A stretch of DNA of 64,000 bases. Origin: an uncultured Alphaproteobacteria bacterium (lineage in GTDB: Bacteria > Pseudomonadota > Alphaproteobacteria > Sphingomonadales > Sphingomonadaceae). The DNA lies in assembly GCA_963850005.1 (NCBI GenBank), contig CAWKJG010000001.1, positions 351,523-415,522 on the forward strand, in the 5' to 3' direction. Each line of letters opens with the position of its first letter. Within the stretch, counting starts at the first letter, position 1. Under the pieces are notes generated by a model. It had not been told where the DNA came from and did no database searches. It was given only the letters and a program-made list of their open reading frames with translations. Shown here one piece after another: positions 1 to 64,000 of the stretch. A program made the translations under genes and the position numbers.

Positions 1-146
1 CCGAAGCCGCTCCCCCGGAGGAGGTCGAGGCTGAAGCCAAGCCCGCGAAGAAGGCCAAGGCGAAGAAGGCCGAACCCGCCGCCGAGGAGGCCCCGGCCGA
101 GGTTCCGCCCGCCAAGAAGCCGCGCGCCAGGAAAAAGGATGCTTGA
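1..146 (+). CDS. 3' end of a gene with a Lys/Ala/Glu/Pro-rich low-complexity tail (identity unknown)
   Basis: Frame 3 reads EAAPPEEVEAEAKPAKKAKAKK...KKPRARKKDA, stop TGA 144-146; truncated by window edge. Confidence 0.6.
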   Translation, partial: EAAPPEEVEAEAKPAKKAKAKKAEPAAEEAPAEVPPAKKPRARKKDA

Positions 147-147
147 T

Positions 148-220
148 CCGTTCGGGCTGAGCTTGTCGAAGCCCTCTCCTTAACCCAATAGAGGGCCTTC
201 GACAGGCTCAGGCCGAACGG
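148..220. repeat. REP-like palindrome (CTGAGC.TGTCGAAG...CTTCGACAGGCTCAG type)
   Basis: Imperfect inverted repeat: ccgttcgggctgagcttgtcgaagccct / agggccttcgacaggctcaggccgaacgg. Confidence 0.75.
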
Positions 221-237
221 TGGGGGGTCGAGCGCCG

Positions 238-1176
238 GTGGATCAGTCGCAGCTTCGAATCGCAATCCTCCTCCCTTGCTACAACGAGGAGGCGGCGATC
301 GCCCAGACGATAGCGGCTTTCCGGACGGCGCTGCCGTCGGCCCGGCTCTACGTCTACGACAATAACAGCCAGGACCGGACCCGCGAGGTCGCGGCGGCCG
401 CCGGGGCGATCGTCCGCGAGGAACGGATGCAGGGCAAGGGCCATGTCGTACGCCGGATGTTCGCCGACATCGAGGCGGACGTCTACGTCATGGCCGACGG
501 CAATTCCACCTACGACGCCTCTGCCGCCCCCGAGCTGGTCGGCCGGCTCGTCGACGAGCGGCTCGACATGGTCGTCGGCGCCCGCAAGTCGGAGGTCGAG
601 GAGGCGTACAGGCGCGGCCACCGGCTCGGCAACCGGCTGTTCACCGGGATCCTCGCCGGGCTGTTCGGCCGGAGCTTCACCGACATCTTCTCGGGCTACC
701 GGGTCTTCTCGCGCCGCTTCGTCAAGAGCTTCCCGGCCCTGTCGCGGGGCTTCGAGACCGAGACCGAGATCAGCGTCCACGCGCTCGAACTGGCGATGCC
801 GGTCGCCGAAATGGTCACCGCCTACGGCGCCCGCCCGGAAGGCTCGGTATCCAAGTTGAGCACCTATCGCGACGGCTGGCGGATCATGCGCACCATCCTC
901 CATCTGTTCAGGATCGAGCGGCCGGTCCTCTTCTACGGCGGCTTCGCGGCCTTCTTCGCCGGGCTCGGACTGGTCCTCGCCGCGCCGCTGATCCTCACCT
1001 ATGTCGAGACCGGCCTGGTGCCGCGCTTCCCGACGGCGATCCTCGTCACCGGACTGATGGTCGTCGCCTTCCTGAGCTTCGGGGTCGGGCTGATCCTCGA
1101 CACGGTGGTGCGGGGGCGCCGCGAGATGCGTCGGCTCGCCTATCTCAGCTTCCCGGCGGTGGGCGAGGGCGGTTGA
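238..1176 (+). CDS. GT2 family glycosyltransferase (DPM-synthase/GtrB-like, C-terminal TM helices)
   Basis: ILLPCYNEE, VYDNNSQD, MQGKG, DxD region DADVYVMADG(N)STYD, DIFSGYR, FETETE; two C-terminal hydrophobic segments; probable GTG start at 238. Confidence 0.92.
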   Translation: MDQSQLRIAILLPCYNEEAAIAQTIAAFRTALPSARLYVYDNNSQDRTREVAAAAGAIVREERMQGKGHVVRRMFADIEADVYVMADGNSTYDASAAPELVGRLVDERLDMVVGARKSEVEEAYRRGHRLGNRLFTGILAGLFGRSFTDIFSGYRVFSRRFVKSFPALSRGFETETEISVHALELAMPVAEMVTAYGARPEGSVSKLSTYRDGWRIMRTILHLFRIERPVLFYGGFAAFFAGLGLVLAAPLILTYVETGLVPRFPTAILVTGLMVVAFLSFGVGLILDTVVRGRREMRRLAYLSFPAVGEGG

Positions 1177-1198
1177 GGGGCTGCGTCCGGAGGAAGCG

Positions 1199-1435
1199 CT
1201 AGCCTTCGACCGTGACCGCGTCGCCGAAGGTGACGCTGTCGACGACGGCGCCACTCTCGTCGGCGATGTCGATCCGGTGCGAGAGGTTGATCCGGCCCTC
1301 CGCCACCGTCTCCAGCATCATCTCCCGGGCCTCCCGGATGCCGTTGGCGCGCGCCGCCTCGAGATCGGGCAGGTCAATTCCCTCCTCGTCCATCGAGACG
1401 ATGTCGTTGTAGAGATGGAAGAAGTATAAGGGCAC
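1199..1435 (-). CDS. DUF6894-like small protein
   Basis: PLYFFHL...DEEGIDLPDLEAAR..AREM...IDIADESGAVVDSVTF pattern; GTG start at 1435. Confidence 0.75.
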   Translation of the reverse strand: MPLYFFHLYNDIVSMDEEGIDLPDLEAARANGIREAREMMLETVAEGRINLSHRIDIADESGAVVDSVTFGDAVTVEG

Positions 1436-1618
1436 GGCCGGACTAACATAATCCCTTTGGGCGCCGAGTCCTTGATTCATGTCAGGAAGCGCCGCCCGGT
1501 CCCGCTCCCTCCGCACCGGCGCCTCTCGCGCCTTTCTTCCGAGGCGGTGACACTTCATTCTTCGAGAGACAGCAACGGGCGATCGGCTGTGCGGCCGCGC
1601 TTGTCGCCGACAAGATCC

Positions 1619-2095
1619 TCAGTTGCTGAAGAGGATCGCCGTCAGCATCACGCAGGCCAGCCAGACGATGATCAGGACGGCGGGGAGGTAGAGGTATTTC
1701 TTCCGCCAGGGACGATTGCGGTGCCAGAAGGTGACGGGCGGAACGGTGTCGAGGAAACGCATGAAGCGAAGATGGTCGGCGTCGGTGACCGCGCCGATCG
1801 CGGCGGGCGGGTCGATGTCGCGCTTGTAGCGCGGGCGGCGGGCATCCAGGCCCTCGACGTCGCCATTGGCGTGAAGGACCAGATCGGGGGCGAGGCCGAG
1901 ATGGCGAAGCACCAGCCGGTCGGGATTGGCGGAGGCGCCGATCTCGGCCGTGTAGCCGCGCCGGACGAGGGCGTGCAGGCGCTCCAGCACCGGCGAGGGC
2001 GCCGGCTCGGCCATGGCGGCGAACGGCCGCACCGGTTCCTCCCGGAAAGCGACGGCCCGGGCCCTGTCGGGCGCGATCTCAATTTCATTGGCCAT
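1619..2095 (-). CDS. hypothetical protein with C-terminal TM helix
   Basis: ORF from MANEIEIAPDRAR; ends YLYLPAVLIIVWLACVMLTAILFSN; GC3-rich codons. Confidence 0.65.
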   Translation of the reverse strand: MANEIEIAPDRARAVAFREEPVRPFAAMAEPAPSPVLERLHALVRRGYTAEIGASANPDRLVLRHLGLAPDLVLHANGDVEGLDARRPRYKRDIDPPAAIGAVTDADHLRFMRFLDTVPPVTFWHRNRPWRKKYLYLPAVLIIVWLACVMLTAILFSN

Positions 2096-2179
2096 GCCGG
2101 CGGGGTAGCATGAGAGTGTTAGCCTATGCAACACACCAGCTGTGTCTGCCTGTCGCAAAGCGGCCGCCAATTCTTTTTT

Positions 2180-2350
2180 CTACATTGCGCCTTCGTGCCG
2201 TCTTTCAAAAAGTAAGGCCCCTCGTCTGGAGGAAAACGCTGGATGCGCCGGTCCTTGCCTCGGCCTTGCACTCGGTCATGCGCTCCCACTCGTGCCAATC
2301 GGACTCCGCGGCACCCCGGTTTGAGGGAAGGCACGAAGGCACAACGTAGA
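2180..2350. repeat. degenerate inverted-repeat pair related to the 5811-5894 palindrome
   Basis: ctacattgcgccttcgtgccgtctttcaa (2180-2208) approximates the reverse complement of ttgagggaaggcacgaaggcacaacgtag (~2321-2349). Confidence 0.55.
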
Positions 2351-2630
2351 AAGGAGGATTCGCGCTGGCGCGGGAGGAAAGCAGGGAGAAAACAGGGATA
2401 ATATACATTTGTCACGGGCCGAGATCCCTCGGCCTCCACAGATCGACAGAAAATGTATACTGTCCCGGGTTTTTAAACGGAAAGCGGAGCACCAATTCGC
2501 ACTGTGCACGCCAGTTTAGCCTGGGCGCCGTTCGATACGCGGCGCTTGGTGCCATTAGAAAACTGAAATATACTTGCAGATGATCGATTATCGTATCACT
2601 AGTCGTCTTCGTCCGGTCGAGGTCGCATCT

Positions 2631-2819
2631 ATGGAAATCCGGAAGATCCAGGCCGACGCGATGCGCGCTCGGGCGCAAAGCCTTCGCGAGGCGTCCAGCG
2701 GCTTTTCGTCGGGCGTGTCCCGAACGCTTCTCGAGCTCGCCGATGCGATCGACGCGGAAGCGGCGTTGCTGGAAGCCAAGGCCGCCGGTGATGGGGAAGC
2801 GCCGGATAGCCTCGGGTAA
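2631..2819 (+). CDS. small hypothetical protein
   Basis: MEIRKIQADAMRARAQSLREA...LLELADAIDAEAALLE amphipathic helical ORF; start uncertain. Confidence 0.45.
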   Translation: MEIRKIQADAMRARAQSLREASSGFSSGVSRTLLELADAIDAEAALLEAKAAGDGEAPDSLG

Positions 2820-2921
2820 TCCGCTCTGGACCGAGTCTCAGGGTGGGGTCGGGCGCTTCCGTGACGAAACAACCGGCCTCTACTCCAGTCCGATCGCGTG
2901 TCGTGGAGCGCGCAGCCGACA

Positions 2922-3605
2922 TCACTCCGTTGGCGCGTTCCGGATCAGCAGGTCGAGCTGGGCGTCGCAGCCATTGTCGATCAGCGCCTTGGCAAGCAAA
3001 ATGGGGTCGTCGCCGACCGCGGCCAGGGTCTTGAACCTGAGCCGGGTCGGAGCGCCGGCGCCGGCCCATTTCAGCGAATATTCGGCGCCGTCGGCGATCG
3101 GCAGCTGCTGCGGCCAGCGCTGCACCAGCCGGCCCGCGGGCCAGGCGACCGGCTGGCCGGCACCGGCGGCGGGAGTGACCTGGAGGGTCGCCTCGGCGGC
3201 GCCGGCGGGACGCCAGAGCAGGACCTGGCCGGCCTCGGCGAAGCAGACGTTGCCGCTCTTCGACACGTCGACGTCCCACAGGCCCGGCGACGGCGGCACT
3301 TCGGGGCCGCGCATCGCGCTGAACCGCGCTCGGGCGTTGAACGCCGGAGCGCCGCCGCCGCCGGCGACCTTGAACGTGCCCGGCCCGCGCAGGGTGCGGG
3401 CGCCGGAAGGGGCGAGCACCGTCACGACGTCGCCGGCCTTGAGCACCACCGGCGTGTTCTCGCCGACGGCTCGGCCCGGCGGATAGGATTTGGCGGACGG
3501 CCCGGCGGAGCGGACGACGAGCGGGGTCGCCGTCAAGGCGGCCGGAGCCGCCAGCAGGGCCGCCGCGGCGGCCGCCCTAATCGCCAAACTCGCGAAATTT
3601 TGCAT
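2922..3605 (-). CDS. secreted hypothetical protein (sphingomonad conserved type)
   Basis: Signal peptide MQNFASLAIRAAAAAALLAAPAALT; SAGPSAKSYPPG...LKAGDVVTVL..GARTLRGPGTF; CFA...LLWR; LIDNGCDAQLD. Confidence 0.75.
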   Translation of the reverse strand: MQNFASLAIRAAAAAALLAAPAALTATPLVVRSAGPSAKSYPPGRAVGENTPVVLKAGDVVTVLAPSGARTLRGPGTFKVAGGGGAPAFNARARFSAMRGPEVPPSPGLWDVDVSKSGNVCFAEAGQVLLWRPAGAAEATLQVTPAAGAGQPVAWPAGRLVQRWPQQLPIADGAEYSLKWAGAGAPTRLRFKTLAAVGDDPILLAKALIDNGCDAQLDLLIRNAPTE

Positions 3606-3703
3606 CGATCCACCTTCCATCCCGGACTTGAGAGAATAACGCTTCCCGAGGCGGTTAATCCAGCCTTGTTGCAGGTCGATGCCCGGGCGCGCTCCCATCG
3701 GTT

Positions 3704-5611
3704 TCAATTGTTACCGGCCGGACCGGCGGCGAGGCGGGAGGCGAGAGCGTCGATCTGCCGCTGCTGCCGCGCCAGGGTATCGGCGAGCTCGCGCTCCCTT
3801 GCCTGGCGCGCGAGCACGACCCGGATCGCGCGCGCCACCGGCCCGGCGAGCTCGTCGAGCGCGTCGAGCTCGGCCGTGCTCAGCCGCGAGCGGTCGGGAT
3901 GGGGGCCGAGCAGGATCCAGCCCAGGCAGGTGCCGTCGTCGAGGCTGAGCGGGCGGCGGAGCGGGAAGAAGGCATCACCGGTCTCGACCCCTGACGCGCA
4001 GGAGGGATCGAGCGCCGTCGCCTGGAGCCACGCCTCGACCTCCTTGTCGCCGGTGCCCCGGCTCCCGGCGACCTTGCCGTCGAGGACGAGGGCGAGCCGG
4101 GCCGAGCGTACGCCCGCCGAAATGCGTTCGAGAATCTCCTCGACCAGCTCGGGCAGGGTCGCGAAATGCCTGAGGTCGCGAAGGCAGTCGGGCAGGTCGC
4201 GGCGCATCTCCGCGAGCTTTCGGTGAAAGCGGCGCTCGGCCCAGCCCTGGACTCGCTCGTAGACGGGGCTGACCATCGCCGTCGACAGAGCGGCGCCGAC
4301 GATCGGGGCGATCGAGCCGGCGTCGCGGCCGAAGAAGCGGAGAATGATTTCCTTCACCCCCTCCATCGTCGCCGCGAACACCGCCGCCAGGATCAGGGCG
4401 ATGAGGGCGAAAGAAGCCGACCGGCTGATCGCCACCTCGGCGTCGTAGAGCCGGTAGCGGAGCAGGGCGACGAGCAGGCCGGCCTGGAGCAGGAGGAAGG
4501 CGAGGCCGAAGGCGAAGCCGGCGGCGACCTCGAGCGCGAGCTGCTGGGCAAGGCTCGGCGCTCCGGCCTTGAGCATGTCGGCGGTGATCGAGACTCCGAG
4601 GAAGAAAGCGTAGCCGGAAAAGCCGAACACCGCCCATTTGAGCTGCTGGCGCTCGTCTCCCGAAGCGCTCCTCAGCCGCCACAGGAAGAGCAGGACCGAC
4701 GCCGCCATCGCGGCGATCAGCATCGCCCGGTAGAAATCCCCCTCGAGGAGCAGGAGCAAAGGCAAAGCGGCGAGGATCGCGACGGTGATCCGGGGCGAGA
4801 GCCGGCCGTGCGGGAAGAGCAATATGCCCCCGATCAGGCAGATATTGGCAAGATCGTAGAGCGCCCGGTGGGCCCCTTCGGGCAGTCCGACGACCAGGGC
4901 GAGGAAGGTCGCCGACGGCTGCTCGGTCGCCATGGTCAGGAGGATGGCGAGCGAGACCACCGAGCTGACCACGTCGGTGCGCTTGCGCTTGTAGAGCAGC
5001 CAGGCGGAGATGAGCAGGAAGGGGTAGGTGAGCAGGTGGATGAGGTCGATGAAGCTGAGCAGCCTGGGCGGCACGCCCAGCGCGCTCGAGGCCTGCTCGA
5101 CATGGACCTCGCCGGTGCGAAGGGCGACGTCGCGAGTCCGCCCGTCCGGGGCGCGCAGACGAAGCAGGACGTCGCGGTCCTCGGTCCCGTTCAGAAGGTC
5201 GTTGAACAGGAGCTGGTCGGTCTCGGTCCCGATCCCCTCCGGCGCCCCGGGCGAGCCCGGCATCGCCACTTGCCCCGAGACCGGCAGGGTGTCGATCGCG
5301 ACGATGTCGTCGCCGGGACGGATTCCGGCGGCGTTGGCGGCGGAGCCGACCGGGAACCGGATCCGGGTCAGGTCGTGCTGGGCCAGAGCGACCCCGGCGC
5401 GGCTGCCGGCGACGAGCCCACTGTTGCGCCCCGCCTCGGAGAAGCGCTGCCAGGTGCCGGCGACCGGGCCGATCACGGCGAGCGCGAAGGCGGCGAACCA
5501 GATCAGCCGGAACAGGAGGAAGCCGCGAGGCCCGAAATCGGGCACGCGCTGAGGCAGCCTCAGCCGGAAGCGCTTGGCGGGCAGGCTTTCGGCCGCGATA
5601 TCGATTGCCAT
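3704..5611 (-). CDS. multi-pass membrane protein with PDZ-like domain and C-terminal GAF-like region
   Basis: AGIRPGDDIVAIDTLPV PDZ-like motif, about 8 TM segments, RYRLYD motif, C-terminal GWILLGP...LSTAELDALDELA; likely start MAIDIAAE at 5611. Confidence 0.7.
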   Translation of the reverse strand: MAIDIAAESLPAKRFRLRLPQRVPDFGPRGFLLFRLIWFAAFALAVIGPVAGTWQRFSEAGRNSGLVAGSRAGVALAQHDLTRIRFPVGSAANAAGIRPGDDIVAIDTLPVSGQVAMPGSPGAPEGIGTETDQLLFNDLLNGTEDRDVLLRLRAPDGRTRDVALRTGEVHVEQASSALGVPPRLLSFIDLIHLLTYPFLLISAWLLYKRKRTDVVSSVVSLAILLTMATEQPSATFLALVVGLPEGAHRALYDLANICLIGGILLFPHGRLSPRITVAILAALPLLLLLEGDFYRAMLIAAMAASVLLFLWRLRSASGDERQQLKWAVFGFSGYAFFLGVSITADMLKAGAPSLAQQLALEVAAGFAFGLAFLLLQAGLLVALLRYRLYDAEVAISRSASFALIALILAAVFAATMEGVKEIILRFFGRDAGSIAPIVGAALSTAMVSPVYERVQGWAERRFHRKLAEMRRDLPDCLRDLRHFATLPELVEEILERISAGVRSARLALVLDGKVAGSRGTGDKEVEAWLQATALDPSCASGVETGDAFFPLRRPLSLDDGTCLGWILLGPHPDRSRLSTAELDALDELAGPVARAIRVVLARQARERELADTLARQQRQIDALASRLAAGPAGNN

Positions 5612-5810
5612 CCCCGCAAGCGCCCCAGCTGCAACGACCAGGGGGGAGCGATAGCATGGGGCGAGGCGGCGGCCATGGGGAAATTGCCGAGGCGGATCAG
5701 ATAAGACTGTCATCCTGAACGGGTTTCAGCATCCAGCCCTCCGCCGCGACCTGAGCTGGCGGCAACGCATCGTGCGCCCCTCCTCGACGGCCGCAGGCCC
5801 TGGATTTTTT

Positions 5811-5894
5811 GAGGGAAGGCGCAACGGCACAAAGGCGCGACCTAGAAAAACGAGGCTCACTACGTCGCGCCTTTGTGCCGTTGCGCCTTCCCTC
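5811..5894. repeat. 31-bp perfect inverted repeat (REP/MITE-like hairpin)
   Basis: gagggaaggcgcaacggcacaaaggcgcgac (5811-5841) is the exact reverse complement of 5864-5894; 22-nt loop. Confidence 0.85.
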
Positions 5895-6046
5895 TCAAAA
5901 ACGACACTGGGACGCCGGGGGTCAAGCGGAAGCGCTCGACACGGACCCGGACCTCGGGCTGGCGACGGGCTGAACCCTGAAACGATTTCAGGGTGGCGGC
6001 TGTGGTGAGACGCGCGTCTCGGCTGGATTTCTGCTACGACGTGACC

Positions 6047-7424
6047 ATGATTCTTTCGACCATTTCCGCCCTATGGAGCGCCCGCTGTCGGCGGCGCGCG
6101 GCTGTGCTTGCCCCGCTCATGCTGCTGCTCGCCGCCGCGGCGCCGCTCCCGGCTCCCTCCGGGCAGTTCCTCGCGCTCAGCGATGTGCATTTCGATCCGT
6201 TCGCCGACGCCGCGATTGTCCCGCGCCTGATCGAGGCCGAAGCGCGGGACTGGCCGGCGATCTTCGCGGCCTCGAAGCCGGCGCCGCCGGTCGGGGCGGG
6301 GAGCGACACCAATTACGCCTTGTTCGAGTCGACGCTTCGGCAGGCCGAGGCGGTGGGCGGGCGCGGCGGCTATGATTTCGTGCTCGTCACCGGGGATTTG
6401 CTGCGCCACGATTTCGAAACCACGTTCGCGAAAATATGGCGGCGGCGACAAGGAGAAGCTGCAGGCTTTCGCGGCGAAGACGGTGACTTACGTCAACCGG
6501 GCGATCGAGCGCCGGTTTCGAGGCGCGCCGCTGATCGAGGCGCTCGGCAATAACGACAATGATTGCGGCGACTACCAGCCGCGGCCGGGTTCGCCTTTGC
6601 TGGCGGCAATCGCGGGCTCGCTGCCGTCGGTCGCCGCCGACCCGCAGGCGGCGAGCGACTTCGCCGCGGGCGGCAATTACGCAATTGCCCACCCGAAGGT
6701 CGCGAACCATCTCTTCCTCGTCCTCGACAGCGTCTACTGGTCGACCCGCTACAAGGATGCATGCGGCGTTACCGGCGGAGATCCGGGCTCCGCGCAACTG
6801 GCCTGGCTCGAATGGCAATTGTTCCGGGCTCGCCTGGGCGGTCGCACCGTCAGCCTGGTCATGCATATCCCGCCCGGCTTCAACCCTTATGAATCCACCG
6901 CGGCGAAGCCGGCGCCGTTCTGGGTCGACACCTATCGCGACCGCTTCCTGGAGCTCGTCCAGGCCTATGCGCCAGTGCTGATCGCCGGCTATGCCGGCCA
7001 TACCCATATGGACGATTTCCGTCTGGTCCCGGCGACGTCCGGAGCCGCCCTGCCGATCCGGATCACGCCGAGCGTGACCCCGCTCTTCGGCAACAACCCC
7101 TCCTTCGCGGTGATGCGCTACGATCGGGCGGACTCGAGGCCGCTCGATTATACGGCCTATGCGCTTCAGGGCGGCGCCTGGCGGCGCGAATATATTTTTT
7201 CGCAGGCTTATGGCTATCCGGCCTATTCGGCGGCGAACCTCGCCGCTTTGTCGGGGGCCATCCGAACCGGCGGTCCGGCGCGTATTTCTTACGGCCAATA
7301 TTATGCGAGCGGAGCCAAGTCGCCGATCACGGACGGCGATGCGCGAGTCTATGCCTGCGCGCAGACCGAAATGCTGCCAGCGGGCTTCGCCGCCTGCCTG
7401 GGGGACTCTACGCCTGCGCCTTGA
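6047..7424 (+). CDS. secreted calcineurin-like metallophosphoesterase (acid sphingomyelinase/SMPDL3-like); +1 frameshift at ~6431-6434
   Basis: Motifs SDVHFD, TGDLLRHD, LGNND, MHIPPG, AGHTH split over two frames; removing one A from gcgAAAAtat gives a continuous 458-aa ORF. Confidence 0.85.
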
Positions 7425-7460
7425 AAAGCCCCTCTCCCGCGGAAAGCGGGAGAGGGGACT
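7425..7460. terminator. hairpin between convergent genes (terminator/REP)
   Basis: cccctctcccgc ggaaa gcgggagagggg. Confidence 0.6.
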
Positions 7461-7488
7461 GCGGGCGCCGCCACCGGGTTGCTTTCAG

Positions 7489-8064
7489 TTAGCGCCCGCG
7501 GCCTCTCTCGTAGGTCTGGACGCAATTGTCCGTCACGGTCCGAGTGCAGGCGGGGTGGGACGTTTCCGCGCCGGTCATGGTCGCGCCGGTAGCGGGGTCG
7601 ACCATCGGACCGCCGACGCCGCTGCCGGTGGTGCCGTTGAAGCCGGCGGGGACGACGGCCGGGTCGGAGATCACCGCGATGCCGCGGGCGTCGCGCTCCG
7701 GCGCGGCGTTGCTCGGCTGGACGAGAGGGTTCATCGGCGGGGTGACGTTGGCCGCGACCGTCGTGGTTCCGGTCGTCATCGAGTTCGTCGTCGAGTCCGT
7801 CGTCATCGTGTCCGTAGTCATTGCGCCGTCGCTGGCGCCGTCGGTGGTGCTGGTGCTGGTCGTGGTGACGGTGCCGTCGGCATTCTGGGTCGTGGTCTTC
7901 GACCTGGTGCCGAGATCGACGTCGAGATCCACATCGGGGTCGCCGTCGGGCTGGGTGCCGACATGGGCGTCGACGTCGGGCTGGGTCGTCGTCGTACTGG
8001 TCTGCGCGAAGGCCGCGCCGCTCAAAAGGAGAGCGATCGCGAAAGCGGCGGTTCTCATTGCCAT
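7489..8064 (-). CDS. secreted Thr-rich protein with C-terminal CxxxxxDxC motif
   Basis: Signal peptide MRTAAFAIALLLSGAAFAQ; Thr/Asp-rich low complexity; ends HPACTRTVTDNCVQTYERG. Confidence 0.75.
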   Translation of the reverse strand: MAMRTAAFAIALLLSGAAFAQTSTTTTQPDVDAHVGTQPDGDPDVDLDVDLGTRSKTTTQNADGTVTTTSTSTTDGASDGAMTTDTMTTDSTTNSMTTGTTTVAANVTPPMNPLVQPSNAAPERDARGIAVISDPAVVPAGFNGTTGSGVGGPMVDPATGATMTGAETSHPACTRTVTDNCVQTYERGRGR

Positions 8065-8356
8065 TACTCCACTGGTTACAAGGTTCGGGGCGCCGGCCGT
8101 GCGGGGGCCGTACGGGCGCCGAGGCCGCGACTTCCGCGCGGCGATGCCGGATCAACCCACGAAGGCCGACTTCTCGCCATCCGGTTCGGCGGAGCGTGGC
8201 GCAGCCGGGGCGAACTGTCTCCCGCGCGCAACGATCCAGATCAAAACGTCCGTAACGGAGGCGAATCCACTCCCGTCATGGGCCCAATCGGCGTTACTCT
8301 TCCCGTGGGGGCCGAAGCTCCGCGAAGGTCGCGGCCGGCGCCCGTGGGAAGTCGAG

Positions 8357-11185
8357 ATGGCCGGATCGAACCGCATGCTTCGCCTCGGGGGCGCCTCGCT
8401 CGCTTTGGCAATGGCCCTGGCCGCCACGCCCGCCGCCGCCCAGCCCTCGACGACCGCGCCCGACGAGCCGACCGAGAACGCCTCGACCGCCGCCGCGCAG
8501 AACGACGAGACGATCATCATCACCGGCTCGCGAATCCGCCGCAACCCGCTCGACCAGGACCAGCCGGTCACCTTCCTCGACGAGGCCGACATCGCCCGCA
8601 CCGGCCTCACCTCGGCGGCCGACGTCCTCCAGCGCTTGCCGAGCTCGGGCGGAGCGCTCAACAGCCGGTTCAACAATTCAGGGAATTTCGGCAACCCGCC
8701 CGACGGCGGCGGAGTCGGCGCCGGCTCGGCCGAGGTCGACCTCAGATATCTCGGCTCGAAGCGGGTGCTCGTGCTGGTCGACGGCATTCGCTACGTCAAC
8801 GGCGCCTCGGCGAGCGGAGTGCCCGGAGCCACCGACCTCAACTCGATTCCGGAAAGCATGATCGAGCGGATCGAGGTGCTCCAGGACGGCGCTTCCGCCA
8901 TCTACGGCTCCGACGCCATCGCCGGCGTGGTCAACATCATCAGCAAGAAGAAGCAGGACGGGCTCCAACTCTCCGCCCAGCTCGGGTTGAACCAGGAAGG
9001 CGACGGCTTCACCCGCAACCTCCAGGCCAGCTACGGCCTCTCCGCCAATGACGGTGCCACCAGCCTCGTCGTCGGCGGCAATTGGGTGAAGCAGGGCGGG
9101 ATCAGCTCGGCCGACCGGGAGATTTCGCTCTTTCCGACTCCGGGCACCACGGCTTGCGACGGGTCGTGCAGCTCGGGAACGCCCAACGGCCGTTTCATCC
9201 TGCTCGGCCAGGATTTGACGCTGATCGCTCCGGTCATCGGGCGAAACCCGACCGTCGCGGACTACCGCCCGTTCGCGGGCGCTCCGGATCGCTTCAACTT
9301 CGCGCCGTTCAACTTCATCCAGACCCCGCTCGAACGCTATGGAGTCTTCGCCAACTTTCGGCAGGAGTTCGGCGATTCCGTCGCTCTGTCGCTCAAGGGC
9401 GTGTGGAACCGCCGCAACTCGAAGAACCAGGCGGCGCCTTTGCCTCTGTTCGTCGGCCCCGACGCCGGCAACGGCAATCTGCTCGACACGATCACCATCC
9501 ACTCGACCAACCCGTTCAACCCGTTCGGAGTGACCCTTGCCCCGGGAAACCTCGCCTTCATCGGCCGCCGGGTCGTCGAGGGCGGGCCGCGGCGCTACAA
9601 TCAGAAGGTCGAGACCTTTTACGCCACCGCCACGCTCGACGGGAAGTTCGAGGTCGGCGGGCATGACTGGTATTGGGACGTCAACGCCGCTTACGGCCGC
9701 AACAAGGCCGAGCAGGAGGTCTTCGGCAACGTCAACGCCGCCAACCTCGCCCGGGCGCTCGGCCCCGTCGCCCTGTGCGTCGCGCCCTGCGTCCCGTTCA
9801 ACATTTTCGGAGGGGAGGGGTCGATCACCCAGGCGCAGCTCGATTATGTGAGCTTCGTCCAGGACGATTCCAGCCTTCAGACTCAATGGGACTTCACCGC
9901 CAATCTGACCGGCGAATTGTTCGACCTGCCCGGCGGCCCGATCGGCTTCGCCATCGGAGTCGAGCGCCGCGACCAGAACGGCCGCTTCGATCCCGACACC
10001 ATCGTCGCCCAGGGCCTCGGATCCGACATTCCGGCGCTTCCGACCCGCGGCGGCTTCACCGTCAACGAGGCCTATGCCGAGCTCAGGCTGCCGCTGCTCA
10101 GGGACAGGCCCTTCTTCAACCGCCTCGAGCTGACCGGGGCGGCGCGCTATTCCGATTATTCGACCTTCGGCCCGACGACGACGTTCAAGGCCGGGATCAA
10201 CTGGAAGCCGATCGAGGACCTGCTCTTCCGAGGCAGCTGGTCGGAAGGCTTCCGGGCGCCGTCGATCGGCGAGTTGTTCGGAACCCCGTCGCGCTTCGAC
10301 CAGGAGATCGTCGATCCCTGCTCGGCGGTGAACGGCGCCATCCCGGCCGCGGTCGCCGCCAATTGCATCGCCGACGGAGTCCCGCCCGGCGGCACCTACG
10401 TCCAGGCCAATCCGCAGCTTCCGGTGATCACCGGGGGAAGCCTCACGCTCGATCCGGAGACTTCGGAAAGCTGGGGCTTCGGCGCCGTCTGGAGCCCGAG
10501 CTTCGTGCCCAGGCTCAGCCTCGAGGCCAATTATTTCAACATCAAGGTCGACGGCGCCATCCAGGCGATCGACGCCAAGGTCCTGCTCAGCCGCTGCGCC
10601 GAGAATGCCGACGCCTTCAGCTGCGACGCCATCACCCGCTCGGCCTCGGGCGCGGTGACCCAGATCCGCGGGCTCCTCCAGAACATTGCCGGGATCGAGA
10701 CGGACGGCCTCGACGTCACCTTGAACTACCGCACCGGCGAGACCGGTCTCGGCCGCTTCGGCCTCTACTGGACCAACACCTTCCTGTTCAATTACCGGGT
10801 TGCCGTCCCCGCGACGAACGGAGTGACGATCATCGACCGCGACGGCACCGAGCAGGGCAGCCCCGACCAGGCCTTCCCGAAATGGAAGTCGACCGCGGTG
10901 CTCGACTGGGCGATGAAGGACGGCTTCGCGGCCTCGCTGACCGGCCGCTACATCAAGGGCGTCGACGAGGCCAACGGCAACCATCTGAACTCGCGCCTCT
11001 ACACCGACCTCCAGCTGCGCTGGGAGCCGGAGAATTGGAACGGCTTCGGCTTCGCTCTGGGCGCCAACAATTTGTTCAATTCCGACCCGCCGCCCTGCTT
11101 CACCTGCGGCCTGAACAACCTCGACCCGACCACCTACGACGTGCCGGGCACCTTCTTCTACGCGAAGGTGAGCTGGAAGATGTGA
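8357..11185 (+). CDS. TonB-dependent receptor
   Basis: Signal peptide, TonB box [10 protein letters not shown], plug motifs VLVLVDG..YV and [27 protein letters not shown], aromatic C-terminus [10 protein letters not shown]; start ATG 8357. Confidence 0.95.
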
Positions 11186-11225
11186 GGGCATGGGGAGGGG
11201 CCGGCCGCCGCGGTCGCCCCACCCC

Positions 11226-11251
11226 GTCATTCCCGCGAAAGCGGGAATCCA
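11226..11251. repeat. REP palindrome GTCATTCCCGCGAAAGCGGGAATCC
   Basis: Canonical alphaproteobacterial REP hairpin just after the TBDR stop. Confidence 0.8.
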
Positions 11252-11639
11252 TCCGGCCGGGGCGTGAAGACGCCGGGCGTTCGCCGGGATCGGGGTCCGT
11301 GCAGCGCCGGCGACATTCGCCTCGCCCCCCTCGACCTGACATCGCGCGCGGAAGGCCGGCGCTGACCGGGCCTGGTTCACGCAGGCCGTGCTGGCTTGCC
11401 ACCTTGCAGGGGCGGATCAGACGGGGGTCTGCTGTACCGAAAGGGAGAGGGGACATGTACCGGTACCTGTCCCCAATCGGTCCAGAGTATCGAAAAAAAT
11501 GCCTAAAGATCCACGCGGAGAGAAGCGCCCGCAGATGTCTTGGCCCGCGTCGTCATGGTTGCTCGCATCGCCACCGGCGAGATCGAGGGTTTGCGGAGAT
11601 GGAGCTGGTGACAGTCACTCGGAGAGACCAGCCTCCACC

Positions 11640-11942
11640 TTATTTCGGCATCGAGGACCGATCATTGAAGGCGCCGAAGATCGGGTCCCATTCGCGGACG
11701 GCCATATTCTCGATCAGGCGCTCGACCGCGAACGGGTCGGTCGCGATCAGGGCGTCGAGGGCGGCGCGGTCAGGCGCGGCCATGATCAGGAGGGCGGCTT
11801 TGACGGGCGAGCCGGTGAACGGGCCGGAGGCGAGCAGAGAGCCGTCCGCGAGGCGCTCCTGCAGCCACGCGACGTGGGGCATGACGTGTTGCCTCCAGCC
11901 CTCGTCGTCGGGATGCTCGTAGGTCACGACATAGAGCGGCAT
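11640..11942 (-). CDS. YciI family protein
   Basis: MPLYVVTY.H....RQHVMPHVAWL...LLASGP...AALLIM...IATDPF. Confidence 0.85.
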   Translation of the reverse strand: MPLYVVTYEHPDDEGWRQHVMPHVAWLQERLADGSLLASGPFTGSPVKAALLIMAAPDRAALDALIATDPFAVERLIENMAVREWDPIFGAFNDRSSMPK

Positions 11943-12147
11943 AAAGCTGGCCTCTTCTGGACGATGGGAAATAGGGACATTATCCATTTTCCGGTGGCCG
12001 CGCGCCCGGAAGGAAGCGCGAAATGGATGCCGTCCCAATTTTTCCGCTGAGCACGAAGACACGCTCCACATCGGAAAATCGCGATTTCGGTGCCAGGCAC
12101 CAAGGTTCAAGTCGTTGGTTTTGGCTTGCAGGCGGTGGATTTCAAAT

Positions 12148-12176
12148 CGGATCGGCGGATCGGCGGATCGGCGGAT
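12148..12176. repeat. short tandem repeat (GGATCGGC)x3
   Basis: cggatcggcggatcggcggatcggcggat in intergenic DNA. Confidence 0.6.
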
Positions 12177-12432
12177 TGGAGGACGCGCTTGCGCGCGCCG
12201 CCCCCGGCCCCTCCCTTTCAAAGAGGAGGGGTGGTTCGGGCGAGTCGCGGCGAATTATTTTTGGCTCGAAAAGTAGAAATCCGGAATTGCGTCGCACTTT
12301 CAGAAGCCAAGCTACTGAAAAATAGGATCTTATTCTCTGTTCTATTTATGTTCTAGTCTCAGGATGGACTTGGGGCGTGGAAATGGGGGCGGCGGGCGGA
12401 CGGGCGGGAATGCGCCGGTGACGGCGTATGCG

Positions 12433-12717
12433 ATGGGGGAATATGTCGTGCTTCGCGCCGCCGATTTCAGGCTCCCGGTCGAGCTGGTCCACGCCAAAGG
12501 GAGCAAGGCGGCGCGCGCCGAGCCGGTCGCCCTTCGCTTCGAGACCGGCCGGGCGAAGCTGGCCGGCGCCTTTCCCGAGCTCGAGGACGAGCTTTGCGCG
12601 CTCACTTATGCCGGCTTCGAGAACTCCTCCAACTCCCCCGACCGGGCCGACGCGATGGTCTGGGCGATGAGCGCGCTGCTTGAGCAAAGGCCGGAGCTCC
12701 GGATCAGGCGGCTGTGA
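12433..12717 (+). pseudogene. C-terminal fragment of a GTA/phage terminase large subunit
   Basis: VLRAAD..LPVELVHA..SKAARAEPVA..FE.GR....G.FPELEDELC......SPDRADAMVWA matches the Terminase_6C tail of GTA-type terminases; no ATPase domain upstream. Confidence 0.75.
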
Positions 12718-12747
12718 TTCCCCTCCCTGGAAGGGAAGGGGAGTCTG

Positions 12748-13806
12748 TCAGCCGAGGCTTCGGGCGAGGAGGGGGCCGAGGCGGTTGGCCAGCGGCAGCG
12801 GCAGTCGGCGCCAAGCGGCGGCCTGGAGGCGGTAGCGGGGGCTGCGCGGGTCGAGCTCGCGGGGGGCGCCCTTGGTCGCATAGGTGAGGGGCTTGGGCTC
12901 GAAGCCCCAATTCTTCTTGAACGCATAAGCCCCGGTGCCGAGCTTGGAACGGCCGAAGTCGAAGCCGGTGCAGCCGCGGGCCGAAGCGCGGCGCATAAGC
13001 GAGAAATAGAGGAGGTCGTTGGCGCGAAGGGCTCGGGCCTCGCGGGTGCCGCCGCCCCAATAAGGATGGACGATCCCCTTGAAATAGAGGCTGAGCACCG
13101 CCGCGACCGGCCTGCCCTCCGAGCGGACCGTGACGATGTCGCAATCCTCGCCATATTCCCGGGCCATCGCCTCGAACAGGGTGCGCGGGAAGACCGGAGT
13201 GCCGAGGTTGCGGACGCTTTCGGCATAGACACGATAATGGTCGTCCTGCGCTTGGCCGCCGCGGCCCTGGTCGACCTCGAGCCCCAGCCTGAGCGAGCGC
13301 CGGACCTCGGCGCGCTGCTTGCGCGGGATCGATTGCATTATGGCGTCGTCGCTCCCGGGCAGATCGCGGAGGAAGCCGGCATAAACGCCCTCCTCGCGCC
13401 GCCAGCCCTCGGGAAGCCGGCCGCCCCGGAGCGTGGCCGAGGGACAGCCCTCCCGCTCCGCCAGCGACCAGGCGGCGGCGCCCAGGGCCTCGACCGCGGC
13501 GGCGGTTGCGGCGACGATCCCGCCGCCGACCCCGAAGCCGGCCGACACCAAAGCCGAGCCGAAGAGCGGCGAGCGGATCCGGGTGAGCGGAAGCAGGCCC
13601 GCGAGCCGCCCGGCCGGGTCTTCGGCGAGGAGATAGCGTGCCGACTGGCCGGTCCCGCGCTCGACCGCTCTCGTCCAGCCCGGGCGATGGAAGAGCTCGG
13701 CTTCGGGATGATCGGCGACGAAGCCGTCGATCCTCCGGCATTCCTTCGGGTCGTCCAGATCCGCGAGCCGGACGCTGAACCCGGCGAAATGGGCGACGAG
13801 GTTCAA
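12748..13806 (-). CDS. FemAB family GNAT protein (XrtA/PEP-CTERM system-associated type)
   Basis: FHRPGW, LLPLT.IRSPLFGSALVS.GF.VGGG, IPRKQRAEVR, YAESVRNLGTPVF, PYWGGG, ANDLLYF.LM, FDFGRSK.GTGAYAFKKNWGF; start uncertain (TTG 13806). Confidence 0.88.
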   Translation of the reverse strand: MNLVAHFAGFSVRLADLDDPKECRRIDGFVADHPEAELFHRPGWTRAVERGTGQSARYLLAEDPAGRLAGLLPLTRIRSPLFGSALVSAGFGVGGGIVAATAAAVEALGAAAWSLAEREGCPSATLRGGRLPEGWRREEGVYAGFLRDLPGSDDAIMQSIPRKQRAEVRRSLRLGLEVDQGRGGQAQDDHYRVYAESVRNLGTPVFPRTLFEAMAREYGEDCDIVTVRSEGRPVAAVLSLYFKGIVHPYWGGGTREARALRANDLLYFSLMRRASARGCTGFDFGRSKLGTGAYAFKKNWGFEPKPLTYATKGAPRELDPRSPRYRLQAAAWRRLPLPLANRLGPLLARSLG

Positions 13807-13999
13807 GAGCTCGCAATAGAGTTCGAGCTCGATCAGGATGGCAGCGAACATGGCGCCGGGCCTCCGCCCCGGGGGTCGAAAAGGTTGAGGCGCAAGGACA
13901 TGCCCGAAAATCCTTAGCAATTCTCCCAACGCGGGGCTTGGAACGAAGGGGGCCGCTTCTCATTTTACAGCCAAGGCTTTGATCGACGGGAGCTTCGCC

Positions 14000-14269
14000 A
14001 TGGCGGGCGGATGGGCGCGCGACGGCGCCGTTCAGGACCAGATCGACGATACCGTCAAGGATGCGGTGCTGAGCGCCCGGGCGCGGCTTCCGGCGGGGGA
14101 GGGCTCCGAATATTGCGAGGATTGCGGCGAGCCCATCCCCGAGCGCCGCCGCGAGGCGCTTCCCGGAACCCGGACCTGCGTCGCCTGCCAGTCGGAGCGC
14201 GATGACGAGGCGCGGCGCTCGGGCGCCGGGATCAACCGGCGGGGAAGCAAGGACAGCCAGCTTCGGTGA
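14000..14269 (+). CDS. DksA/TraR family C4 zinc-finger protein (YbiI-like)
   Basis: MAGGWARDGAVQDQID, CEDC..PIPERRR.ALPG.RTCVACQ, RRGSKDSQLR. Confidence 0.92.
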   Translation: MAGGWARDGAVQDQIDDTVKDAVLSARARLPAGEGSEYCEDCGEPIPERRREALPGTRTCVACQSERDDEARRSGAGINRRGSKDSQLR

Positions 14270-14359
14270 ACGTCAGCGCCGGCCGCGCTGTCCGGAATCG
14301 CCGCTACGCGGGCGGCTAACGGAGTCGCGCAGGAGGCGCCGCAACTGATCGGCGCAGGG

Positions 14360-14364
14360 GCACG
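14360..14364 (+). repeat. target-site duplication GCACG (left copy)
   Basis: GCACG immediately before TGT at 14365; identical to 47203-47207. Confidence 0.9.
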
Positions 14365-14495
14365 TGTCAGTCCGCCCATAAGGCGTCATCAACCTAATGT
14401 AAATTCAACCACTTAGGCTGGTGAACGAGATCTGCCCTGTCATTTCGCTGCCCAAAAGCTGTCATTTGCTGACAGAATAGGCCCATAAGGTGTCT
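14365..14495 (+). repeat. transposon left end with three spaced TnsB-type sites
   Basis: TGTCAGTC-CG-CCCATAAGGCGTCA (14375-14388), CCCAAAAGCTGTCA (14451-14464), CCCATAAGGTGTCT (14482-14495). Confidence 0.85.
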
Positions 14496-14532
14496 TCCGT
14501 CGCCACGACGTCGATAACCACTAAAGCGATGT

Positions 14533-15573
14533 CTAGGCCGCCGCACCCGTCTCAGAGGGAAAGAGTTTGGGCAGCAACGTAATGATAGACAAGGCGGCCG
14601 GCGATCCTTTCGCCGCATGGCCCAGAAGCTTTTGAAACGCGAGTTTCGGCGGAGCATTGCCCAACCCAGTCTCAATGCCGTCGAGCTGCGGCGCGAGTGC
14701 TACCTGCTCCGTAGCGAAAACGACCAACGTCCGCAGACCATCTCGAATGATGCCGTCGAGCCTGAGGATCAATGGGTCATCTACTTCAGGCGTGACGTTT
14801 ACGTCGCCGTGCGCGACCTGGTTGCGAAGGCCACGGGCGCCACTGGGGCTGTCCAGAAACGCTGCGACCGCCGCTTGGTCTGGCTCGCGGCTGACCAAAG
14901 CTGCAGCAGTACCAAGCGTCACTCGCGGTGTGGGCCTGTTCTGCTTCCGATATTCGCCGAAGACGGCTTCGAGTGCGGAAAAGAGAAAGGCGAGCTTCTG
15001 TGCGCCCGACAGGCCGTATCCGTAGGAAAAACCGAAACTGCGCAGGGCCAGCATAACACCGGGATCACTAGCGGCGAACAGGTGCTCGAGTCGTAGATGA
15101 AGGAAGTTTATATCAGCGAGATCGTCAGCTTCGATCCGATATCGCGGCTCTGCGGGAAACTCCAGGAGGCGAGGGCCATAAGGGCCCGGTCGGCGAGAGT
15201 TGAGCTCTTTGACCCGCAGGTACCGAGTAGATAAGCGGGGGTCGATGGCTTGTCCCGCTTTGTGAATACGCATCGCAGCTACGAGCACCAGGAGCTCGCG
15301 TTCGCAGACGCTCTGGACATATTCAGCGGTGTGGCCGGCGACTTCCTCTTCGGTCAGGTTCACGCTGAAGAAAACGTGCTCGGCTTTATGGAATTCGCCG
15401 TACAGCCGAAATGCGTCTTCTTTGTGCTCGATCATGATCCAATCGCGCCACGAGATCCGCTGAAGCCACAAGCCAGCCACCTGCATTACAGGATCGGCAA
15501 GCTCGACGCCGGGCAGGTGAAAGACGGCCAGGAAGGCTGGGTATCCAGCACCGATGGACGGCGGCTCTGTCAT
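14533..15573 (-). CDS. ApeA-like HEPN domain protein
   Basis: LAFLFSALEAVFG...GLRNQVAHGD (R-x4-H HEPN motif). Confidence 0.75.
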   Translation of the reverse strand: MTEPPSIGAGYPAFLAVFHLPGVELADPVMQVAGLWLQRISWRDWIMIEHKEDAFRLYGEFHKAEHVFFSVNLTEEEVAGHTAEYVQSVCERELLVLVAAMRIHKAGQAIDPRLSTRYLRVKELNSRRPGPYGPRLLEFPAEPRYRIEADDLADINFLHLRLEHLFAASDPGVMLALRSFGFSYGYGLSGAQKLAFLFSALEAVFGEYRKQNRPTPRVTLGTAAALVSREPDQAAVAAFLDSPSGARGLRNQVAHGDVNVTPEVDDPLILRLDGIIRDGLRTLVVFATEQVALAPQLDGIETGLGNAPPKLAFQKLLGHAAKGSPAALSIITLLPKLFPSETGAAA

Positions 15574-16628
15574 AGCGGAGGTCCAGCCGGCGCGCCGATC
15601 AGCATCGCTGGAATCGTCAGGGTGGCGCGTGCTGTCTCAAGTTCAGCACGCAGTTCGACAAGGCGCGTCGGGCAATCAGCAGTATTGCGGGAGACGTGGA
15701 GAATTCGGATCATGGCTCGCGCCAAAGCACGGCGAGTCCAGCGCCAAAGAACCAAGGCTTGCGCCCCGGCTTGAGGGGTCTGGGCACAGTCCCGGCCGTG
15801 CAGGGCATCACTGCGCAGGGTATAGATGGTCTGAAGCATTGCGCGTAGAGGAGCGATCTCGGAGGGTTCGCTGGCTAACAGGCCCGCCCCACGCTCCACG
15901 AAAGCGGCCGTTACCCCCGAGGTGACGTCTGCCAAGAGAATTGCTTCTAGCGCTATGGCGGAATGCATCAATCCATCGATAGGCTCGAAGTCGGGCAGCG
16001 CGGTCGATCCTAATGTGGCAAGGGCCTGCGCGAACTCTCCTAGCCGGGCAGCGGGCTTCGCTGCGGTCACTATCGCGAGAATGCTTGCAATTTTTTCAAC
16101 GTCATTTTTGGAGAGGAAAAGCTCCGGCCGATTGTCCAATATCGCACGGCGTTCTAAGCGCCCTACTGTCCGGGAAGTATTCTTACCGTCTGACACATAA
16201 CTGATCGATTCTTCTATCGACCGCGTAGGGGCGCTAGACATCAGCGTGAGTGCGAGCCGAAGCTCATTGGCCGCCTCGATACCGGCTTCCAGCGCGGGAA
16301 CCGCGACTGCATCCCAGCGAGCTTGTTTCGCCTCTAGGGTGGCATAGATGGAGGCCGCATCAGACGGGTTGCCGTCATCTGGTGCGCGTTCTTCGTAGGT
16401 TGCTGCGTTAAGGCGGACGTAGAAAGAAGGCTCCATCAACTCGAATGCACGCTGTCTCTTCTCCGAAATCTCGCGATCAATCTCCGCCCACTCTTCGTAT
16501 TTGAGCACACGCAGGACGCCACCTGCATATGGGATTTCGACGTCTTTGCTGAGCCGCGTATCCGGGATGTGAATGAATACGTTCAATGGAATGTTGGACG
16601 AGCTGGCCATAAATCGCACAACTATCAT
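15570..16628 (-). CDS. ApeA-like HEPN domain protein
   Basis: HSAIALEAILL...IYTLRSDALHGR (R-x4-H); ATGA overlap with the next gene. Confidence 0.78.
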   Translation of the reverse strand: MIVVRFMASSSNIPLNVFIHIPDTRLSKDVEIPYAGGVLRVLKYEEWAEIDREISEKRQRAFELMEPSFYVRLNAATYEERAPDDGNPSDAASIYATLEAKQARWDAVAVPALEAGIEAANELRLALTLMSSAPTRSIEESISYVSDGKNTSRTVGRLERRAILDNRPELFLSKNDVEKIASILAIVTAAKPAARLGEFAQALATLGSTALPDFEPIDGLMHSAIALEAILLADVTSGVTAAFVERGAGLLASEPSEIAPLRAMLQTIYTLRSDALHGRDCAQTPQAGAQALVLWRWTRRALARAMIRILHVSRNTADCPTRLVELRAELETARATLTIPAMLIGAPAGPPL

Positions 16629-16861
16629 AACGCCTGCGATGATCGCACCCCCGCTACCCCTAAGTGCAACAGGTGCTTATAAATGGCGTCGTCGCGCGGT
16701 TCGGCCGATGTTTCGCCTTGATGGCGCGCCTAGCGCGTGCGCACCGCGGAGCTCGACGCCGCTCGGTGAAACCGCGTGGAGTCTCGGGCGAGGATTTCTG
16801 ACGTGGCCTGAAGGGGAGGGATTTCCCCATAGCTGGTCCTCCAGACTTGGAGGAACAGACG

Positions 16862-17584
16862 ATGACCTATTATACTCCCATCATGGCGCTCGGCGATCGC
16901 GTGAAGAAGCTCCGGAAAGAGCGAGCAATGACCCAGGAAGACTTGGTCGCGCGCTCCGGCCTTGGGCTCACCACCATCCAGCGCGCGGAGCGAGGCGAGC
17001 GGCTATCGGCCGAAACAATCGCGTCGCTCGCTGCTGCATTCGACCTCGAGGCGACAGACCTGACCTGCTCGGAATCCGCGCCGGACGACCAGCCATATTT
17101 GCCGCTGGAAACAATTCGTACCGGCCGCCAGCTCGTCGCCCTCATCGGGCGTAGCGAAACACTCGATTTCGGCTTCGTCGAACTGAACGATCTTGCCCAG
17201 GCCGAACTTATCGAGCAGCTACAGGCCTGGTGCTCGCCGCTCGGGCCGGGCCGCATCCCCTCGGGAGCCGTCGCGCAGGTAAAGCTCGAGCTTGAGGCAA
17301 CGCAGCTGCTGAAAGCCCTGGCCGAGCGCAGCCTGACGGTGACAGGCGCTGCCTTCAGCGTCACCGCCTACGACGTCGACGACGATTGCGGCGCGGGGCA
17401 GCCCATCCTGATGGGCCAGTGCGAATATATCTGCGCGGTGCTGCGAGTTGGCACGCAGGAGAAGATGGTCGATCGCGCCTACGTAATGGACAGCCTCGGC
17501 AAATGGGAGAATCCTGGACCTGAAGTCGTCTTTCCCCCGCAGTGCGACACGCTGGAGGACTGGCTGCGCGGCTTGGAGCGCTGA
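16862..17584 (+). CDS. XRE-family HTH protein with uncharacterised C-terminal domain
   Basis: LGDRVKKLRKERAMTQEDLVARSGLGLTTIQRAERG; about 170-aa extra C-terminus. Confidence 0.85.
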   Translation: MTYYTPIMALGDRVKKLRKERAMTQEDLVARSGLGLTTIQRAERGERLSAETIASLAAAFDLEATDLTCSESAPDDQPYLPLETIRTGRQLVALIGRSETLDFGFVELNDLAQAELIEQLQAWCSPLGPGRIPSGAVAQVKLELEATQLLKALAERSLTVTGAAFSVTAYDVDDDCGAGQPILMGQCEYICAVLRVGTQEKMVDRAYVMDSLGKWENPGPEVVFPPQCDTLEDWLRGLER

Positions 17585-17612
17585 TGAAAAGGTGTCGACA
17601 GCGGCTGGGCGA

Positions 17613-18536
17613 TTAGCGTCGCTCTGCTGCTTCCAGCAGGCAGGATCCCGGCCCGCTCATCGCGCGCAGCAGCGTATAGCCGTTGCTTTGGAGATCGCGG
17701 ATCTCGTTTAGCATGTCGTGGTATTGGAGGACGACATGGCCGGCGCCGACTTGGGCCATCTCGACGTTCGCACGCAGATCCTCGACCATCAGCCCTTCGC
17801 AGAAGTCGGATAAGGCTGACCGGCCGAAAGGTAATTCTTCCAATCCGCCGAGGCAGGGAGTGCCAATGTCCATACGCGCACGTCCGCAGGCGATGCCTTT
17901 TTCGAGTGGGACGGTCGCAAAGCCGATGAAGCTGGAATCGCCGCGGCCGAGGATCAGTGACGCCATCTCAAGGTGGTCGAGGGGCCCTCGCCAATACCCT
18001 GACCTTTCCATGACTCGCTTCAGCTTGGCGATCGCCGGCATCCGGAAATCGAAGGCGGAATCGAAGATGTTTCTGGCCTCAGGCTTCAGAAAGCCACTCA
18101 TCACGAATGGCTCGTCGGAGGGAATCTCCCCCGCTTCTCGCATCCGCCGGAACTCGCCGCTCAGGAACCAGACATGGACCAGATATTGGAGGAAGGACAT
18201 GCCGCGCTGGGTCCGGCCGAGCTGTGTCTCATCGACCCTGAATAGTGCCAGGTTCGCGGCAATCGCGATCATGTTCTTTTTCGCATCGTGTCTCGCGTCG
18301 TGACCGCCGCCGTCGAACTCGATGACGAACTGTGGAATCTGATCCTCGTCGCAGACGCAGATGTCGAAGTGGGCCTGTAAAGCGTAGGTGCCGATGGAAC
18401 GGGTCGGTAGTGCGTCGATGTTGATAACATCTGCGATCCGGACCTTGCGGTAAATTTCGGCGCGGTATCCGCCGACCGTGCCGACGATTTCTTCATAGAG
18501 ACGTTGTTCGCTGAGGTTCGAGAGGCGCCTCTTCAT
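17613..18536 (-). CDS. DUF2726 (restriction-endonuclease-like) domain protein
   Basis: KVRIADVI...HFDICVCD....PQFVIEFDGGGH; starts 6 bp after the hamB stop. Confidence 0.8.
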   Translation of the reverse strand: MKRRLSNLSEQRLYEEIVGTVGGYRAEIYRKVRIADVINIDALPTRSIGTYALQAHFDICVCDEDQIPQFVIEFDGGGHDARHDAKKNMIAIAANLALFRVDETQLGRTQRGMSFLQYLVHVWFLSGEFRRMREAGEIPSDEPFVMSGFLKPEARNIFDSAFDFRMPAIAKLKRVMERSGYWRGPLDHLEMASLILGRGDSSFIGFATVPLEKGIACGRARMDIGTPCLGGLEELPFGRSALSDFCEGLMVEDLRANVEMAQVGAGHVVLQYHDMLNEIRDLQSNGYTLLRAMSGPGSCLLEAAERR

Positions 18537-18542
18537 GGCCGG

Positions 18543-21500
18543 CTAATAGGTGCGCAAAACCTGCACGACCGGCAAGACGTCCACACGGAAGTCATGCCGT
18601 TCAGGCCGGGTCGTTAGTAGGGCGGCTGAGTAGGGAGAACGGGCCACGGCGAAGCCGGCGGCGTCAATCCAGTCGATGCCGTCGTTCCGGACGATCGGCC
18701 GGACGTCATAGGACCCGCGGTTTCCGTCAACCGCAGTTAGTTGCGCTACGCTTGCTCGGATAATGTCGGCAACCCCTCTCTCCTCAGCGATCGATCGCTG
18801 CCAGGCCAGGAAGAGCTGCGGGTCGATCAAAGTCTCAGCGTCGCGGGGATAGTCTTCCTGTTCGAGCCAGGCTTCGAATGCAGGACGCTTTGCGGCCGCC
18901 TCTTCCCGCGTCCCCGCCAAGCCTTGCGCGAGCGCAAAGGCTACGAACGGATCGAGCGTTCCCCACCGCAGCAGCTCGCGGAACCAAAAGCCGATCCAAG
19001 GCAGGCCGCTTGTGGCTCGCCATGTCTCGAGAGTCGGAATTTCAAGTGCATCGGCGTTCTGCCCCCATGCCTGCGCCACAGCCGCTCCGATGGCCACGCC
19101 GAGCCTAAACTCGATATTCTCGGTCACGAACCGCTGCCATGCGCGCAGGTCTTCAGGCTGGGGAGGCACGACTGCAAGTAATTGCATCCACCAGCCGGCA
19201 ACGTCGCGCCACCTTGCAAGCACGGCTTGATCGCCGACCGTGTCGCGGACCTGAAAGCCGATGCCCGGCTCGGCGCGGACCCGCTCGCCGAGGCGGACCA
19301 ATAGCGCAAACCGCTGCTCAGGCGTCCACGCACCATATTCGACCCCCGCTTCCAGTTCAGCGATTAGCTGGGGCGCGACCAACTCGAAGCGTCGCCCGAT
19401 GTAGGGCGTGAAGCCATATTGGTAGAGCCGCTTTCGCTGCTCGGGGTCGGGGTAGAGGCGTTCCACGAAAGCCCGCCCGCGCTTGACGAAGCTTTGTTCT
19501 AGCCAGGTCTCTTGTGCAGCAGCGACCCGCGCGAAGGTGCGCTGCCAGAGATTTCGCAGGAATTCTTCGACCCGAGCGCCGTCCAGCGCGGCTACATCGA
19601 CGCGCGCTAATTCTTCCGTCGCGGCAAGGAGAAATCCGTCCAGCTCATCGAGGCTATCGCCGAGCTGATCCGCTACTGTTCGCGACCTAACCCCGAGATT
19701 GGCGCCGGCGCGCTCGGGCAACGTTGCCTCAAGCCACGCGTGAAATTCCTGCTCGGTTCGAAGCCCGAGGTGGGCCGCAGCTTTTTGAGCGATCGAAATC
19801 AGCAGCACCATCAACGGGCTGTGGACTGCACCGCGGGCATCCTCGGCCAGCAGACGGCCCAGCAGATTATCGTAGTCTTGGGCTGCGCGTCGGATTTGGC
19901 GCAACTGCTCGACACGCTTTCCTTCTGCGGTGGTCGACACCGCTTCCGGCAGCGCAACCAGGGTCATGCCTTCGATTGATTCTGCGGCACCTGGTCGGCC
20001 GGCGCGTCCAGCTAAGTTGCGGAACTCTGCTGTGGACATGGGCACTACGATGGGCTGCGCCGTCTGTGTATCGAAGCTACGCCGTTCAAGGCTGGTGAGG
20101 AAGATGATGTCGAAGGGCAGGTTGACGCCTTCGGTCAGCGTCGCCGTTGCGAGAGTGACGGGGCAGATTCGTCGGTCGATCAGATCGGTCATCAGGCGAC
20201 GCAGGCGCTGGGGCATCTGCCCGTGACTGGTGGCCACGCCATGGTCGAGCAATCGCACCTCGAACGACTGCGCTCCGCAATAATCGACGCAGGCCGCGCG
20301 GGTTTCTGCTAATCGGGCCCTCTGATCAGGATCCTCGGGCAGCACGAACGGCGGCACATTCTGCCAGCCGGGAAGATCGAAGGCCTCCGCGTAGCGCTTC
20401 ATCAGGCGCTCGGGGCTTTGAGCGACTGAAATCAGAACTCGCCGCTTGCCCTCGAGCAAATGCAAGGCGGTCCAGAGCACGTAGAGCTGATTGTAATGCG
20501 GAAGGCTGTTCCGGATGATGGCCGCTGGAAACGGCATCGCGGGGATGCGGAGCGGCAGATAGACTGGCGCATCGCGGCCGCGGACATAGAGCGTCTGGCC
20601 GTTCATAATGTCGAGCATGGCCTCGGGAGCGCGACGGGGGTCGACTCGGAGCCCGCCGATCAGTTGACGGCTGCTCCGATAGTTGAGGCCGACCGGTGCC
20701 GCGTCCATGCGGCCCTCGATCCATTGGGAAACCGGCAGGGCAGCGCCGCCGGCGACCGCGGTCAGGGCGATCCGGGCCATGTCTGGCTTGATAACTAGCA
20801 GGCGCGAAACCATCGCTTCGAGGCGCATCGCGCGGCTGCTGTGCGACGCCAGCGCCTGCTGCGCATTGGCATCATTGTCACTGACTACCTGGTGGGCTTC
20901 ATCGATTATCAGAAGGCGCAATCGCTGGACGAGCAAGTGGCCGACATAGCGCATCAGCGCTTCGGCCTTTTCGACCGTTGCGATGAGGACAACTGGCCGA
21001 TCGGCGGTCAGCCAGTAATCGGTGATGCCCCAATCTGTCCCACCATAGAGCCCAGTCACGATGAGGTCGTTGCCGAGCTCTGTGGTCAGCTTCGCCTCTA
21101 CCTCGCTTGCAAGGGCCCGGGAGGGCACGAGGTAAAGTGCGAGGGGGGCCTCTCCCGGCTTATAGTCGGCAAGCAGCAGCTCCTTCACCAGAGCCAGATT
21201 GGCGACAAGCGTCTTGCCCGAACCGGTCGGCGTGCACAGCGCAAAGCTGTCGCTGGCGATGAGCCGTTCCAGCCCTTCAACTTGTGAGGTCCACAAGACG
21301 CCCCTGCCGCGTGCGAACTGTTCGCGGGCAAAGCGCCACATGCGGGGCTGCTGCTCGGGCGCGCGCGCGGCAAGTCGTGCGACCCGGCTGTGGAGACTGT
21401 TGGCGGCGAACCGCTTCGCGGTTGCTTCTATCAGGTTGATGAGAACCCAGAGTTCGTCGCTAGCGAGCCGCGTGGCGAGGGAGCTGAGCCCGGACAGCTT

Positions 21501-22242
21501 TTCGAGCGCCTGCCCAAGCCGGACATCATTGCCGCGGCGCAGGCTGTCTCCGATCAGTCCGAGGGCACGGATTAGTTCAACGACGACATACCAGCCGATC
21601 CTGCTCTCCGGCTGCGCATCATCGGCTTCGGCATCATCGAGAGGGCCAAAGGCGGTGTCGGGCTTCTCTTCGGCGGGTTCGTCAGTTTCCAGGTCGGCAT
21701 CGTCATTCTCCAGCAGTGATGCGGATCCCTCCCGGCCAGTGAGGGCTTCATTGTCGATCCAGAACGCAACCGAGCGTTCTAGCAGCCGGTCGAAGTCGGC
21801 ACCGAGGAACGAGGCGAAGATCTCTGCGACACCGCCGCCATAGCCGCCCTGGCGAAGTAAACTCGTCGCCATCGCGGGTAATCCGGCGAGCTGGTAGGCT
21901 CCTGCCGCGAGCAGGGTTACAGGCACCTCTCGCGTGACGATGTCCGAAGACCGGGCCAGCCATTCAAGCAACTCGGCCGCGCGCCGATAGCAGCCGATCG
22001 AATTCTGGAGAGCCTTCTCCGTCGATTTCGCGAAAGATGTGGGCGGCGTGTAGGAGCCTCCGAGCATCCGCAAATTGCTCATTCGATTCCCGGAGGTCCC
22101 AAGCGATTGGGGGCACTTGCCACGATGTCTGCAGGCTGCGGACGAATAGCCGGGCTTGTGCTGGTGTGAGCTCATTCTCCGCAGCCCGATTGAAGCGGAG
22201 ATTCATAGCCAAGGCACGGCGCTGCTCGTCGAGCCGCGCCAT
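18543..22242 (-). CDS. hamB: Ski2-like DEAD/DEAH helicase, Hachiman HamB-like; +1 frameshift at ~22001
   Basis: PTGSGKT, IIDEAH, LTA, SHGQM, ATATLTEGVNLP, NLAGRAGRPG; N-terminus in the 21964-22242 ORF joins after removing one base (1232 aa); TGATG overlap with hamA. Confidence 0.8.
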
Positions 22243-23190
22243 CAGAGAGGGTTCCAGAGCGATCGATACAGCCGCTCGATGAGATCGACGCCGCCTTCGA
22301 CCACCAGTTCGACGACCTGGAGGGGGCGTCCCGCCGTATATTCAGGCGGTGGCGCCACCATGGGTAAATAAGCTTCGCCGGGCGCGCGTCGCTTAGCTCG
22401 GTTCCCAGCGACAAAGACCAGGTCAGTGCGAGGAAGCGGTGCTGCCCCGAGCAGCAGAACGCGATCGAGCGACACGATCGCTTCGGCATACTGATCGCGC
22501 GCCTTCTCACAGAGGAGACGATGAATTTGCTCGAGGCCTTGGGGCGTGGGCAGGCCTCGGTTCATCTCGTTCCAGACGCCATCATTGCCGCGGACCCGGG
22601 CATTCGCCGGCCCGGACATTTCGCCCAGCATTATGTCGTTCATCTTGCTGGGCGTCAGGGTCGCTCGCCATTTGGCTTCGCCGGCGATAAATCTCACCAC
22701 CTGGCCCGTCGTCGAAATCGATCCCTAGCGCGATGAAGTCGTTTCCGTGCCGGCCAGACACCTGTCGAACGCGCGCCGGATCCCGCGCCAGTTCGAAGAT
22801 ATAATCGCCGACTTCCGCGTGGTAACGGAACAGGAAAATCGGGATCGTCCATTGGTGCCCGCCGACGAACTGATAGGCTTGGGTCATGAGACCCGCCATA
22901 ACTTCCCCGAACAGGCCCTTCTTCGCGGTCGGCGGAAGACAATTCGGATAGCATGCATTGCCGCCGGGAGCGCCGGCGTCGGGATGCAAATCAATTCGGG
23001 CAGCCCGGTGAAACACCTCGCGCGCATCCAAATGTGCCAATTCGAAATAAGGACGGAGTTCGGCGACCCCGGCATCGTCGAGCGGGGCTGTCTGTTCAAA
23101 CAGCAGATGCCCGTAATTGCCGTTGACTTGCGCAGCGCCGCGCAGCCAGCGGTTCAGCAGCGGCATAGGCGGCGGGCAGTTATGGAGCAT
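22242..23190 (-). CDS. hamA: PD-(D/E)XK nuclease, Hachiman HamA (DUF1837)-like; +1 frameshift at ~22715
   Basis: KKGLFGEVMA...GRHGNDFIAL...FIAGEAKWR across two frames; one-base removal gives 315 aa; directly upstream of the helicase. Confidence 0.72.
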
Positions 23191-23388
23191 AGCTGGCTGC
23201 TCTCACCAAATTCCACGTGATCGGGCGTCAAAGGTAAAGCGAAGAGTCACTGGCGAGCGTTGCCGGTAGGGATGCACATGGCGTTACGATAGCACTCCCG
23301 GCAGCGCTTCCAAGCAGCGTCCCAGTTCGATGTCCGTTCGCTTTATCGCACCCGTAGATCGGCTACCACTTCCTTTGATGCTGATTAT

Positions 23389-23682
23389 TCAACGAGCTCG
23401 CTCGAGCAGCTCTTCCAGTCGCGCCGCATCCCGGCGTAGCTTGGTCGCGATTTTGGCTAACTCTTCCAGTCGGGGCGGGGCGGGGCGCTTCTCGGTAGAA
23501 TCTGGATTCCATCGTGCCAATGCCCTTGTGGCCTTATCGCTCAGAGGGACCTTGCCAGCGACAATCTTGCTGTAATGTCCTTGCGTCATGTTGCAGGCGG
23601 CGGCGAGCCCGGCCTGCGACCAGCCAGCCTCGCGCCGTTTCCGATCGATTTCCAGGATAAAATCAGAAGGGGTGCTTTTCAT
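23389..23682 (-). CDS. XRE-family HTH transcriptional regulator
   Basis: RKRREAGWSQAGLAAACNMTQGHYSKIVAG. Confidence 0.85.
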   Translation of the reverse strand: MKSTPSDFILEIDRKRREAGWSQAGLAAACNMTQGHYSKIVAGKVPLSDKATRALARWNPDSTEKRPAPPRLEELAKIATKLRRDAARLEELLERAR

Positions 23683-23687
23683 CGTGG

Positions 23688-23717
23688 TTTATGTAATGCA
23701 TAATATGCATACATAAA
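23688..23717. promoter_or_regulatory. palindromic operator in the 45-bp divergent intergenic gap
   Basis: TTTATGT-A-ATGCATA-A-TATGCAT-ACATAAA near-perfect inverted repeat, followed by RBS AAGGAG of the glycosylase gene. Confidence 0.75.
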
Positions 23718-23727
23718 TAAAGGAGCA

Positions 23728-24558
23728 ATGATGCAGGAGTCGATCGCCCTCATCGGAGGGAGCCTACGAAAGCTCCTGCTACCCCCGCCTGGGGTCCAGT
23801 TGATGCCGGGCATATTCTGGGGACAGCACGACGAGCTGTTCACGCCGGCTTACTGGGCGGCGCAAACCTGGATGTGCGAGGAGGAGAGCCCTCGGCACTA
23901 CTGCCTCGGGCGCACGCTCGAGGAGGAAGTCCTGGCCTGCCTTTTAGGCGGGCACGGCATTCCCGCCGAGGTTGGGCTGGCGGCCTATCAGCGTATCCGC
24001 GAGATTATTCATGCATCGCCCCACCTGTTGGGCCAGGCGGAGGAAATTGAGCTAGAGCTGCTTCGGCCGCTGGAAGTCGGGGGTCGCCAAATCCGGTATC
24101 GCTTTGCGCGTCAGAAAGCACGCTATGTCGCAGCAGCCAGAAAATCCCTCGCGCTACTGGACGAAAGCGTTCTTTCCGATCGCGAGCTTCGCGCGGCGTT
24201 GATGGGCATCCCCGGTATCGGCCCGAAGACATCGGCGTGGGTGGTTCGCAACTGGCGGGGAAGCGACCAAGTTGCGATCGTTGACGTCCATATCCTTCGC
24301 GCCGGACGGATCCTCGGGATATTCGATGAGGGTCAAACTCCCGAGCGCCACTATATGGAGCTCGAGCGAAGCTTTCTGGCCTTCGCCAAAGCCGCTGGGA
24401 TCAAGGCGTCCATCCTCAACTCCGTGATGTGGATGACGATGCGGCGCTTACCTTCGTCGCTGGTCAGCACTCAGCTGCGACATTTATCGAAGTCGAGGTC
24501 GAGGCATATAGCGCGAGTCGGAATATTCGAGTCGGAAGGGGCTATCGCCAGCGCCTGA
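23728..24558 (+). CDS. HhH-GPD / 8-oxoguanine-type DNA glycosylase
   Basis: RYRFARQKA, HhH LMGIPGIGPKTSAW with Lys, IVDVHILR with catalytic Asp, L(N)SVMW. Confidence 0.88.
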   Translation: MMQESIALIGGSLRKLLLPPPGVQLMPGIFWGQHDELFTPAYWAAQTWMCEEESPRHYCLGRTLEEEVLACLLGGHGIPAEVGLAAYQRIREIIHASPHLLGQAEEIELELLRPLEVGGRQIRYRFARQKARYVAAARKSLALLDESVLSDRELRAALMGIPGIGPKTSAWVVRNWRGSDQVAIVDVHILRAGRILGIFDEGQTPERHYMELERSFLAFAKAAGIKASILNSVMWMTMRRLPSSLVSTQLRHLSKSRSRHIARVGIFESEGAIASA

Positions 24559-24601
24559 GCATACTTAATCTTCAAGCCTGCTATTGTGCAGGAGGCGAAG
24601 A

Positions 24602-24994
24602 ATGTCGGGTACCGAGACGGACCGCGATGACAATGACTCTGGTAAGTCCCGGGGGAAATCCAAGAAGGCGGGCGCCGGGACCGGTGCCGGTTCGGGCGGC
24701 GGAGGGGAAGCCGGGGACGATTTCTGCGATATTCGGGAGCCAGCGCCGCTCAACAGCCCGAAGCCTGCAGTCGTCGAGCAGCTGAAGGTGCATGACGTAC
24801 TCAAAGTGGTCGCGGATCAAAGTGGCGATCGCCCGATTCTCAAGGTTGTGGACTCGAGCGGGAATGAAGCTGGGTCGCTCACGCATCGCAATCATGCGGC
24901 CATTCTCGACTGCATTGAGCTCGGCAACAGCTACATCGCCACGGTGATCGAGAAGGCAGGCGGTGCGGTGACGGTTCTGATCGAGCGCGCATGA
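24602..24994 (+). CDS. small protein: Gly/Ser-rich disordered N-terminus plus HIRAN-like domain
   Basis: MSGT...GAGTGAGSGGGGEAG; then LKVHDVLKV...LKVVDSSG..AGSL...ILDCIELGNSYIATV, resembling the HIRAN pattern. Confidence 0.65.
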   Translation: MSGTETDRDDNDSGKSRGKSKKAGAGTGAGSGGGGEAGDDFCDIREPAPLNSPKPAVVEQLKVHDVLKVVADQSGDRPILKVVDSSGNEAGSLTHRNHAAILDCIELGNSYIATVIEKAGGAVTVLIERA

Positions 24995-26178
24995 CGACAG
25001 TAGTTGGCGGCGTTTACGCCGAGCGATGCATCGATCCTTTCTGGGATGACGTCTACGGGTCCGGTGGAAGGGCGGCGGCCGCGCTTTCGGGGCACGTCGA
25101 TGTGAGGCTCCAGACCTACCGCGGCGAAGGCCTCCTCGATGGCGTGGCAAACCTCGAGCGCGTTTACGGCTTCACGGCTGACGGACCGATCGTGTCGGGC
25201 TCGATTACGTTCGACTATATCCATCCGCTCTCCGTGCCTCGAATTCGGCGCATGGGTGATGAAGCTCTGAAGGGGGCCGACCTGACGGTTGAGGATGATG
25301 TGGTTTTGTGCTTCGGCATGCTCGAAGGCGGAGCGACCGTGACGGCCGACCGGGCGGTTTATGACCCACAATCGGCGTCCGACCCGAAGCCCTTTGGAGA
25401 GTTGGGCTCTAAGGCTCGAGAGCTGGCGATCTGCTGCAACATGTTCGAGGCGAGGAAGCTGACCGGCGAGGCGGATCCCGAGCGCGCGGCGAGCGCCTTA
25501 GCGGCTGCCGAGAAGGCCGCCGTGGTACTCATCAAGATGGGGGGCAAGGGCGCGCTGGTGTGGACCCAAGGGTGTGCGGCTGTTGTCCCGGCATACCGGG
25601 CGCCTGCCGTCTGGAAGCTCGGGTCGGGCGACGTTTTCTCGGCGGCCTTCACGCTTTTCTGGGCTCTCGAAGGACGATCTCCGGTCGAGGCCGCCGACTT
25701 GGCGTCCCGCGCCGTCAGAACTTACTGCAACACGCGCGCTTTGCCGATGCCCTCGGCCGGCGAGTTGCTCGCCTTGGAGCTGGAGCCAGCGCGCCAGGCG
25801 GCGGGTCGCGTCTATCTTGCCTCGCCGATGTTTGATCTAGGCCAGCGCTTGGTGGTGGAAGAGGCGCGCGATCATCTTCTGGCGATGGGTTTGGGCGTAT
25901 TTTCGCCTCTGCATGATGTGGGGCCCGGGCCCGGCCACGTCGTGGCGCCCCTGGATTTGCAGGGAATCGACGAGTGTCATGCGGTTCTGGCTATTTTGAA
26001 TGGCAGCGATCCCGGGACCATCTTCGAGGTTGGCTACGCCGTGGCCAAAGGCATTCCCGTGGTCGCGCTGGCCCAGAACGTTAAGCCCGAGGATCTGAAG
26101 ATGGTGGAGGGCTCCGGCTGCATAATCGTGAGCGACTTTGTCTCCGCTCTCTATAATGTGGCTTGGGCACTCCCGTGA
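24991..26178 (+). CDS. PfkB/ribokinase-like kinase fused to a nucleoside 2-deoxyribosyltransferase (NDT) domain
   Basis: IKMGGKG and LGSGDVF (PfkB anion hole); C-terminal YLASPMF...FSP..D...DPGTIFEVGYAVAKGIPV (NDT/MilB/DNPH1 type). Confidence 0.88.
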   Translation: MTTVVGGVYAERCIDPFWDDVYGSGGRAAAALSGHVDVRLQTYRGEGLLDGVANLERVYGFTADGPIVSGSITFDYIHPLSVPRIRRMGDEALKGADLTVEDDVVLCFGMLEGGATVTADRAVYDPQSASDPKPFGELGSKARELAICCNMFEARKLTGEADPERAASALAAAEKAAVVLIKMGGKGALVWTQGCAAVVPAYRAPAVWKLGSGDVFSAAFTLFWALEGRSPVEAADLASRAVRTYCNTRALPMPSAGELLALELEPARQAAGRVYLASPMFDLGQRLVVEEARDHLLAMGLGVFSPLHDVGPGPGHVVAPLDLQGIDECHAVLAILNGSDPGTIFEVGYAVAKGIPVVALAQNVKPEDLKMVEGSGCIIVSDFVSALYNVAWALP

Positions 26179-26771
26179 ACGAGGCCATCCTGCTCTCTGG
26201 CGGGGTCAACTCTATCGCCTTGGCGTTCTTGCGGCGACCTGAGACGGCATTCACTATCGATTACGGTCAGCGCGCGGCTGAAGCCGAGATCGCGGCGAGT
26301 TCTGCGGTCGCACAGGCGCTGGGACTGCGTCACGACGTCTTACGTGTGGATTGCTCCAGTCTTGGTTCCGGGAAGATGGCGGGGTCCGTGGCGCTGAAGG
26401 AGGCGCCGATCGTCGAATGGTGGCCGTACCGCAATCAGTTCATCGTGACGGTCGCTGCGATGCGGGCAATCGCGATCGGCGCTAGACGGCTCCTTGTCGG
26501 GAGCGTGGCGAGCGACGCCTCGCATCGCGACGGGACTGAGGGCTTCTTTGCCAGGCTCAGCGATCTCCTTGCCTATCAGGAAGGGGGTTTGACGGTCGAG
26601 GCGCCGGCGCTGGACTTGTCGACGGTTGAGCTCGTTCGGCGATCGGGGGTTCCGCGGGATCTGCTGGCCTGGTCGCATTCGTGCCATGTCGGGAATTTCG
26701 CATGTGGGCACTGCCCAGGCTGCGTGAAGCACTATTATGTGATGCAGGAGCTATATGGAATCGCTTACTGA
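26175..26771 (+). CDS. QueC-like PP-loop ATPase
   Basis: LLSGGV(N)S, IDYGQR, PYRNQF, H.D, WSCH...CGHCPGC Zn motif; GTGA overlap with the upstream gene; short (198 aa). Confidence 0.88.
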   Translation: MNEAILLSGGVNSIALAFLRRPETAFTIDYGQRAAEAEIAASSAVAQALGLRHDVLRVDCSSLGSGKMAGSVALKEAPIVEWWPYRNQFIVTVAAMRAIAIGARRLLVGSVASDASHRDGTEGFFARLSDLLAYQEGGLTVEAPALDLSTVELVRRSGVPRDLLAWSHSCHVGNFACGHCPGCVKHYYVMQELYGIAY

Positions 26772-27432
26772 GCCGGCGCCTCGGTTGCCGCCTGGTGAAT
26801 TCGAGCCCTATTGTTTGGTCGGGGCGGAGATTATTCTTCCTGTGCCACAGGCGGCGGCGTCGCTACCGTTCGAAGATGTTCTGGCTCAAAGAAGGTCCTG
26901 CACTGGGGGTCCACTGGCCCTTGAGAGGCTTGCGGCGCTGCTCTGGCATGCGGCCCGGGTTCGGGAGCGCCACTCGTCCGGGCGCTTTGGTTTGAGCTGG
27001 GACCAAAGGGCGGGGCCTTCGGCCGGCGGGTTGCACGTCATTCAACTAATGTGTCTTCCGCTGGAGGATGGCGGTCAGGCGGGTGTCTACGATCCTCTTG
27101 GGCACATGCTGGTCGATTCGGGCGTCGGCGCGTGTGGCCGCTCGACAAACCGGCAGCTCATTCGGACGTTGACCGGAGCCACGAGCGGAACCGCCATCTG
27201 GTTCGCGTCGAACGATCGAAAGGCTGAGGCCTGCTATGAGAATAGCCGAAGCCTCGTTTTGCGCGATTCAGGCGCGCTTGCCGCCACCCTCGGACTTTGC
27301 GCTGCCTGGTTGGGCATCGCCGCGTGTACGCTTGGCGCGCTCGGGGAAGGGATGCCGACGGCATTTGGGTTCCCCGAGAAGCATTTTACCGCCGTCGGGG
27401 GCATCCTCGTCGGAGAACCGGGCGGCGAGTGA
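26755..27432 (+). CDS. SagB/ThcOx-like nitroreductase-fold oxidase
   Basis: VLAQRRS, R..PSAGGLH, LVLRDSG...ATL.L.A..LG...C.LG. Confidence 0.82.
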   Translation: MESLTEPAPRLPPGEFEPYCLVGAEIILPVPQAAASLPFEDVLAQRRSCTGGPLALERLAALLWHAARVRERHSSGRFGLSWDQRAGPSAGGLHVIQLMCLPLEDGGQAGVYDPLGHMLVDSGVGACGRSTNRQLIRTLTGATSGTAIWFASNDRKAEACYENSRSLVLRDSGALAATLGLCAAWLGIAACTLGALGEGMPTAFGFPEKHFTAVGGILVGEPGGE

Positions 27433-27498
27433 CGGCTCCTGTTTGAGGAAAGCGTGCCATCCAGTCAGCCCGCCACCGGCCGGTACGGAGGCGTGCTT

Positions 27499-30400
27499 TC
27501 ACTTATCTCGGTGTTTTGCTGGTTTGCTCCGTCGACCCTGTCTTGCAGCTGCTGATGTAGCGTTTTTATCTAGGCTCTTGGGTTCAGTCCTCAATTCGAA
27601 CTTGGGCTCAGGCCCGATCGTCAACCCCCCAATGGTCTGCAGGAACTTTCCGAGACGGGCATAGCTCAAGCGAACATGGGGCAGCGTCGGGCCGGGGAAG
27701 CGTGCGCGGAGGTAAGACCCCATATTGGCCTGATCTAACGGGCGGCCTCGTGTCTCGGCGAGGCGTACCTTGTCGAGAATGTCTTCCCGCAAAACGTCGA
27801 TGAGAGACTGGTCAATTGAAGATTTGTCTTGGCCCGCGACGCGCATTGCATCGGCCAAGGCCTTACGCCGATCCTTTCGATTGACGCTTGTGGTCGGTGC
27901 TTTTGCGGAGGCCGTAACACTGACCGGACCCTGTCGTTTGGCGGACGCCGACGCCTTCGTCGAAACCGCCCGTTTGTTCGGCGTCTGCGGAGGCTTCGCC
28001 TCATGCCGGCTATTAGCCGGTTTAGACTTTCGCGCCGGGTCGGTCGCGGCAGGACCGGAGCTTTTGTCGGAAGCGGCTTTAGTGCGCGGCCCGGACTGGG
28101 GATTTATGCGAGGGGGAAGCGGCAAACGTCCTAGAATAGGCTCATTAGAAAGAACGGCGCGAGCCCCTGCCCCTCCGCCCCGCACGGCGAGGCCATCTAT
28201 ATGGTTCACGAGATCTCGAATGTTCTTAGCCCCAAGCGACTGAAGCAAGGGAGTGACCGTACGGAAGTGCGTTTCAAGCTCCGTCCGGAGCCGATCGAGC
28301 GCGACCCCATCGACACGCGAGTTGGCGACGGTGGCCAGCAGATAATCCGTTACGGCAACCTCGAGACGGTCTTCGGCCAGTGGCCCTAGGGGCGTTAGGA
28401 CTTTCACGTCGAGACCGATGATCCCCCGCGCCACACCCCCTTTTTCGTTTTTGCTAGGACTGAAGGTCACGAGTGGGCCCGCGGCGGTGCATGCCTTTCT
28501 GTGGTTTGGGTGAACCAGCTCGCGGTTGAACCAATAGCTTTCGCCGTCGGGCGTCTCGACGAAACCGAAGTTCTTCTGAGCATCGAACATGACGATCTTG
28601 CCGTAGGAGCGCGGTACTCCTTGCGGTTGCACGTCGGCGACGATTTCAGGTGGCGGGTTTTTCGGCTGAAGTTTTCGAGCCTTGCCGCGCCCCCGGACCT
28701 CGAAGTCGCCGCCGGCTGTCACTACTGCGGCTAGGTCTTTGATGCCTAAAAGTTCGGCCGCTCCCGACGCTTTCATCAATGCGTCGAGCCGGTTCTCCAA
28801 CTCCTCGACAGTGATCGAGGCTCCTATCCTAGCCTTTGCGCGCGCCAATTCTCTGACGAAGCGAAGCGCGCGCACTTCGCGTAGCTTCCTGGCTCGTTCG
28901 GTCTTCAAGTTGGCGGGGGCGGGCGTCTCCTCCACTTCGATGGTAACCGAGCCGGGCTCGATTTGCGTCGGCTTTGCCCGATCCGCATTTGCCACGTGTC
29001 CCGCTTTGACCGACCAGGCACGGAGCCCGCCAGGGCTGAATCCGAGGAAGAAGTGGACTCGCGTATTCTCGTTTCTGTGGGCCGAGAATGTCTTCCCCGG
29101 AACGAAGAAAGCGCGCACCTTACCGCCGATCAGGATCGTGCCCGCTTGCGGACCGTTCACGCGATCGACGATACCGTTGACCGGGCGCAGGCTGCCGGGA
29201 GATTTGAAGAAATTTTTCTCATTGCTCCAGCCTCCCAGGTCGTCCTCGGAAACGAGTCCGGAACCATCCTGGGATCCGCCGCACCACAAAGCGGACGCAT
29301 TCTTGCGACCGACGTGCCGCCGGGTGCAATTCTCGAGAGCCTGCTCGTATTTGCTCGTATCGTCCGTGCGGCGGGCGAACCAGAGCATGAAGTGTAGCAC
29401 GTAACTGTAATAGTAAGAGCGCCACGAAGGGAAACGCTTCGCCCAGAGCGCGAGCTGCGCAAGAGCTTCATCGGCGTCGAACTCTGGCAAGAGTATATAA
29501 GCATTGAACCACAAGCGATAATCGTCGTCTCTGCGGTCGCCCTCCCGCAAATTCTCTTCCATGAGCTGTACGATGCGCCGCAACTCAGGAAGCTGAAGCC
29601 CGGCCCATCGCCGCTTGTTTCTTACAAAATAAGCGTTCGCAAGGGCCCGCCGGCTTCGGGCGCCGCTCGCTACCGAGGCAGTAGCAAGCTCCCAAATCTC
29701 CACGACGCTATCGAGATCGCCATAGAGCTGATCCAGATCGGCTTCGCAGGCGAGAAGGTACTGGTTTGAAGTATCGAGGGTGCCGTAGAGCTGAGTTGCA
29801 TCGCGCAGCAGTTGCTCTGCCAGCGACAGATTTTCCGTAAGCCAGTTTCCTATGGGGCCGTCATCGAGTCCGACCCGGGCGATCGTGTCTTCCTTCACCG
29901 ACAGCTTGAGGCGTTGTGCTGCGCTGACTATCATTTGGATGTGCGTAATGTAGCCATAGACGTCGTCGGCACTAAGCAGGCGTGTTTGCTCAAATTCGGC
30001 GGCTGCGCGATCGAACAGGGGGTTCAGAGCCGAAAAAATGCTGGCTATGTCCGAATCACGAGAGAGTGACTTGAGAGTTTGGCGAAGTCGCGATCGTAAA
30101 ACCAGTCCGAAGGTGTGGTGATGCAGCGGATCGTCCTGGTCGAGCGCAATCGCACGCTCGAGATACTCTTCTGCCTTCTCGTAATCACGGTCTACTCGGT
30201 ATACTTGGTGCCTGCCGAGGTGACTCCAAAAGTGCGATACTTCTGGACTTTCCTGAGCCAGGTATTCGAGAACCGCGTGTCCGAGGGAAGGGTCTAACGA
30301 GTCCAGCTCTTCGATGATGGGCGCAAAATCCTGGCGATCTTCGGCGCCATCCGCGCTCCACATCCTATCGACGAACATCTGCCGGAACAGAGTTCGCATT

Positions 30401-33326
30401 GCCTCAGGCCCAGCAGCGGCAACGGTGTCTCTTATGAACGAGATACTATAAGGCTTAAGGTCGAGCCGCCACTCGTCCGGCGCGCCGCCTTGAAAATGGG
30501 TCAGCACCTTTTCGGCAATGATCTGGTGCATGAACCGGACGCCGCCGCCGCGGGTGATGAGCAGACGGGCCGGGCCGTCTCCCAGGATATCGGCGATAGG
30601 AAGCTCGCTGGTGGGATCAACGTCCATCAAGACTTTTACGAGCGGCACGGGAAGGCCCCCGTTCGAAAAGATCGTGACGATGGCGAGGTGCTCGAGCAGG
30701 TTTCGAATCTCGATGCGTACACCGGCCACGTGTCTTTCGACGATATTTGTCGATCCCGATGAAATCGTGCTCGAAAGTGATGAGGCCAAAGAAGAAGGGG
30801 ACCCGATAACGCTCGAGCGTTTTTTGCTCGGCTATTTTCGTGAGCTCTTTTCTCCGACGTTGATCGGAAGTGAGGCTCTTATAGGCCTTCAGAAAGCCCT
30901 GTGTCTCGGTGTTACTCAAAGAACTGATTAGATCAAGAGGATTACCTTTTGACGCGCCGAAAGTGCGCCGCAGATACAGGAGGACCACCCGACAGTTGTG
31001 TTGGGCAAGATAGCGGTGCAGCTCCTCGCGAGCAGTCTCCGTAAGGTCGGCCCCCTCAGCCAGCAGGAGTACGGGTCTTTCCGCAAACTGAAACAGTTCT
31101 CGAATGCGTTCCGGGAGCGCATCTGAGTATTTGTGGAGCACGGCCACCGGGTGACGGGTGCGAAGGTCCCACACGGCGCGCAGAGCGGCCGTGGTGCCGC
31201 CGGCCCCGGGCGTGTGCTCCAGTACGACCGTATTGTTTCGGTGCGCGTCCAACCGTTCCTCGAGGATGCGCAAAAGCTCGGTGTGACCTTCGCGCTCGAT
31301 GTCAATTCCGGCATGCAGTTCCGCCCAGGTCGGTGGCCGCCCTCGCCAGAACTCCGACGTCAGCTCTGGAGAAGGTTCCGGTTGCTCGTCGAGAATTGCG
31401 GAGTGCAGGACGTGCAAATTCTCTTGGATCGTTCTGAGCAGCTCGACAGGGAGGGTCCGGGTCTCGCCTTCTGGCCCGGGAACTTGAGCTTCACGAGCCG
31501 AGAAAGCGGTGCCGAAAGTCGCCAGGACATGAGCGACGAATGCGCTCGGCTCGAGCGGTACACAGGAGAGTCGCGTTGCGGTTTCGCTTATGGCCCGATC
31601 ACCAAGCAAATGGATTATCGCGCGTCCGCGAGTCGCCTCGTCGATAACTCCAATAATTCTCCCGATGCGGGCTCCAGGCGAGGAAGAATCGAGGGTGGCG
31701 CCGGGTAGCACGATTGCGTGGATGGGCTCCGGGCTCGTTGCATCTGCGATTGATCGGACAAAGTCCCGCACGACCGAGGCACGTTCCCACCGCCAGGCGT
31801 GATAATCGGGGAAATACTCGCTTTTCGCCGACCATCCCCCTGCCATCATCCATCCGGTGCCCCTTTTGAAGTCGACCACCGGTGGGTTTGACGTGAACAG
31901 GTGGATAGCTCTTCGAAGAGCCAAAAGCGGCGCTGCTTCCCTATGGAGACCATCGTTGTCCGACGCTGGATCAAGGTCAATGACAGCCGTCCAAGGCAGT
32001 TGTCCCAAAGCTCGCACATCAACTTTAAGCCGCTCTGCAACAAGAATAAACTTTGCGCGGGCGGGGTCGAAATCCACTCGTGGCTTGCCACAGCTCATTC
32101 CACAATTCGTCGTCGCCCCGCTCGGCCGCGGTGGCCTTTTTCGACTTGCTGGTGAGCGAGGCCCAAAGCGCGGGCTCATGGTCTTGCAGATACCTGCGGG
32201 CTGCCCAGCCTGCGTAGCAAAGAGCGGCGATGCGCCAGGAGTCCCTGATCGGCTTGTTCGCCCAATTGATGCCGGCCGCTACTCGGCAGAGAGCAAACTG
32301 TCGATCGATTTGGTCTGCGCGATGAGGCTGTGCTTGCGTGCGCCACCGGAGCAGCGCAGCCCGCATGTCCTCAATGACGGATTTGGTCCAAAATGCGCGT
32401 CCAGGCGGCGGGTGAGGGTCGTCTGGATCTTCGGCGGCTCTCAATGCGCCGATAAGAAATGCGGGGTCCTCGTCACCGAGCGCAGCCAGCGCATGTGACA
32501 GCTCCAGGTAGGCGGCGTCGTAGCCGACGACCCCTTCTCGAGCGAGCGCGAAGTCGATCACATAGAAAGGGTGCTCACCAGGCCGAGCCCGGTGCAGCAA
32601 GATATTCCCTCCATGTAAATCGCCGTGAACCAGGCCGCGAAGTGTCGGTGCCGATTCCAGGTTCTGCTCACCGAGCAATCCCACGAACCTCAGGGGGTTG
32701 ATCAGTACCTCACCGCCTTCGATAAAGAGAAGCTCAGCGCAATAACCGGCGACGAACTGATGCAGTCGCGGTGCGTCGGTGTCGGTGAGCCGGTATCCGC
32801 AAAGATCCAGCATGAGATCGGCGGGGGTCGTATCTACCCCGGGCTCGGGGTCCGCCCAGGCAAATAAAAGTGCCTCCGTGATCGACCCGGCGCACTTTTG
32901 AAAGTTACCATCCTCCCGTTCATCGGCTGGGGCGAAGCGGTCGAGGCTTCCTCCTGCAATCTCGAACAGCATCGCGTAACCGCGCTCCCGCACAGCCGCA
33001 AATTCTTGCGGAAAGGAGGCGATCAGCGGCGGCAGATGCTCTTTCGCGAACTCGGGATTTCTTTCGAAAGACCGCGAATGTGCTTGGAATTCTGGTGCGT
33101 CGTCAGGCCAAGGGGATGGCGGGCTCAGCTTCAGAATGTGGACCCCTGGCGCAATTTTATCCTTCGAGTGTCTTACGTCCGCTTTGAAGAGGGTCGAACC
33201 GGAGTAGCCTCCGCTCAGTGGATTTAGCTGGACGGTCGCCCCGGGTGCCCATTCGCTAAAAGCGTCGACCACAAGCGCCTTGAGTTTGTCATCATCCGGA
33301 AGCCCGGTGATCATAGATTCCCCCAT
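27499..33326 (-). CDS. ~1940-aa kinase + SAMD9-like (SIR2-like, STAND, TPR, OB) + CSD/OST-HTH protein; +1 frameshifts at ~32071 and ~30743
   Basis: GGYSGS, ILK, HGDLHGGNIL, IDFAL kinase motifs; WTAVIDLDPAS, WRWERASVVR, EFWRG...W, HTPGAGGTT, PVLLL SAMD9-type motifs; TPRs; CSD YGKIVMFD..KNFGFV; removing 2 bases gives one 1941-aa ORF. Confidence 0.82.
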
Positions 33327-34021
33327 ACCGGATTGCTTCCGGGACTGATCACCCACTCGTTTATGGGGGTGAGGGTCAATGATTCGCCACGGGGCGGCTG
33401 AATACAAGGGAAAAACAGCTAATCGCGAAAGCAAGCGCTAGTGCATCGTGACTTGTATGAAGGAGGTGCAGTGCCTTTATGAAATGTGGGCCCGGTCTCT
33501 TGGCCTTTAAACGAATTACTTTTCGCCTCGGATCACGATAGCCAGCGGCGTTGTGAGGTTTTTCAATCGATCGAGCTGGGCTCCGGACGAGGTGACAACC
33601 GCTCTGTCCGCCTCGCGGCTGGTTTGAGGTGATGTAGCCGAGTAGAACGGTCCATCATGGCATCGTCACCTTTGCACGGGGCACTCGCTGTAAAAGCCCA
33701 CCGCCAGCCTGGCTTGCCTAGGGGCCAACACAAGCGTAGTTTCCGCTCGCCGTCGGAGTCTTGAACAGCTTTGGCGGTGCACCACGCGTGCCGAGCACGG
33801 TCCGCTCATGTCGGGCGGCCCACGAAATACAATAGCCTCACGGCGAATACGTGGGGCGACCTGCCTCGTGCTCGGTCGTGTTCAACCACCCGGCTCCCGG
33901 GTGGCGGTGCTGAGCACGGGGCTGGAGCGCGCTTCAATACACGGCTCTCTCTCGTCCCCATTCGCCCCGCATTCGGGGAGACGCCGTCGGCTGCCCGCCG
34001 TCGGCCAGCGAGGGACCGTGG

Positions 34022-34681
34022 ATGAGGATGATCGCAATATTTATCGGAGGGGCTACCGCCGGGGCCGCTGCTGCACAGGCGCCTGTGACGATGCCGACGA
34101 CGAGCGTCAACGCGCAGTGGAAGGTAGCCGGCGTAGGGCTGGGCATGACGCCTCGAGAGGTGGGCGCAGCGCTGAAAACGACCGGCTACTCGCTCGATTA
34201 CCGGTATATGGGCCGATCTTGGCAGGGCGAAGTGGCGAATAAGGTTTCCAACCTGCGCGGGATCCGCATCCCTGACGGCGCGCAGGTGGTCCGGAAAGAG
34301 GATTATCGGAAGGGCCAGGAATTCATCCAGGTCGATTATGCGGGCGGCCCGGCGGGCCCCTATGTTTACCGCGTCATCTACTCGATCAGTGAGAACGCGA
34401 TCGACGCTGAGCAATTCAGGGCGGCTGCGCTCGGCCGCTACGGCCGGCCGTCGCTCAAATGGGACACGGAGAGCTTATATTGCGCGGCGGGTGAGCCTGT
34501 CTGCGAGCGTACGGGGTCGCTCGGCACAAATCAGCTCCCGAACCTCACCGTCTACATATTGGGGATACGAGGGCGAAGCCTCGAGCTGCGCCAGGGCGAG
34601 CGGGCGGAGAAGGCCTATGAAGCAGCGGTGAAAGCTGAGGCCGAGCGGCTCTATCCGAAGAAGGACCAGCCGTCGTTTTGA
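34022..34681 (+). CDS. secreted hypothetical protein
   Basis: Signal peptide MRMIAIFIGGATAGAAAAQA; VAGVGLGMTP.EV motif; RBS upstream. Confidence 0.7.
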   Translation: MRMIAIFIGGATAGAAAAQAPVTMPTTSVNAQWKVAGVGLGMTPREVGAALKTTGYSLDYRYMGRSWQGEVANKVSNLRGIRIPDGAQVVRKEDYRKGQEFIQVDYAGGPAGPYVYRVIYSISENAIDAEQFRAAALGRYGRPSLKWDTESLYCAAGEPVCERTGSLGTNQLPNLTVYILGIRGRSLELRQGERAEKAYEAAVKAEAERLYPKKDQPSF

Positions 34682-34771
34682 GGCTCGGTGGACGTGCTCA
34701 CCGGGCGTGATCGAACCGGGAGCGCGCGAACCGGGGTTGCCCCCGCCGACACCCTACTCTCGGGCGGGGGC

Positions 34772-34808
34772 GGGGCCGGAGCGTGTTAACACAGGGGCTC
34801 CGGCCCCC
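34772..34808. terminator. GC-rich hairpin between convergent genes
   Basis: ggggccggagc...gctccggcccc. Confidence 0.5.
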
Positions 34809-35889
34809 TTAATTCATCGCTGTCCTGGATGGCTGCTTTGCGAATGCCGCGGAGCTCGTCGTTGAAATCTTCGAACTCGGCGGCGGGAAAGATGGGTTTG
34901 ACCTCGAGCCCCTGGGACTCAAAGGCCTCGCAAGCGTCCTGTGCCGCCTTGTAGCCTGCAGGGTTGTTGTCGCCGGCGACGAGGATACGCTTTACGCCGG
35001 GCGGGAACTGGATGAAGGGCATGTTCCCGGATCCGAGCGCAACCCAGACGGATGCCCCTTCAAGAGTCTGGTACAGCGTAAGGCCGTCCTCGGGGCCTTC
35101 GCACACCACCAATTCGGAGGCTACCGGCCCAAGGCGCAGGGCGCCGCCCTTGATGGCGCCCAGGCTGAGCTTCGGCCGGGGCAGGGCGGCGCGAGTACCG
35201 TTGGGCGCTAGGAAGATGCGCTGGACGCCGGCGACGCGGCCCTGGAGGTCTTGGCAGGCGGCGATCAGCGCCGGGCAGGTCCGGCTCTTCCGGCCGGTCG
35301 AAAGGTCGATCCAGATCGGCACAATGCCGAAGCGCAACGTGGACGGGAGCTCGCATGTGATTCCCCGGCCCCGCAGGTACCTCTCGGCTGGAGTGCCTTC
35401 GATCGCTTTCCCGCCATTCCACTGGCACCGGGCGTAAGCGCCGGCGAGCGCGCGTTTCGCGCGGTCGAGCTTTCTGGCTCGCTCGCGTTCGTAGGGGATC
35501 GTGAGGGCGGGAATGGCACCCGAGATGTAACGGACGGCGTCGACGAAGCCGATCCGCTGGATGGCGCGGACGAAGTCGATGACGTCTCCGCTGGCCCGGC
35601 AGCCGTGACAATAGAAGACGCCGAGCTCATCCGTGACGACGAAGCTGGGATCCGTGTCGGGGTGGAAGGGGCACAGGCCAATTCGGCTGCGGCCGGACTG
35701 TCTCAGCTCCGTGTAGCGCGAGACTATGTCGCTGAGCCGAATGCTGCTCTTCAGACGCTCGACGTCGATATTTTCGCGTCGGGGACCGGTGGTTCGGGGA
35801 TGGATAACATTCACCGCGCTCTCCTCTGGCAGGCGAACGGCTGGTTTCCTCGCCAGCCATGCGTCGGTCCGGCCAAGGAGAAGGAGCAT
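34786..35889 (-). CDS. CHC2 zinc-finger + Toprim primase-like protein
   Basis: GLCPFHPDTDPSF.V...FYCHGC; PAERYLRGRG; VCEGPEDGLT, AGDNN.AG, DFND; start may be GTG 35813. Confidence 0.88.
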   Translation of the reverse strand: MLLLLGRTDAWLARKPAVRLPEESAVNVIHPRTTGPRRENIDVERLKSSIRLSDIVSRYTELRQSGRSRIGLCPFHPDTDPSFVVTDELGVFYCHGCRASGDVIDFVRAIQRIGFVDAVRYISGAIPALTIPYERERARKLDRAKRALAGAYARCQWNGGKAIEGTPAERYLRGRGITCELPSTLRFGIVPIWIDLSTGRKSRTCPALIAACQDLQGRVAGVQRIFLAPNGTRAALPRPKLSLGAIKGGALRLGPVASELVVCEGPEDGLTLYQTLEGASVWVALGSGNMPFIQFPPGVKRILVAGDNNPAGYKAAQDACEAFESQGLEVKPIFPAAEFEDFNDELRGIRKAAIQDSDELRGPEPLC

Positions 35890-35901
35890 CGGGTCAGTAG
35901 G

Positions 35902-37677
35902 TCAGGGAGCGATCGGGTTGGAGGTAGCGGCGCTCGGTCCTGGGAGGCGGAGTTCGAGTTCGTCCACGTCGAAGTAGGTGGGCTCGGTCCAGCTTTGGAT
36001 GTCCCTTACGATGTCACCGACATGAAAGAGACGGGGGTCACCGCGGCGGTTGTAGGCCACCCGTTTGAAGCGGAGCTTTCCGGCGGCCACCAGCTGATTG
36101 GCCTCAATCGTTCGATAGGTAGCGAAGGGCCCCCACAATTGCTCTGTCATCTTGTTGAGACGTGGCAGGTCCGCGTACTTGTTGTGGACGATGTCGTGGC
36201 GAAGCTTCGCGAGAACCTGGATTTCGATGCAGTCATCTTCTGGAATGAGGAGGTCGCGGAGGGTGGGGCCAGCGGCGTATGCATCAATCGTGTGCTCGAA
36301 GACCAACCGGAAGAACTCGGCCGACGCGCCTGCGTACCGGTACAGGCTTCGCAAGCGCCGCAGGGCGGGCTTTAGATCGGTTCGGCCAGGGGGCGGGGCG
36401 GGCAGAGCGCGGATTAGGGCGGTTATGGTTCTCACCTCGTCTACGGCGAAGGCCAGCCGTCCCTGGCCTATCTTTAGGGGGGTCAGCGCTCCGGCCTCGA
36501 TCAGTGGGGTGAGAGGGGCATGCTTGTCACCGAAAAGCTCGCCGCGGACTGCTTCTTCAGAAAGCATGGTTGCGGTTGGAGCTTGCGGTTTGTCGTCGGT
36601 CTCTTGTTGCGTTCGCCGTGGGATACGACCCCTGGGACGGTATCCGATGCGGGCTTCGAGGAATTGGAGGCGCTCGGAGGTGATGAAAGGAAGCGCCTGC
36701 CCAAGCCGGTCCTGGAGCCGCCGCACGGCAAAGACTCCGGCTTCGCTCGCGAAGTGCTGGAGAAGCGGTAACACACTTTCGGGTGCGGGAAATTTGTCGA
36801 CAAGTCCTTCCAGGATCGAGTGGTAGGCGGAGGGCCACTCTCCTAGAATTCCGAAGGCGGCCCGGTTGATCCGGCGCGCCTCGTCAGAAGTGGTAGTCAC
36901 TTGGAGGAAGAGTGGCGAGTGACGCAGGCGTACGTATTGCGCGGGACGATCGCGGTCCGCGGTCTCCCTCAGCTTTCCGAGGTACAAGAGCGATGTCAGC
37001 ATCTCGTGCAATGTCGACGTATCTGGATCGAGGGCCAGGTTGCTCGTCGCTGAAATCCGATTGCTCACCGTCGGTATGTCGCTTGGCTGGCCACTTAGGC
37101 GCGCTTCAAGCCATTGCGCGATTGCGATCTCGTCATACGTTGCGGGCGTCGTCGGTCCACTCCGGAAGTCTGTGCCGCATTGTGAGCACGTCCAGGCTTC
37201 ATAGCTTCGCACGAGGCTAATCGCTCGTCCGCAGCCAGGACAGGCGTCGGACAGCTGAATCTTGTGGTCGTGGCAGGCCGTCAGAAGTCGAAGCGACCAT
37301 GCGTTGCGAACGATGCCGGTCGTAACGAGGCAGGGTCGGCAGATCTGGATCGTCTTCAGGTAGAGAAAGCTGTCGTGGATTTCGTGTTCTAAGAAGGAAA
37401 CCCAGCGCCGTGATCGCGCGGAGACCGGTCGCCACATCATCGGGGAGAACATGTCGACGGGAACGCCCAAGCCTTGCGCCAGGCAAGTCCAGGCTTCCAG
37501 CGAGCTACGAGGCGAGATCCGGCGAATGCCGAACATGACCCGGAAGTCGCTTAGGAGCAGCCCGTTGGCCTCGGCCAGCCTTCTAAAATAGCCCGAGGCA
37601 TGTTCTCCCGGAGCGGGTAGGGGCACCCGCGCCAGACCCGGTGTCGGCGATCTGGCGGCTTGAAGGCTCACAACCAC
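35902..37677 (-). CDS. tniQ: TniQ/TnsD target-selector protein (591 aa)
   Basis: P.PGEHASGYFRRLAEANG; CRPC, W...C..H, CPGC, CSQC Zn motifs; long C-terminal extension as in sequence-specific TnsD. Confidence 0.9.
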   Translation of the reverse strand: MVVSLQAARSPTPGLARVPLPAPGEHASGYFRRLAEANGLLLSDFRVMFGIRRISPRSSLEAWTCLAQGLGVPVDMFSPMMWRPVSARSRRWVSFLEHEIHDSFLYLKTIQICRPCLVTTGIVRNAWSLRLLTACHDHKIQLSDACPGCGRAISLVRSYEAWTCSQCGTDFRSGPTTPATYDEIAIAQWLEARLSGQPSDIPTVSNRISATSNLALDPDTSTLHEMLTSLLYLGKLRETADRDRPAQYVRLRHSPLFLQVTTTSDEARRINRAAFGILGEWPSAYHSILEGLVDKFPAPESVLPLLQHFASEAGVFAVRRLQDRLGQALPFITSERLQFLEARIGYRPRGRIPRRTQQETDDKPQAPTATMLSEEAVRGELFGDKHAPLTPLIEAGALTPLKIGQGRLAFAVDEVRTITALIRALPAPPPGRTDLKPALRRLRSLYRYAGASAEFFRLVFEHTIDAYAAGPTLRDLLIPEDDCIEIQVLAKLRHDIVHNKYADLPRLNKMTEQLWGPFATYRTIEANQLVAAGKLRFKRVAYNRRGDPRLFHVGDIVRDIQSWTEPTYFDVDELELRLPGPSAATSNPIAP

Positions 37678-38570
37678 TCCTCGAACGGATTTTCGGCGAT
37701 CTGGCCGACCTTGTCATAGGCGCGGGCGAAGTCGCGATCGCGGATGCATCCTGCATTTTCCTCGATCGCGAAGTCCGCCGCTCGCCGCAGGAAGATGCAG
37801 AAAGGTCGTAGCACTCCGCCGCTTGCCATGTGGAGGCGCCGGGCTCGGTCTGGATCGGCAAGGTGAGCGAGGTGGTCGAACGGGAGGTTGCGGTCGAGCT
37901 CGGCGAGGAAGTCGCGGAAGTCCTTCTTCTCGTCTGCTGTCTTGTAGCCGTATCGTGGAAGTTCGAAGCGATACGGTGTGAGCTGATCTACTTGGTCGTC
38001 CGCGCTGACGATTTCGTTGATCAACTCCATGCCTGCCAGGAGAGCGGGGATCGTTGTTTGCTTGGTCAGATATTTGATCCAGTCGCGAGTGGCGGTGCGG
38101 GTCTTTTCGGCGCCCTTCTCTAAGACATGCTGGAAATCGTCGAAGATCATCAGCTCGACGCCCTGCAGAAACAATTGCTCGGGCAGGATGCCGTATCTGG
38201 CGCGTCTGCCTTGGGGTGCGGCGGGTCCCAAGAGCGCTCGAAGGGTGAGGTCTCCTGCGTCCCCGAGGCTCATGGATTCTGGAAAGGCAACGTACAGCAC
38301 GGGTCGTTTTCGGACGATGCAGCCGTCCTCGATAGCCTGAGTGACAGGCTCGCCGGCGACGTAGTTTTTTAGGATGGAAGACTTTCCAACTCCGGCGCCG
38401 CCGACAAAGGTGATGGAAGTTGGTTCGGCACCCTCGCGCATATTCCGGCGTACGAGGTCCATGGTGGCGATGAGTTCGTCGCACAGAGCGCGCGGGATGA
38501 AGGTTTCGTTGAGGATCGTTCGTCGTTCCGACGGGTCCCTGTCCATCCACAGCCTGGGGCGAGTGCTCAT
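37668..38570 (-). CDS. tnsC: TnsC/TniB AAA+ ATPase
   Basis: Walker A GGAGVGKS, Walker B LMIFDDFQH, LLAG, SGGVLR; TGATG coupling to tnsB. Confidence 0.92.
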   Translation of the reverse strand: MSTRPRLWMDRDPSERRTILNETFIPRALCDELIATMDLVRRNMREGAEPTSITFVGGAGVGKSSILKNYVAGEPVTQAIEDGCIVRKRPVLYVAFPESMSLGDAGDLTLRALLGPAAPQGRRARYGILPEQLFLQGVELMIFDDFQHVLEKGAEKTRTATRDWIKYLTKQTTIPALLAGMELINEIVSADDQVDQLTPYRFELPRYGYKTADEKKDFRDFLAELDRNLPFDHLAHLADPDRARRLHMASGGVLRPFCIFLRRAADFAIEENAGCIRDRDFARAYDKVGQIAENPFEEWL

Positions 38571-40609
38571 CAGTCGGGGCTTTTGAGGATTCGGACGCGC
38601 CGGCGGCCGCCCGGAAAGTGTGTGACATTGCTCGGCTCGGCGCGTCGCGGGCCATCGTCGTTCGAAGCCGCGACGCCGCGGTCCCTGCGGCTGTGGATGC
38701 TGCCTGGAGGAGAGGTGGAATAGTCGTCGCCTGCGGGTGCGATGCGGGCCTGGCCGGTGAAGCGGGCCAGCTGTTTCGATGTTTTGCTCTTCCGCTGCCT
38801 GCCGTCTTTGGTCTCGTATTGAGTGACGAGGCCGGCCATCGCTTCCATGAGGCGATCGGGTTCGATGGCGGCGTCTGATCGGGCTCGCTCGAACTTCAGG
38901 ATGGTCAGGTGCTCCCAGAGGGAGAGGCCGTCGGCGTAGGCTCGCCATTTCGGTACTGGGAGGACCTCGAGATAGCGCTCCTCGTGCGGCAGGTAGACGA
39001 AGACGGCGCCGAGGTCCGCTGGGTCGTACCGCACTTCCACCCGCGGCTTTGGACCCGCCTTAGCGAGGAAGGCGCGGGAAGTGAGCTGCGCCGCGAGCTC
39101 TGGGCTGTTGTAGATGATGTACTTGAACCGGACGCCTTCGCGGCTCAGGCTGCATTTGAAGCCGCGGCCGAGGAGGGGTCGGATCTCGTTGATGTCTTCG
39201 AGGGCGTCGACCGGGAAACGCCGAGTGAGCTCGTTCCAGCGTCTCGCGGGGACGTCGCGGATGCCGCTGTGGCGCTTCTGCGCATAGATATCGACGAGAA
39301 AGCGGTGGGTCTGGTGGTAGAGCTCGTCGAGGGTGATGACGGCGTTCTTTTCGGGGTTGTAGTCGTCGCGCTCGACGACGTTGCTGAAGGTGGTGCCGCG
39401 CTGCTCGTGGAGAAGTCGGCTGTTCAGGGTACGGAAGAAGCGTTCGATGGCGCCCTTCCGCTTGGGATCTTTGCGGCCGGCGAATCGAACCCGTGTGATG
39501 CCGAGGCCGTGCGCGATCAGCCGGATGTCATGGCTGAGATTCTCCATGGCGCGATCGAGGAGGAGAGCGCGGGGCACGCCGAACACTGGCCAGTGGTTGT
39601 CGATCTTCCAGTGGCCGATCTCGACCTTCCGCTTGATGTAGGTCTTGGGGAGGATGCCGTTCTTCAGGCATTGGGTGACGCTGAGGATGCTGGGCGGCTC
39701 GAACGTGATGTAGAAGCCGAAGGGCATCCGGGTGCATCGGTCGATGGCGAAGACGATGGTTGGACGGCCGATTGGCAGCCGCAGGCCGTTGGTGACGACG
39801 AAGAGGTCGGCGACGGTGTGGTCGAGTTCGACGAGATCGAGCGGCGCCTTTGGGTCTTTCTGGTGTTCGACATTGTTGTAAAGTTGGGCCGCCGCTGCTT
39901 CGCCGTGCCTGGCCGCGTGGACTTCTCGCTTGTCTCGCATTCCGATGGCGGATGAGATTGCGTCTCGCCCTGGCTTGGGCAGCTTATCATCCTCTGCTCT
40001 ATGCTCGTTCACCTGCCGGATTTCGGTGTGGATGATGGCCTGAAGCGTCGGGATGAAGATGGGCGGCCGCCTCAGATAATGCTGATCGATGGCGCGCTCG
40101 ACGATTTCCCGGACTTCCGGATGGAGTCGGTCCGCACGGTTACCCTTGGCGTGATGCCTGGCGGCCACCCGGCCAAGATGGGGCCGATCTCCAAATTCTG
40201 CGTTCCAGCGCTGGACGCTACGACACGTAGGCGCGGTCGGGTCGCTTATCCGTCTCGCGGTTGCGAGGACGGTGCTCTCCTGCAGCTTGACCGGGCTTCG
40301 GGGGGCGAGCCGGCGGAGGTCTTGTACGTATTCCCATTTGCGCTGCAGCTCGGCGATCTCCTCGGGCGACATATTTGAGAGGTCCGGTACGGGACGAGGT
40401 GCGGTTGTGCCTTTCGACCGGGAAGCCGGGCAGGTGAGGCGGGCGGAACCGTTGGCCACGAGCTCCGCGATCTCCTCGTCGGTGAGGACGAGATGTTCGT
40501 TCGTGCGGTCGTGGACCCAGTCGATCTCGTCGCCGCGCCGCTGCTCGAAGCGATAGTCGCGGCCTTGGTAAATCAGGCGAGTAGCGACGGTGAGGTCGTA
40601 ATGCGTCAT
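38570..40609 (-). CDS. tnsB: TnsB DDE transposase with Mu-transposase C-terminal domain
   Basis: VELDHT..D, GRP.I...ID..TR, LLDRAMEN, KGAIERFF, VRYDPADLG; start MTHYD at 40609. Confidence 0.94.
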   Translation of the reverse strand: MTHYDLTVATRLIYQGRDYRFEQRRGDEIDWVHDRTNEHLVLTDEEIAELVANGSARLTCPASRSKGTTAPRPVPDLSNMSPEEIAELQRKWEYVQDLRRLAPRSPVKLQESTVLATARRISDPTAPTCRSVQRWNAEFGDRPHLGRVAARHHAKGNRADRLHPEVREIVERAIDQHYLRRPPIFIPTLQAIIHTEIRQVNEHRAEDDKLPKPGRDAISSAIGMRDKREVHAARHGEAAAAQLYNNVEHQKDPKAPLDLVELDHTVADLFVVTNGLRLPIGRPTIVFAIDRCTRMPFGFYITFEPPSILSVTQCLKNGILPKTYIKRKVEIGHWKIDNHWPVFGVPRALLLDRAMENLSHDIRLIAHGLGITRVRFAGRKDPKRKGAIERFFRTLNSRLLHEQRGTTFSNVVERDDYNPEKNAVITLDELYHQTHRFLVDIYAQKRHSGIRDVPARRWNELTRRFPVDALEDINEIRPLLGRGFKCSLSREGVRFKYIIYNSPELAAQLTSRAFLAKAGPKPRVEVRYDPADLGAVFVYLPHEERYLEVLPVPKWRAYADGLSLWEHLTILKFERARSDAAIEPDRLMEAMAGLVTQYETKDGRQRKSKTSKQLARFTGQARIAPAGDDYSTSPPGSIHSRRDRGVAASNDDGPRRAEPSNVTHFPGGRRRVRILKSPD

Positions 40610-41352
40610 CGGCGATCCTCGAGGGGAGAGTTGAAGGGAATGAGGCGTGGAAAGGTCACGGATCCGGCCACGTGGATCATGGTCTCGACCGTGACGCCTC
40701 GGGCTATGTCGGCGGTGATTCTTCGCTGGCACAGGAGCGCGAGGAAGGTTTCGAAGGTGGCGCCGTGGGCCCTAGTGCGATCGAGCAGGTCGGAGACCGG
40801 CGCTGGACCGTCTTCGAGGGCCAGGTCAATTCGTGACCAGACATCTTCTTTGACGCGGGTTCGGAAGCGCCTGAAGACGTCGTCGAGATGCTCGTACTCG
40901 GGCTCCTGGATGAGTTCGCTTCGGACAGCGACGCTGTAGCGGTGTCCTCGGTCGTGCAGTGCCTTGGCGATCCACCAGAGGCGTTCTTGCTCGTCCGGCT
41001 CGGCCAGGCTCTTATCCGATTTGACCTCGTGCCACTCGCATTGACCGTCGATCATGATGCAGAAGTCGATGACGGTTCGGCGTGTGCCGGCGGGATGGCG
41101 GTATTTGAGCTCGAGGGGTTGCTCCCAGATCGCCGTGACGCGCGGGTCGAGCTCGGCTCGCATGATGAAAGCGAATTCGCCGTGCAATTCGTGGTCGAGG
41201 CAGCCGCGGTGCCTGAGGCGGCTGGCCACGAAGCCGGTTTCGCGCGTGGCGGACCGGCGGTTTATCTTCCTTAGCGGAGTTTCGCTTGGCAGCAGGTCAA
41301 GGATTTGACGGTCGTCCAACCCGGCTTTCCTCCCAACTAATGCTTTGTGCAT
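40606..41352 (-). CDS. tnsA: TnsA endonuclease
   Basis: HE...E...I..AELDP.V..IWEQP..L.Y, VIDF, EVK; ATGA overlap with tnsB. Confidence 0.88.
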   Translation of the reverse strand: MHKALVGRKAGLDDRQILDLLPSETPLRKINRRSATRETGFVASRLRHRGCLDHELHGEFAFIMRAELDPRVTAIWEQPLELKYRHPAGTRRTVIDFCIMIDGQCEWHEVKSDKSLAEPDEQERLWWIAKALHDRGHRYSVAVRSELIQEPEYEHLDDVFRRFRTRVKEDVWSRIDLALEDGPAPVSDLLDRTRAHGATFETFLALLCQRRITADIARGVTVETMIHVAGSVTFPRLIPFNSPLEDRR

Positions 41353-41557
41353 AGTTGCTGGAATAGTCGGGTATCGCCGTGCCGGTTAATTTCCTGTTCT
41401 ATACGTTAGAGAAAGTACGAGTCTTACTTGTGCACTGCGGCTATATTAATGCCGTAATGTGAATTGCAAGCTAGACTACAAGTGGCATTGATTCCGTGGT
41501 GATGGCTTGTCGAGCGTCCTGGCGGCCGATCAGCAGTTTTGGCCGGAAACGCGAAAA

Positions 41558-44500
41558 TCAGCCTTCCGCCCCAGCGATCCGACGCCTCCTCGGTAGGACC
41601 TGCGACCGCCGGCGGACACGTGGCCTGCGGAACGTCTGGGCGTTCTCACGGAAGCGGCCGTCTATTTGGTCGAGTGTCTGCCTTGCCTCGTAGGCGTCGA
41701 TGTCAATCAGTTGTTCGAACAGCTCCAAGCCGACATCGCGCGTGTCCGGTCCGAGCCGGTGCAGGGTCACCGCCAGATCGACCAATGGCGAGGTCGCCCT
41801 AGCCGTGGCCGTACGCATGTCCGCCAGCTCTCCTTTCCACTTCTCGGTCAGCACCACAGCGATCTCACCGACGATTACCGCCTCGTGAGGCAGGAGGGTC
41901 GCCAGCGCGTCGATGACGAAGGTCGGATCGATTGACCCTGACCGGTGCACGCCGTTCGCTACCGCCCGCAGAAATGCGACCGTTCCCTCGTCGGGCACCA
42001 GCCGGTCTACGAGGCGGAAGAACTCGAAAGCGGCCGGCCAGACCGCAGGATTCGGTAGGGCGAGCAACGCCACGAGCGCCCGCGCCGCCTCGACCCGGCG
42101 ATCCGGTTCCTCGGCGAGAAGGTGCGCGGCCGTCAACGCGGCGCCGACCTGGGCCGCCGGCGAGCCGCCGCCCCCGATGAGTTCGTCGAGACGGCGGTGG
42201 GACTCCTCGCGCTCCGGATGGAGGATAGCGTCCAAAGCCGCGATTTCCCCGTAGGCCTGTCTAGCCAGGACTTCTCGGCTGTCTTTCCACGCGTCGAGGT
42301 GGCGTTCCACTATCCGGTGGTGCGCCTCCTGTGCATCGGCAAGGAATTGCGCAAATGCCTTACTGCCCACCACGCCTGGGACCGTGGTCAGCACCGCCTC
42401 GATCAGCGCGTCGCCGGCTCCCGCCGCCGCGCCCCCAATCTGCAGGAAGTAGCGCGACAGCACTTCCCATTGACGTATGCCTTTCTCCCGCTCCAGGAAG
42501 CGGGACATCGTCTCCACCGCCTCCTCGGCCTCGCTGCGCAGGAGCCTGATGTGCACGAGCGCATCCACCACCGGCAGGTCCCGCCCCGGGTAGCCGCCGC
42601 CAATTCCCCCATAGCCCCAGAGCGGGCTGCTTTCGATGTCGGGCTCTTCCCCCTCGGCCGCCTCGGCCTCGAGTTCGGCCGATCCCGCGTCGTCACTCGT
42701 CGTCTCCTCGTCTTGCGAATCTTCCTCGTCGTCTCCCGAGGCGAGCGGGGCATCCAGCCAACTTTCGAGCTGGGCGATGAGGTCGTTCGGCACCGGCGCG
42801 CCGCGACGCGCCAACCGCTCGAACGCGCTGGCCACCGACCGGCGGAACTCCTCGCTGTCGAAATTTCGGGCGGTTACGTCGCGGGCGAGCTGGGCGACCG
42901 TCTCCGGATCGCCAGCTTCGGCCAGCGCGTCAATCGTATAGGCGGCGGCGCGCACGCCGTTGGATGCGTCAAGCCTACTGAGGATTCGCACTGCGCGAGC
43001 GGGGTCCGTCTTGGCGAAGTCGGCGAAGGCGCGCGCCAGCTGCACATTGCCGCCCGCCATCCGCCTCCGCGGATGGTCCCAGCCAACCGCATCGGGTAGT
43101 TCCACGAACGCGTTCACGATGTCGTCGTCACTCGCCCGGGACATTTGTCCGGCCTCGATGATGGAGCCGACCGCGACTGGCCCGCTAAACGTCACCCCAC
43201 GCCGCCCGGTGCCGAAGCGTCGTTCGTCCTCCTGCACCTGCCGCTCCGCCGCCGAGGAGCGCTGGTGCTTGGGGAGCGCCCGGAGCAATTCGAGTTGCGT
43301 ATGCCGAATCATGTGGCGCCAGCGCATCCGGTCCTTCGGGTCGGTCTTCTCGTCCGGCGCGGGTATAGCGAATGCGCGCACGCGGGCCTCGAAAGCTTCG
43401 ACCTGCGCCGGGGACCAGAAGGGGCTGACCGCGGACACCATCCGCTTGATCGTGCCGTGCATGTCGTGGATGGAACCCAAGAAGTAGCGCCGCTCGTCGC
43501 CGAGCGCGAACGCAAGTCCGTCGGCGGCGAAGGTCTCCGGGCGGTGTGCGATGCCATGGGCGATGAGACGCTGAATCGGAGTTAGCGCGATTCCGTCATT
43601 CTGGGCGGCCCAGCGGCGGAACGCCTCGGGGTCGCGGTCCGCCATGCCTTCTACCGCCACGCGCAGCGCTCCCAGGACGGCGCCCTCGGACAGCCCCAGA
43701 TTGTTCTCGCGGTCGAACCGGAAGTCGGCCTCATGAGCGAGCGCGTAGCCAAAATATCTGTCGCCAGCTGTGGATCGCTCCAGCTCCGCGAGAGCTCTCG
43801 TGAACCATGGCCACAGCGCGTCGATCAGCTCCCTGGGCCAAGCCTCGGCAATGCCTGCCAGACTGTCCCACTCGTCACCGCGCTCGACCATGTTCCGGAC
43901 AGGGTTGCGGACCCGGTCCAGAAGCCTGCGCTCTACCTCCTTCCCGCTACCCTCTGCCCCGTCCGCACGAGCCTCCTCCGCAGTCTGTCTCTCCTCGGCG
44001 GCGCGGTCCAGGTCCCTGTCGAGCTTGGTCCGCACCAGTCGAAGCGCGGCCTCGGGATGGTCGACGGCGGCGGTAGCTGCCTGGTGGTCGATCGTGGGGA
44101 CCGCGAGGTCGGTGCGCGCTATCGCCGTGGTCGCGATGGCCAGCGCGTCGTCGGTCCAGGGGGATGACCACTGGATCACGGCCCAAGTCCGCACGTCGTT
44201 CCCCGGGTCCGGCAGCCAGCGTTCACGGATGAGTTCGGCCACCTTGGCCGGCGCGGTTCGCAGCGCCTCGGTGAGCACCGCGATCTGAGCGTTCGCGAGT
44301 CGCTCCTCCCCGATCATTGCCCCGGCCACGTGGGTGTCGGCGAGCCGCGCGAACCAGCCGGCGCTGCCGGTCACTGCCTTGTAGCCGCGCAGCCGCGTCG
44401 CATCCCCGGCCAGCGCCGCGTCCATAAGGATGGCCTCGCGGTCGGTCGGGTCGCTCTGGGACCCGAGGAAATCGATGAGCAGGGCGCGCAGGTGCGGCCG

Positions 44501-46705
44501 GAGGTCGAGACGCCAGACGGCCTCCAACTCGCCATGGTATAGGTCCCGGTCGGCGCTGCGCAGGTAGGTGAGGGCTGCCCAGAGCTTGGGCCGCAGGAAG
44601 AGGGACGATTGGCGGTCGCTTGCGAGGCGGGATAGTCGGCCCGGCTCGCGGGCTTGGCTGCGCGCAAGGGCAAACTCGAACAGCGTCTGGTGCGAGAAGC
44701 CAACACTAGCATCTACCGTCTTTAGAATTCCGGCGGCGACAAGGGCGTCGAGCTCAGCCGATCGATCGGCGAAGCGCGCCTTCGCCAGCCAGAGGCTCTC
44801 CTGCTCTGCCATGGCGTCGGCCACGTCGGACGCCAGGAGGTCCAGCGCGCCGCCGTGCCCGCCGACTAGCACGCGCTCCGTCCAAAGCCGTTCGAGCATC
44901 ATTTGATAGCTTGCGAAGGGTTGCCCGTCGGGGAGGCCGCCGAGCTGGAGGTAGGTGGCGAGCGCCTGCGGGATTCGCATGACTTGCTGGGCGTCGGCCG
45001 GCCAGCCAGCGGCCGCAACGCCGTGGGCCTCGAGCACGGCCAGCACGTCACTCCAGGGCGGCAGCTCGAGTTCCAGGCTCTCCGCGCCGGCGCCGCGAAG
45101 GCGGACGTCGTGCTGGAACTCGAATGGACGGGACGAGAGCACGACGTGGACGTTGTCGGTCCCTCCGACCGCCCGCACGAGGTTGAGCAGCACGCTTAGC
45201 CGCATCGTCTTGATATCGAGATAACCGGCAAGGGCATCGAGTTGATCTATTATCAGCAACACGGGGCCGAATTTTGCTAGTTCGCGCAGCGTGTCGGAGG
45301 GAGGCCGCTTCAGCCCCAGCCTCTCGCGTAGCATGTCTTCGCTCACAACATCCGGTTCGATGACGTCGGCCTTGATGGCTAGGACTGGCCAGCCTGCGTC
45401 CATGTAGGACCGGGCGAGTGTCGCTAGCAGTGCCGACTTTCCCGAGCCCGCCGCCCCAATAACCGCCGTCGTCGAGGAGACGCTGTCGGAGATTCGCTCC
45501 ACGAGCCGCGCCAGCTCAGGTCGCTCCAGCCACTCGCCGTCCGGCAGCGACGTGGGCCAGGCGAGCAGCTCTACCGACGCCGCGGTGAGTTCGCGGACGC
45601 GTTCCTCGCGCAACTCGTAGAACTCGATCGGGACGATGCCGACGAGCTCGGCATCGGCCAGCTTAAGCAACTGCTCGCGCAGGCCTTTCGGGTCCGCCCG
45701 CGCCAGGGCACCGTCGGGATCGGATACGAACAGCAGAAGCGAGCCGGCGCGGGCCTCGACGATGGAGATGCGGCCGTTCCCGGCGGCGCTCCGGATGGCG
45801 TGCTGCAGGCGGTCCAGCCCCTCAGCGTCGTCGGCCTGGATGTTCACGGAAAGGTTCAAGACGAAGGACACTTCTACTTTCAGCGCCACCGATCCGCCGC
45901 CGTCCGGGGCATCACTGCCAACCCCAGGGGCGCCGGTGTCCGGATGAGGGTCGAGGCGCTCACGCCACTCGACGATGAACTGTCGCAGCAGGCGGTGCTG
46001 GAGTGCCTCCTCGTCCGCGATCTTAGCGATCGAGAAGTGGTCCGAGTCCGGGATCTTGATCGGATCGCCGAAATAGCGAGCCCCCGAGAACGGTTCGACC
46101 ACCTGCCTGAGGCACCACCGCTTGAGAACGACGAATTGGTCCTCGACCAGCTCTTTGCCGGTGAGCCGCAGCCGCCGCTGCTCTTTCATGTTCAGGAAGT
46201 CCCGGTCGAGGTCGTTCAGCCATGTGTTGGATTGCGAGAACCGCAGCGCGTCCGCTTGCGAGTGGCTGAGCCGGCGTGCGAGCGGCGTCAGCCAGTTCGC
46301 GTAGCTGGAGCCTAGAGACGGGGAGGCGACGAGGAAGAGCGCGACCGGGATGTCGCGCTCAGTCAGCTCGGCCGCGCGGGTAACTAGGTATCGGCGGACC
46401 AGGATGCCGCCCATGCTATGGCAGACGAATACGACGCCGCCGGGGGTGACGATCTTCTCGAAGTTGAGATGCTCCTTTAGCGCGTCGACCGCGTCGCTAA
46501 GGTGGTAGTTTCCAGAGAAGAAGCCCGTCTTGTAGGAGAAGACGTAGACGCCGACGTCGGTCAGCGCCAAGTCCTCGGCGACGATGGTGGGCCAGAAGCT
46601 GCCCTCGGGGTGCAGCCAGCACGTTTCCCCCTCCGAGAGCACGCCGTGGACGAACACCACAACCGGCGCGCCCTCGGCGGCATGCCTCACCCACACCCCG
46701 GTCAT
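41558..46705 (-). CDS. alpha/beta-hydrolase (lipase-like) fused STAND ATPase, Avs-like (~1715 aa)
   Basis: VFVHG, FWP, VFVCHSMGG nucleophile elbow, DHFSIAK; Walker A GAAGSGKS, Walker B LLIIDQLDAL, FSHQTLFEF; long helical C-terminus; start MTGVW at 46705. Confidence 0.85.
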   Translation of the reverse strand: MTGVWVRHAAEGAPVVVFVHGVLSEGETCWLHPEGSFWPTIVAEDLALTDVGVYVFSYKTGFFSGNYHLSDAVDALKEHLNFEKIVTPGGVVFVCHSMGGILVRRYLVTRAAELTERDIPVALFLVASPSLGSSYANWLTPLARRLSHSQADALRFSQSNTWLNDLDRDFLNMKEQRRLRLTGKELVEDQFVVLKRWCLRQVVEPFSGARYFGDPIKIPDSDHFSIAKIADEEALQHRLLRQFIVEWRERLDPHPDTGAPGVGSDAPDGGGSVALKVEVSFVLNLSVNIQADDAEGLDRLQHAIRSAAGNGRISIVEARAGSLLLFVSDPDGALARADPKGLREQLLKLADAELVGIVPIEFYELREERVRELTAASVELLAWPTSLPDGEWLERPELARLVERISDSVSSTTAVIGAAGSGKSALLATLARSYMDAGWPVLAIKADVIEPDVVSEDMLRERLGLKRPPSDTLRELAKFGPVLLIIDQLDALAGYLDIKTMRLSVLLNLVRAVGGTDNVHVVLSSRPFEFQHDVRLRGAGAESLELELPPWSDVLAVLEAHGVAAAGWPADAQQVMRIPQALATYLQLGGLPDGQPFASYQMMLERLWTERVLVGGHGGALDLLASDVADAMAEQESLWLAKARFADRSAELDALVAAGILKTVDASVGFSHQTLFEFALARSQAREPGRLSRLASDRQSSLFLRPKLWAALTYLRSADRDLYHGELEAVWRLDLRPHLRALLIDFLGSQSDPTDREAILMDAALAGDATRLRGYKAVTGSAGWFARLADTHVAGAMIGEERLANAQIAVLTEALRTAPAKVAELIRERWLPDPGNDVRTWAVIQWSSPWTDDALAIATTAIARTDLAVPTIDHQAATAAVDHPEAALRLVRTKLDRDLDRAAEERQTAEEARADGAEGSGKEVERRLLDRVRNPVRNMVERGDEWDSLAGIAEAWPRELIDALWPWFTRALAELERSTAGDRYFGYALAHEADFRFDRENNLGLSEGAVLGALRVAVEGMADRDPEAFRRWAAQNDGIALTPIQRLIAHGIAHRPETFAADGLAFALGDERRYFLGSIHDMHGTIKRMVSAVSPFWSPAQVEAFEARVRAFAIPAPDEKTDPKDRMRWRHMIRHTQLELLRALPKHQRSSAAERQVQEDERRFGTGRRGVTFSGPVAVGSIIEAGQMSRASDDDIVNAFVELPDAVGWDHPRRRMAGGNVQLARAFADFAKTDPARAVRILSRLDASNGVRAAAYTIDALAEAGDPETVAQLARDVTARNFDSEEFRRSVASAFERLARRGAPVPNDLIAQLESWLDAPLASGDDEEDSQDEETTSDDAGSAELEAEAAEGEEPDIESSPLWGYGGIGGGYPGRDLPVVDALVHIRLLRSEAEEAVETMSRFLEREKGIRQWEVLSRYFLQIGGAAAGAGDALIEAVLTTVPGVVGSKAFAQFLADAQEAHHRIVERHLDAWKDSREVLARQAYGEIAALDAILHPEREESHRRLDELIGGGGSPAAQVGAALTAAHLLAEEPDRRVEAARALVALLALPNPAVWPAAFEFFRLVDRLVPDEGTVAFLRAVANGVHRSGSIDPTFVIDALATLLPHEAVIVGEIAVVLTEKWKGELADMRTATARATSPLVDLAVTLHRLGPDTRDVGLELFEQLIDIDAYEARQTLDQIDGRFRENAQTFRRPRVRRRSQVLPRRRRIAGAEG

Positions 46706-47154
46706 CGGAAGTGTCCCGGACTTCGGTGCCAACGCGGTCCGCGCGTTGGGCGGAGACCGAAGGAAAAGGAGGTCTGCTGCGTAGGATCCATCGGATTGCT
46801 GATGGCACCGGAACGCCGCGGGTTGAAGGCTGAAACGGCTCAGACCCCCCAAGAAAGCTCCGCGCCTGACACGCCCCGACCCGGGCGTTATGGCGACCGA
46901 TGCCGCGGGGGGCGAGGATGCCGTGCAAGGACTACGGTAACCCTATCCTTCGGTCGGCTAGGTCCCAAACCTCGCCGTCGCGCGCGGTCACGTGACCGAC
47001 GCCCGAAACTGAGAAGTCGAGAGGCGGCCGCTCGTCGCGATTCGTTTCGTTGATTAAGACCTGGCTTTAAGCAACCTCGACGGTGAGATTCGCACGGGGC
47101 TTGCAATGAAAGGCGCCTAAAGCGGCCACCTCCCGGGCGGTCCCATATTGCCTC

Positions 47155-47202
47155 GTTGACAGCTTATGCCCCCACCGTGGACAACTTATGCCCGGTTTTA
47201 CA
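47155..47202 (-). repeat. transposon right end with closely packed TnsB-type sites
   Basis: Minus strand: TGTAAAAC-CG-GGCATAAGTTGTCC...GGGCATAAGCTGTCA; same TGT-to-CATAAG spacing as the left end. Confidence 0.88.
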
Positions 47203-47207
47203 GCACG
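47203..47207 (+). repeat. target-site duplication GCACG (right copy)
   Basis: GCACG immediately after ACA; identical to 14360-14364. Confidence 0.9.
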
Positions 47208-47230
47208 TGCTGATCGCCGGCAAAGGCGAG

Positions 47231-47305
47231 TGGCTCCCCGGGACGGATTCGAACCATCGGCCATCCGATTAACAGTCGGATGCTCTACCGCTGAGCTACC
47301 GGGGA
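47231..47305 (-). tRNA. tRNA-Asn (GTT)
   Basis: TCCCCGGTAGCTCAGCGGTAGAGCATCCGACTGTTAATCGGATGGCCGATGGTTCGAATCCGTCCCGGGGAGCCA: cloverleaf, GTT anticodon, encoded CCA. Confidence 0.97.
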
Positions 47306-47372
47306 GCAGCCTCTCGGGCGAGGCGCGCCTATAGCAGCGGGTTTCTCGAACTGGCAAGGGCCTGCTCGGGCC

Positions 47373-48155
47373 TCAGACGGCGAATTGCTCCATCGAGATG
47401 CGCTCGTCGAGCGCGTGCTCGGGGTCGAAGAGGAGGGTGAGGGCCCGGCGGCGGTCGACGCAGACCTCGACCGTGGCGACGTCGCGGACCTCGCGCTGGT
47501 CGGCGACGGCGGAGACCGGGCGCTTTTCCGGGTGGAGGACCCGGAACAGGATCTTGAGGTCGTCGGGCACCAGCGCGCCGCGCCAGCGCCGCGGCCGGAA
47601 CGGGCTGATCGGGGTCAGAGCGACGAGGTTGGCGCCGAGCGGGAGGATCGGGCCCTGGGCGGAGAAATTGTAGGCGGTGGAGCCGGCCGGAGTGGCCACC
47701 AGAACGCCGTCGCAGACCAGTTCGGGAAGGACGGTGCGGCCGTTGACCGAAACCTCAATTCGGGCGGTCTGGCGGGTCTCGCGAAGCAGCGACACTTCGT
47801 TGATCGCCGGGCTCGTGACCGTCGCGCCGGAGACGGTCACCGCCTCCATCAGGAGCGGCGCCACCGACACCGCCTTGGCGCGGTTGACGCGTTCGCGAAG
47901 CCCCTCGATCCGCCACTCGTTCATCAGGAAGCCGACCGTGCCCCGGTTCATCCCGAAGATGGGCAGGGTCCGCCCCGCGTTGAGCATTTCGTGAAAAGTC
48001 TGCAGAAGGAAGCCGTCGCCGCCGAGCGCGATCACCTGCTCGGCCTCTTCCAGGGGCACGAAGTCGTAGGCGTCGCGAAGCAATGCCTCGGCCGCAAGCG
48101 CCGCCTCGGCGGGGGAAGCGAGCAAAGCGGTGGGTCGGTCGGCATTGGCCGTCAT
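47373..48155 (-). CDS. nadK: NAD kinase
   Basis: ALGGDGFLL, GMNRGTVGFLMN, AINEVSLLR, CDGVLVATPAGSTAYNFSA.GPI. Confidence 0.96.
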   Translation of the reverse strand: MTANADRPTALLASPAEAALAAEALLRDAYDFVPLEEAEQVIALGGDGFLLQTFHEMLNAGRTLPIFGMNRGTVGFLMNEWRIEGLRERVNRAKAVSVAPLLMEAVTVSGATVTSPAINEVSLLRETRQTARIEVSVNGRTVLPELVCDGVLVATPAGSTAYNFSAQGPILPLGANLVALTPISPFRPRRWRGALVPDDLKILFRVLHPEKRPVSAVADQREVRDVATVEVCVDRRRALTLLFDPEHALDERISMEQFAV

Positions 48156-48188
48156 GACCAGCTTGCTAGCGGTGATGCACCGTTGACG

Positions 48189-49223
48189 CTAGGGGTCGGA
48201 TGTCCGCCCTCCCGGCCGATCAGGCGCAGCCAAAGCCTCTGTAAGCACTTTCTCAAATCGGACGGTGTCGGCGCGTATCTGATCCAGCCCCGTCAAGCCG
48301 CCATAAACTCTTCGCCGGAGCTGGAGGTGGTCATAGCCCGAGGCGGTTACGTATTTGTCGAGGATCTCGCCCATCATCGCAGACGACATTCGATAGGCGA
48401 TCACCGGATCGAGCGCACGCTCCGGATGTTCGATGAGGTCGTCGGGCGTGCCGCCAAAGCCGAGAAGCTTGTTGTATTTGTCGTAGTTGGTTCGACCGGT
48501 GAACAGGAGATATCCTCTGCCCCTAAAGCGATAACCGTCGCCGGGACTGGTATTTCCAAGGTTGGGCCGGTTGCCATATCTTTGCTCCAGCTCTTCCGGA
48601 GAGCCGGTCTCCTCCCGCGGCTCGAACGTGCCTTGGGTCTCGTGTTTTATCGTTGCCAATATGTAGGCGACCTTGCGAAGGCTGTTGAGGGAATTGTCCT
48701 TCTCGACATAGTCGAAAAGAGCTCGGAGATTGGCTTCGGTCGCCGCAGGCAATGCTCCGAACTCGCGACGGTAGGATCGGAAGAAGATCACTCTGGCAGG
48801 TTCCGACAATCTTACGGCCGCTCCTTGACCGGAGGCGGGCAGCACCGGCGCATTTTGAGGCGTGGAGCGGAGTTGCGCGATCTTGCCCATTTTGTCCCGG
48901 ATCAGACCGAGGTCGAGCAGGAAAAGCAGATTCTTCGACGCGGCTTCCGGATTGCCCGTTTCGATGGCCTTGAGGATCAGGGAGGATTCGTTCCTCTCCT
49001 GCTCGAGGGCATATTCGGATTGCGACTGCCAGTAATTCGCGACCAGCGCGCCGAAAATGCCCAGCAGGCCGGTCGTGATAGTCAGCAGCAAGGGGGACGT
49101 CCAGGGCGACCTGGAGCCGCCGCTCTCTGCCTTTTGCACGGATAGCGCCGCCTCCAGAGCGCGCTCCAGCGACAGAACGCGCCGTTCCAGATCACGGCCG
49201 CCCACATCGGCTTCCTCGGTCAT
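48189..49223 (-). CDS. membrane-anchored protein with GH19-like (lysozyme/chitinase) C-terminal domain
   Basis: TM PLLLTITTGLLGIFGALV; YILATIKHET, GNTSPGDGYRFRGRGY..TGRTNY; start 49223 has GGAGG RBS. Confidence 0.8.
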   Translation of the reverse strand: MTEEADVGGRDLERRVLSLERALEAALSVQKAESGGSRSPWTSPLLLTITTGLLGIFGALVANYWQSQSEYALEQERNESSLILKAIETGNPEAASKNLLFLLDLGLIRDKMGKIAQLRSTPQNAPVLPASGQGAAVRLSEPARVIFFRSYRREFGALPAATEANLRALFDYVEKDNSLNSLRKVAYILATIKHETQGTFEPREETGSPEELEQRYGNRPNLGNTSPGDGYRFRGRGYLLFTGRTNYDKYNKLLGFGGTPDDLIEHPERALDPVIAYRMSSAMMGEILDKYVTASGYDHLQLRRRVYGGLTGLDQIRADTVRFEKVLTEALAAPDRPGGRTSDP

Positions 49224-49436
49224 GCCCCCCATCCTCCGATATACGGCCCAGTGCGGATCATAGGCTATCGCGGTCCAAGGATCACTGGCCTTGGGGCACG
49301 AACCGGCCTCAGCCCGTTGGAGGTCGGCATTGGCCGGCATGCCTCCCTTGCCAAGGAGGAAGGGGCGGAGCAAGGAAGGGCGACCGATCAATTCCGGGCG
49401 TCATCCCGGACAGGGCGCCATGATCGCCGGGCCCAA

Positions 49437-49475
49437 AAGGGGGCACGCACCTTTTCGCGAAAAGTACGTTTTCTT
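49437..49475. repeat. imperfect palindrome (AAAAGGGGGCACGCACC...GTACGT type)
   Basis: Related to the 52952-52995 palindrome. Confidence 0.45.
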
Positions 49476-49483
49476 TGGCGCAA

Positions 49484-49735
49484 TCAGCCTTCGGCTTCCC
49501 GCTCGAATGCCGCCGCGCCGCCGAGCCGCGCCGCAAGTTTGCCCAGCCAGACGAGGACGAGCACGGCGATGACGGTGGCCAGGATGGCATAGGTGTAGAG
49601 TCCGGCGAGATTGTCGCCCAGGCCGAGCATGGCCAAGGTCGCCTTGATCGCCTCGTTCCACGCCAGCGCGGCAACGAGGCCGAGCGAGGCGGAGGCGAGC
49701 GCGATCATGGTCTGGATAAAGGCACGATGGTTCAT
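49484..49735 (-). CDS. DUF5654-like small membrane protein
   Basis: LGLVAALAWNEAIK...YAILATVIAV. Confidence 0.8.
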   Translation of the reverse strand: MNHRAFIQTMIALASASLGLVAALAWNEAIKATLAMLGLGDNLAGLYTYAILATVIAVLVLVWLGKLAARLGGAAAFEREAEG

Positions 49736-50278
49736 CGGCGGTCTCCTTGTGGAGAGGGCAGGCTATACGGGCCGAAGGACCGTGCCTAGCGGAAGCGGTC
49801 CGCGCGGCCTCCAACGCGTGGCCGCTGCCGCGGGGAGCTCCTCGAGCAACCGAACCGGGACGGCGCTCAGGCCAGCCTCAGCACTGCTCGCAGATCAGCC
49901 GCGACGGCTGGCACAGGGCCGGGCGGCGCCTCGTCACGTGGCCGCATTCGAGCTGCATCGCGATCGCGCCCCGGCCGCACGGCGTTCGGGCCGTTATGGC
50001 ACGGCTACGCCGGTCGCGGGGACGTTGGTTCGCCGCCTCGTCGCTTGTCATGTCCATTCCCCCTGCTTCCCGTAAAAACGGCTCGCAATCAATGTTGTAG
50101 CAAGGTTTCTTGCGGACACCAAGGCGGTTCGTCGCCGATTTGGCCCGAGCGGACGGTAAAGCGAACGGCGCGTCCCGCCTCGGCACCGCGGCCGCATCTA
50201 AACCGATTGTTGAGGGGAGCGGCCCAGAGTAGGAGGATGGGGTTCGAAGCGCCGTCCACGGGGAAGGGAGAGGGAGGC

Positions 50279-52309
50279 ATGGCCGCGTCCGGCGCACCGC
50301 TCTTCCTGTTGTCCTTCCGCCATCGCGACGAGCTTACCGCAATCGCCGAGCGGGCCGGGTGGCTGGCGATCGCGGCGCGGCGGGCCGACAATGCCGAGAG
50401 CCGCTTCATCGCGTCCGGAGCCTCGGTGGCGGTGGTCGACGCGCGCGGGGCGCTGCCCGAGGGCAAGGAGGCGGTGCGAAGCCTCGCCGATCCCGCCGAG
50501 GCCAATTGCGCCGCCTTGCTGGTCCTGCTCTCGCGCGGCGATTCCGAGGCGCTCGACACGCTCTATGCGGACGGCGCCACCCATTTCCTGGTGAGCCCGT
50601 TCAGCGATTCCCAATTCCTCCAGGCGCTCCAATATGCCCACCGCCACGCCGAGCGGGTCGGCGGCCGGAGACCTCTGCGCCGGGGCGAGCCGGAAGGGCA
50701 GAAGGGCCGGCCCGGAAGCGCTTCGTGGAAATGGCAGCCCGGCTCGCAGACGGTCGAGCTCAGCCCGGCGCTGGCCCGCCGCGCCGGCCTCGGCGAGGAA
50801 GCCGGGCAGCGGATCAGCCTGATGGAGCTGTTCCGAAAGCTCGATCCCGACGGCCGCAAGGCGGCCCGGGGCGCGATCGACCGGCTGCTCGCCACCGGCC
50901 AGTCGACCGCGTTCGCCCATAAGGACGGGGAGGGCGAAGGCGCCCGGCTCGCCCATCACGTCCGGGTCGAAGGGGAGGGGGTGGTCGGCCGAACCGAGGC
51001 GATCGTTCCGATCGAGGGCGCGGCCTGGCAGTCGCGCGATCCGATGACCGGGGTGCGCGACGGCCGCGCCGCCCGGGCCTGGATCCATCGGCAGCTCAAG
51101 CTGGAAGGGGAGGGCCAGCCCGCCCTCGTCGTGCTTCTGCTGGCGGTGAGCCGGTTCGACACGATCAACGCCGCCTTCGGCCGACCGACCGGCGACTCCG
51201 TCCTCCAGGCCGCGGCCCGGCGGATCGAGCGGCTGGCCGATTCGGACGGGCGCAGGCGCCTCGTCGCCCGGATCGCCGGGGCCGAATTCGCCATCCTGCT
51301 GGCGGCGCCGACCAGCCTCGGCGAGGGCCGCTTCCTCGCCGGCCAGCTGGTCGAGGCGATCGGGCGGCCGTTCATGTCGGGCGACCATGTCATCACTCTG
51401 GGCAGCCGGGTCGGAGTGGTCGCCTCGGAAGGCGACGAGGATGCGGCCGGCCTGCTCCGCCGGGCCAGCGGCGCCTTGGCCGAAGCCAAGTCGAGCGAGG
51501 CGGGGCCGGTCAAGGTGGTCGACGCCGGCGCGGCCAGCGACAGCGCCTTGGGCGACCAGCTCGAGATCGACCTGAGGCGGGCGCTCGACCAGGACGAGAT
51601 CGAGATCCTCTTCCAGCCGCAGGTGTCGGTCGCCACCCGCCGGATCGTCGGCGCCGAGGCGCTCGCCCGCTGGCGCCACCCGCGCTTCGGCGAGCTTGGC
51701 GCGATGACCCTGTTCAGCGTCGCCGAGCGCTCAGACTATCTCGTCCAGCTCTCCGACCACGTCCAGCGCAAGGCGGTCGCCGCCGCCGCCGCCTGGCCCG
51801 AATCGCTGTCCGGACTTCGGCTGTCGGTCAACATCACCGCCGCCGACATCGTCCGCCCCGGCTTCGCCGAGCAATTCATCACGCTGGTGACCGAAGGGGG
51901 GTTCGACCCCGGCCGGCTCACCGTCGAGGTCACCGAGAGCGGCCTGATCGAGGACCTGGGCGCCGCCGGCAATCTGCTGGCCCGGCTCCGCGAAGGCGGC
52001 CTTCGGGTCGCGATCGACGATTTCGGCACCGGCTATTCGAGCCTCGCCTATTTGAAGGCGCTTCCGCTCGACTATCTCAAGATCGACAAGCGCCTGGTCG
52101 AGGACATCAGCGGCTCGCCGCGCGACCAGGTGGTGGTTCGAAGCGTCATCGACATGGCGCGATCGCTGGGGCTCGAGGTGATCGCGGAAGGGGTGGAGAC
52201 GGAAGAGCAGCTCGCTCTGCTCGCCCGGGAAGGCTGCAACCTCTACCAGGGCTTCCTGTGCTCGCCGCCGGTCGACGTGGCAACTCTCGCGGGGCTGATG
52301 TCGGGTTAG
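50279..52309 (+). CDS. degenerate GGDEF + EAL c-di-GMP phosphodiesterase with REC-like N-terminus
   Basis: ARIAGAEF (degenerate GGDEF), FQPQV, EALARW, VEVTE, IDDFGTGYSSLAYL, LKID, AEGVE, QGFL. Confidence 0.92.
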   Translation: MAASGAPLFLLSFRHRDELTAIAERAGWLAIAARRADNAESRFIASGASVAVVDARGALPEGKEAVRSLADPAEANCAALLVLLSRGDSEALDTLYADGATHFLVSPFSDSQFLQALQYAHRHAERVGGRRPLRRGEPEGQKGRPGSASWKWQPGSQTVELSPALARRAGLGEEAGQRISLMELFRKLDPDGRKAARGAIDRLLATGQSTAFAHKDGEGEGARLAHHVRVEGEGVVGRTEAIVPIEGAAWQSRDPMTGVRDGRAARAWIHRQLKLEGEGQPALVVLLLAVSRFDTINAAFGRPTGDSVLQAAARRIERLADSDGRRRLVARIAGAEFAILLAAPTSLGEGRFLAGQLVEAIGRPFMSGDHVITLGSRVGVVASEGDEDAAGLLRRASGALAEAKSSEAGPVKVVDAGAASDSALGDQLEIDLRRALDQDEIEILFQPQVSVATRRIVGAEALARWRHPRFGELGAMTLFSVAERSDYLVQLSDHVQRKAVAAAAAWPESLSGLRLSVNITAADIVRPGFAEQFITLVTEGGFDPGRLTVEVTESGLIEDLGAAGNLLARLREGGLRVAIDDFGTGYSSLAYLKALPLDYLKIDKRLVEDISGSPRDQVVVRSVIDMARSLGLEVIAEGVETEEQLALLAREGCNLYQGFLCSPPVDVATLAGLMSG

Positions 52310-52316
52310 AGTGTAA

Positions 52317-52396
52317 GTCATTGCGAGGAGCGAGGCGACGAAGCAATCCAGGGGCGCCGAGGCCGCACTGGATTGCTTCGCTTCGCTCGCAATGAC
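52317..52396. repeat. RPE-like palindrome (GTCATTGCGAG...GCAATCCA...TGGATTGC...CTCGCAATGAC), copy 1
   Basis: Four near-identical copies in the window. Confidence 0.88.
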
Positions 52397-52406
52397 GGGC
52401 TGTCCC

Positions 52407-52784
52407 TCAGGGGCAGGGGGTCTTGCGGGCAAAGACGCCCAGGCTGATCAGGCCGGTCGAGCTCGCGCCCAGGCTGTCCTGGACGGTATAGGTCAGGGTG
52501 CCGCCGCCGGGCGTATGGCCCTCGAAGGTCACCGAGCTGGCGCTGGCGATCCACACGCTGGCGTAGGGCGAGGTGTCCACCGCGGTGACGGTCAGCGGGT
52601 AATTGCCTTCCGGATCGGTGTCGTTGCCGGTGAGGTTGATCGTTATCTCCTGGCACACATAGATGGAGAGGCTGTTCGGATTGGCCACCGGCGGGCTGTT
52701 GGATTGGCTGACCGCGCTCGAAGGCGCCAGCGCCAGAGCGGCGCTCCCCAGCAAAATCGCGATTGTCTTGACCTTAGCGCGCAT
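52407..52784 (-). CDS. small secreted Ig-like (Big_9/cadherin-like) protein
   Basis: Signal peptide; PPVANP...NDTDPEG..LTVT...LTYTVQDSLGASST; two Cys. Confidence 0.78.
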   Translation of the reverse strand: MRAKVKTIAILLGSAALALAPSSAVSQSNSPPVANPNSLSIYVCQEITINLTGNDTDPEGNYPLTVTAVDTSPYASVWIASASSVTFEGHTPGGGTLTYTVQDSLGASSTGLISLGVFARKTPCP

Positions 52785-52951
52785 CGTTCATCCCTTTTCT
52801 CGTCCACGGATGCGGGAGAAAAACATGAGACGACCGGTTTTGACCACTTCTACTTGGTCCACATCCGATCGATATTGCGAGAAGCGCGCGGTCGACGTGG
52901 AAACTCTGGGGGCCGATGTCGGGCTGAGCCGTCATTCCGGCCTGAGCCTAT

Positions 52952-52995
52952 AAGGGGGACACATACCTTGTTGCGGAAAGTACGTGTCCCCCTTC
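52952..52995. repeat. palindrome AAGGGGGACAC...GTGTCCCCCTT
   Basis: Inverted arms around a 22-nt spacer. Confidence 0.6.
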
Positions 52996-53347
52996 AGGGC
53001 TACATGCCCTTGGGGCCGGGGCCATGACCTTGCTCGGCCGCGGCGAGAGGAAGCGATCCAACCGCGGCTTCGAGCTCGATCAGGCGTTTCGACCGAGTGG
53101 TGGAGGACGCCGCGCGCAGGCGGGAAGCTTCGCGGCGCTGGATGATCCCGGGCTCGACCGCCAGCGTGGGGGTAGCGGCAAGCATCAATGAAATCAGCAA
53201 CATCGCGGCGTTTTCTCCAGGTACGGGACGATTAACCCCGGGCCTTGCTTTAGGTTGCACAAAGCCGACGAACCGCCCGAAAGTTGATGTGGATTGAGTT
53301 TTGAAGGCCCTCTTGCATAAGTGAATGATATATTATAACACGCAGAT

Positions 53348-53854
53348 ATGGACGCAGCACGTTGGTTCGGCTCGGGCCTTTCGCTTCTCGGAACCCTGGT
53401 CCAGCTCGCCGTCATCGCGAAGACCGGTCCGCTTTTCGTCCCCGTTCCGCTCTGCATCGATTGTCATGCGCCGCCGGCTCTCCTCATCGGCGGCTGGATG
53501 CCCTTCATCGAGAATCTCGGCGACGGCGACCGGCCCTCCGAGACCTCGCGATGCCCGGGCCGGCAATGGGCCGGCACGTCCTTCCGCCTCGACCATGCTC
53601 CGCTGCCGCCGGCTTTCCGCCCGTTCGATTATTCGGATGATGTTCTGGCCTGCGTCAGAGTCGACGCCCGCGGATCGGTCAGGTCGGTCAAGCTGATCGC
53701 CGGGACGGGCAAAGACGGTCTCGATCGCAAGCTGGTGCAGACGGTCTACCGGCAATGGCGCTTCGCGCCGAACGTCGACATCCCCATTCGCCCCGGCTGG
53801 CAACGGATCCGGCTCAGCGCCAGACCGCCCGAGGTGGTGGAGAAGATTTGCTAG
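53348..53854 (+). CDS. TonB C-terminal-domain-like protein
   Basis: V.VDARGSVRSVKLIAGTG..GLDR...V.RQWRFAP; N-terminal TM. Confidence 0.65.
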   Translation: MDAARWFGSGLSLLGTLVQLAVIAKTGPLFVPVPLCIDCHAPPALLIGGWMPFIENLGDGDRPSETSRCPGRQWAGTSFRLDHAPLPPAFRPFDYSDDVLACVRVDARGSVRSVKLIAGTGKDGLDRKLVQTVYRQWRFAPNVDIPIRPGWQRIRLSARPPEVVEKIC

Positions 53855-53961
53855 CCGCCGGTGTTTTTCCTCCGGGCCGTTCAGCACAGTCTGCCCTGAG
53901 AAGTCTCCGTCATTCCCGCGCCACTGCCTTCACGAGGCCGTTGACCCGGCTCGAGGCGTCG

Positions 53962-55269
53962 TCAATTCGAGTGGAGAAGGGCCGGCTCGCGATTCCGGGC
54001 CGCCGGCGGCTGCGAGGCCGCGGCCATCCGCTCGTACAGGCTCGCCTTGCGGACCAGCGGCACGTCCGGCGCGAACAGGTCGACCATCGGAATGTCGACG
54101 TCGATCTCCGGCGGAACGAGGACCAGCGGCCGACTGAGCGTCAGGCGCGATCCGGTCCTGCCGATCGCGGCTGGACCGGAGAGGACGATGGGGAGGCTTG
54201 CGGGCGCGGCCGGGCGCATCGGAAGCTCTCGAGCCGCCATCGCCGTCGGAGCCGTCGGAGCCGCCGCGGCCGCGAGGGCCGAAAAATCGGGGACGGCCGC
54301 TTCCGGCGATTGCGCGCCGCCAATTCCGGTGGCGACGACCGCGACCCGGATTCGGCCATGATATTCGGCATTGACGGCGGAGCCCCAGATGATGTCCGCC
54401 TCCGGGTCGACCATGTCCTTGATATAAGCGGCGATCTCATCGACCTCCATCAGCCGCAGGTCGTCGCCGCCGGTGATCGAGATGAGGAGACCGCGCGCGC
54501 CCTGCAGCGCCTCGTCGAGCAGAGGGTTCGAAATCGCTTCATCGGCGGCGCGGATCGCGCGATCCTCGCCGGACGCCTCGCCCGTGCCCATCACCGCCCG
54601 GCCCATATTGCCCATCACCGTCCGAATGTCGGCGAAGTCGAGGTTGATCAGGCCGGGCATTGTCATCAGGTCGGCGATGCCGTGGACGCCCTGGCGAAGG
54701 ACCTGGTCGGCAAGATCGAAGGCCGCCTTGAACGTGGTTCCGGCGTCGGCGACCCGAAACAGATTCTGGTTGGGGATCACGATCAGCGTGTCGACATGCT
54801 TTTGCAGCTCCTCGAGACCGGTCTCGGCCGCGCGCGCGCGTCTTTTGCCTTCGAAGCGGAACGGCTTGGTGACGATTCCGACGGTGAGGATGCCGAGGTC
54901 TCGAGCGACCCTGGCGATCACCGGGGCGGCGCCGGTCCCGGTGCCGCCGCCGAGCCCCGCGGTGATGAAGCACATATGCATTCCCGACAGCATGGCCTCG
55001 ATCGCGGGAAGCGATTCCTCCGCCGCGGCCCGGCCGAGGTCCGCGCTGGACCCGGCGCCAAGCCCGCCCGTGGTCTTGCGCCCGAGCTGGATGATCGTGT
55101 CGGCCTTCGAGGCGCGAAGCGCCTGGGCATCTGTATTGGCGACGACGAAATCTATGCCGAGGCTATCGCCGCGGATCATGCTTTCGACCGCATTGCCGCC
55201 CGCTCCGCCGACTCCGATAACGGAGATTCGGGGACGCAATTCCTTCAGCTCGGAAGGAAGCTCGATCAT
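53962..55269 (-). CDS. ftsZ: FtsZ paralog lacking the C-terminal core peptide
   Basis: GVGGAGGNAV, NTDAQAL, GGGTGTG, PF.FEG..R, PNQNL, NLDFAD; no D(I/V)PAFL tail; not in a dcw cluster. Confidence 0.9.
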   Translation of the reverse strand: MIELPSELKELRPRISVIGVGGAGGNAVESMIRGDSLGIDFVVANTDAQALRASKADTIIQLGRKTTGGLGAGSSADLGRAAAEESLPAIEAMLSGMHMCFITAGLGGGTGTGAAPVIARVARDLGILTVGIVTKPFRFEGKRRARAAETGLEELQKHVDTLIVIPNQNLFRVADAGTTFKAAFDLADQVLRQGVHGIADLMTMPGLINLDFADIRTVMGNMGRAVMGTGEASGEDRAIRAADEAISNPLLDEALQGARGLLISITGGDDLRLMEVDEIAAYIKDMVDPEADIIWGSAVNAEYHGRIRVAVVATGIGGAQSPEAAVPDFSALAAAAAPTAPTAMAARELPMRPAAPASLPIVLSGPAAIGRTGSRLTLSRPLVLVPPEIDVDIPMVDLFAPDVPLVRKASLYERMAAASQPPAARNREPALLHSN

Positions 55270-55404
55270 GATGTGTCCCCTGCCCATGTCCTTGCCGCTC
55301 CACGAGAATCGCGACGCCCTTGGTTGTCGTTAACTTTAATCGAGGCGCGACCAAGCGGCGAGGGCGGGCAAATACCCTAGGGAACTTACGGGGGTAGGAT
55401 TTCC

Positions 55405-55487
55405 GTCATTGCGAGCGAAGCGAAGCAATCCAGTGCGGCCTTCCGAGGCCCGCTGGATTGCCGCGTCGCTACGCTCCTCGCAATGAC
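55405..55487. repeat. RPE-like palindrome, copy 2
   Basis: gtcattgcgagcgaagcgaagcaatccag...ctggattgc...ctcgcaatgac. Confidence 0.88.
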
Positions 55488-55491
55488 GGAT

Positions 55492-58941
<3,450 letters not shown>

Positions 58942-58993
58942 GAGCCCCTCCTCTTCAGAGGAGGGGCTTTTGCCGCCGTCATCGTCGCCACGT

Positions 58994-59260
58994 TCACTCC
59001 GGATGCTTGATATAGTTGAGGGTCTGGAGCCGCCGAAGCATCGCCCCGCGGTAGCGCTCAGGCGGCTCGGCGGTTCCGAGGGCCCAGGCCATGATGTCGG
59101 CGTCCTGCTCCTCGAGCAGGGCCTCGAACCAGTCCATCTCCGCTTCGCCCCACGCGGCGCCGTGGACGTCGAAGAAGCCGCCGATCATGAAGTCGGCTTC
59201 CCGAACGCCGCGGTGCCAGGCGCGGAAGCGGAGGCGCTTGAGGCGGTCGGCGGGGTCCAA
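58994..59260 (-). CDS. sdhE: succinate dehydrogenase assembly factor SdhE
   Basis: RLRFRAWHRGVREAD..IG.F, LLEEQDADI..W. Confidence 0.92.
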   Translation of the reverse strand: MDPADRLKRLRFRAWHRGVREADFMIGGFFDVHGAAWGEAEMDWFEALLEEQDADIMAWALGTAEPPERYRGAMLRRLQTLNYIKHPE

Positions 59261-59349
59261 GGGCGCTCCATGCGGAAAAGGCCGCCCTGCGGAATGCAGG
59301 CGGCTTGACGAGGGGGCGATGTAGGTGAGGACCGGCGGGATTTGAACCC

Positions 59350-59439
59350 GTCATTGCGAGGAGCGCAGCGACGAAGCAATCCAGCGGCGGCATCGGTTAC
59401 GCGCTCAGCGCTGGATTGCTTCGCTGCGCTCGCAATGAC
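59350..59439. repeat. RPE-like palindrome, copy 3
   Basis: Same arms as copies 1 and 2. Confidence 0.88.
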
Positions 59440-59480
59440 GGGGCATTGTTCCAACCCGTCCGCCGACTTACGAACCCCCA

Positions 59481-61538
59481 ATGCGCCCCGACATCCTCAA
59501 CCCCCTGTTCGCCGAAGTGGAGGTGCTGAAGGGCATCGGCCCGGCGCTGGCCAAGCCTTTGAAGCGCCTCGGGCTGAACCGGGTCGTCGATATCCTCTTC
59601 CACCTGCCGGTGAACTGGATCGAGCGGAAGAAAGTGGAATTGCTCGACATGGCCGACGCCGGCGGCGTGGTGACGGTCGTGGTGACTCCCGTCGATTATC
59701 GCCAGGGCGGCGCGCGCAGCCCGTTCCGGGTCCAGGCCACAGACCGCGCGGGCAATTATCTCTCGCTCACCTACTTCCACAATCCCGGCTGGGCGAAGAA
59801 GCAATTCCCGCTCGGCGTTCCCAAGGTCGTCTCGGGCCGGATGGAGATGTACGGGCAGGAGCTTCAGATGGTCCATCCGGACTATGTGCTGGAGCCGAAC
59901 GAGGCGCTCGACCTGCCGGAGCGCGAGCCGGTCTATCCGCTTTCCGAAGGCCTCACCAACCGCCGGCTCGCCGACCTTGCCGGCCAGGCCCTGGCCCGCA
60001 CTCCGACGCTGGGGGAATGGATCGAGCCGAGCCTGCTCGCCGCCCGCGGCTGGCCGGGCTGGCAGGATGCGCTGGGGGCCGCCCATCACAGCCGCGATCC
60101 GGCGCCGGCGCGCGAGCGGCTCGCGTATGACGAGGTGTTCGCCAACCAGCTCGCCTTGATGCTGGTCCGGGCCTCGTCGAAGCGGCGCCGCGGCGTTCCG
60201 CTCAAGGGCGACGGGCGGCTGAGCGGGGCCTTGAAGCTCCCCTACGCCGCCACCGGGGCCCAGCGCCGAGCCGTCGCCGAGATCGAGGGCGATCTCCAGC
60301 AGGCCACTCCGATGCTCCGGCTGCTCCAGGGCGACGTCGGCTCGGGCAAGACCCTGGTGGCTTTGATGGCGATGCTCACCGCCGTCGAGGCGGGGACCCA
60401 GGCGGCGCTCCTGGCCCCGACCGAGATCCTCGCCCGCCAGCATTTCGACACCCTCTCGCGGCAGCTCGCCGGGCTTCCGGTCAACGTCGCCATCCTCACC
60501 GGGCGCGAGAAGGGAAAGGCGCGCGAATCGACCCTGATGGGCCTCGCCGACGGCTCGATCGACATCCTCGTCGGAACCCACGCCATCTTCCAGCAGGCGG
60601 TCGCCTACAAGAAGCTCGGCCTCGCCGTGGTCGACGAGCAGCACCGTTTCGGAGTCGCCCAGCGGATGATGTTGGCGTCGAAGGCGGAGCGGCCGCCGCA
60701 CCTCCTCGTCATGACCGCGACTCCGATCCCGCGGACTCTCACCCTCACCCAATATGGCGAGATGGACGTCAGCCGCCTGGACGAGATGCCGCCCGGCCGC
60801 CAGCCGGTCGAAACGAGGGTGCTGAGCCTCGACAAGCTCGCCGATGTCGCCGACGCGCTCGCCCGCCACGTCGCCCGCGGCGGCCAGGCCTATTGGGTCT
60901 GCCCGCTGGTCGAGGAGAGCGAGGTTTCCGACCAGGCGGCGGCGGAGGAGCGGGCGCGGGTCCTTCGGCTGCGCTTCGGCGACAAGATCGGCCTCGTCCA
61001 CGGCCGGATGAAGGGCCCCGAGAAGGACGAGGTCATGGCGGCGTTCTCCGCTGGCGCGCTGTCCGTCCTCGTCGCGACCACCGTCATCGAGGTCGGGGTC
61101 GACGTCCCCAACGCGACCTTGATGATCGTCGAGGGCGCCGACCGCTTCGGCCTCGCCCAGCTCCACCAATTGCGGGGCCGGGTCGGGCGCGGGGAGGGGC
61201 GATCGATCTGCCTGCTCCTGCGCGGCAATGCGCTCAGCGAGAGCGGCCGCGCCCGGCTCGCCTTGATGCGCGAGACCAATGACGGCTTCCGGATCGCCGA
61301 GGAAGATTTGCGGCTTCGGGGGGCGGGGGAGATATTGGGGACGAAGCAGTCGGGCGAGGCGGTGTTCCGGCTGGCGAGCCCGGAGCAGATTGCGGCGCTG
61401 GCCCAGGCGGCGAGCGACGATGCGCGGCTGCTGGTCGACCGGGACGGCGGGCTGGAGGGGCCGAGAGGGCAGGCGGCGCGGGTGCTGCTCTATCTGATGG
61501 AGCGGGATGCGGCGGTGGGGCTGCTGCGGGGGGGCTAA
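59481..61538 (+). CDS. recG: ATP-dependent DNA helicase RecG
   Basis: RLLQGDVGSGKT, LAPTEILARQH, VDEQHRFGV, MTATPIPRTL, QLRGRVGRG, DLRLRGAGE..G.KQSG. Confidence 0.98.
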   Translation: MRPDILNPLFAEVEVLKGIGPALAKPLKRLGLNRVVDILFHLPVNWIERKKVELLDMADAGGVVTVVVTPVDYRQGGARSPFRVQATDRAGNYLSLTYFHNPGWAKKQFPLGVPKVVSGRMEMYGQELQMVHPDYVLEPNEALDLPEREPVYPLSEGLTNRRLADLAGQALARTPTLGEWIEPSLLAARGWPGWQDALGAAHHSRDPAPARERLAYDEVFANQLALMLVRASSKRRRGVPLKGDGRLSGALKLPYAATGAQRRAVAEIEGDLQQATPMLRLLQGDVGSGKTLVALMAMLTAVEAGTQAALLAPTEILARQHFDTLSRQLAGLPVNVAILTGREKGKARESTLMGLADGSIDILVGTHAIFQQAVAYKKLGLAVVDEQHRFGVAQRMMLASKAERPPHLLVMTATPIPRTLTLTQYGEMDVSRLDEMPPGRQPVETRVLSLDKLADVADALARHVARGGQAYWVCPLVEESEVSDQAAAEERARVLRLRFGDKIGLVHGRMKGPEKDEVMAAFSAGALSVLVATTVIEVGVDVPNATLMIVEGADRFGLAQLHQLRGRVGRGEGRSICLLLRGNALSESGRARLALMRETNDGFRIAEEDLRLRGAGEILGTKQSGEAVFRLASPEQIAALAQAASDDARLLVDRDGGLEGPRGQAARVLLYLMERDAAVGLLRGG

Positions 61539-62473
61539 CGCGTGATGGGGTTGATGATGATTGCGTAGAGGTCGATTTCCCGGCTGGCGCCCTCACGCCA
61601 CAACACGCCCCCCTGTTCCGTGCAGGCCGCGATCCGGTCCGGGATCAGCTCGCGCGCGGCATCGCAGCCCAGCCGTATCGAGTAGCTGAGCCGCCCTCGC
61701 TGGCAGATCGGCCCGATATCGGCGCCCGGAGTCAGGGTGATCTCATTGGCGGCTTCGGCATCCCTGGGGCTGAAACGGATGATGCGGTCTCTGAAACGCG
61801 GAAGGCTGGCATGGCAATATTCGAAACCGCCATCGGCCACCCTTCCATCGAAGCGAGCCGTGACATCCTCATCGCCCACGGTGCGGGCAAATGGACCTTC
61901 GCGTTTGGTCCACATGTCGAGTACCGCCTTGCCGAGTTCGCTGTCGGCATTGGCGGCGCGAACCTCCTCCGTTACGTCGCGTTCCTCCGTTTTGGCGGTC
62001 CGCCGCCGATCACGCTCGGCCGCCGTCTTCGCATCCTCGGCGGCAGCGGCCCGGTCGTCGGCGGCAGCGGCCCGATCCTCGGCGGCCTTGATCCGCGACT
62101 GGGCACTCCGGCCGGTCTCGATCAATTTGAGATTGTTCATCTGACCGTCAAGCGACCCGTTGACGATGTAGATCACAATCGCAAACACTGCCGCCGCGCC
62201 GGCAAGCTGCATACCGCGAACGGTGAATTTGTCGCCGCCCTTACCACCGCCGAGGAAGGCGTAGACGAGGGTAGCGACGCCGATGGCGGTCAGTATCGCG
62301 ATCCCCATCGCCGGAATGAATATCCCCCAAGCCGTCATGGCGAGGAACACGATTGCGGTAATCAGAGAGGCGGAAATGACCCCGGCGAGGAAGATTGTCT
62401 CGCCACGCGATCGCGGCGGAGGCCGGGGTTCATCGCCCAACTCCGCGGTTCGATCGTCGTCGCCCCCGCTCAT
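61535..62473 (-). CDS. hypothetical membrane protein (atypical codon usage)
   Basis: Three N-terminal TM segments, coiled coil, Cys-containing C-terminal domain; stop overlaps the recG stop. Confidence 0.7.
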   Translation of the reverse strand: MSGGDDDRTAELGDEPRPPPRSRGETIFLAGVISASLITAIVFLAMTAWGIFIPAMGIAILTAIGVATLVYAFLGGGKGGDKFTVRGMQLAGAAAVFAIVIYIVNGSLDGQMNNLKLIETGRSAQSRIKAAEDRAAAADDRAAAAEDAKTAAERDRRRTAKTEERDVTEEVRAANADSELGKAVLDMWTKREGPFARTVGDEDVTARFDGRVADGGFEYCHASLPRFRDRIIRFSPRDAEAANEITLTPGADIGPICQRGRLSYSIRLGCDAARELIPDRIAACTEQGGVLWREGASREIDLYAIIINPITR

Positions 62474-62572
62474 AGTCCCTTTCCCCCCGAGACAGGCGGA
62501 TGCTTGCAGGAAACCGAGTGTCTGTCGAGCGCAGAAAAGTCCGAACCAGGAATTTGAGACAAATTAAGCCAT

Positions 62573-63797
62573 TTAGGGCGTAAGCAACCCGTGCTTCTTC
62601 TTGCCCGCTGAGATCCGTACATCAGCCATGACGGCGATCACGGCCAGTGGATCGTCGATGCGATTGCCGTTAACCCGTGCGCCACCCTGGCCGATCAACC
62701 GCCGTGCTTCATTCTTGGAAGCGCATAGACCGAGCGACACAAGCGCTTCGGCCAGACCGATAGCATCGGCACCGACGGCAAAAGTGGGGAGCGCCTCTCC
62801 TGAAGTACCCTCCTCGAATGTCTTGCGTGCGGTCTCGGCGGCTTCCTGCGCCGCTTCCTCACCATGTGCCATCGCGGTGGCGGCATCGGCCAGCATCTTC
62901 TTCGCAACATTAATCTCGGCGCCTCCCAGCGCCTCCAGCCGGGCGATCTCGTCCAGCGGAAGATCGGTGAAGCGGCGGAGGAACTTGCCGACGTCGGCAT
63001 CCTGGGCGTTGCGCCAGAATTGCCAGTAATCGTAGGGGCTCAAGCTGTCGGCGTTGAGCCAGATCGCGCCTTTCTCGGTCTTGCCCATCTTGCCGCCGTC
63101 GGCGGTGGTGATGAGCGGGGTGGTCAGGCCGTAGACCGGGGTGCGAATCGACCCGCCGGCAAAGCTCGATGCCGTTGACGATATTGCCCCACTGGTCCGA
63201 GCCGCCGAGCTGGAGCCGGCAGTCGGCGCGGCGCGACAGCTCCAGGAAGTCGTAGCCCTGGAGGATCATGTAGTTGAACTCGAGGAAGGAAAGCGACTGC
63301 TCGCGGTCCATGCGGAGCTTGACGCTGTCGAAGCTCAGCATCCGGTTGACCGAGAAATGCTGGCCGATCTCGCGCAGGAAGGGGATATATTCGAGCCGGT
63401 CGAGCCACTCGGCATTGTCGAGCAGGACCGCGTCCGACGGCCCGTCACCGAAGGTCAGGAAGCGTTCGAAGACCCGCTTGATCGAGGCGATGTTGGCGTC
63501 GATCGTCTCGGCGGTGAGCAGCTTGCGGGCCTCGTCCTTGAAGCTTGGATCGCCGATCTTCGAGGTTCCGCCGCCCATCAGCACGATCGGCTTGTGCCCG
63601 GCCTGCTGGAGCCGGCGGAGCATCATGATCTGGATGAGGCTGCCGACGTGGAGCGACGGCGCGGTGGCGTCGAAGCCTATGTAGCCGGGGATGACCTGCG
63701 TCTGAGCGAGCGCGTCGAGGCCCTCGGCGTCGGTGAGCTGGTGGATGAAGCCGCGCTCGTCGAGCGAGCGGAGGAGGGAGGATTTGTAGTCGGACAT
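62573..63797 (-). CDS. tyrS: tyrosyl-tRNA synthetase; +1 frameshift at ~63140-63147
   Basis: [15 protein letters not shown] (HIGH-like), [18 protein letters not shown], then YGLTTPL..ADG.KMGKT, YWQFWRN, S4 tail in the other frame; one-base removal gives 407 aa. Confidence 0.96.
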
Positions 63798-63824
63798 GGG
63801 CGGGGCGGTTAGCATCGCGCCGCC

Positions 63825-63907
63825 GTCATTGCGAGCGCAGCGAAGCAATCCAGTGCGGCCTCGGACTCGGTGCTGGATTGCTTCGTCGCTTCGCTCCTCG
63901 CAATGAC
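63825..63907. repeat. RPE-like palindrome, copy 4
   Basis: Same arms; directly upstream of tyrS. Confidence 0.88.
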
Positions 63908-64000
63908 GGAGGATGGAAGCGGAGACTGGACCCTGAAACCAGTCAGGGTGACGGCGAGAGGATGGACGTGGAGAAGCATTGGCTGTCGAACTCACCCCGC

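Follow-up and report, generated by a model that had tools for sequence, protein, structure and literature searches.

A CRISPR-less Tn7-like transposon behind tRNA-Asn, probably targeted by a single TnsD-like TniQ protein

Anatomy of the element

The window analysed here, a stretch of 64 kb, contains an element of 32,838 bp (14365–47202) whose termini, read directly from the sequence, are TGT…ACA and which lies next to an intact tRNA-Asn(GTT) gene. The features of the locus are as follows.

14360–14364, no strand: left copy of the target-site duplication GCACG, identical to 47203–47207
14365–14494, plus strand: left end, terminal TGT with three spaced TnsB-type sites (motif scan)
14533–33434, no strand: cargo, mostly defence-like (Pfam, PADLOC)
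34022–34681, plus strand: protein of 219 aa, N-terminus hydrophobic, gene running towards the core operon (comparison)
34786–35889, minus strand: DnaG-like primase with CHC2 zinc ribbon, DUF7146 and Toprim_3 (Pfam)
35902–37671, minus strand: tniQ, putative TnsD-like selector of 589 aa (Pfam TniQ, PF06527, 2.4e-13)
37668–38570, minus strand: tnsC, AAA+/TniB-like regulator of 300 aa (Pfam TniB, PF05621, 2e-14)
38570–40609, minus strand: tnsB, DDE transposase of 679 aa (Pfam Mu-transpos_C, PF09299; PDB matches)
40606–41319, minus strand: tnsA, endonuclease of 237 aa (Pfam Tn7_TnsA-like_N; NCBIfam TnsA_like)
41325–41425, minus strand: conserved block of about 90 nt 5' of tnsA, putative promoter/5' UTR/RBS (comparison)
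41558–46852, minus strand: STAND NTPase of 1764 aa, cargo between tnsA and the right end (Pfam nSTAND/NACHT; PADLOC PDC-M54A)
47158–47202, minus strand: right end, terminal TGT (ACA on the plus strand) with two abutting TnsB-type sites
47203–47207, no strand: right copy of the target-site duplication GCACG (read directly)
47231–47305, minus strand: tRNA-Asn(GTT), intact, proposed determinant of the attachment site (ARAGORN; Rfam, 71.7 bits)

The ends are those of a Tn7-like element, with TGT…ACA termini, asymmetric arrays of TnsB sites and a direct, perfect target duplication of 5 bp. The left junction (14360–14387) reads GCACG followed by TGTCAGTCCGCCCATAAGGCGTC, the right junction (47180–47207) GACAACTTATGCCCGGTTTTACA followed by GCACG. 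With up to one mismatch, the motif CATAAGNNGTC matches seven times in the 64 kb, and five of these matches fall at the two ends of the element: three on the left (14365–87, 14441–63 and 14472–94, with spacings of 76 and 31) and two on the right (47158–80 and 47180–47202, with a spacing of 22). This agrees with the layout of three spaced left and packed right sites described in a first-pass annotation of this DNA; a third right-end site within 47136–47158 gave a weak match only and is not claimed. A CCCATAAGNTGTC site is also present at the ends of related elements, and the TnsB site of the element family can be written as TGT-N8-11-CATAAGCTGTC.

tRNA-Asn(GTT) is the sole tRNA in the window (ARAGORN, Rfam). 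The gene is whole, its encoded CCA ends at 47231, and 23 bp separate it from the duplication at the tnsA-side end (28 nt with the duplication counted); both this distance and a tRNA left intact had been put forward in the first-pass annotation and were borne out. The tnsA-proximal end was also said to face the tRNA, which is correct insofar as tnsA is the nearest transposition gene, although the STAND NTPase gene intervenes. The latter is missing in five related loci (L013, L015, L029, L033 and L041), where tnsA lies 230–530 bp from the end.

A tyrosine-integrase island was rejected, since the tRNA 3' end is present once in the window, with no second copy, and the scanned ORFs gave no match to an integrase domain. 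Rejected as well was a CRISPR-guided pathway: the element contains neither a CRISPR array nor short-range direct repeats, no cas-family match was obtained among the ORFs scanned (Pfam, PADLOC), and the Rfam scan of the window gave nothing, CRISPR-type or other, besides tRNA-Asn. The element was rightly termed CRISPR-less from the start and lacks the Cascade/Cas12k genes and internal CRISPR array of a CAST.

The core genes form a translationally coupled tnsA-tnsB-tnsC-tniQ operon, which is read on the minus strand from the tRNA side, has stop/start overlaps of ATGA, TGATG and GTGA and joins a TnsC/TniB regulator with a TniQ-family selector. All four genes are full length in comparison to their homologues, with conserved catalytic motifs. 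TnsA matched PF08722 at 4e-7 and NCBIfam TnsA_like at 1.3e-11, the latter under the model's curated cut-off, and its motif E…PDF…ExHEVK, with catalytic residues like those of restriction enzymes, is invariant across nine family members. For TnsB, matches in the PDB included TnsB of PseCAST (7e-57, 510 residues aligned), Tn6677 (1e-41) and Tn7 (1e-19), and its D, D and E positions align with these homologues, as in Mu/Tn7-type DDE transposases; the length of TnsC agrees with all homologues. The block 5' of tnsA is near-identical in L013, L015, L028 and L041, whereas the proteins there are just 35–67% identical, and it may function as promoter, 5' UTR or RBS.

The main cargo region includes two proteins of about 350 aa, a DUF2726 protein with a HamB-like helicase (17613–22175), an HhH-glycosylase/PfkB-NDT/QueC operon (23728–27432) and STAND/TPR/kinase-like genes (27499–33434), with a G+C content of 0.56–0.64 versus 0.65–0.73 in the flanks. 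The element shows one route of moving defence genes (Hachiman-like, STAND NTPases, QueC-type operon) between related soil and water bacteria.

Insertion sites of related elements

Locus context was taken from homologue-encoding contigs and genome searches. Homologues of TniQ are rare. A search with an alignment of close TniQ sequences gave no match in genome or metagenome contigs, an alignment of 10 sequences led to one truncated contig only, and a second, word-based protein search added one homologue. Plasmid-borne copies of the window-type TniQ were not found either, the matches on plasmids being distant and N-terminal. Two further distant homologues, L036 and L053, have no Tn7 core genes and no tRNA on their short contigs.

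Only seven loci, those of elements with a visible right end, were informative, and the hosts of the three tRNA-Asn elements among them are congeners. In all seven, the terminal TGT lies 24–28 nt from the tRNA CCA and the tnsA side faces the tRNA 3' end. The distance is 28, 26 and 24 nt for the tRNA-Asn(GTT) elements (window, L013 and L015), 26 and 28 nt for two tRNA-Thr(TGT) elements (L029 and L033), 28 nt for a tRNA-Lys(TTT) element (L041, genome G518) and 28 nt for the tRNA-Cys(GCA) element of genome G326, which has its own 5-bp duplication, TTGTT. Insertion is thus orientation-specific and occurs at a short, fixed distance from a conserved, intact gene in 7/7 elements. The first-pass annotation had named homologous elements at unrelated loci or at variable distances as findings that would overturn it; as far as the data reach, its reading withstood this test. 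The spread of 4 nt among the tRNA-Asn elements is looser than the ±1 bp reported for one TnsD in one assay, though the TniQ orthologues differ.

A comparison of hosts and elements gave further hints on the history of the tRNA-Asn insertions. The flanking host NAD kinase of the window is 90–92% identical to that of L013 and L015, compared to 51–82% for the element proteins and 51–67% for TniQ; overall, the three elements are merely 44–90% identical in hosts of about 90% identity. Furthermore, the spacers between tRNA and element are unrelated in sequence among the three. Because similar hosts thus carry diverged element proteins behind unrelated spacers, the three are, judged from these alignments, independent insertions and not one inherited insertion. 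Together with a TniQ tree grouped by target, they support the targeting to tRNA-Asn that was originally proposed. Sequence and comparison demonstrate the anatomy of the element, its duplication, core genes that are intact and coupled, and a placement and orientation next to tRNA genes that recur throughout a family with different tRNAs for different TniQ clades.

The suggested search for empty sites was successful in part. The relatives G009 and G014 retain the flanking genes of the window, a dksA/traR-type gene and tRNA-Asn, at a distance of 316–466 bp and lack a transposon in the interval. Collinearity across the junction was not seen in any sequence: an exact empty site was not found in 40 relatives with the joined flanks, nor with the left flank alone. 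Where relatives align to the right flank, the homology begins 2–3 nt past the duplication, and what they have on the opposite side does not match the left flank of the window in a collinear manner.

TniQ as candidate tRNA reader and the adjacent primase

TniQ consists of a TniQ domain, a CxxC…CxxC zinc ribbon and a C-terminal extension of about 210 aa. As the lone TniQ-domain gene in the whole genome it leaves no second TniQ to be considered, in line with the single selector of the first-pass annotation. The N-terminal module of TniQ domain and zinc ribbon is clear, and in the AlphaFold2 model (pLDDT 87.7) the C-terminal region (about 365–575) is confidently folded. Foldseek returned type I-F3 TniQ as the best match of the model and Tn7 TnsD at E 4e-3; for the C-terminal region it gave weak matches to MerR-like HTH proteins (BldC, RacA; probability 0.4–0.7), and the extension may bind DNA. 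Across homologues, identity to the window TniQ is 32–67%, and the C-terminal third is least conserved between clades (20–33% vs 29–40% for the N-terminal part). In the TniQ tree, the three Asn elements form one clade (support 100/98), the Thr elements another (100/97), Lys is third and Cys stands apart; the tRNA targeted therefore varies with the clade to which TniQ belongs.

Taken together, the locus very probably represents an intact, likely active, CRISPR-less Tn7-like transposon, whose TniQ acts in a TnsD-like manner, reads tRNA-Asn(GTT) and directs insertion. TnsA and TnsB would excise the element and insert it at the new site, TnsC would connect them to the target, and TniQ would recognise tRNA-Asn(GTT), in all likelihood through the conserved 3' half of the gene. 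Insertion would be one-way, with the right end toward the tRNA and about 23 bp downstream of CCA, and it would create the 5-bp duplication while the tRNA stays intact. We infer that TniQ itself is the protein reading the tRNA gene, and the element probably still moves.

Two further genes lie next to tniQ. The 219-aa protein recurs at the equivalent place in L014, L015 and L041 (57–67% identical) and had no match in Pfam and NCBIfam. The primase, which the first-pass annotation does not mention, probably starts at GTG 35814 (about 342 aa) and matched NCBIfam dnaG and the TraI C-terminal region as well as the DnaG zinc-binding domain in the PDB. It directly follows tniQ at eight loci, representing seven distinct elements (window, L013, L015/L016, L014, L027, L029/L030 and L041), and occurs across the Asn-, Lys- and Thr-targeting clades. 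With 49–82% identity to the window copy it is better conserved than TniQ, and the copy of the Lys element aligns closely with those of the Asn elements. No primase follows tniQ in the tRNA-Cys element of G326 or in L051, where the left end directly follows tniQ and the contig ends before right end and target.

The conservation of this primase also speaks for an alternative that we consider improbable, namely that a genuine Tn7-like transposon is at hand, but the tRNA is read by a factor other than TniQ, or by TniQ with a partner. Primase, 219-aa protein or a host factor at tRNA genes would be candidate readers, and TniQ would be an adaptor for TnsC. Consistently, the primase is conserved above TniQ and syntenic with it, and the window TniQ most resembles the short TniQ proteins of type I-F3, which are adaptors rather than DNA readers. 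However, the primase hardly differs between elements at different tRNAs, whereas TniQ splits into target-specific clades, and the G326 element shows the same 28-nt geometry without a primase after tniQ; L051, with its target beyond the contig, likewise does without it. Moreover, TnsABC and TnsD alone were sufficient for tRNA homing in tested systems (PMC9881144).

Very improbable is an immobile fossil whose position reflects a general island hotspot downstream of tRNA-Asn and not specific recognition: tRNA genes are common integration hotspots, and congeners differ strongly in what follows tRNA-Asn, but integrase use would duplicate the tRNA 3' end as att repeats, of which the window has none. 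In addition, the duplication is perfect, none of the four core genes is disrupted or uncoupled, and seven elements at four different tRNAs share orientation and 24–28-nt spacing, which marks directed Tn7-type insertion as opposed to a loose hotspot.

With TniQ as the preferred reader, the primase could still have a role of its own. It is doubtful, yet conceivable, that it is a working transposon part and not cargo, and defines a primase-associated Tn7-like lineage with swappable tRNA-reading selectors. As such it might supply primers for repairing or replicating the product of strand transfer; an alternative option might be a TnsE-like second pathway with insertion into replicating or conjugating DNA. 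The Toprim DxD reads DNN, but a catalytically dead primase was rejected because GDNN also occurs in the plasmid homologue and the conserved Glu is retained. Plasmid CHC2-DUF7146-Toprim primases, e.g., of Sphingobium baderi pDE3, are 47% identical to that of the element, with the same domain order and shared motifs including CEGPEDG and GDNN. The plasmid gene neighbours ssb, thermonuclease and toxin-antitoxin pairs, which we read as resembling a conjugative leading region, whereas the primase of the element is fixed beside the target-selector gene. No published description of a primase-tniQ linkage was found; if any part of the element proves mechanistically new, it would be the conserved primase.

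Comparison with known systems

Like Tn7, the element features separate TnsA, TnsB and TnsC and a long TniQ-family selector, a 5-bp duplication, TGT termini and TnsB sites that are spaced at one end and packed at the other. As at attTn7 downstream of glmS, the tnsA-side end faces the gene apparently recognised, and insertion occurs about 23–25 bp beyond it, leaving the gene intact. Unlike Tn7, the element appears to target a tRNA gene instead of glmS, has no TnsE or any second pathway, carries cargo between tnsA and the right end, and its TnsB and TniQ resemble type I-F3 CAST proteins far more than those of Tn7. TnsC of Tn7 is also much longer than the 300 aa of the window protein.

Type I-F3 CAST cores and their non-CRISPR relatives are likewise close to the element. 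Among solved structures, its TnsB is nearest to those of PseCAST/Tn7016 (E 7e-57) and Tn6677 (1e-41), and type I-F3 TniQ is the closest structural match to the first ~360 residues of the window TniQ, but lacks the extra C-terminal region of about 210 aa. In contrast to these CASTs, the element is devoid of Cascade and CRISPR array, and a protein instead of a guide RNA presumably selects the target.

A compact, probably protein-only homing system with four core genes, one selector and a type I-F3-like core joins the Tn7 catalogue. Natural variants of the putative selector go with four different tRNA genes at the same geometry, which makes them a handy comparative set for how TnsD-like proteins read DNA. 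In this context, use as an integration tool, as suggested in the first-pass annotation, is plausible, with such elements as candidate safe-harbour tools for Alphaproteobacteria.

The closest parallel in targeting is found in type I-B2 and I-D CASTs, for which tRNA homing by TnsD is experimental: McCAST, PmcCAST and CyCAST insert 29–33 nt after a tRNA gene, tRNA-Val for PmcCAST and tRNA-Leu for McCAST and CyCAST (PMC9881144, PMC10293859). These CASTs and their cyanobacterial non-CAST relatives share with the window family a protein-only TnsABC with a large TniQ/TnsD and a fixed short distance past the tRNA, and in the CASTs, too, selectors of the same clade diversified onto different tRNAs (PMC9881144, PMC10293859). 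In those elements, however, TnsA and TnsB are fused and a small second TniQ is usually present, either with Cascade or alone. In the window family, TnsA and TnsB are separate proteins, TniQ is single, CRISPR is absent, and both the host lineage and the targets (tRNA-Asn, -Thr, -Lys and -Cys) are different. No paper was found that pairs Tn7-like elements with tRNA-Asn, and the potentially new selector-target pair of the first-pass annotation stands as a new set; its novelty has to be toned down because TnsD-directed tRNA homing was already demonstrated (PMC9881144, PMC10293859). Consequently, what is new in the element is the set of selector and targets, combined with a type I-F3-like core, and not the mechanism.

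Boundaries and core genes of the element

The end sequences quoted in the first-pass annotation are present at both junctions, so that the element spans 14365-47202 (32,838 bp). It is bordered by a perfect 5-bp duplication (GCACG), separated by 23 bp from the CCA of the tRNA-Asn as had been claimed. A TnsB-type site, CATAAGNNGTC, occurs seven times in the 64 kb with at most one mismatch, and five of these copies lie at the two ends in the spaced (left) and packed (right) layout described earlier. G+C is 0.65-0.73 in the flanks versus 0.56-0.64 over most of the element.

Ends and core genes (window positions)
14360-14387, left junction, GCACG followed by TGTCAGTCCGCCCATAAGGCGTC, read from sequence
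14365-87, 14441-63 and 14472-94, three spaced left-end TnsB-type sites
35902-37671, minus, tniQ, 589 aa
37668-38570, minus, tnsC, 300 aa
38570-40609, minus, tnsB, 679 aa
40606-41319, minus, tnsA, 237 aa, first core gene from the tRNA side
47158-80 and 47180-47202, two abutting right-end TnsB-type sites
47180-47207, right junction, GACAACTTATGCCCGGTTTTACA followed by GCACG, read from sequence
47231-47305, minus, tRNA-Asn(GTT), sole tRNA gene of the window, its encoded CCA ending at 47231

All four core genes matched the expected families (Pfam, NCBIfam), have the lengths of their homologues and overlap at their stops and starts (ATGA, TGATG, GTGA). The TnsA motif E…PDF…ExHEVK does not vary among nine family members, and the D, D, E positions of TnsB line up with solved TnsB structures. 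Closest to this TnsB are type I-F3 CAST transposases (PseCAST, 7e-57; Tn6677, 1e-41), while TnsB of Tn7 is much more distant (1e-19). With an AlphaFold2 model of TniQ built from 28 homologues (pLDDT 87.7), the best Foldseek match was type I-F3 TniQ (E about 1e-6), and Tn7 TnsD, from the structure of its complex with TnsC and DNA, was matched as well (E 4e-3). Type I-F3 TniQ has no counterpart of the last ~210 residues, for which small MerR-like HTH proteins were matched only weakly. The element has no CRISPR array and, among the ORFs scanned, no cas gene, and its TniQ is the only one that the genome encodes, in line with its earlier description as CRISPR-less with a single TniQ. An integrase island would leave a repeat of the tRNA 3' end; none was found in the window, and this candidate was rejected.

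Target choice among related elements

Homologues of this TniQ are scarce: among 5.8 billion proteins, a word-based search picked up four, and among 1.84 billion cluster representatives, a full HMMER search picked up 49 at E ≤ 1e-30. Genomic context was retrieved for part of them, and seven elements, including that of the window, were informative, the remaining retrieved contigs ending before the right end. Mapping of these insertion sites, as the first-pass annotation had proposed, placed 7/7 right ends 24-28 nt past a tRNA CCA in one orientation, the tnsA-side end toward the tRNA 3' end. The element of G326 has its own 5-bp duplication, TTGTT.

Informative elements: locus or genome, TniQ identity to that of the window, adjoining tRNA, distance from CCA to terminal TGT
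Window; 100%; Asn(GTT); 28 nt
L013; 67%; Asn(GTT); 26 nt
L015; 51%; Asn(GTT); 24 nt
L029; 32%; Thr(TGT); 26 nt
L033; 32%; Thr(TGT); 28 nt
L041 (genome G518, genus of the window's host); 36%; Lys(TTT); 28 nt
G326 (same family, other genus); 32%; Cys(GCA); 28 nt

Among the three Asn loci, the NAD-kinase gene across the tRNA from the element is 90-92% identical, whereas TnsA, TnsB, TnsC and TniQ share only 51-82% identity and the 24-28 nt spacers between tRNA and element are unrelated, the tRNA gene being the sole sequence common to them beside the insertion point. The three are thus distinct elements, each acquired on its own by closely related hosts. In a maximum-likelihood TniQ tree, the three Asn elements fall into one clade (support 100/98), which also takes in two members from outside the seven informative elements. 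A second clade (100/97) comprises the two Thr elements and a third (100/100) the Lys element with its near twin L028, with the Cys element separate; between clades, the C-terminal third of TniQ is least conserved. The target tRNA thus goes with the selector, which is a prediction of TnsD-type recognition and would not be expected from a loose insertion hotspot.

The proposed search for empty sites gave no relative with sequence collinear across the junction, but in two congeners (G009, G014) the left-flank dksA/traR-type gene and tRNA-Asn lie 316-466 bp apart without a transposon between them. This TniQ is missing from about 150 further genomes in the genus. In G009, a 306-nt fragment (L002 1195-1500 = G009:C5:45036-45341) sits exactly between these two genes; it is 82% identical to window 12748-13053, within a left-flank 419-aa ORF, and ends 2-3 nt from the position equivalent to the insertion point, a rearrangement at that very spot. 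Another congener (L012, G015:C2) carries tandem CTGAGAACAC repeats directly downstream of its tRNA-Asn, at a distance of about 130 nt; they may mark one terminus of another mobile element that uses this tRNA.

Cargo, primase and module exchange

Genes and conserved blocks outside the core (window positions, then related loci)
17613-22175, minus, Hachiman-like defence cargo: 1210-aa helicase (PADLOC HamB, 1.9e-46), then a DUF2726 protein
34022-34681, plus, 219-aa protein, hydrophobic N-terminus, no family match, convergent with the primase
34786-35889 (probable start 35814), minus, DnaG-like primase (CHC2 zinc ribbon, DUF7146, Toprim_3), directly after tniQ; L013 10577-11593, L015 6711-7700, L014 5372-6382, L027 3566-4597, L029 11878-12870, L041 6582-7613
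41325-41425, minus, non-coding block of ~90 nt ahead of tnsA, …GTATAGAACACGAAATTAACCGGCACGGCG.TACCCGACTATTCCAGCAACTATGCAC…GGGAGGAAA; L013 4995-5090, L015 1120-1211, L028 330-418, L041 13125-13215
41558-46852, minus, 1764-aa STAND NTPase gene, host-like G+C (0.67-0.70)
Genes upstream of tnsA in relatives: L026 1-5800, L051 256-1785; G326, L022 13575 to L044 15563 (21 kb, including czc-type efflux genes)

The end facing the tRNA is indeed the tnsA side, but it is not adjacent to tnsA, as the STAND NTPase gene intervenes. In Tn7-like elements tnsA normally abuts the right end and cargo there is unusual; the present family tolerates it, with 5.3 kb in the window and 21 kb in G326. The ~90-nt block, probably promoter, operator and 5' UTR, is almost invariant although the element proteins are only 35-67% identical, and is absent from the Thr clade. 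The 219-aa protein has 57-67% identical counterparts, likewise placed, in L014, L015 and L041.

The primase directly follows tniQ in the window, L013, L015/L016, L014, L027, L029/L030 and L041, thus spanning the Asn, Lys and Thr clades, and its copies (49-82% identical to that of the window) are better conserved than TniQ. Since it is absent after tniQ in G326 and L051, it is clade-specific, not universal. Outside these elements, the primase comes closest to proteins of sphingomonad plasmids (47% identity); in the one plasmid examined, pDE3, the gene is read as lying amid conjugative leading-region-type genes. The Toprim motif is GDNN, not DxD, which we rejected as a sign of inactivation because the plasmid homologue shares it. 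Our literature search turned up no description of a primase linked to a Tn7 core, and the gene could be either cargo that has long been kept or a component of the machinery.

The modules have a mosaic history: in L014, TnsB is 90% and TnsC 73% identical to those of the window and TniQ only 44%, which suggests recombination swapping selectors between related elements. A 5.7-kb contig (L028/L025, JAXDKF010000073.1), labelled as a Fimbriimonadaceae MAG and binned to Armatimonadota, closely resembles L041 upstream of tnsA, and its TniQ is the nearest relative of that of L041 (51% identity over the N-terminal part), a likeness that suggests mis-binning or recent horizontal transfer.

Relation to known tRNA-homing systems

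Taken as sequence evidence, the data support well the assignment as a tRNA-Asn-homing Tn7-like transposon, another case of the known TnsD-type tRNA homing, and our literature search found no paper pairing Tn7-like elements with tRNA-Asn. "Safe sites downstream of tRNAs" have been described as a general theme (PMC8649781). By assay, McCAST inserts 29 ± 1 bp past tRNA-Leu with TnsABC and TnsD only (PMC9881144), CyCAST inserts 30-33 nt past tRNA-Leu (PMC10293859), and PmcCAST targets tRNA-Val under the direction of TnsD. These three systems, however, belong to a clade with fused TnsAB, whereas in this family TnsA and TnsB are not fused and TnsB and TniQ are type I-F3-like, so that its tRNA homing was probably acquired separately from that of the fused-TnsAB CASTs.

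What the first reader, a model, noticed from the sequence alone, without database searches (positions are those of the whole stretch)
23389..27432. Candidate undescribed nucleobase-chemistry defence operon: HhH glycosylase, Gly-rich/HIRAN protein, PfkB-NDT fusion, QueC-like protein and SagB-like oxidase beside an XRE switch
Seen: five same-strand genes, the last four overlapping (ATGA at 24991, GTGA at 26175, 17-bp overlap at 26755), inside a defence-laden Tn7-like element. A 30-bp palindrome and a divergent XRE gene lie upstream. Established: QueC paralogs occur in QatABCD and, with an OGG-type glycosylase, in type IV CBASS; in both, QueC is reported to attach a deazaguanine base to the N-terminus of a partner protein. 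NDT-fold enzymes (MilB, DNPH1) release bases from nucleotides; PfkB enzymes phosphorylate nucleosides or sugars; SagB-fold enzymes are FMN oxidases; HIRAN binds DNA 3' ends. This operon lacks a CD-NTase, TGT, QatA and TatD, so it matches no named system I know. Inference: the NDT/PfkB fusion supplies or recycles a modified base, QueC and the oxidase activate it, and the small protein with a flexible MSG-start tail is the acceptor. Alternatively the glycosylase excises modified bases from phage DNA.
Basis: partly seen in the sequence, partly recalled or inferred. Interest (0 to 1): 0.85.

Follow-up and report, generated by a model that had tools for sequence, protein, structure and literature searches.

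The report
QueC–HIRAN nucleobase-tagging defence cassette
This is a real, widely spread and mobile five-gene cassette that most likely attaches a modified nucleobase to the start of a small DNA-end-binding protein as part of an untested anti-phage system, and it may use chemistry not yet seen in known relatives.

Summary
Five co-directional genes, with the stated overlaps, encode an Ogg2-like glycosylase, a small Gly-rich/HIRAN-fold protein, a PfkB–NDT fusion, a QueC-like protein and a SagB-like flavoprotein. A divergent XRE gene and a 30-bp palindrome lie upstream.

The small-protein/PfkB–NDT/QueC core recurs in 165 fetched loci from many phyla, with unconserved flanks. It is absent from 60 relatives. 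It sits on Tn7-like elements, 37 plasmids, prophages and islands next to Hachiman, Gabija, dGTPase, DRT and TIR genes.

The small protein starts almost invariably with M-S-G, followed by a disordered Gly-rich tail. This matches the acceptor layout of CdnD (type IV CBASS) and QatB, except that Ser replaces Gly.

The SagB-like protein's closest solved relatives are azoline oxidases. When it is present, residue 2 is Ser/Thr in 119 of 120 cases. Gly/Ala occur only without it. This is suggestive but phylogenetically underpowered.

Best reading: a third branch of QueC-based N-terminal nucleobase conjugation immunity, with NDT replacing TGT.

Libby et al. 2026 already noted the QueC–PfkB/NDT linkage ("Cluster 4") but read it as purine salvage. 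No experiment exists.

The window copy carries D→N changes at two invariant residues, both at would-be GANTC sites. These may be base-calling errors.

The parts
23389..23682 (-). XRE-family HTH regulator, divergent from the operon
   Evidence: HTH_3 3.3e-8. A divergent XRE homologue is found in 37 of the first 80 loci.
23688..23717 (.). 30-nt imperfect palindrome (TTTATGTAATGCATAATATGCATACATAAA), the likely XRE operator, overlapping a promoter-like site
   Evidence: Inverted repeats. A promoter-like site lies at 23676-23704. An ATGCAT-N-ATGCAT palindrome is conserved in the XRE/OGG intergenic region of most type-A loci.
23728..24558 (+). Ogg2-like HhH DNA glycosylase/lyase with a family-specific ~120-aa N-terminal region
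   Evidence: PF22175 1.2e-13. The family profile matches archaeal-type Ogg structures 9o00/3fhf/3knt at 1.8e-16 to 1.9e-13. K167 (GPK), D186 and H188 are invariant in the family. The window copy deviates at D231N and A169S/S170A.
24602..24994 (+). Small acceptor/sensor protein: M-S-G N-terminus, ~40-aa disordered Gly-rich tail, C-terminal HIRAN-fold domain
   Evidence: AGGAGG RBS. The N-terminal MSG is conserved in 162 homologues. In the AF2 model, residues 1-40 have pLDDT 55-60 and residues 41-130 have pLDDT above 90. Foldseek top hits are 3k2y and the HLTF HIRAN domain, probability 1.0.
24991..26178 (+). PfkB-type kinase fused to a nucleoside 2-deoxyribosyltransferase-fold domain
   Evidence: PF00294 and PF05014. 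More than 1000 90%-identity clusters have E<=1e-3. Invariant residues: NxxE (N150, E153), GSGD (G211-D214), and the NDT motif Y275/D340/G342/T343/E346. PDB profile hits are NDTs and ribokinases.
26175..26771 (+). QueC-family PP-loop ATPase, PF06508 'Cluster 4'
   Evidence: PF06508 2e-19 and PADLOC QueC 1.2e-14. The signature CH(x)5CxxCxGCxK is present. The family profile hits Cap9 9nto at 3.5e-15 and QueC 2pg3 at 6.1e-15. The window copy reads SGGVNS where 150 of 151 homologues have D.
26755..27432 (+). SagB-like FMN dehydrogenase (azoline-oxidase clade of the nitroreductase superfamily)
   Evidence: TIGR03605 4.9e-11. Profile against PDB: ThcOx/CyaGox 7.9e-14, BmdC 5e-10, McbC 5e-3. AF2 pLDDT is 94.8. 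Foldseek top hit is ThcOx with TM 0.80, followed by BmdC and McbC.

Best explanation
The cassette is a self-contained, horizontally mobile, XRE-regulated conflict (most likely anti-phage) system. It forms a third branch of QueC-family 'N-terminal nucleobase conjugation' immunity, beside type IV CBASS (Cap9) and QatABCD (QatC).

Proposed steps, with their basis:
1. Inferred from sequence rules: Met1 of the small HIRAN-fold protein is removed, exposing Ser2.
2. Inferred by homology to Cap9; the reaction is shown only for Cap9: the Cluster-4 QueC-like enzyme uses ATP to join a carboxy-deazapurine, probably the queuosine intermediate CDG, to that alpha-amine.
3. Inferred: a second ATP-dependent activation of the new amide, like QueC's amide-to-nitrile step, lets the Ser/Thr hydroxyl close an oxazoline. 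The SagB-like FMN enzyme then oxidises it to an oxazole.
4. Speculative: the PfkB-NDT fusion takes the place of the TGT-like Cap10. It is a base-exchange enzyme that could put a deoxyribose on the free N9 of the tethered base, and the kinase half could phosphorylate the product.
5. Speculative: the HIRAN domain reads DNA 3' ends as the infection cue or target. The Ogg-like glycosylase reverses or executes the DNA-directed step.

The XRE protein represses the operon through the ATGCAT palindrome.
For: Linkage:
- The small-protein/PfkB-NDT/QueC core is present in all complete loci of the 165 fetched. SagB is in about 80% and OGG in about 90%.

Mobility and defence context:
- Flanks are unconserved. 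Of 676 flanking ORFs, the commonest family occurs in only 9 of 79 loci.
- Only 1 of 61 related genomes has it, and 0 of 36 in the same genus.
- The window copy is Tn7-like cargo next to HamB.
- 37 plasmids carry it, 19 of them conjugative.
- It occurs in prophage or P2-like contexts.
- Immediate neighbours include GajB, dGTPase, a DRT reverse transcriptase and methyltransferases. In Citrobacter, E. coli and P. aeruginosa they include an anti-phage dGTPase, an AAA ATPase with a helicase, and a TIR protein.

Acceptor features:
- M1 and G3 are conserved in at least 93% of 162 small proteins. Residue 2 is a small residue: Ser/Thr in 130 of the 145 scored, Ala/Gly in 14, Pro in 1.
- A disordered Gly-rich tail follows.
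- This mirrors the MGGS tail of CdnD and the MGTS tail of QatB.

QueC:
- Cap9 is the best PDB sequence match.
- The host has a canonical QueC.

SagB:
- The nearest solved relatives by sequence and by fold are the azoline oxidases ThcOx, BmdC and McbC.
- With SagB present, residue 2 is S in 115 cases, T in 4 and P in 1. Without SagB it is A in 7, G in 7, S in 10 and T in 1.

HIRAN fold.

Catalytic motifs of the kinase, the NDT domain and the Ogg Lys/Asp pair are invariant.
Against: - No experiment exists for any member.
- PADLOC models of known and candidate systems hit only QueC.
- The only published reading is purine salvage.
- The Ser/Thr-SagB association rests on about 6 independent gains or losses, and the sign test is not significant.
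- Ser also occurs in SagB-less cassettes, and one SagB+ locus reads M-P-S.
- No YcaO-type cyclodehydratase is present, so cyclisation by QueC is conjecture.
- The QueC substrate pocket differs from QueC/Cap9: YPDC becomes H-A-D-G. The ligand may therefore not be CDG.
- No obvious killing effector is identified.
- The window copy has N at the invariant PP-loop Asp. If that is real, this copy may be inactive.
Confidence: 0.55

Rival explanations
1. DNA-directed base-modification/restriction module. The enzymes make or exchange a modified purine in DNA. The Ogg-like glycosylase then acts as a restriction-type effector on unmodified or foreign-modified DNA, and the HIRAN protein acts as a DNA-end adaptor.
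For: OGG is present in about 90% of loci, with invariant catalytic Lys/Asp. In 31 of 165 loci, and in E. coli, Citrobacter and P. aeruginosa, OGG forms an operon with a Dam-like adenine methylase, an R-M-like pairing. HIRAN is a DNA 3'-end binder. NDT is a base-exchange fold.
Against: The three-gene core survives without OGG or a methylase (L082/L083, L112, L114, L150). No TGT/DpdA-like DNA transglycosylase is present. This reading does not explain the invariant N-terminus and flexible tail of the small protein.
Confidence: 0.15
2. Small-molecule purine or deazapurine nucleoside salvage/metabolism, the published reading of PF06508 Cluster 4.
For: PfkB kinases, NDT-fold enzymes and QueC are all classically small-molecule enzymes. 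Libby et al. propose purine salvage.
Against: The cassette is found in 1 of 61 related genomes. It travels on Tn7-like elements, plasmids and prophages, in defence islands. It is obligately linked to a HIRAN-fold protein with an invariant N-terminus and to a DNA glycosylase. It shows XRE-type control with a conserved operator.
Confidence: 0.1
3. Function that benefits the mobile element itself (anti-restriction, DNA-end protection or addiction) rather than host immunity.
For: The cassette is carried by Tn7-like transposons, conjugative plasmids, a bona fide phage genome region between head and portal genes, and P2-like elements.
Against: Defence systems show the same carriage pattern. No complete isolated phage of 50,697 records has it. 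It lies beside known defence genes rather than transfer or replication genes.
Confidence: 0.1
4. RiPP-like natural-product pathway. The small protein would be a precursor whose N-terminal segment becomes a nucleobase-azole peptide.
For: There is a SagB-type azoline-oxidase relative and a conserved Ser/Thr site, plus an ATP-dependent ligase.
Against: No protease, exporter or YcaO occurs in any conserved position. The best-conserved part apart from the first three residues is a folded HIRAN domain, not a leader peptide.
Confidence: 0.05

Closest known systems
Type IV CBASS accessory module (Cap9 QueC-like, Cap10 TGT-like, Cap11 OGG-like) acting on the CD-NTase N-terminus (Wassarman et al., bioRxiv 10.1101/2025.04.06.647259)
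   Same: Both have a small (~200 aa) QueC-family enzyme; Cap9 is the best PDB sequence match. Both have an OGG-type glycosylase in the operon. Both have a partner protein with a Met-excisable start and a Gly-rich flexible tail. Both include a base-exchange-type enzyme.
   Different: There is no CD-NTase, no TGT and no cyclic-nucleotide effector. The acceptor is a HIRAN-fold protein starting with Ser, not Gly. A PfkB-NDT fusion stands where Cap10 would be. A SagB-like oxidase is added. PADLOC OGG/CBASS models do not hit the glycosylase.
QatABCD (QatB-QatC core; PMC13279940, PMC13639016, PMC13376578)
   Same: Both pair a QueC-family protein with a partner that has a long disordered N-terminus and an essential extreme N-terminal motif (MGTS against MSG). 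In both, a minimal two- or three-gene core is sufficient or conserved.
   Different: QatC is about 400 aa with extensions and a remodelled active site. QatB is alpha-helical. QatA (KAP NTPase) and QatD (TatD) are absent here.
PF06508 'Cluster 4' of Libby, de Crecy-Lagard, Hutinet et al. 2026 (PMC13329287)
   Same: This is the same QueC subfamily: CH(x)5CxxCxGCxK, YGQ...E, 89% next to a PF00294-PF05014 fusion, HTH_3 in 31% and a nitroreductase in 23%.
   Different: It was published as a probable purine-salvage function. That paper does not mention the small HIRAN protein, the OGG glycosylase, the N-terminal motif, mobile or defence context, or azoline-oxidase affinity.
Azoline oxidases of TOMM, cyanobactin and NRPS pathways (SagB/McbC, ThcOx, BmdC)
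   Same: They are the nearest relatives of the fifth gene by sequence profile and by fold. A Ser/Thr sits at the proposed site of action.
   Different: No YcaO or Cy cyclodehydratase is present. The substrate would be a protein N-terminus acylated by a nucleobase, which has no precedent.

Membership tests
Type IV CBASS | CD-NTase (cGAS/DncV-like nucleotidyltransferase) in the operon | tested here: not met
   None of the five genes has such a domain. No conserved flanking family exists across 79 loci.
Type IV CBASS | Cap9-type QueC-like enzyme | tested here: met
   PF06508 2e-19 and PADLOC QueC 1.2e-14. The profile hits Cap9 9nto at 3.5e-15.
Type IV CBASS | Cap10 TGT-like protein | tested here: not met
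   No TGT domain in the operon. A PfkB-NDT fusion occupies that place.
QatABCD | QatA KAP-NTPase and QatD TatD nuclease | tested here: not met
   No such Pfam or PADLOC hits in the operon.
QatABCD | QatC: ~400-aa QueC with N- and C-terminal extensions and a C(x)19CGxCxxRR zinc motif | tested here: not met
   The protein is 198 aa with CHVGNFACGHCPGCVK.
PF06508 Cluster 4 (Libby et al. 2026) | C-terminal CH(x)5CxxCxGCxK plus an N-terminal SGGxDS and YGQ...E | tested here: met
   The Cys motif and YGQ...E are present. The family has SGGxDS in 150 of 151 members, while the window copy reads SGGVNS.
PF06508 Cluster 4 (Libby et al. 2026) | Adjacent PF00294-PF05014 fusion gene in the operon | tested here: met
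   A GTGA overlap joins it to the PfkB-NDT gene.
QueC-type N-terminal deazaguanylation substrates (CdnD, QatB) | Conserved extreme N-terminal motif with a Met-excisable residue 2, followed by a long disordered tail, encoded beside the QueC gene | tested here: met
   MSG start conserved. M1 and G3 are conserved in at least 93% of 162 proteins, with a disordered tail of about 40 aa.
QueC-type N-terminal deazaguanylation substrates (CdnD, QatB) | N-terminal glycine as acceptor | tested here: not met
   Residue 2 is Ser/Thr in 130 of 145 proteins. Gly occurs only in 7 SagB-less cassettes.
QueC-type N-terminal deazaguanylation substrates (CdnD, QatB) | Covalent +176 Da 7-amido-7-deazaguanine on the N-terminus | not testable with these tools
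   This needs mass spectrometry.
HIRAN domain | HIRAN beta-rich fold | tested here: met
   Foldseek: 3k2y at E 1e-3 with TM (target) 0.73; HLTF HIRAN 4xzg/4s0n/6kcs at probability 1.0.
HIRAN domain | Sequence match to the HIRAN family model, or binding of a DNA 3'-OH end | tested here: not met
   No Pfam hit and no PDB sequence hit. DNA binding was not testable.
SagB/TOMM-type azoline dehydrogenase | FMN nitroreductase fold closest to azoline oxidases | tested here: met
   (ThcOx TM 0.80; BmdC; McbC). TIGR03605 matches at 4.9e-11 but below its cut-off.
SagB/TOMM-type azoline dehydrogenase | Partner cyclodehydratase (YcaO or Cy domain) and the Lys-Tyr active-site motif | tested here: inconclusive
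   No YcaO occurs in any locus. Tyr161 is invariant, but the preceding Lys is not conserved.

The most novel reading that the evidence does not exclude
The Cluster-4 QueC enzyme both ligates a carboxy-deazapurine to the N-terminal Ser/Thr of the HIRAN protein and cyclodehydrates the new amide. The SagB-like oxidase then aromatises it, giving a nucleobase-oxazole protein N-terminus, a new post-translational modification. Next, the NDT domain glycosylates the free N9, possibly exchanging the 3'-terminal base of a DNA end held by the HIRAN domain. That would tether the protein to phage DNA, and the Ogg-like glycosylase would undo the link.
Probability: 0.15. Interest if true: 0.95.

Novelty: new variant of a known kind. 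Interest (0 to 1): 0.78.

Why it matters
Protein deazaguanylation was discovered only in 2025, and its downstream target is still unknown.

This cassette is a widespread third context for a QueC-family ligase. It has more than 1000 protein clusters, spans many phyla, reaches archaeal megaplasmids, and occurs in 10 of 5,426 complete E. coli genomes.

Its partner genes name plausible next steps: a deoxyribosyl-transfer/kinase enzyme, a DNA-end-binding acceptor, a DNA glycosylase and an azoline-type oxidase. It could therefore reveal what nucleobase-tagged proteins are for. It may also show a new heterocycle-forming protein modification.

It would also correct a published 'purine salvage' annotation. 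Native E. coli copies make it directly testable in K-12.

Tried and rejected
Searches that found nothing:
- PADLOC scan of all six proteins: only QueC hit.
- PDB sequence search with the small-protein profile: nothing meaningful.
- Earlier-findings look-up by sequence: nothing.
- tblastn against 50,697 phage records: no match.
- Megablast of the P2-like three-gene variant against E. coli genomes: no match.
- Literature searches for HIRAN+QueC and for PfkB+NDT+anti-phage: only Libby et al..

Tests that were inconclusive or blocked:
- The phylogenetically independent test of SagB against Ser/Thr was underpowered, with 5-6 pairs and p about 0.5.
- GANTC is only moderately depleted in the window, so wholesale miscalling is excluded. 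The AANTC/GANTC ratio is anomalous, but biological GANTC avoidance could also explain it.

Readings considered and set aside:
- A canonical salvage reading, a RiPP reading and a Dpd-like DNA modification system. No TGT/DpdA is present.


Full report
OBSERVATION.

The ORF map and sequence confirm the genes:
- a divergent XRE gene, 23389-23682 (-)
- OGG-like, 23728-24558
- a small protein starting at ATG 24602, seven nt after AGGAGG, and ending at 24994
- a PfkB-NDT fusion, 24991-26178
- QueC-like, 26175 (GTG)-26771
- SagB-like, 26755-27432

The ATGA, GTGA and 17-nt overlaps are as stated. The 45-bp XRE/OGG spacer holds a 30-nt imperfect palindrome at 23688-23717, overlapping the only promoter-like site in the region.

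Domain calls:
- HTH_3, Ogg-HhH, PfkB + Nuc_deoxyrib_tr and QueC (Pfam)
- a SagB-family peptide dehydrogenase model at 4.9e-11, below its curated cut-off (NCBIfam)
- PADLOC 2023 recognises only the QueC protein

CONSERVATION.

The PfkB-NDT fusion has more than 1000 90%-identity clusters at E<=1e-3. I fetched 79 loci from species genomes, 6 from IMG/VR and 80 from metagenomes.

Profile searches of their ORFs gave these results:
- The trio small protein / PfkB-NDT / QueC is present in every locus not cut by a contig end.
- SagB is present in about 80% and OGG in about 90%.
- Two main layouts occur. Layout A is XRE<- ->OGG-small-PfkBNDT-QueC-SagB, as in the window. Layout B is small-PfkBNDT-QueC-SagB-> <-OGG.
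- Minimal three-gene forms exist (L082/L083, L112, L114, L150).
- Hosts span Alpha-, Beta- and Gammaproteobacteria, Myxococcota, Geobacter, Acidobacteriota, Planctomycetota, Bacteroidota, Spirochaetia and Deinococcus. Haloarchaeal megaplasmids carry homologues of the fusion.

MOBILITY AND CONTEXT.

- Flanks are not conserved. Of 676 flanking ORFs, the commonest family occurs in 9 of 79 loci.
- Only the window's genome among 61 relatives has the fusion, and none of 36 other species of the genus does.
- In the window it is cargo of a Tn7-like element with TnsA, TnsB, TniB and TniQ. It lies directly beside a HamB helicase.
- TnsB-like genes, integrases and Mrr-type nucleases recur in other flanks.
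- Among 124 immediate neighbours, PADLOC at E<=1e-8 finds type II methyltransferases (8), GajB (3, E 1e-227), dGTPase (3) and a DRT reverse transcriptase (3). That is at least about 14% of neighbours. One review estimates that 1.5% of bacterial genes are defence genes (abstract listed). I computed no formal background.
- 37 plasmids carry it, 19 of them conjugative.
- In a Citrobacter plasmid, in 10 of 5,426 complete E. coli genomes (up to 100% identical to the plasmid copy) and in a P. aeruginosa megaplasmid, the cassette lies in integrase-bounded islands. Its neighbours there are an annotated anti-phage dGTPase, an AAA ATPase with a helicase, or a TIR protein.
- One IMG/VR contig is a true phage genome region, with the cassette between head, portal and terminase genes and a DNA polymerase.
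- Two IMG/VR contigs are P2-like, with the cassette next to the repressor.
- No isolated phage record has it.

This pattern fits an accessory conflict system. It does not fit housekeeping salvage.

THE SMALL PROTEIN.

- Across 162 homologues, M1 and G3 are conserved in at least 93%. Residue 2 is Ser in the large majority of proteins.
- A Gly-rich segment of variable length and an 85-aa domain follow.
- AF2 with a 61-sequence alignment gives a disordered segment at residues 1-40 and a confident domain, pLDDT above 90.
- The best PDB fold matches of that domain are a bacterial HIRAN protein (3k2y) and the HLTF HIRAN domain, alone and bound to DNA, at probability 1.0. No sequence-level hit exists.
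- The layout matches the two known QueC acceptors. It has a fixed extreme N-terminus, a residue 2 that allows Met removal, a long flexible tail, and a gene beside a QueC gene. CdnD starts MGGSGGS and carries the base on Gly2. QatB starts MGTS and needs that motif.

THE QueC-LIKE PROTEIN.

- It carries the exact signature of PF06508 'Cluster 4' (CH(x)5CxxCxGCxK). Libby et al. 2026 reported that cluster as 89% adjacent to PF00294-PF05014 fusions and read it as purine salvage.
- Their Table S2 also lists HTH_3 (31%) and Nitroreductase (23%). It does not list the glycosylase or the small protein.
- The family profile matches Cap9 and canonical QueC about equally.
- It keeps the P-loop, YGQ...E, RN, the Asp of YPDC and the zinc cysteines.

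THE SagB-LIKE PROTEIN.

- By sequence profile, its nearest solved relatives are ThcOx/CyaGox (7.9e-14), BmdC (5e-10) and, more weakly, McbC.
- By fold they are ThcOx (TM 0.80, rmsd 2.9), BmdC and McbC. All of these oxidise azolines to azoles.
- I scored 145 small-protein/cassette pairs:

| SagB | Ser | Thr | Pro | Ala | Gly |
|---|---|---|---|---|---|
| present | 115 | 4 | 1 | 0 | 0 |
| absent | 10 | 1 | 0 | 7 | 7 |

- Gly/Ala are therefore seen only without SagB. On the PfkB-NDT tree, however, SagB changes only about 6 times, and the independent-pairs sign test is not significant. The association is a lead, not a result.
- It suggests the following route. The QueC-made amide on Ser/Thr is cyclised and then oxidised to an oxazole. 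The cyclisation is plausibly done by QueC itself, whose normal second step is ATP-dependent activation of an amide. No YcaO is present.

PfkB-NDT AND OGG.

- The kinase motifs (NxxE, GSGD) and the NDT motifs (YxAxPxF, DxGTxxExG) are invariant. PDB relatives are NDTs and ribokinases.
- NDT is a base-exchange enzyme on deoxyribose. TGT/Cap10 is a base-exchange enzyme on RNA or DNA. Wassarman et al. note that the free N9 of the conjugated base could receive a ribose, and that Cap11/OGG could reverse a transfer. I therefore read PfkB-NDT as the functional stand-in for Cap10. This is inference.
- The glycosylase is Ogg2-like, with an invariant Lys/Asp pair.
- In 31 of 165 loci it forms an operon with a Dam-like methylase.
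- A dGTPase-like HD gene abuts the cassette, or lies within 2 kb of it, in 17 of 165 loci in varied positions. It also does so in the enterobacterial islands. Its product, deoxyguanosine, would be a natural NDT donor. This may reflect a functional link or plain island co-residence.

THE WINDOW'S OWN COPY.

- It deviates from otherwise invariant residues. QueC has D12N, where 150 of 151 homologues have Asp. OGG has D231N, where 134 of 134 have Asp, and also A169S/S170A.
- Both D-to-N codons read AAC-TCN, where GAC-TCN would form GANTC, the CcrM site.
- In the window, the AANTC:GANTC ratio is 1.27, against 0.40-0.76 for comparable motifs. GANTC itself is still frequent.
- So these are either methylation-linked miscalls or real, possibly inactivating, changes.

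REGULATION.

An ATGCAT-N-ATGCAT palindrome is conserved between XRE and OGG in most layout-A loci of different genera. This supports XRE control of the operon.

VERDICT.

Most likely (about 0.55), this is an anti-phage-type system built on QueC-dependent nucleobase conjugation to the N-terminus of a HIRAN-fold protein. The oxazole step (about 0.3) and the NDT/OGG roles (about 0.2) are inferred.

The rivals are:
- a DNA modification/restriction module (0.15)
- salvage metabolism (0.10)
- an element-selfish function (0.10)
- a RiPP-like pathway (0.05)

It is not a member of type IV CBASS or Qat, because defining components are absent. It is a member of the published, uncharacterised QueC Cluster 4. 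I rate it a new variant of a known kind.

Noticed in passing
window 26208-26210 and 24418-24420: Two Asp residues that are invariant in the families read Asn in the window: QueC D12N and OGG D231N. Both occur as AAC-TCN, where GAC-TCN would be a GANTC (CcrM) site. The AANTC/GANTC ratio in the window is 1.27, against 0.40-0.76 for control motifs. These are either possible methylation-linked base-calling errors or real inactivating changes.
   Followed up: partly
window 22242-23190 and 27499-33434: The gene upstream of HamB (HamA-like) and the large NLR-like gene downstream are each split into overlapping ORFs. This suggests frameshifts, from assembly errors or decay. No GANTC lies in two of the three overlap zones.
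   Followed up: partly
L003, L009, L040, L112, L114, L122, L126, L158 and others; L166 13346-14710; L168 14704-16068: A dGTPase-like HD/HD_assoc gene abuts the cassette or lies within 2 kb of it in 17 of 165 loci. Its position and orientation vary. It is also present in the E. coli and Citrobacter islands. This may be a functional partner (deoxyguanosine supply for NDT) or mere defence-island co-residence.
   Followed up: partly
L049-L076 and L086-L163 subsets; L166 12252-12920; L167 12240-12917: In 31 of 165 loci, mainly Gamma- and Betaproteobacteria including E. coli and P. aeruginosa, a Dam-like D12-class adenine methylase overlaps the end of the OGG gene. The two form a convergent two-gene operon.
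   Followed up: partly
L058, L064, L074, L081, L156; L069 9798-10763; L050 9901-11916: A SagB-less clade duplicates the small-protein/PfkB-NDT pair after QueC; the second small protein starts MGG in four of these five loci and MSG in L081. It is followed by an FRG-domain protein in L074 and L156. Other SagB-less loci have a patatin-like phospholipase or a GHKL-type ATPase directly downstream.
   Followed up: partly
L084 (IMG/VR), L082/L083 (IMG/VR): In L084 the cassette is embedded in a genuine phage genome region, between major head/portal/terminase genes and a DNA polymerase. In L082/L083 the three-gene form lies in P2-like elements beside the repressor and the replication nickase.
   Followed up: partly
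L106 3486-3893: An IS5-family transposase fragment occupies the place of the SagB gene between QueC and OGG. This looks like a recent loss.
   Followed up: no
plasmids NC_012030.1 and NZ_CP019068.1: Haloarchaeal megaplasmids (Halorubrum lacusprofundi, Halorientalis) encode full-length PfkB-NDT homologues at 34-39% identity. The family therefore crosses domains.
   Followed up: no
own genome G000: A canonical QueC is present (C6:217127-217798, 242 bits). No QueD/PTPS (PF01242) match was found in the 93%-complete assembly.
   Followed up: no
L112 8289-10456, L114 1073-3216: In two low-GC metagenome loci, the three-gene core and the dGTPase-like gene are flanked by a DUF2779 protein and an unassigned ~230-aa protein, in swapped order. 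This may be a larger conserved island.
   Followed up: no
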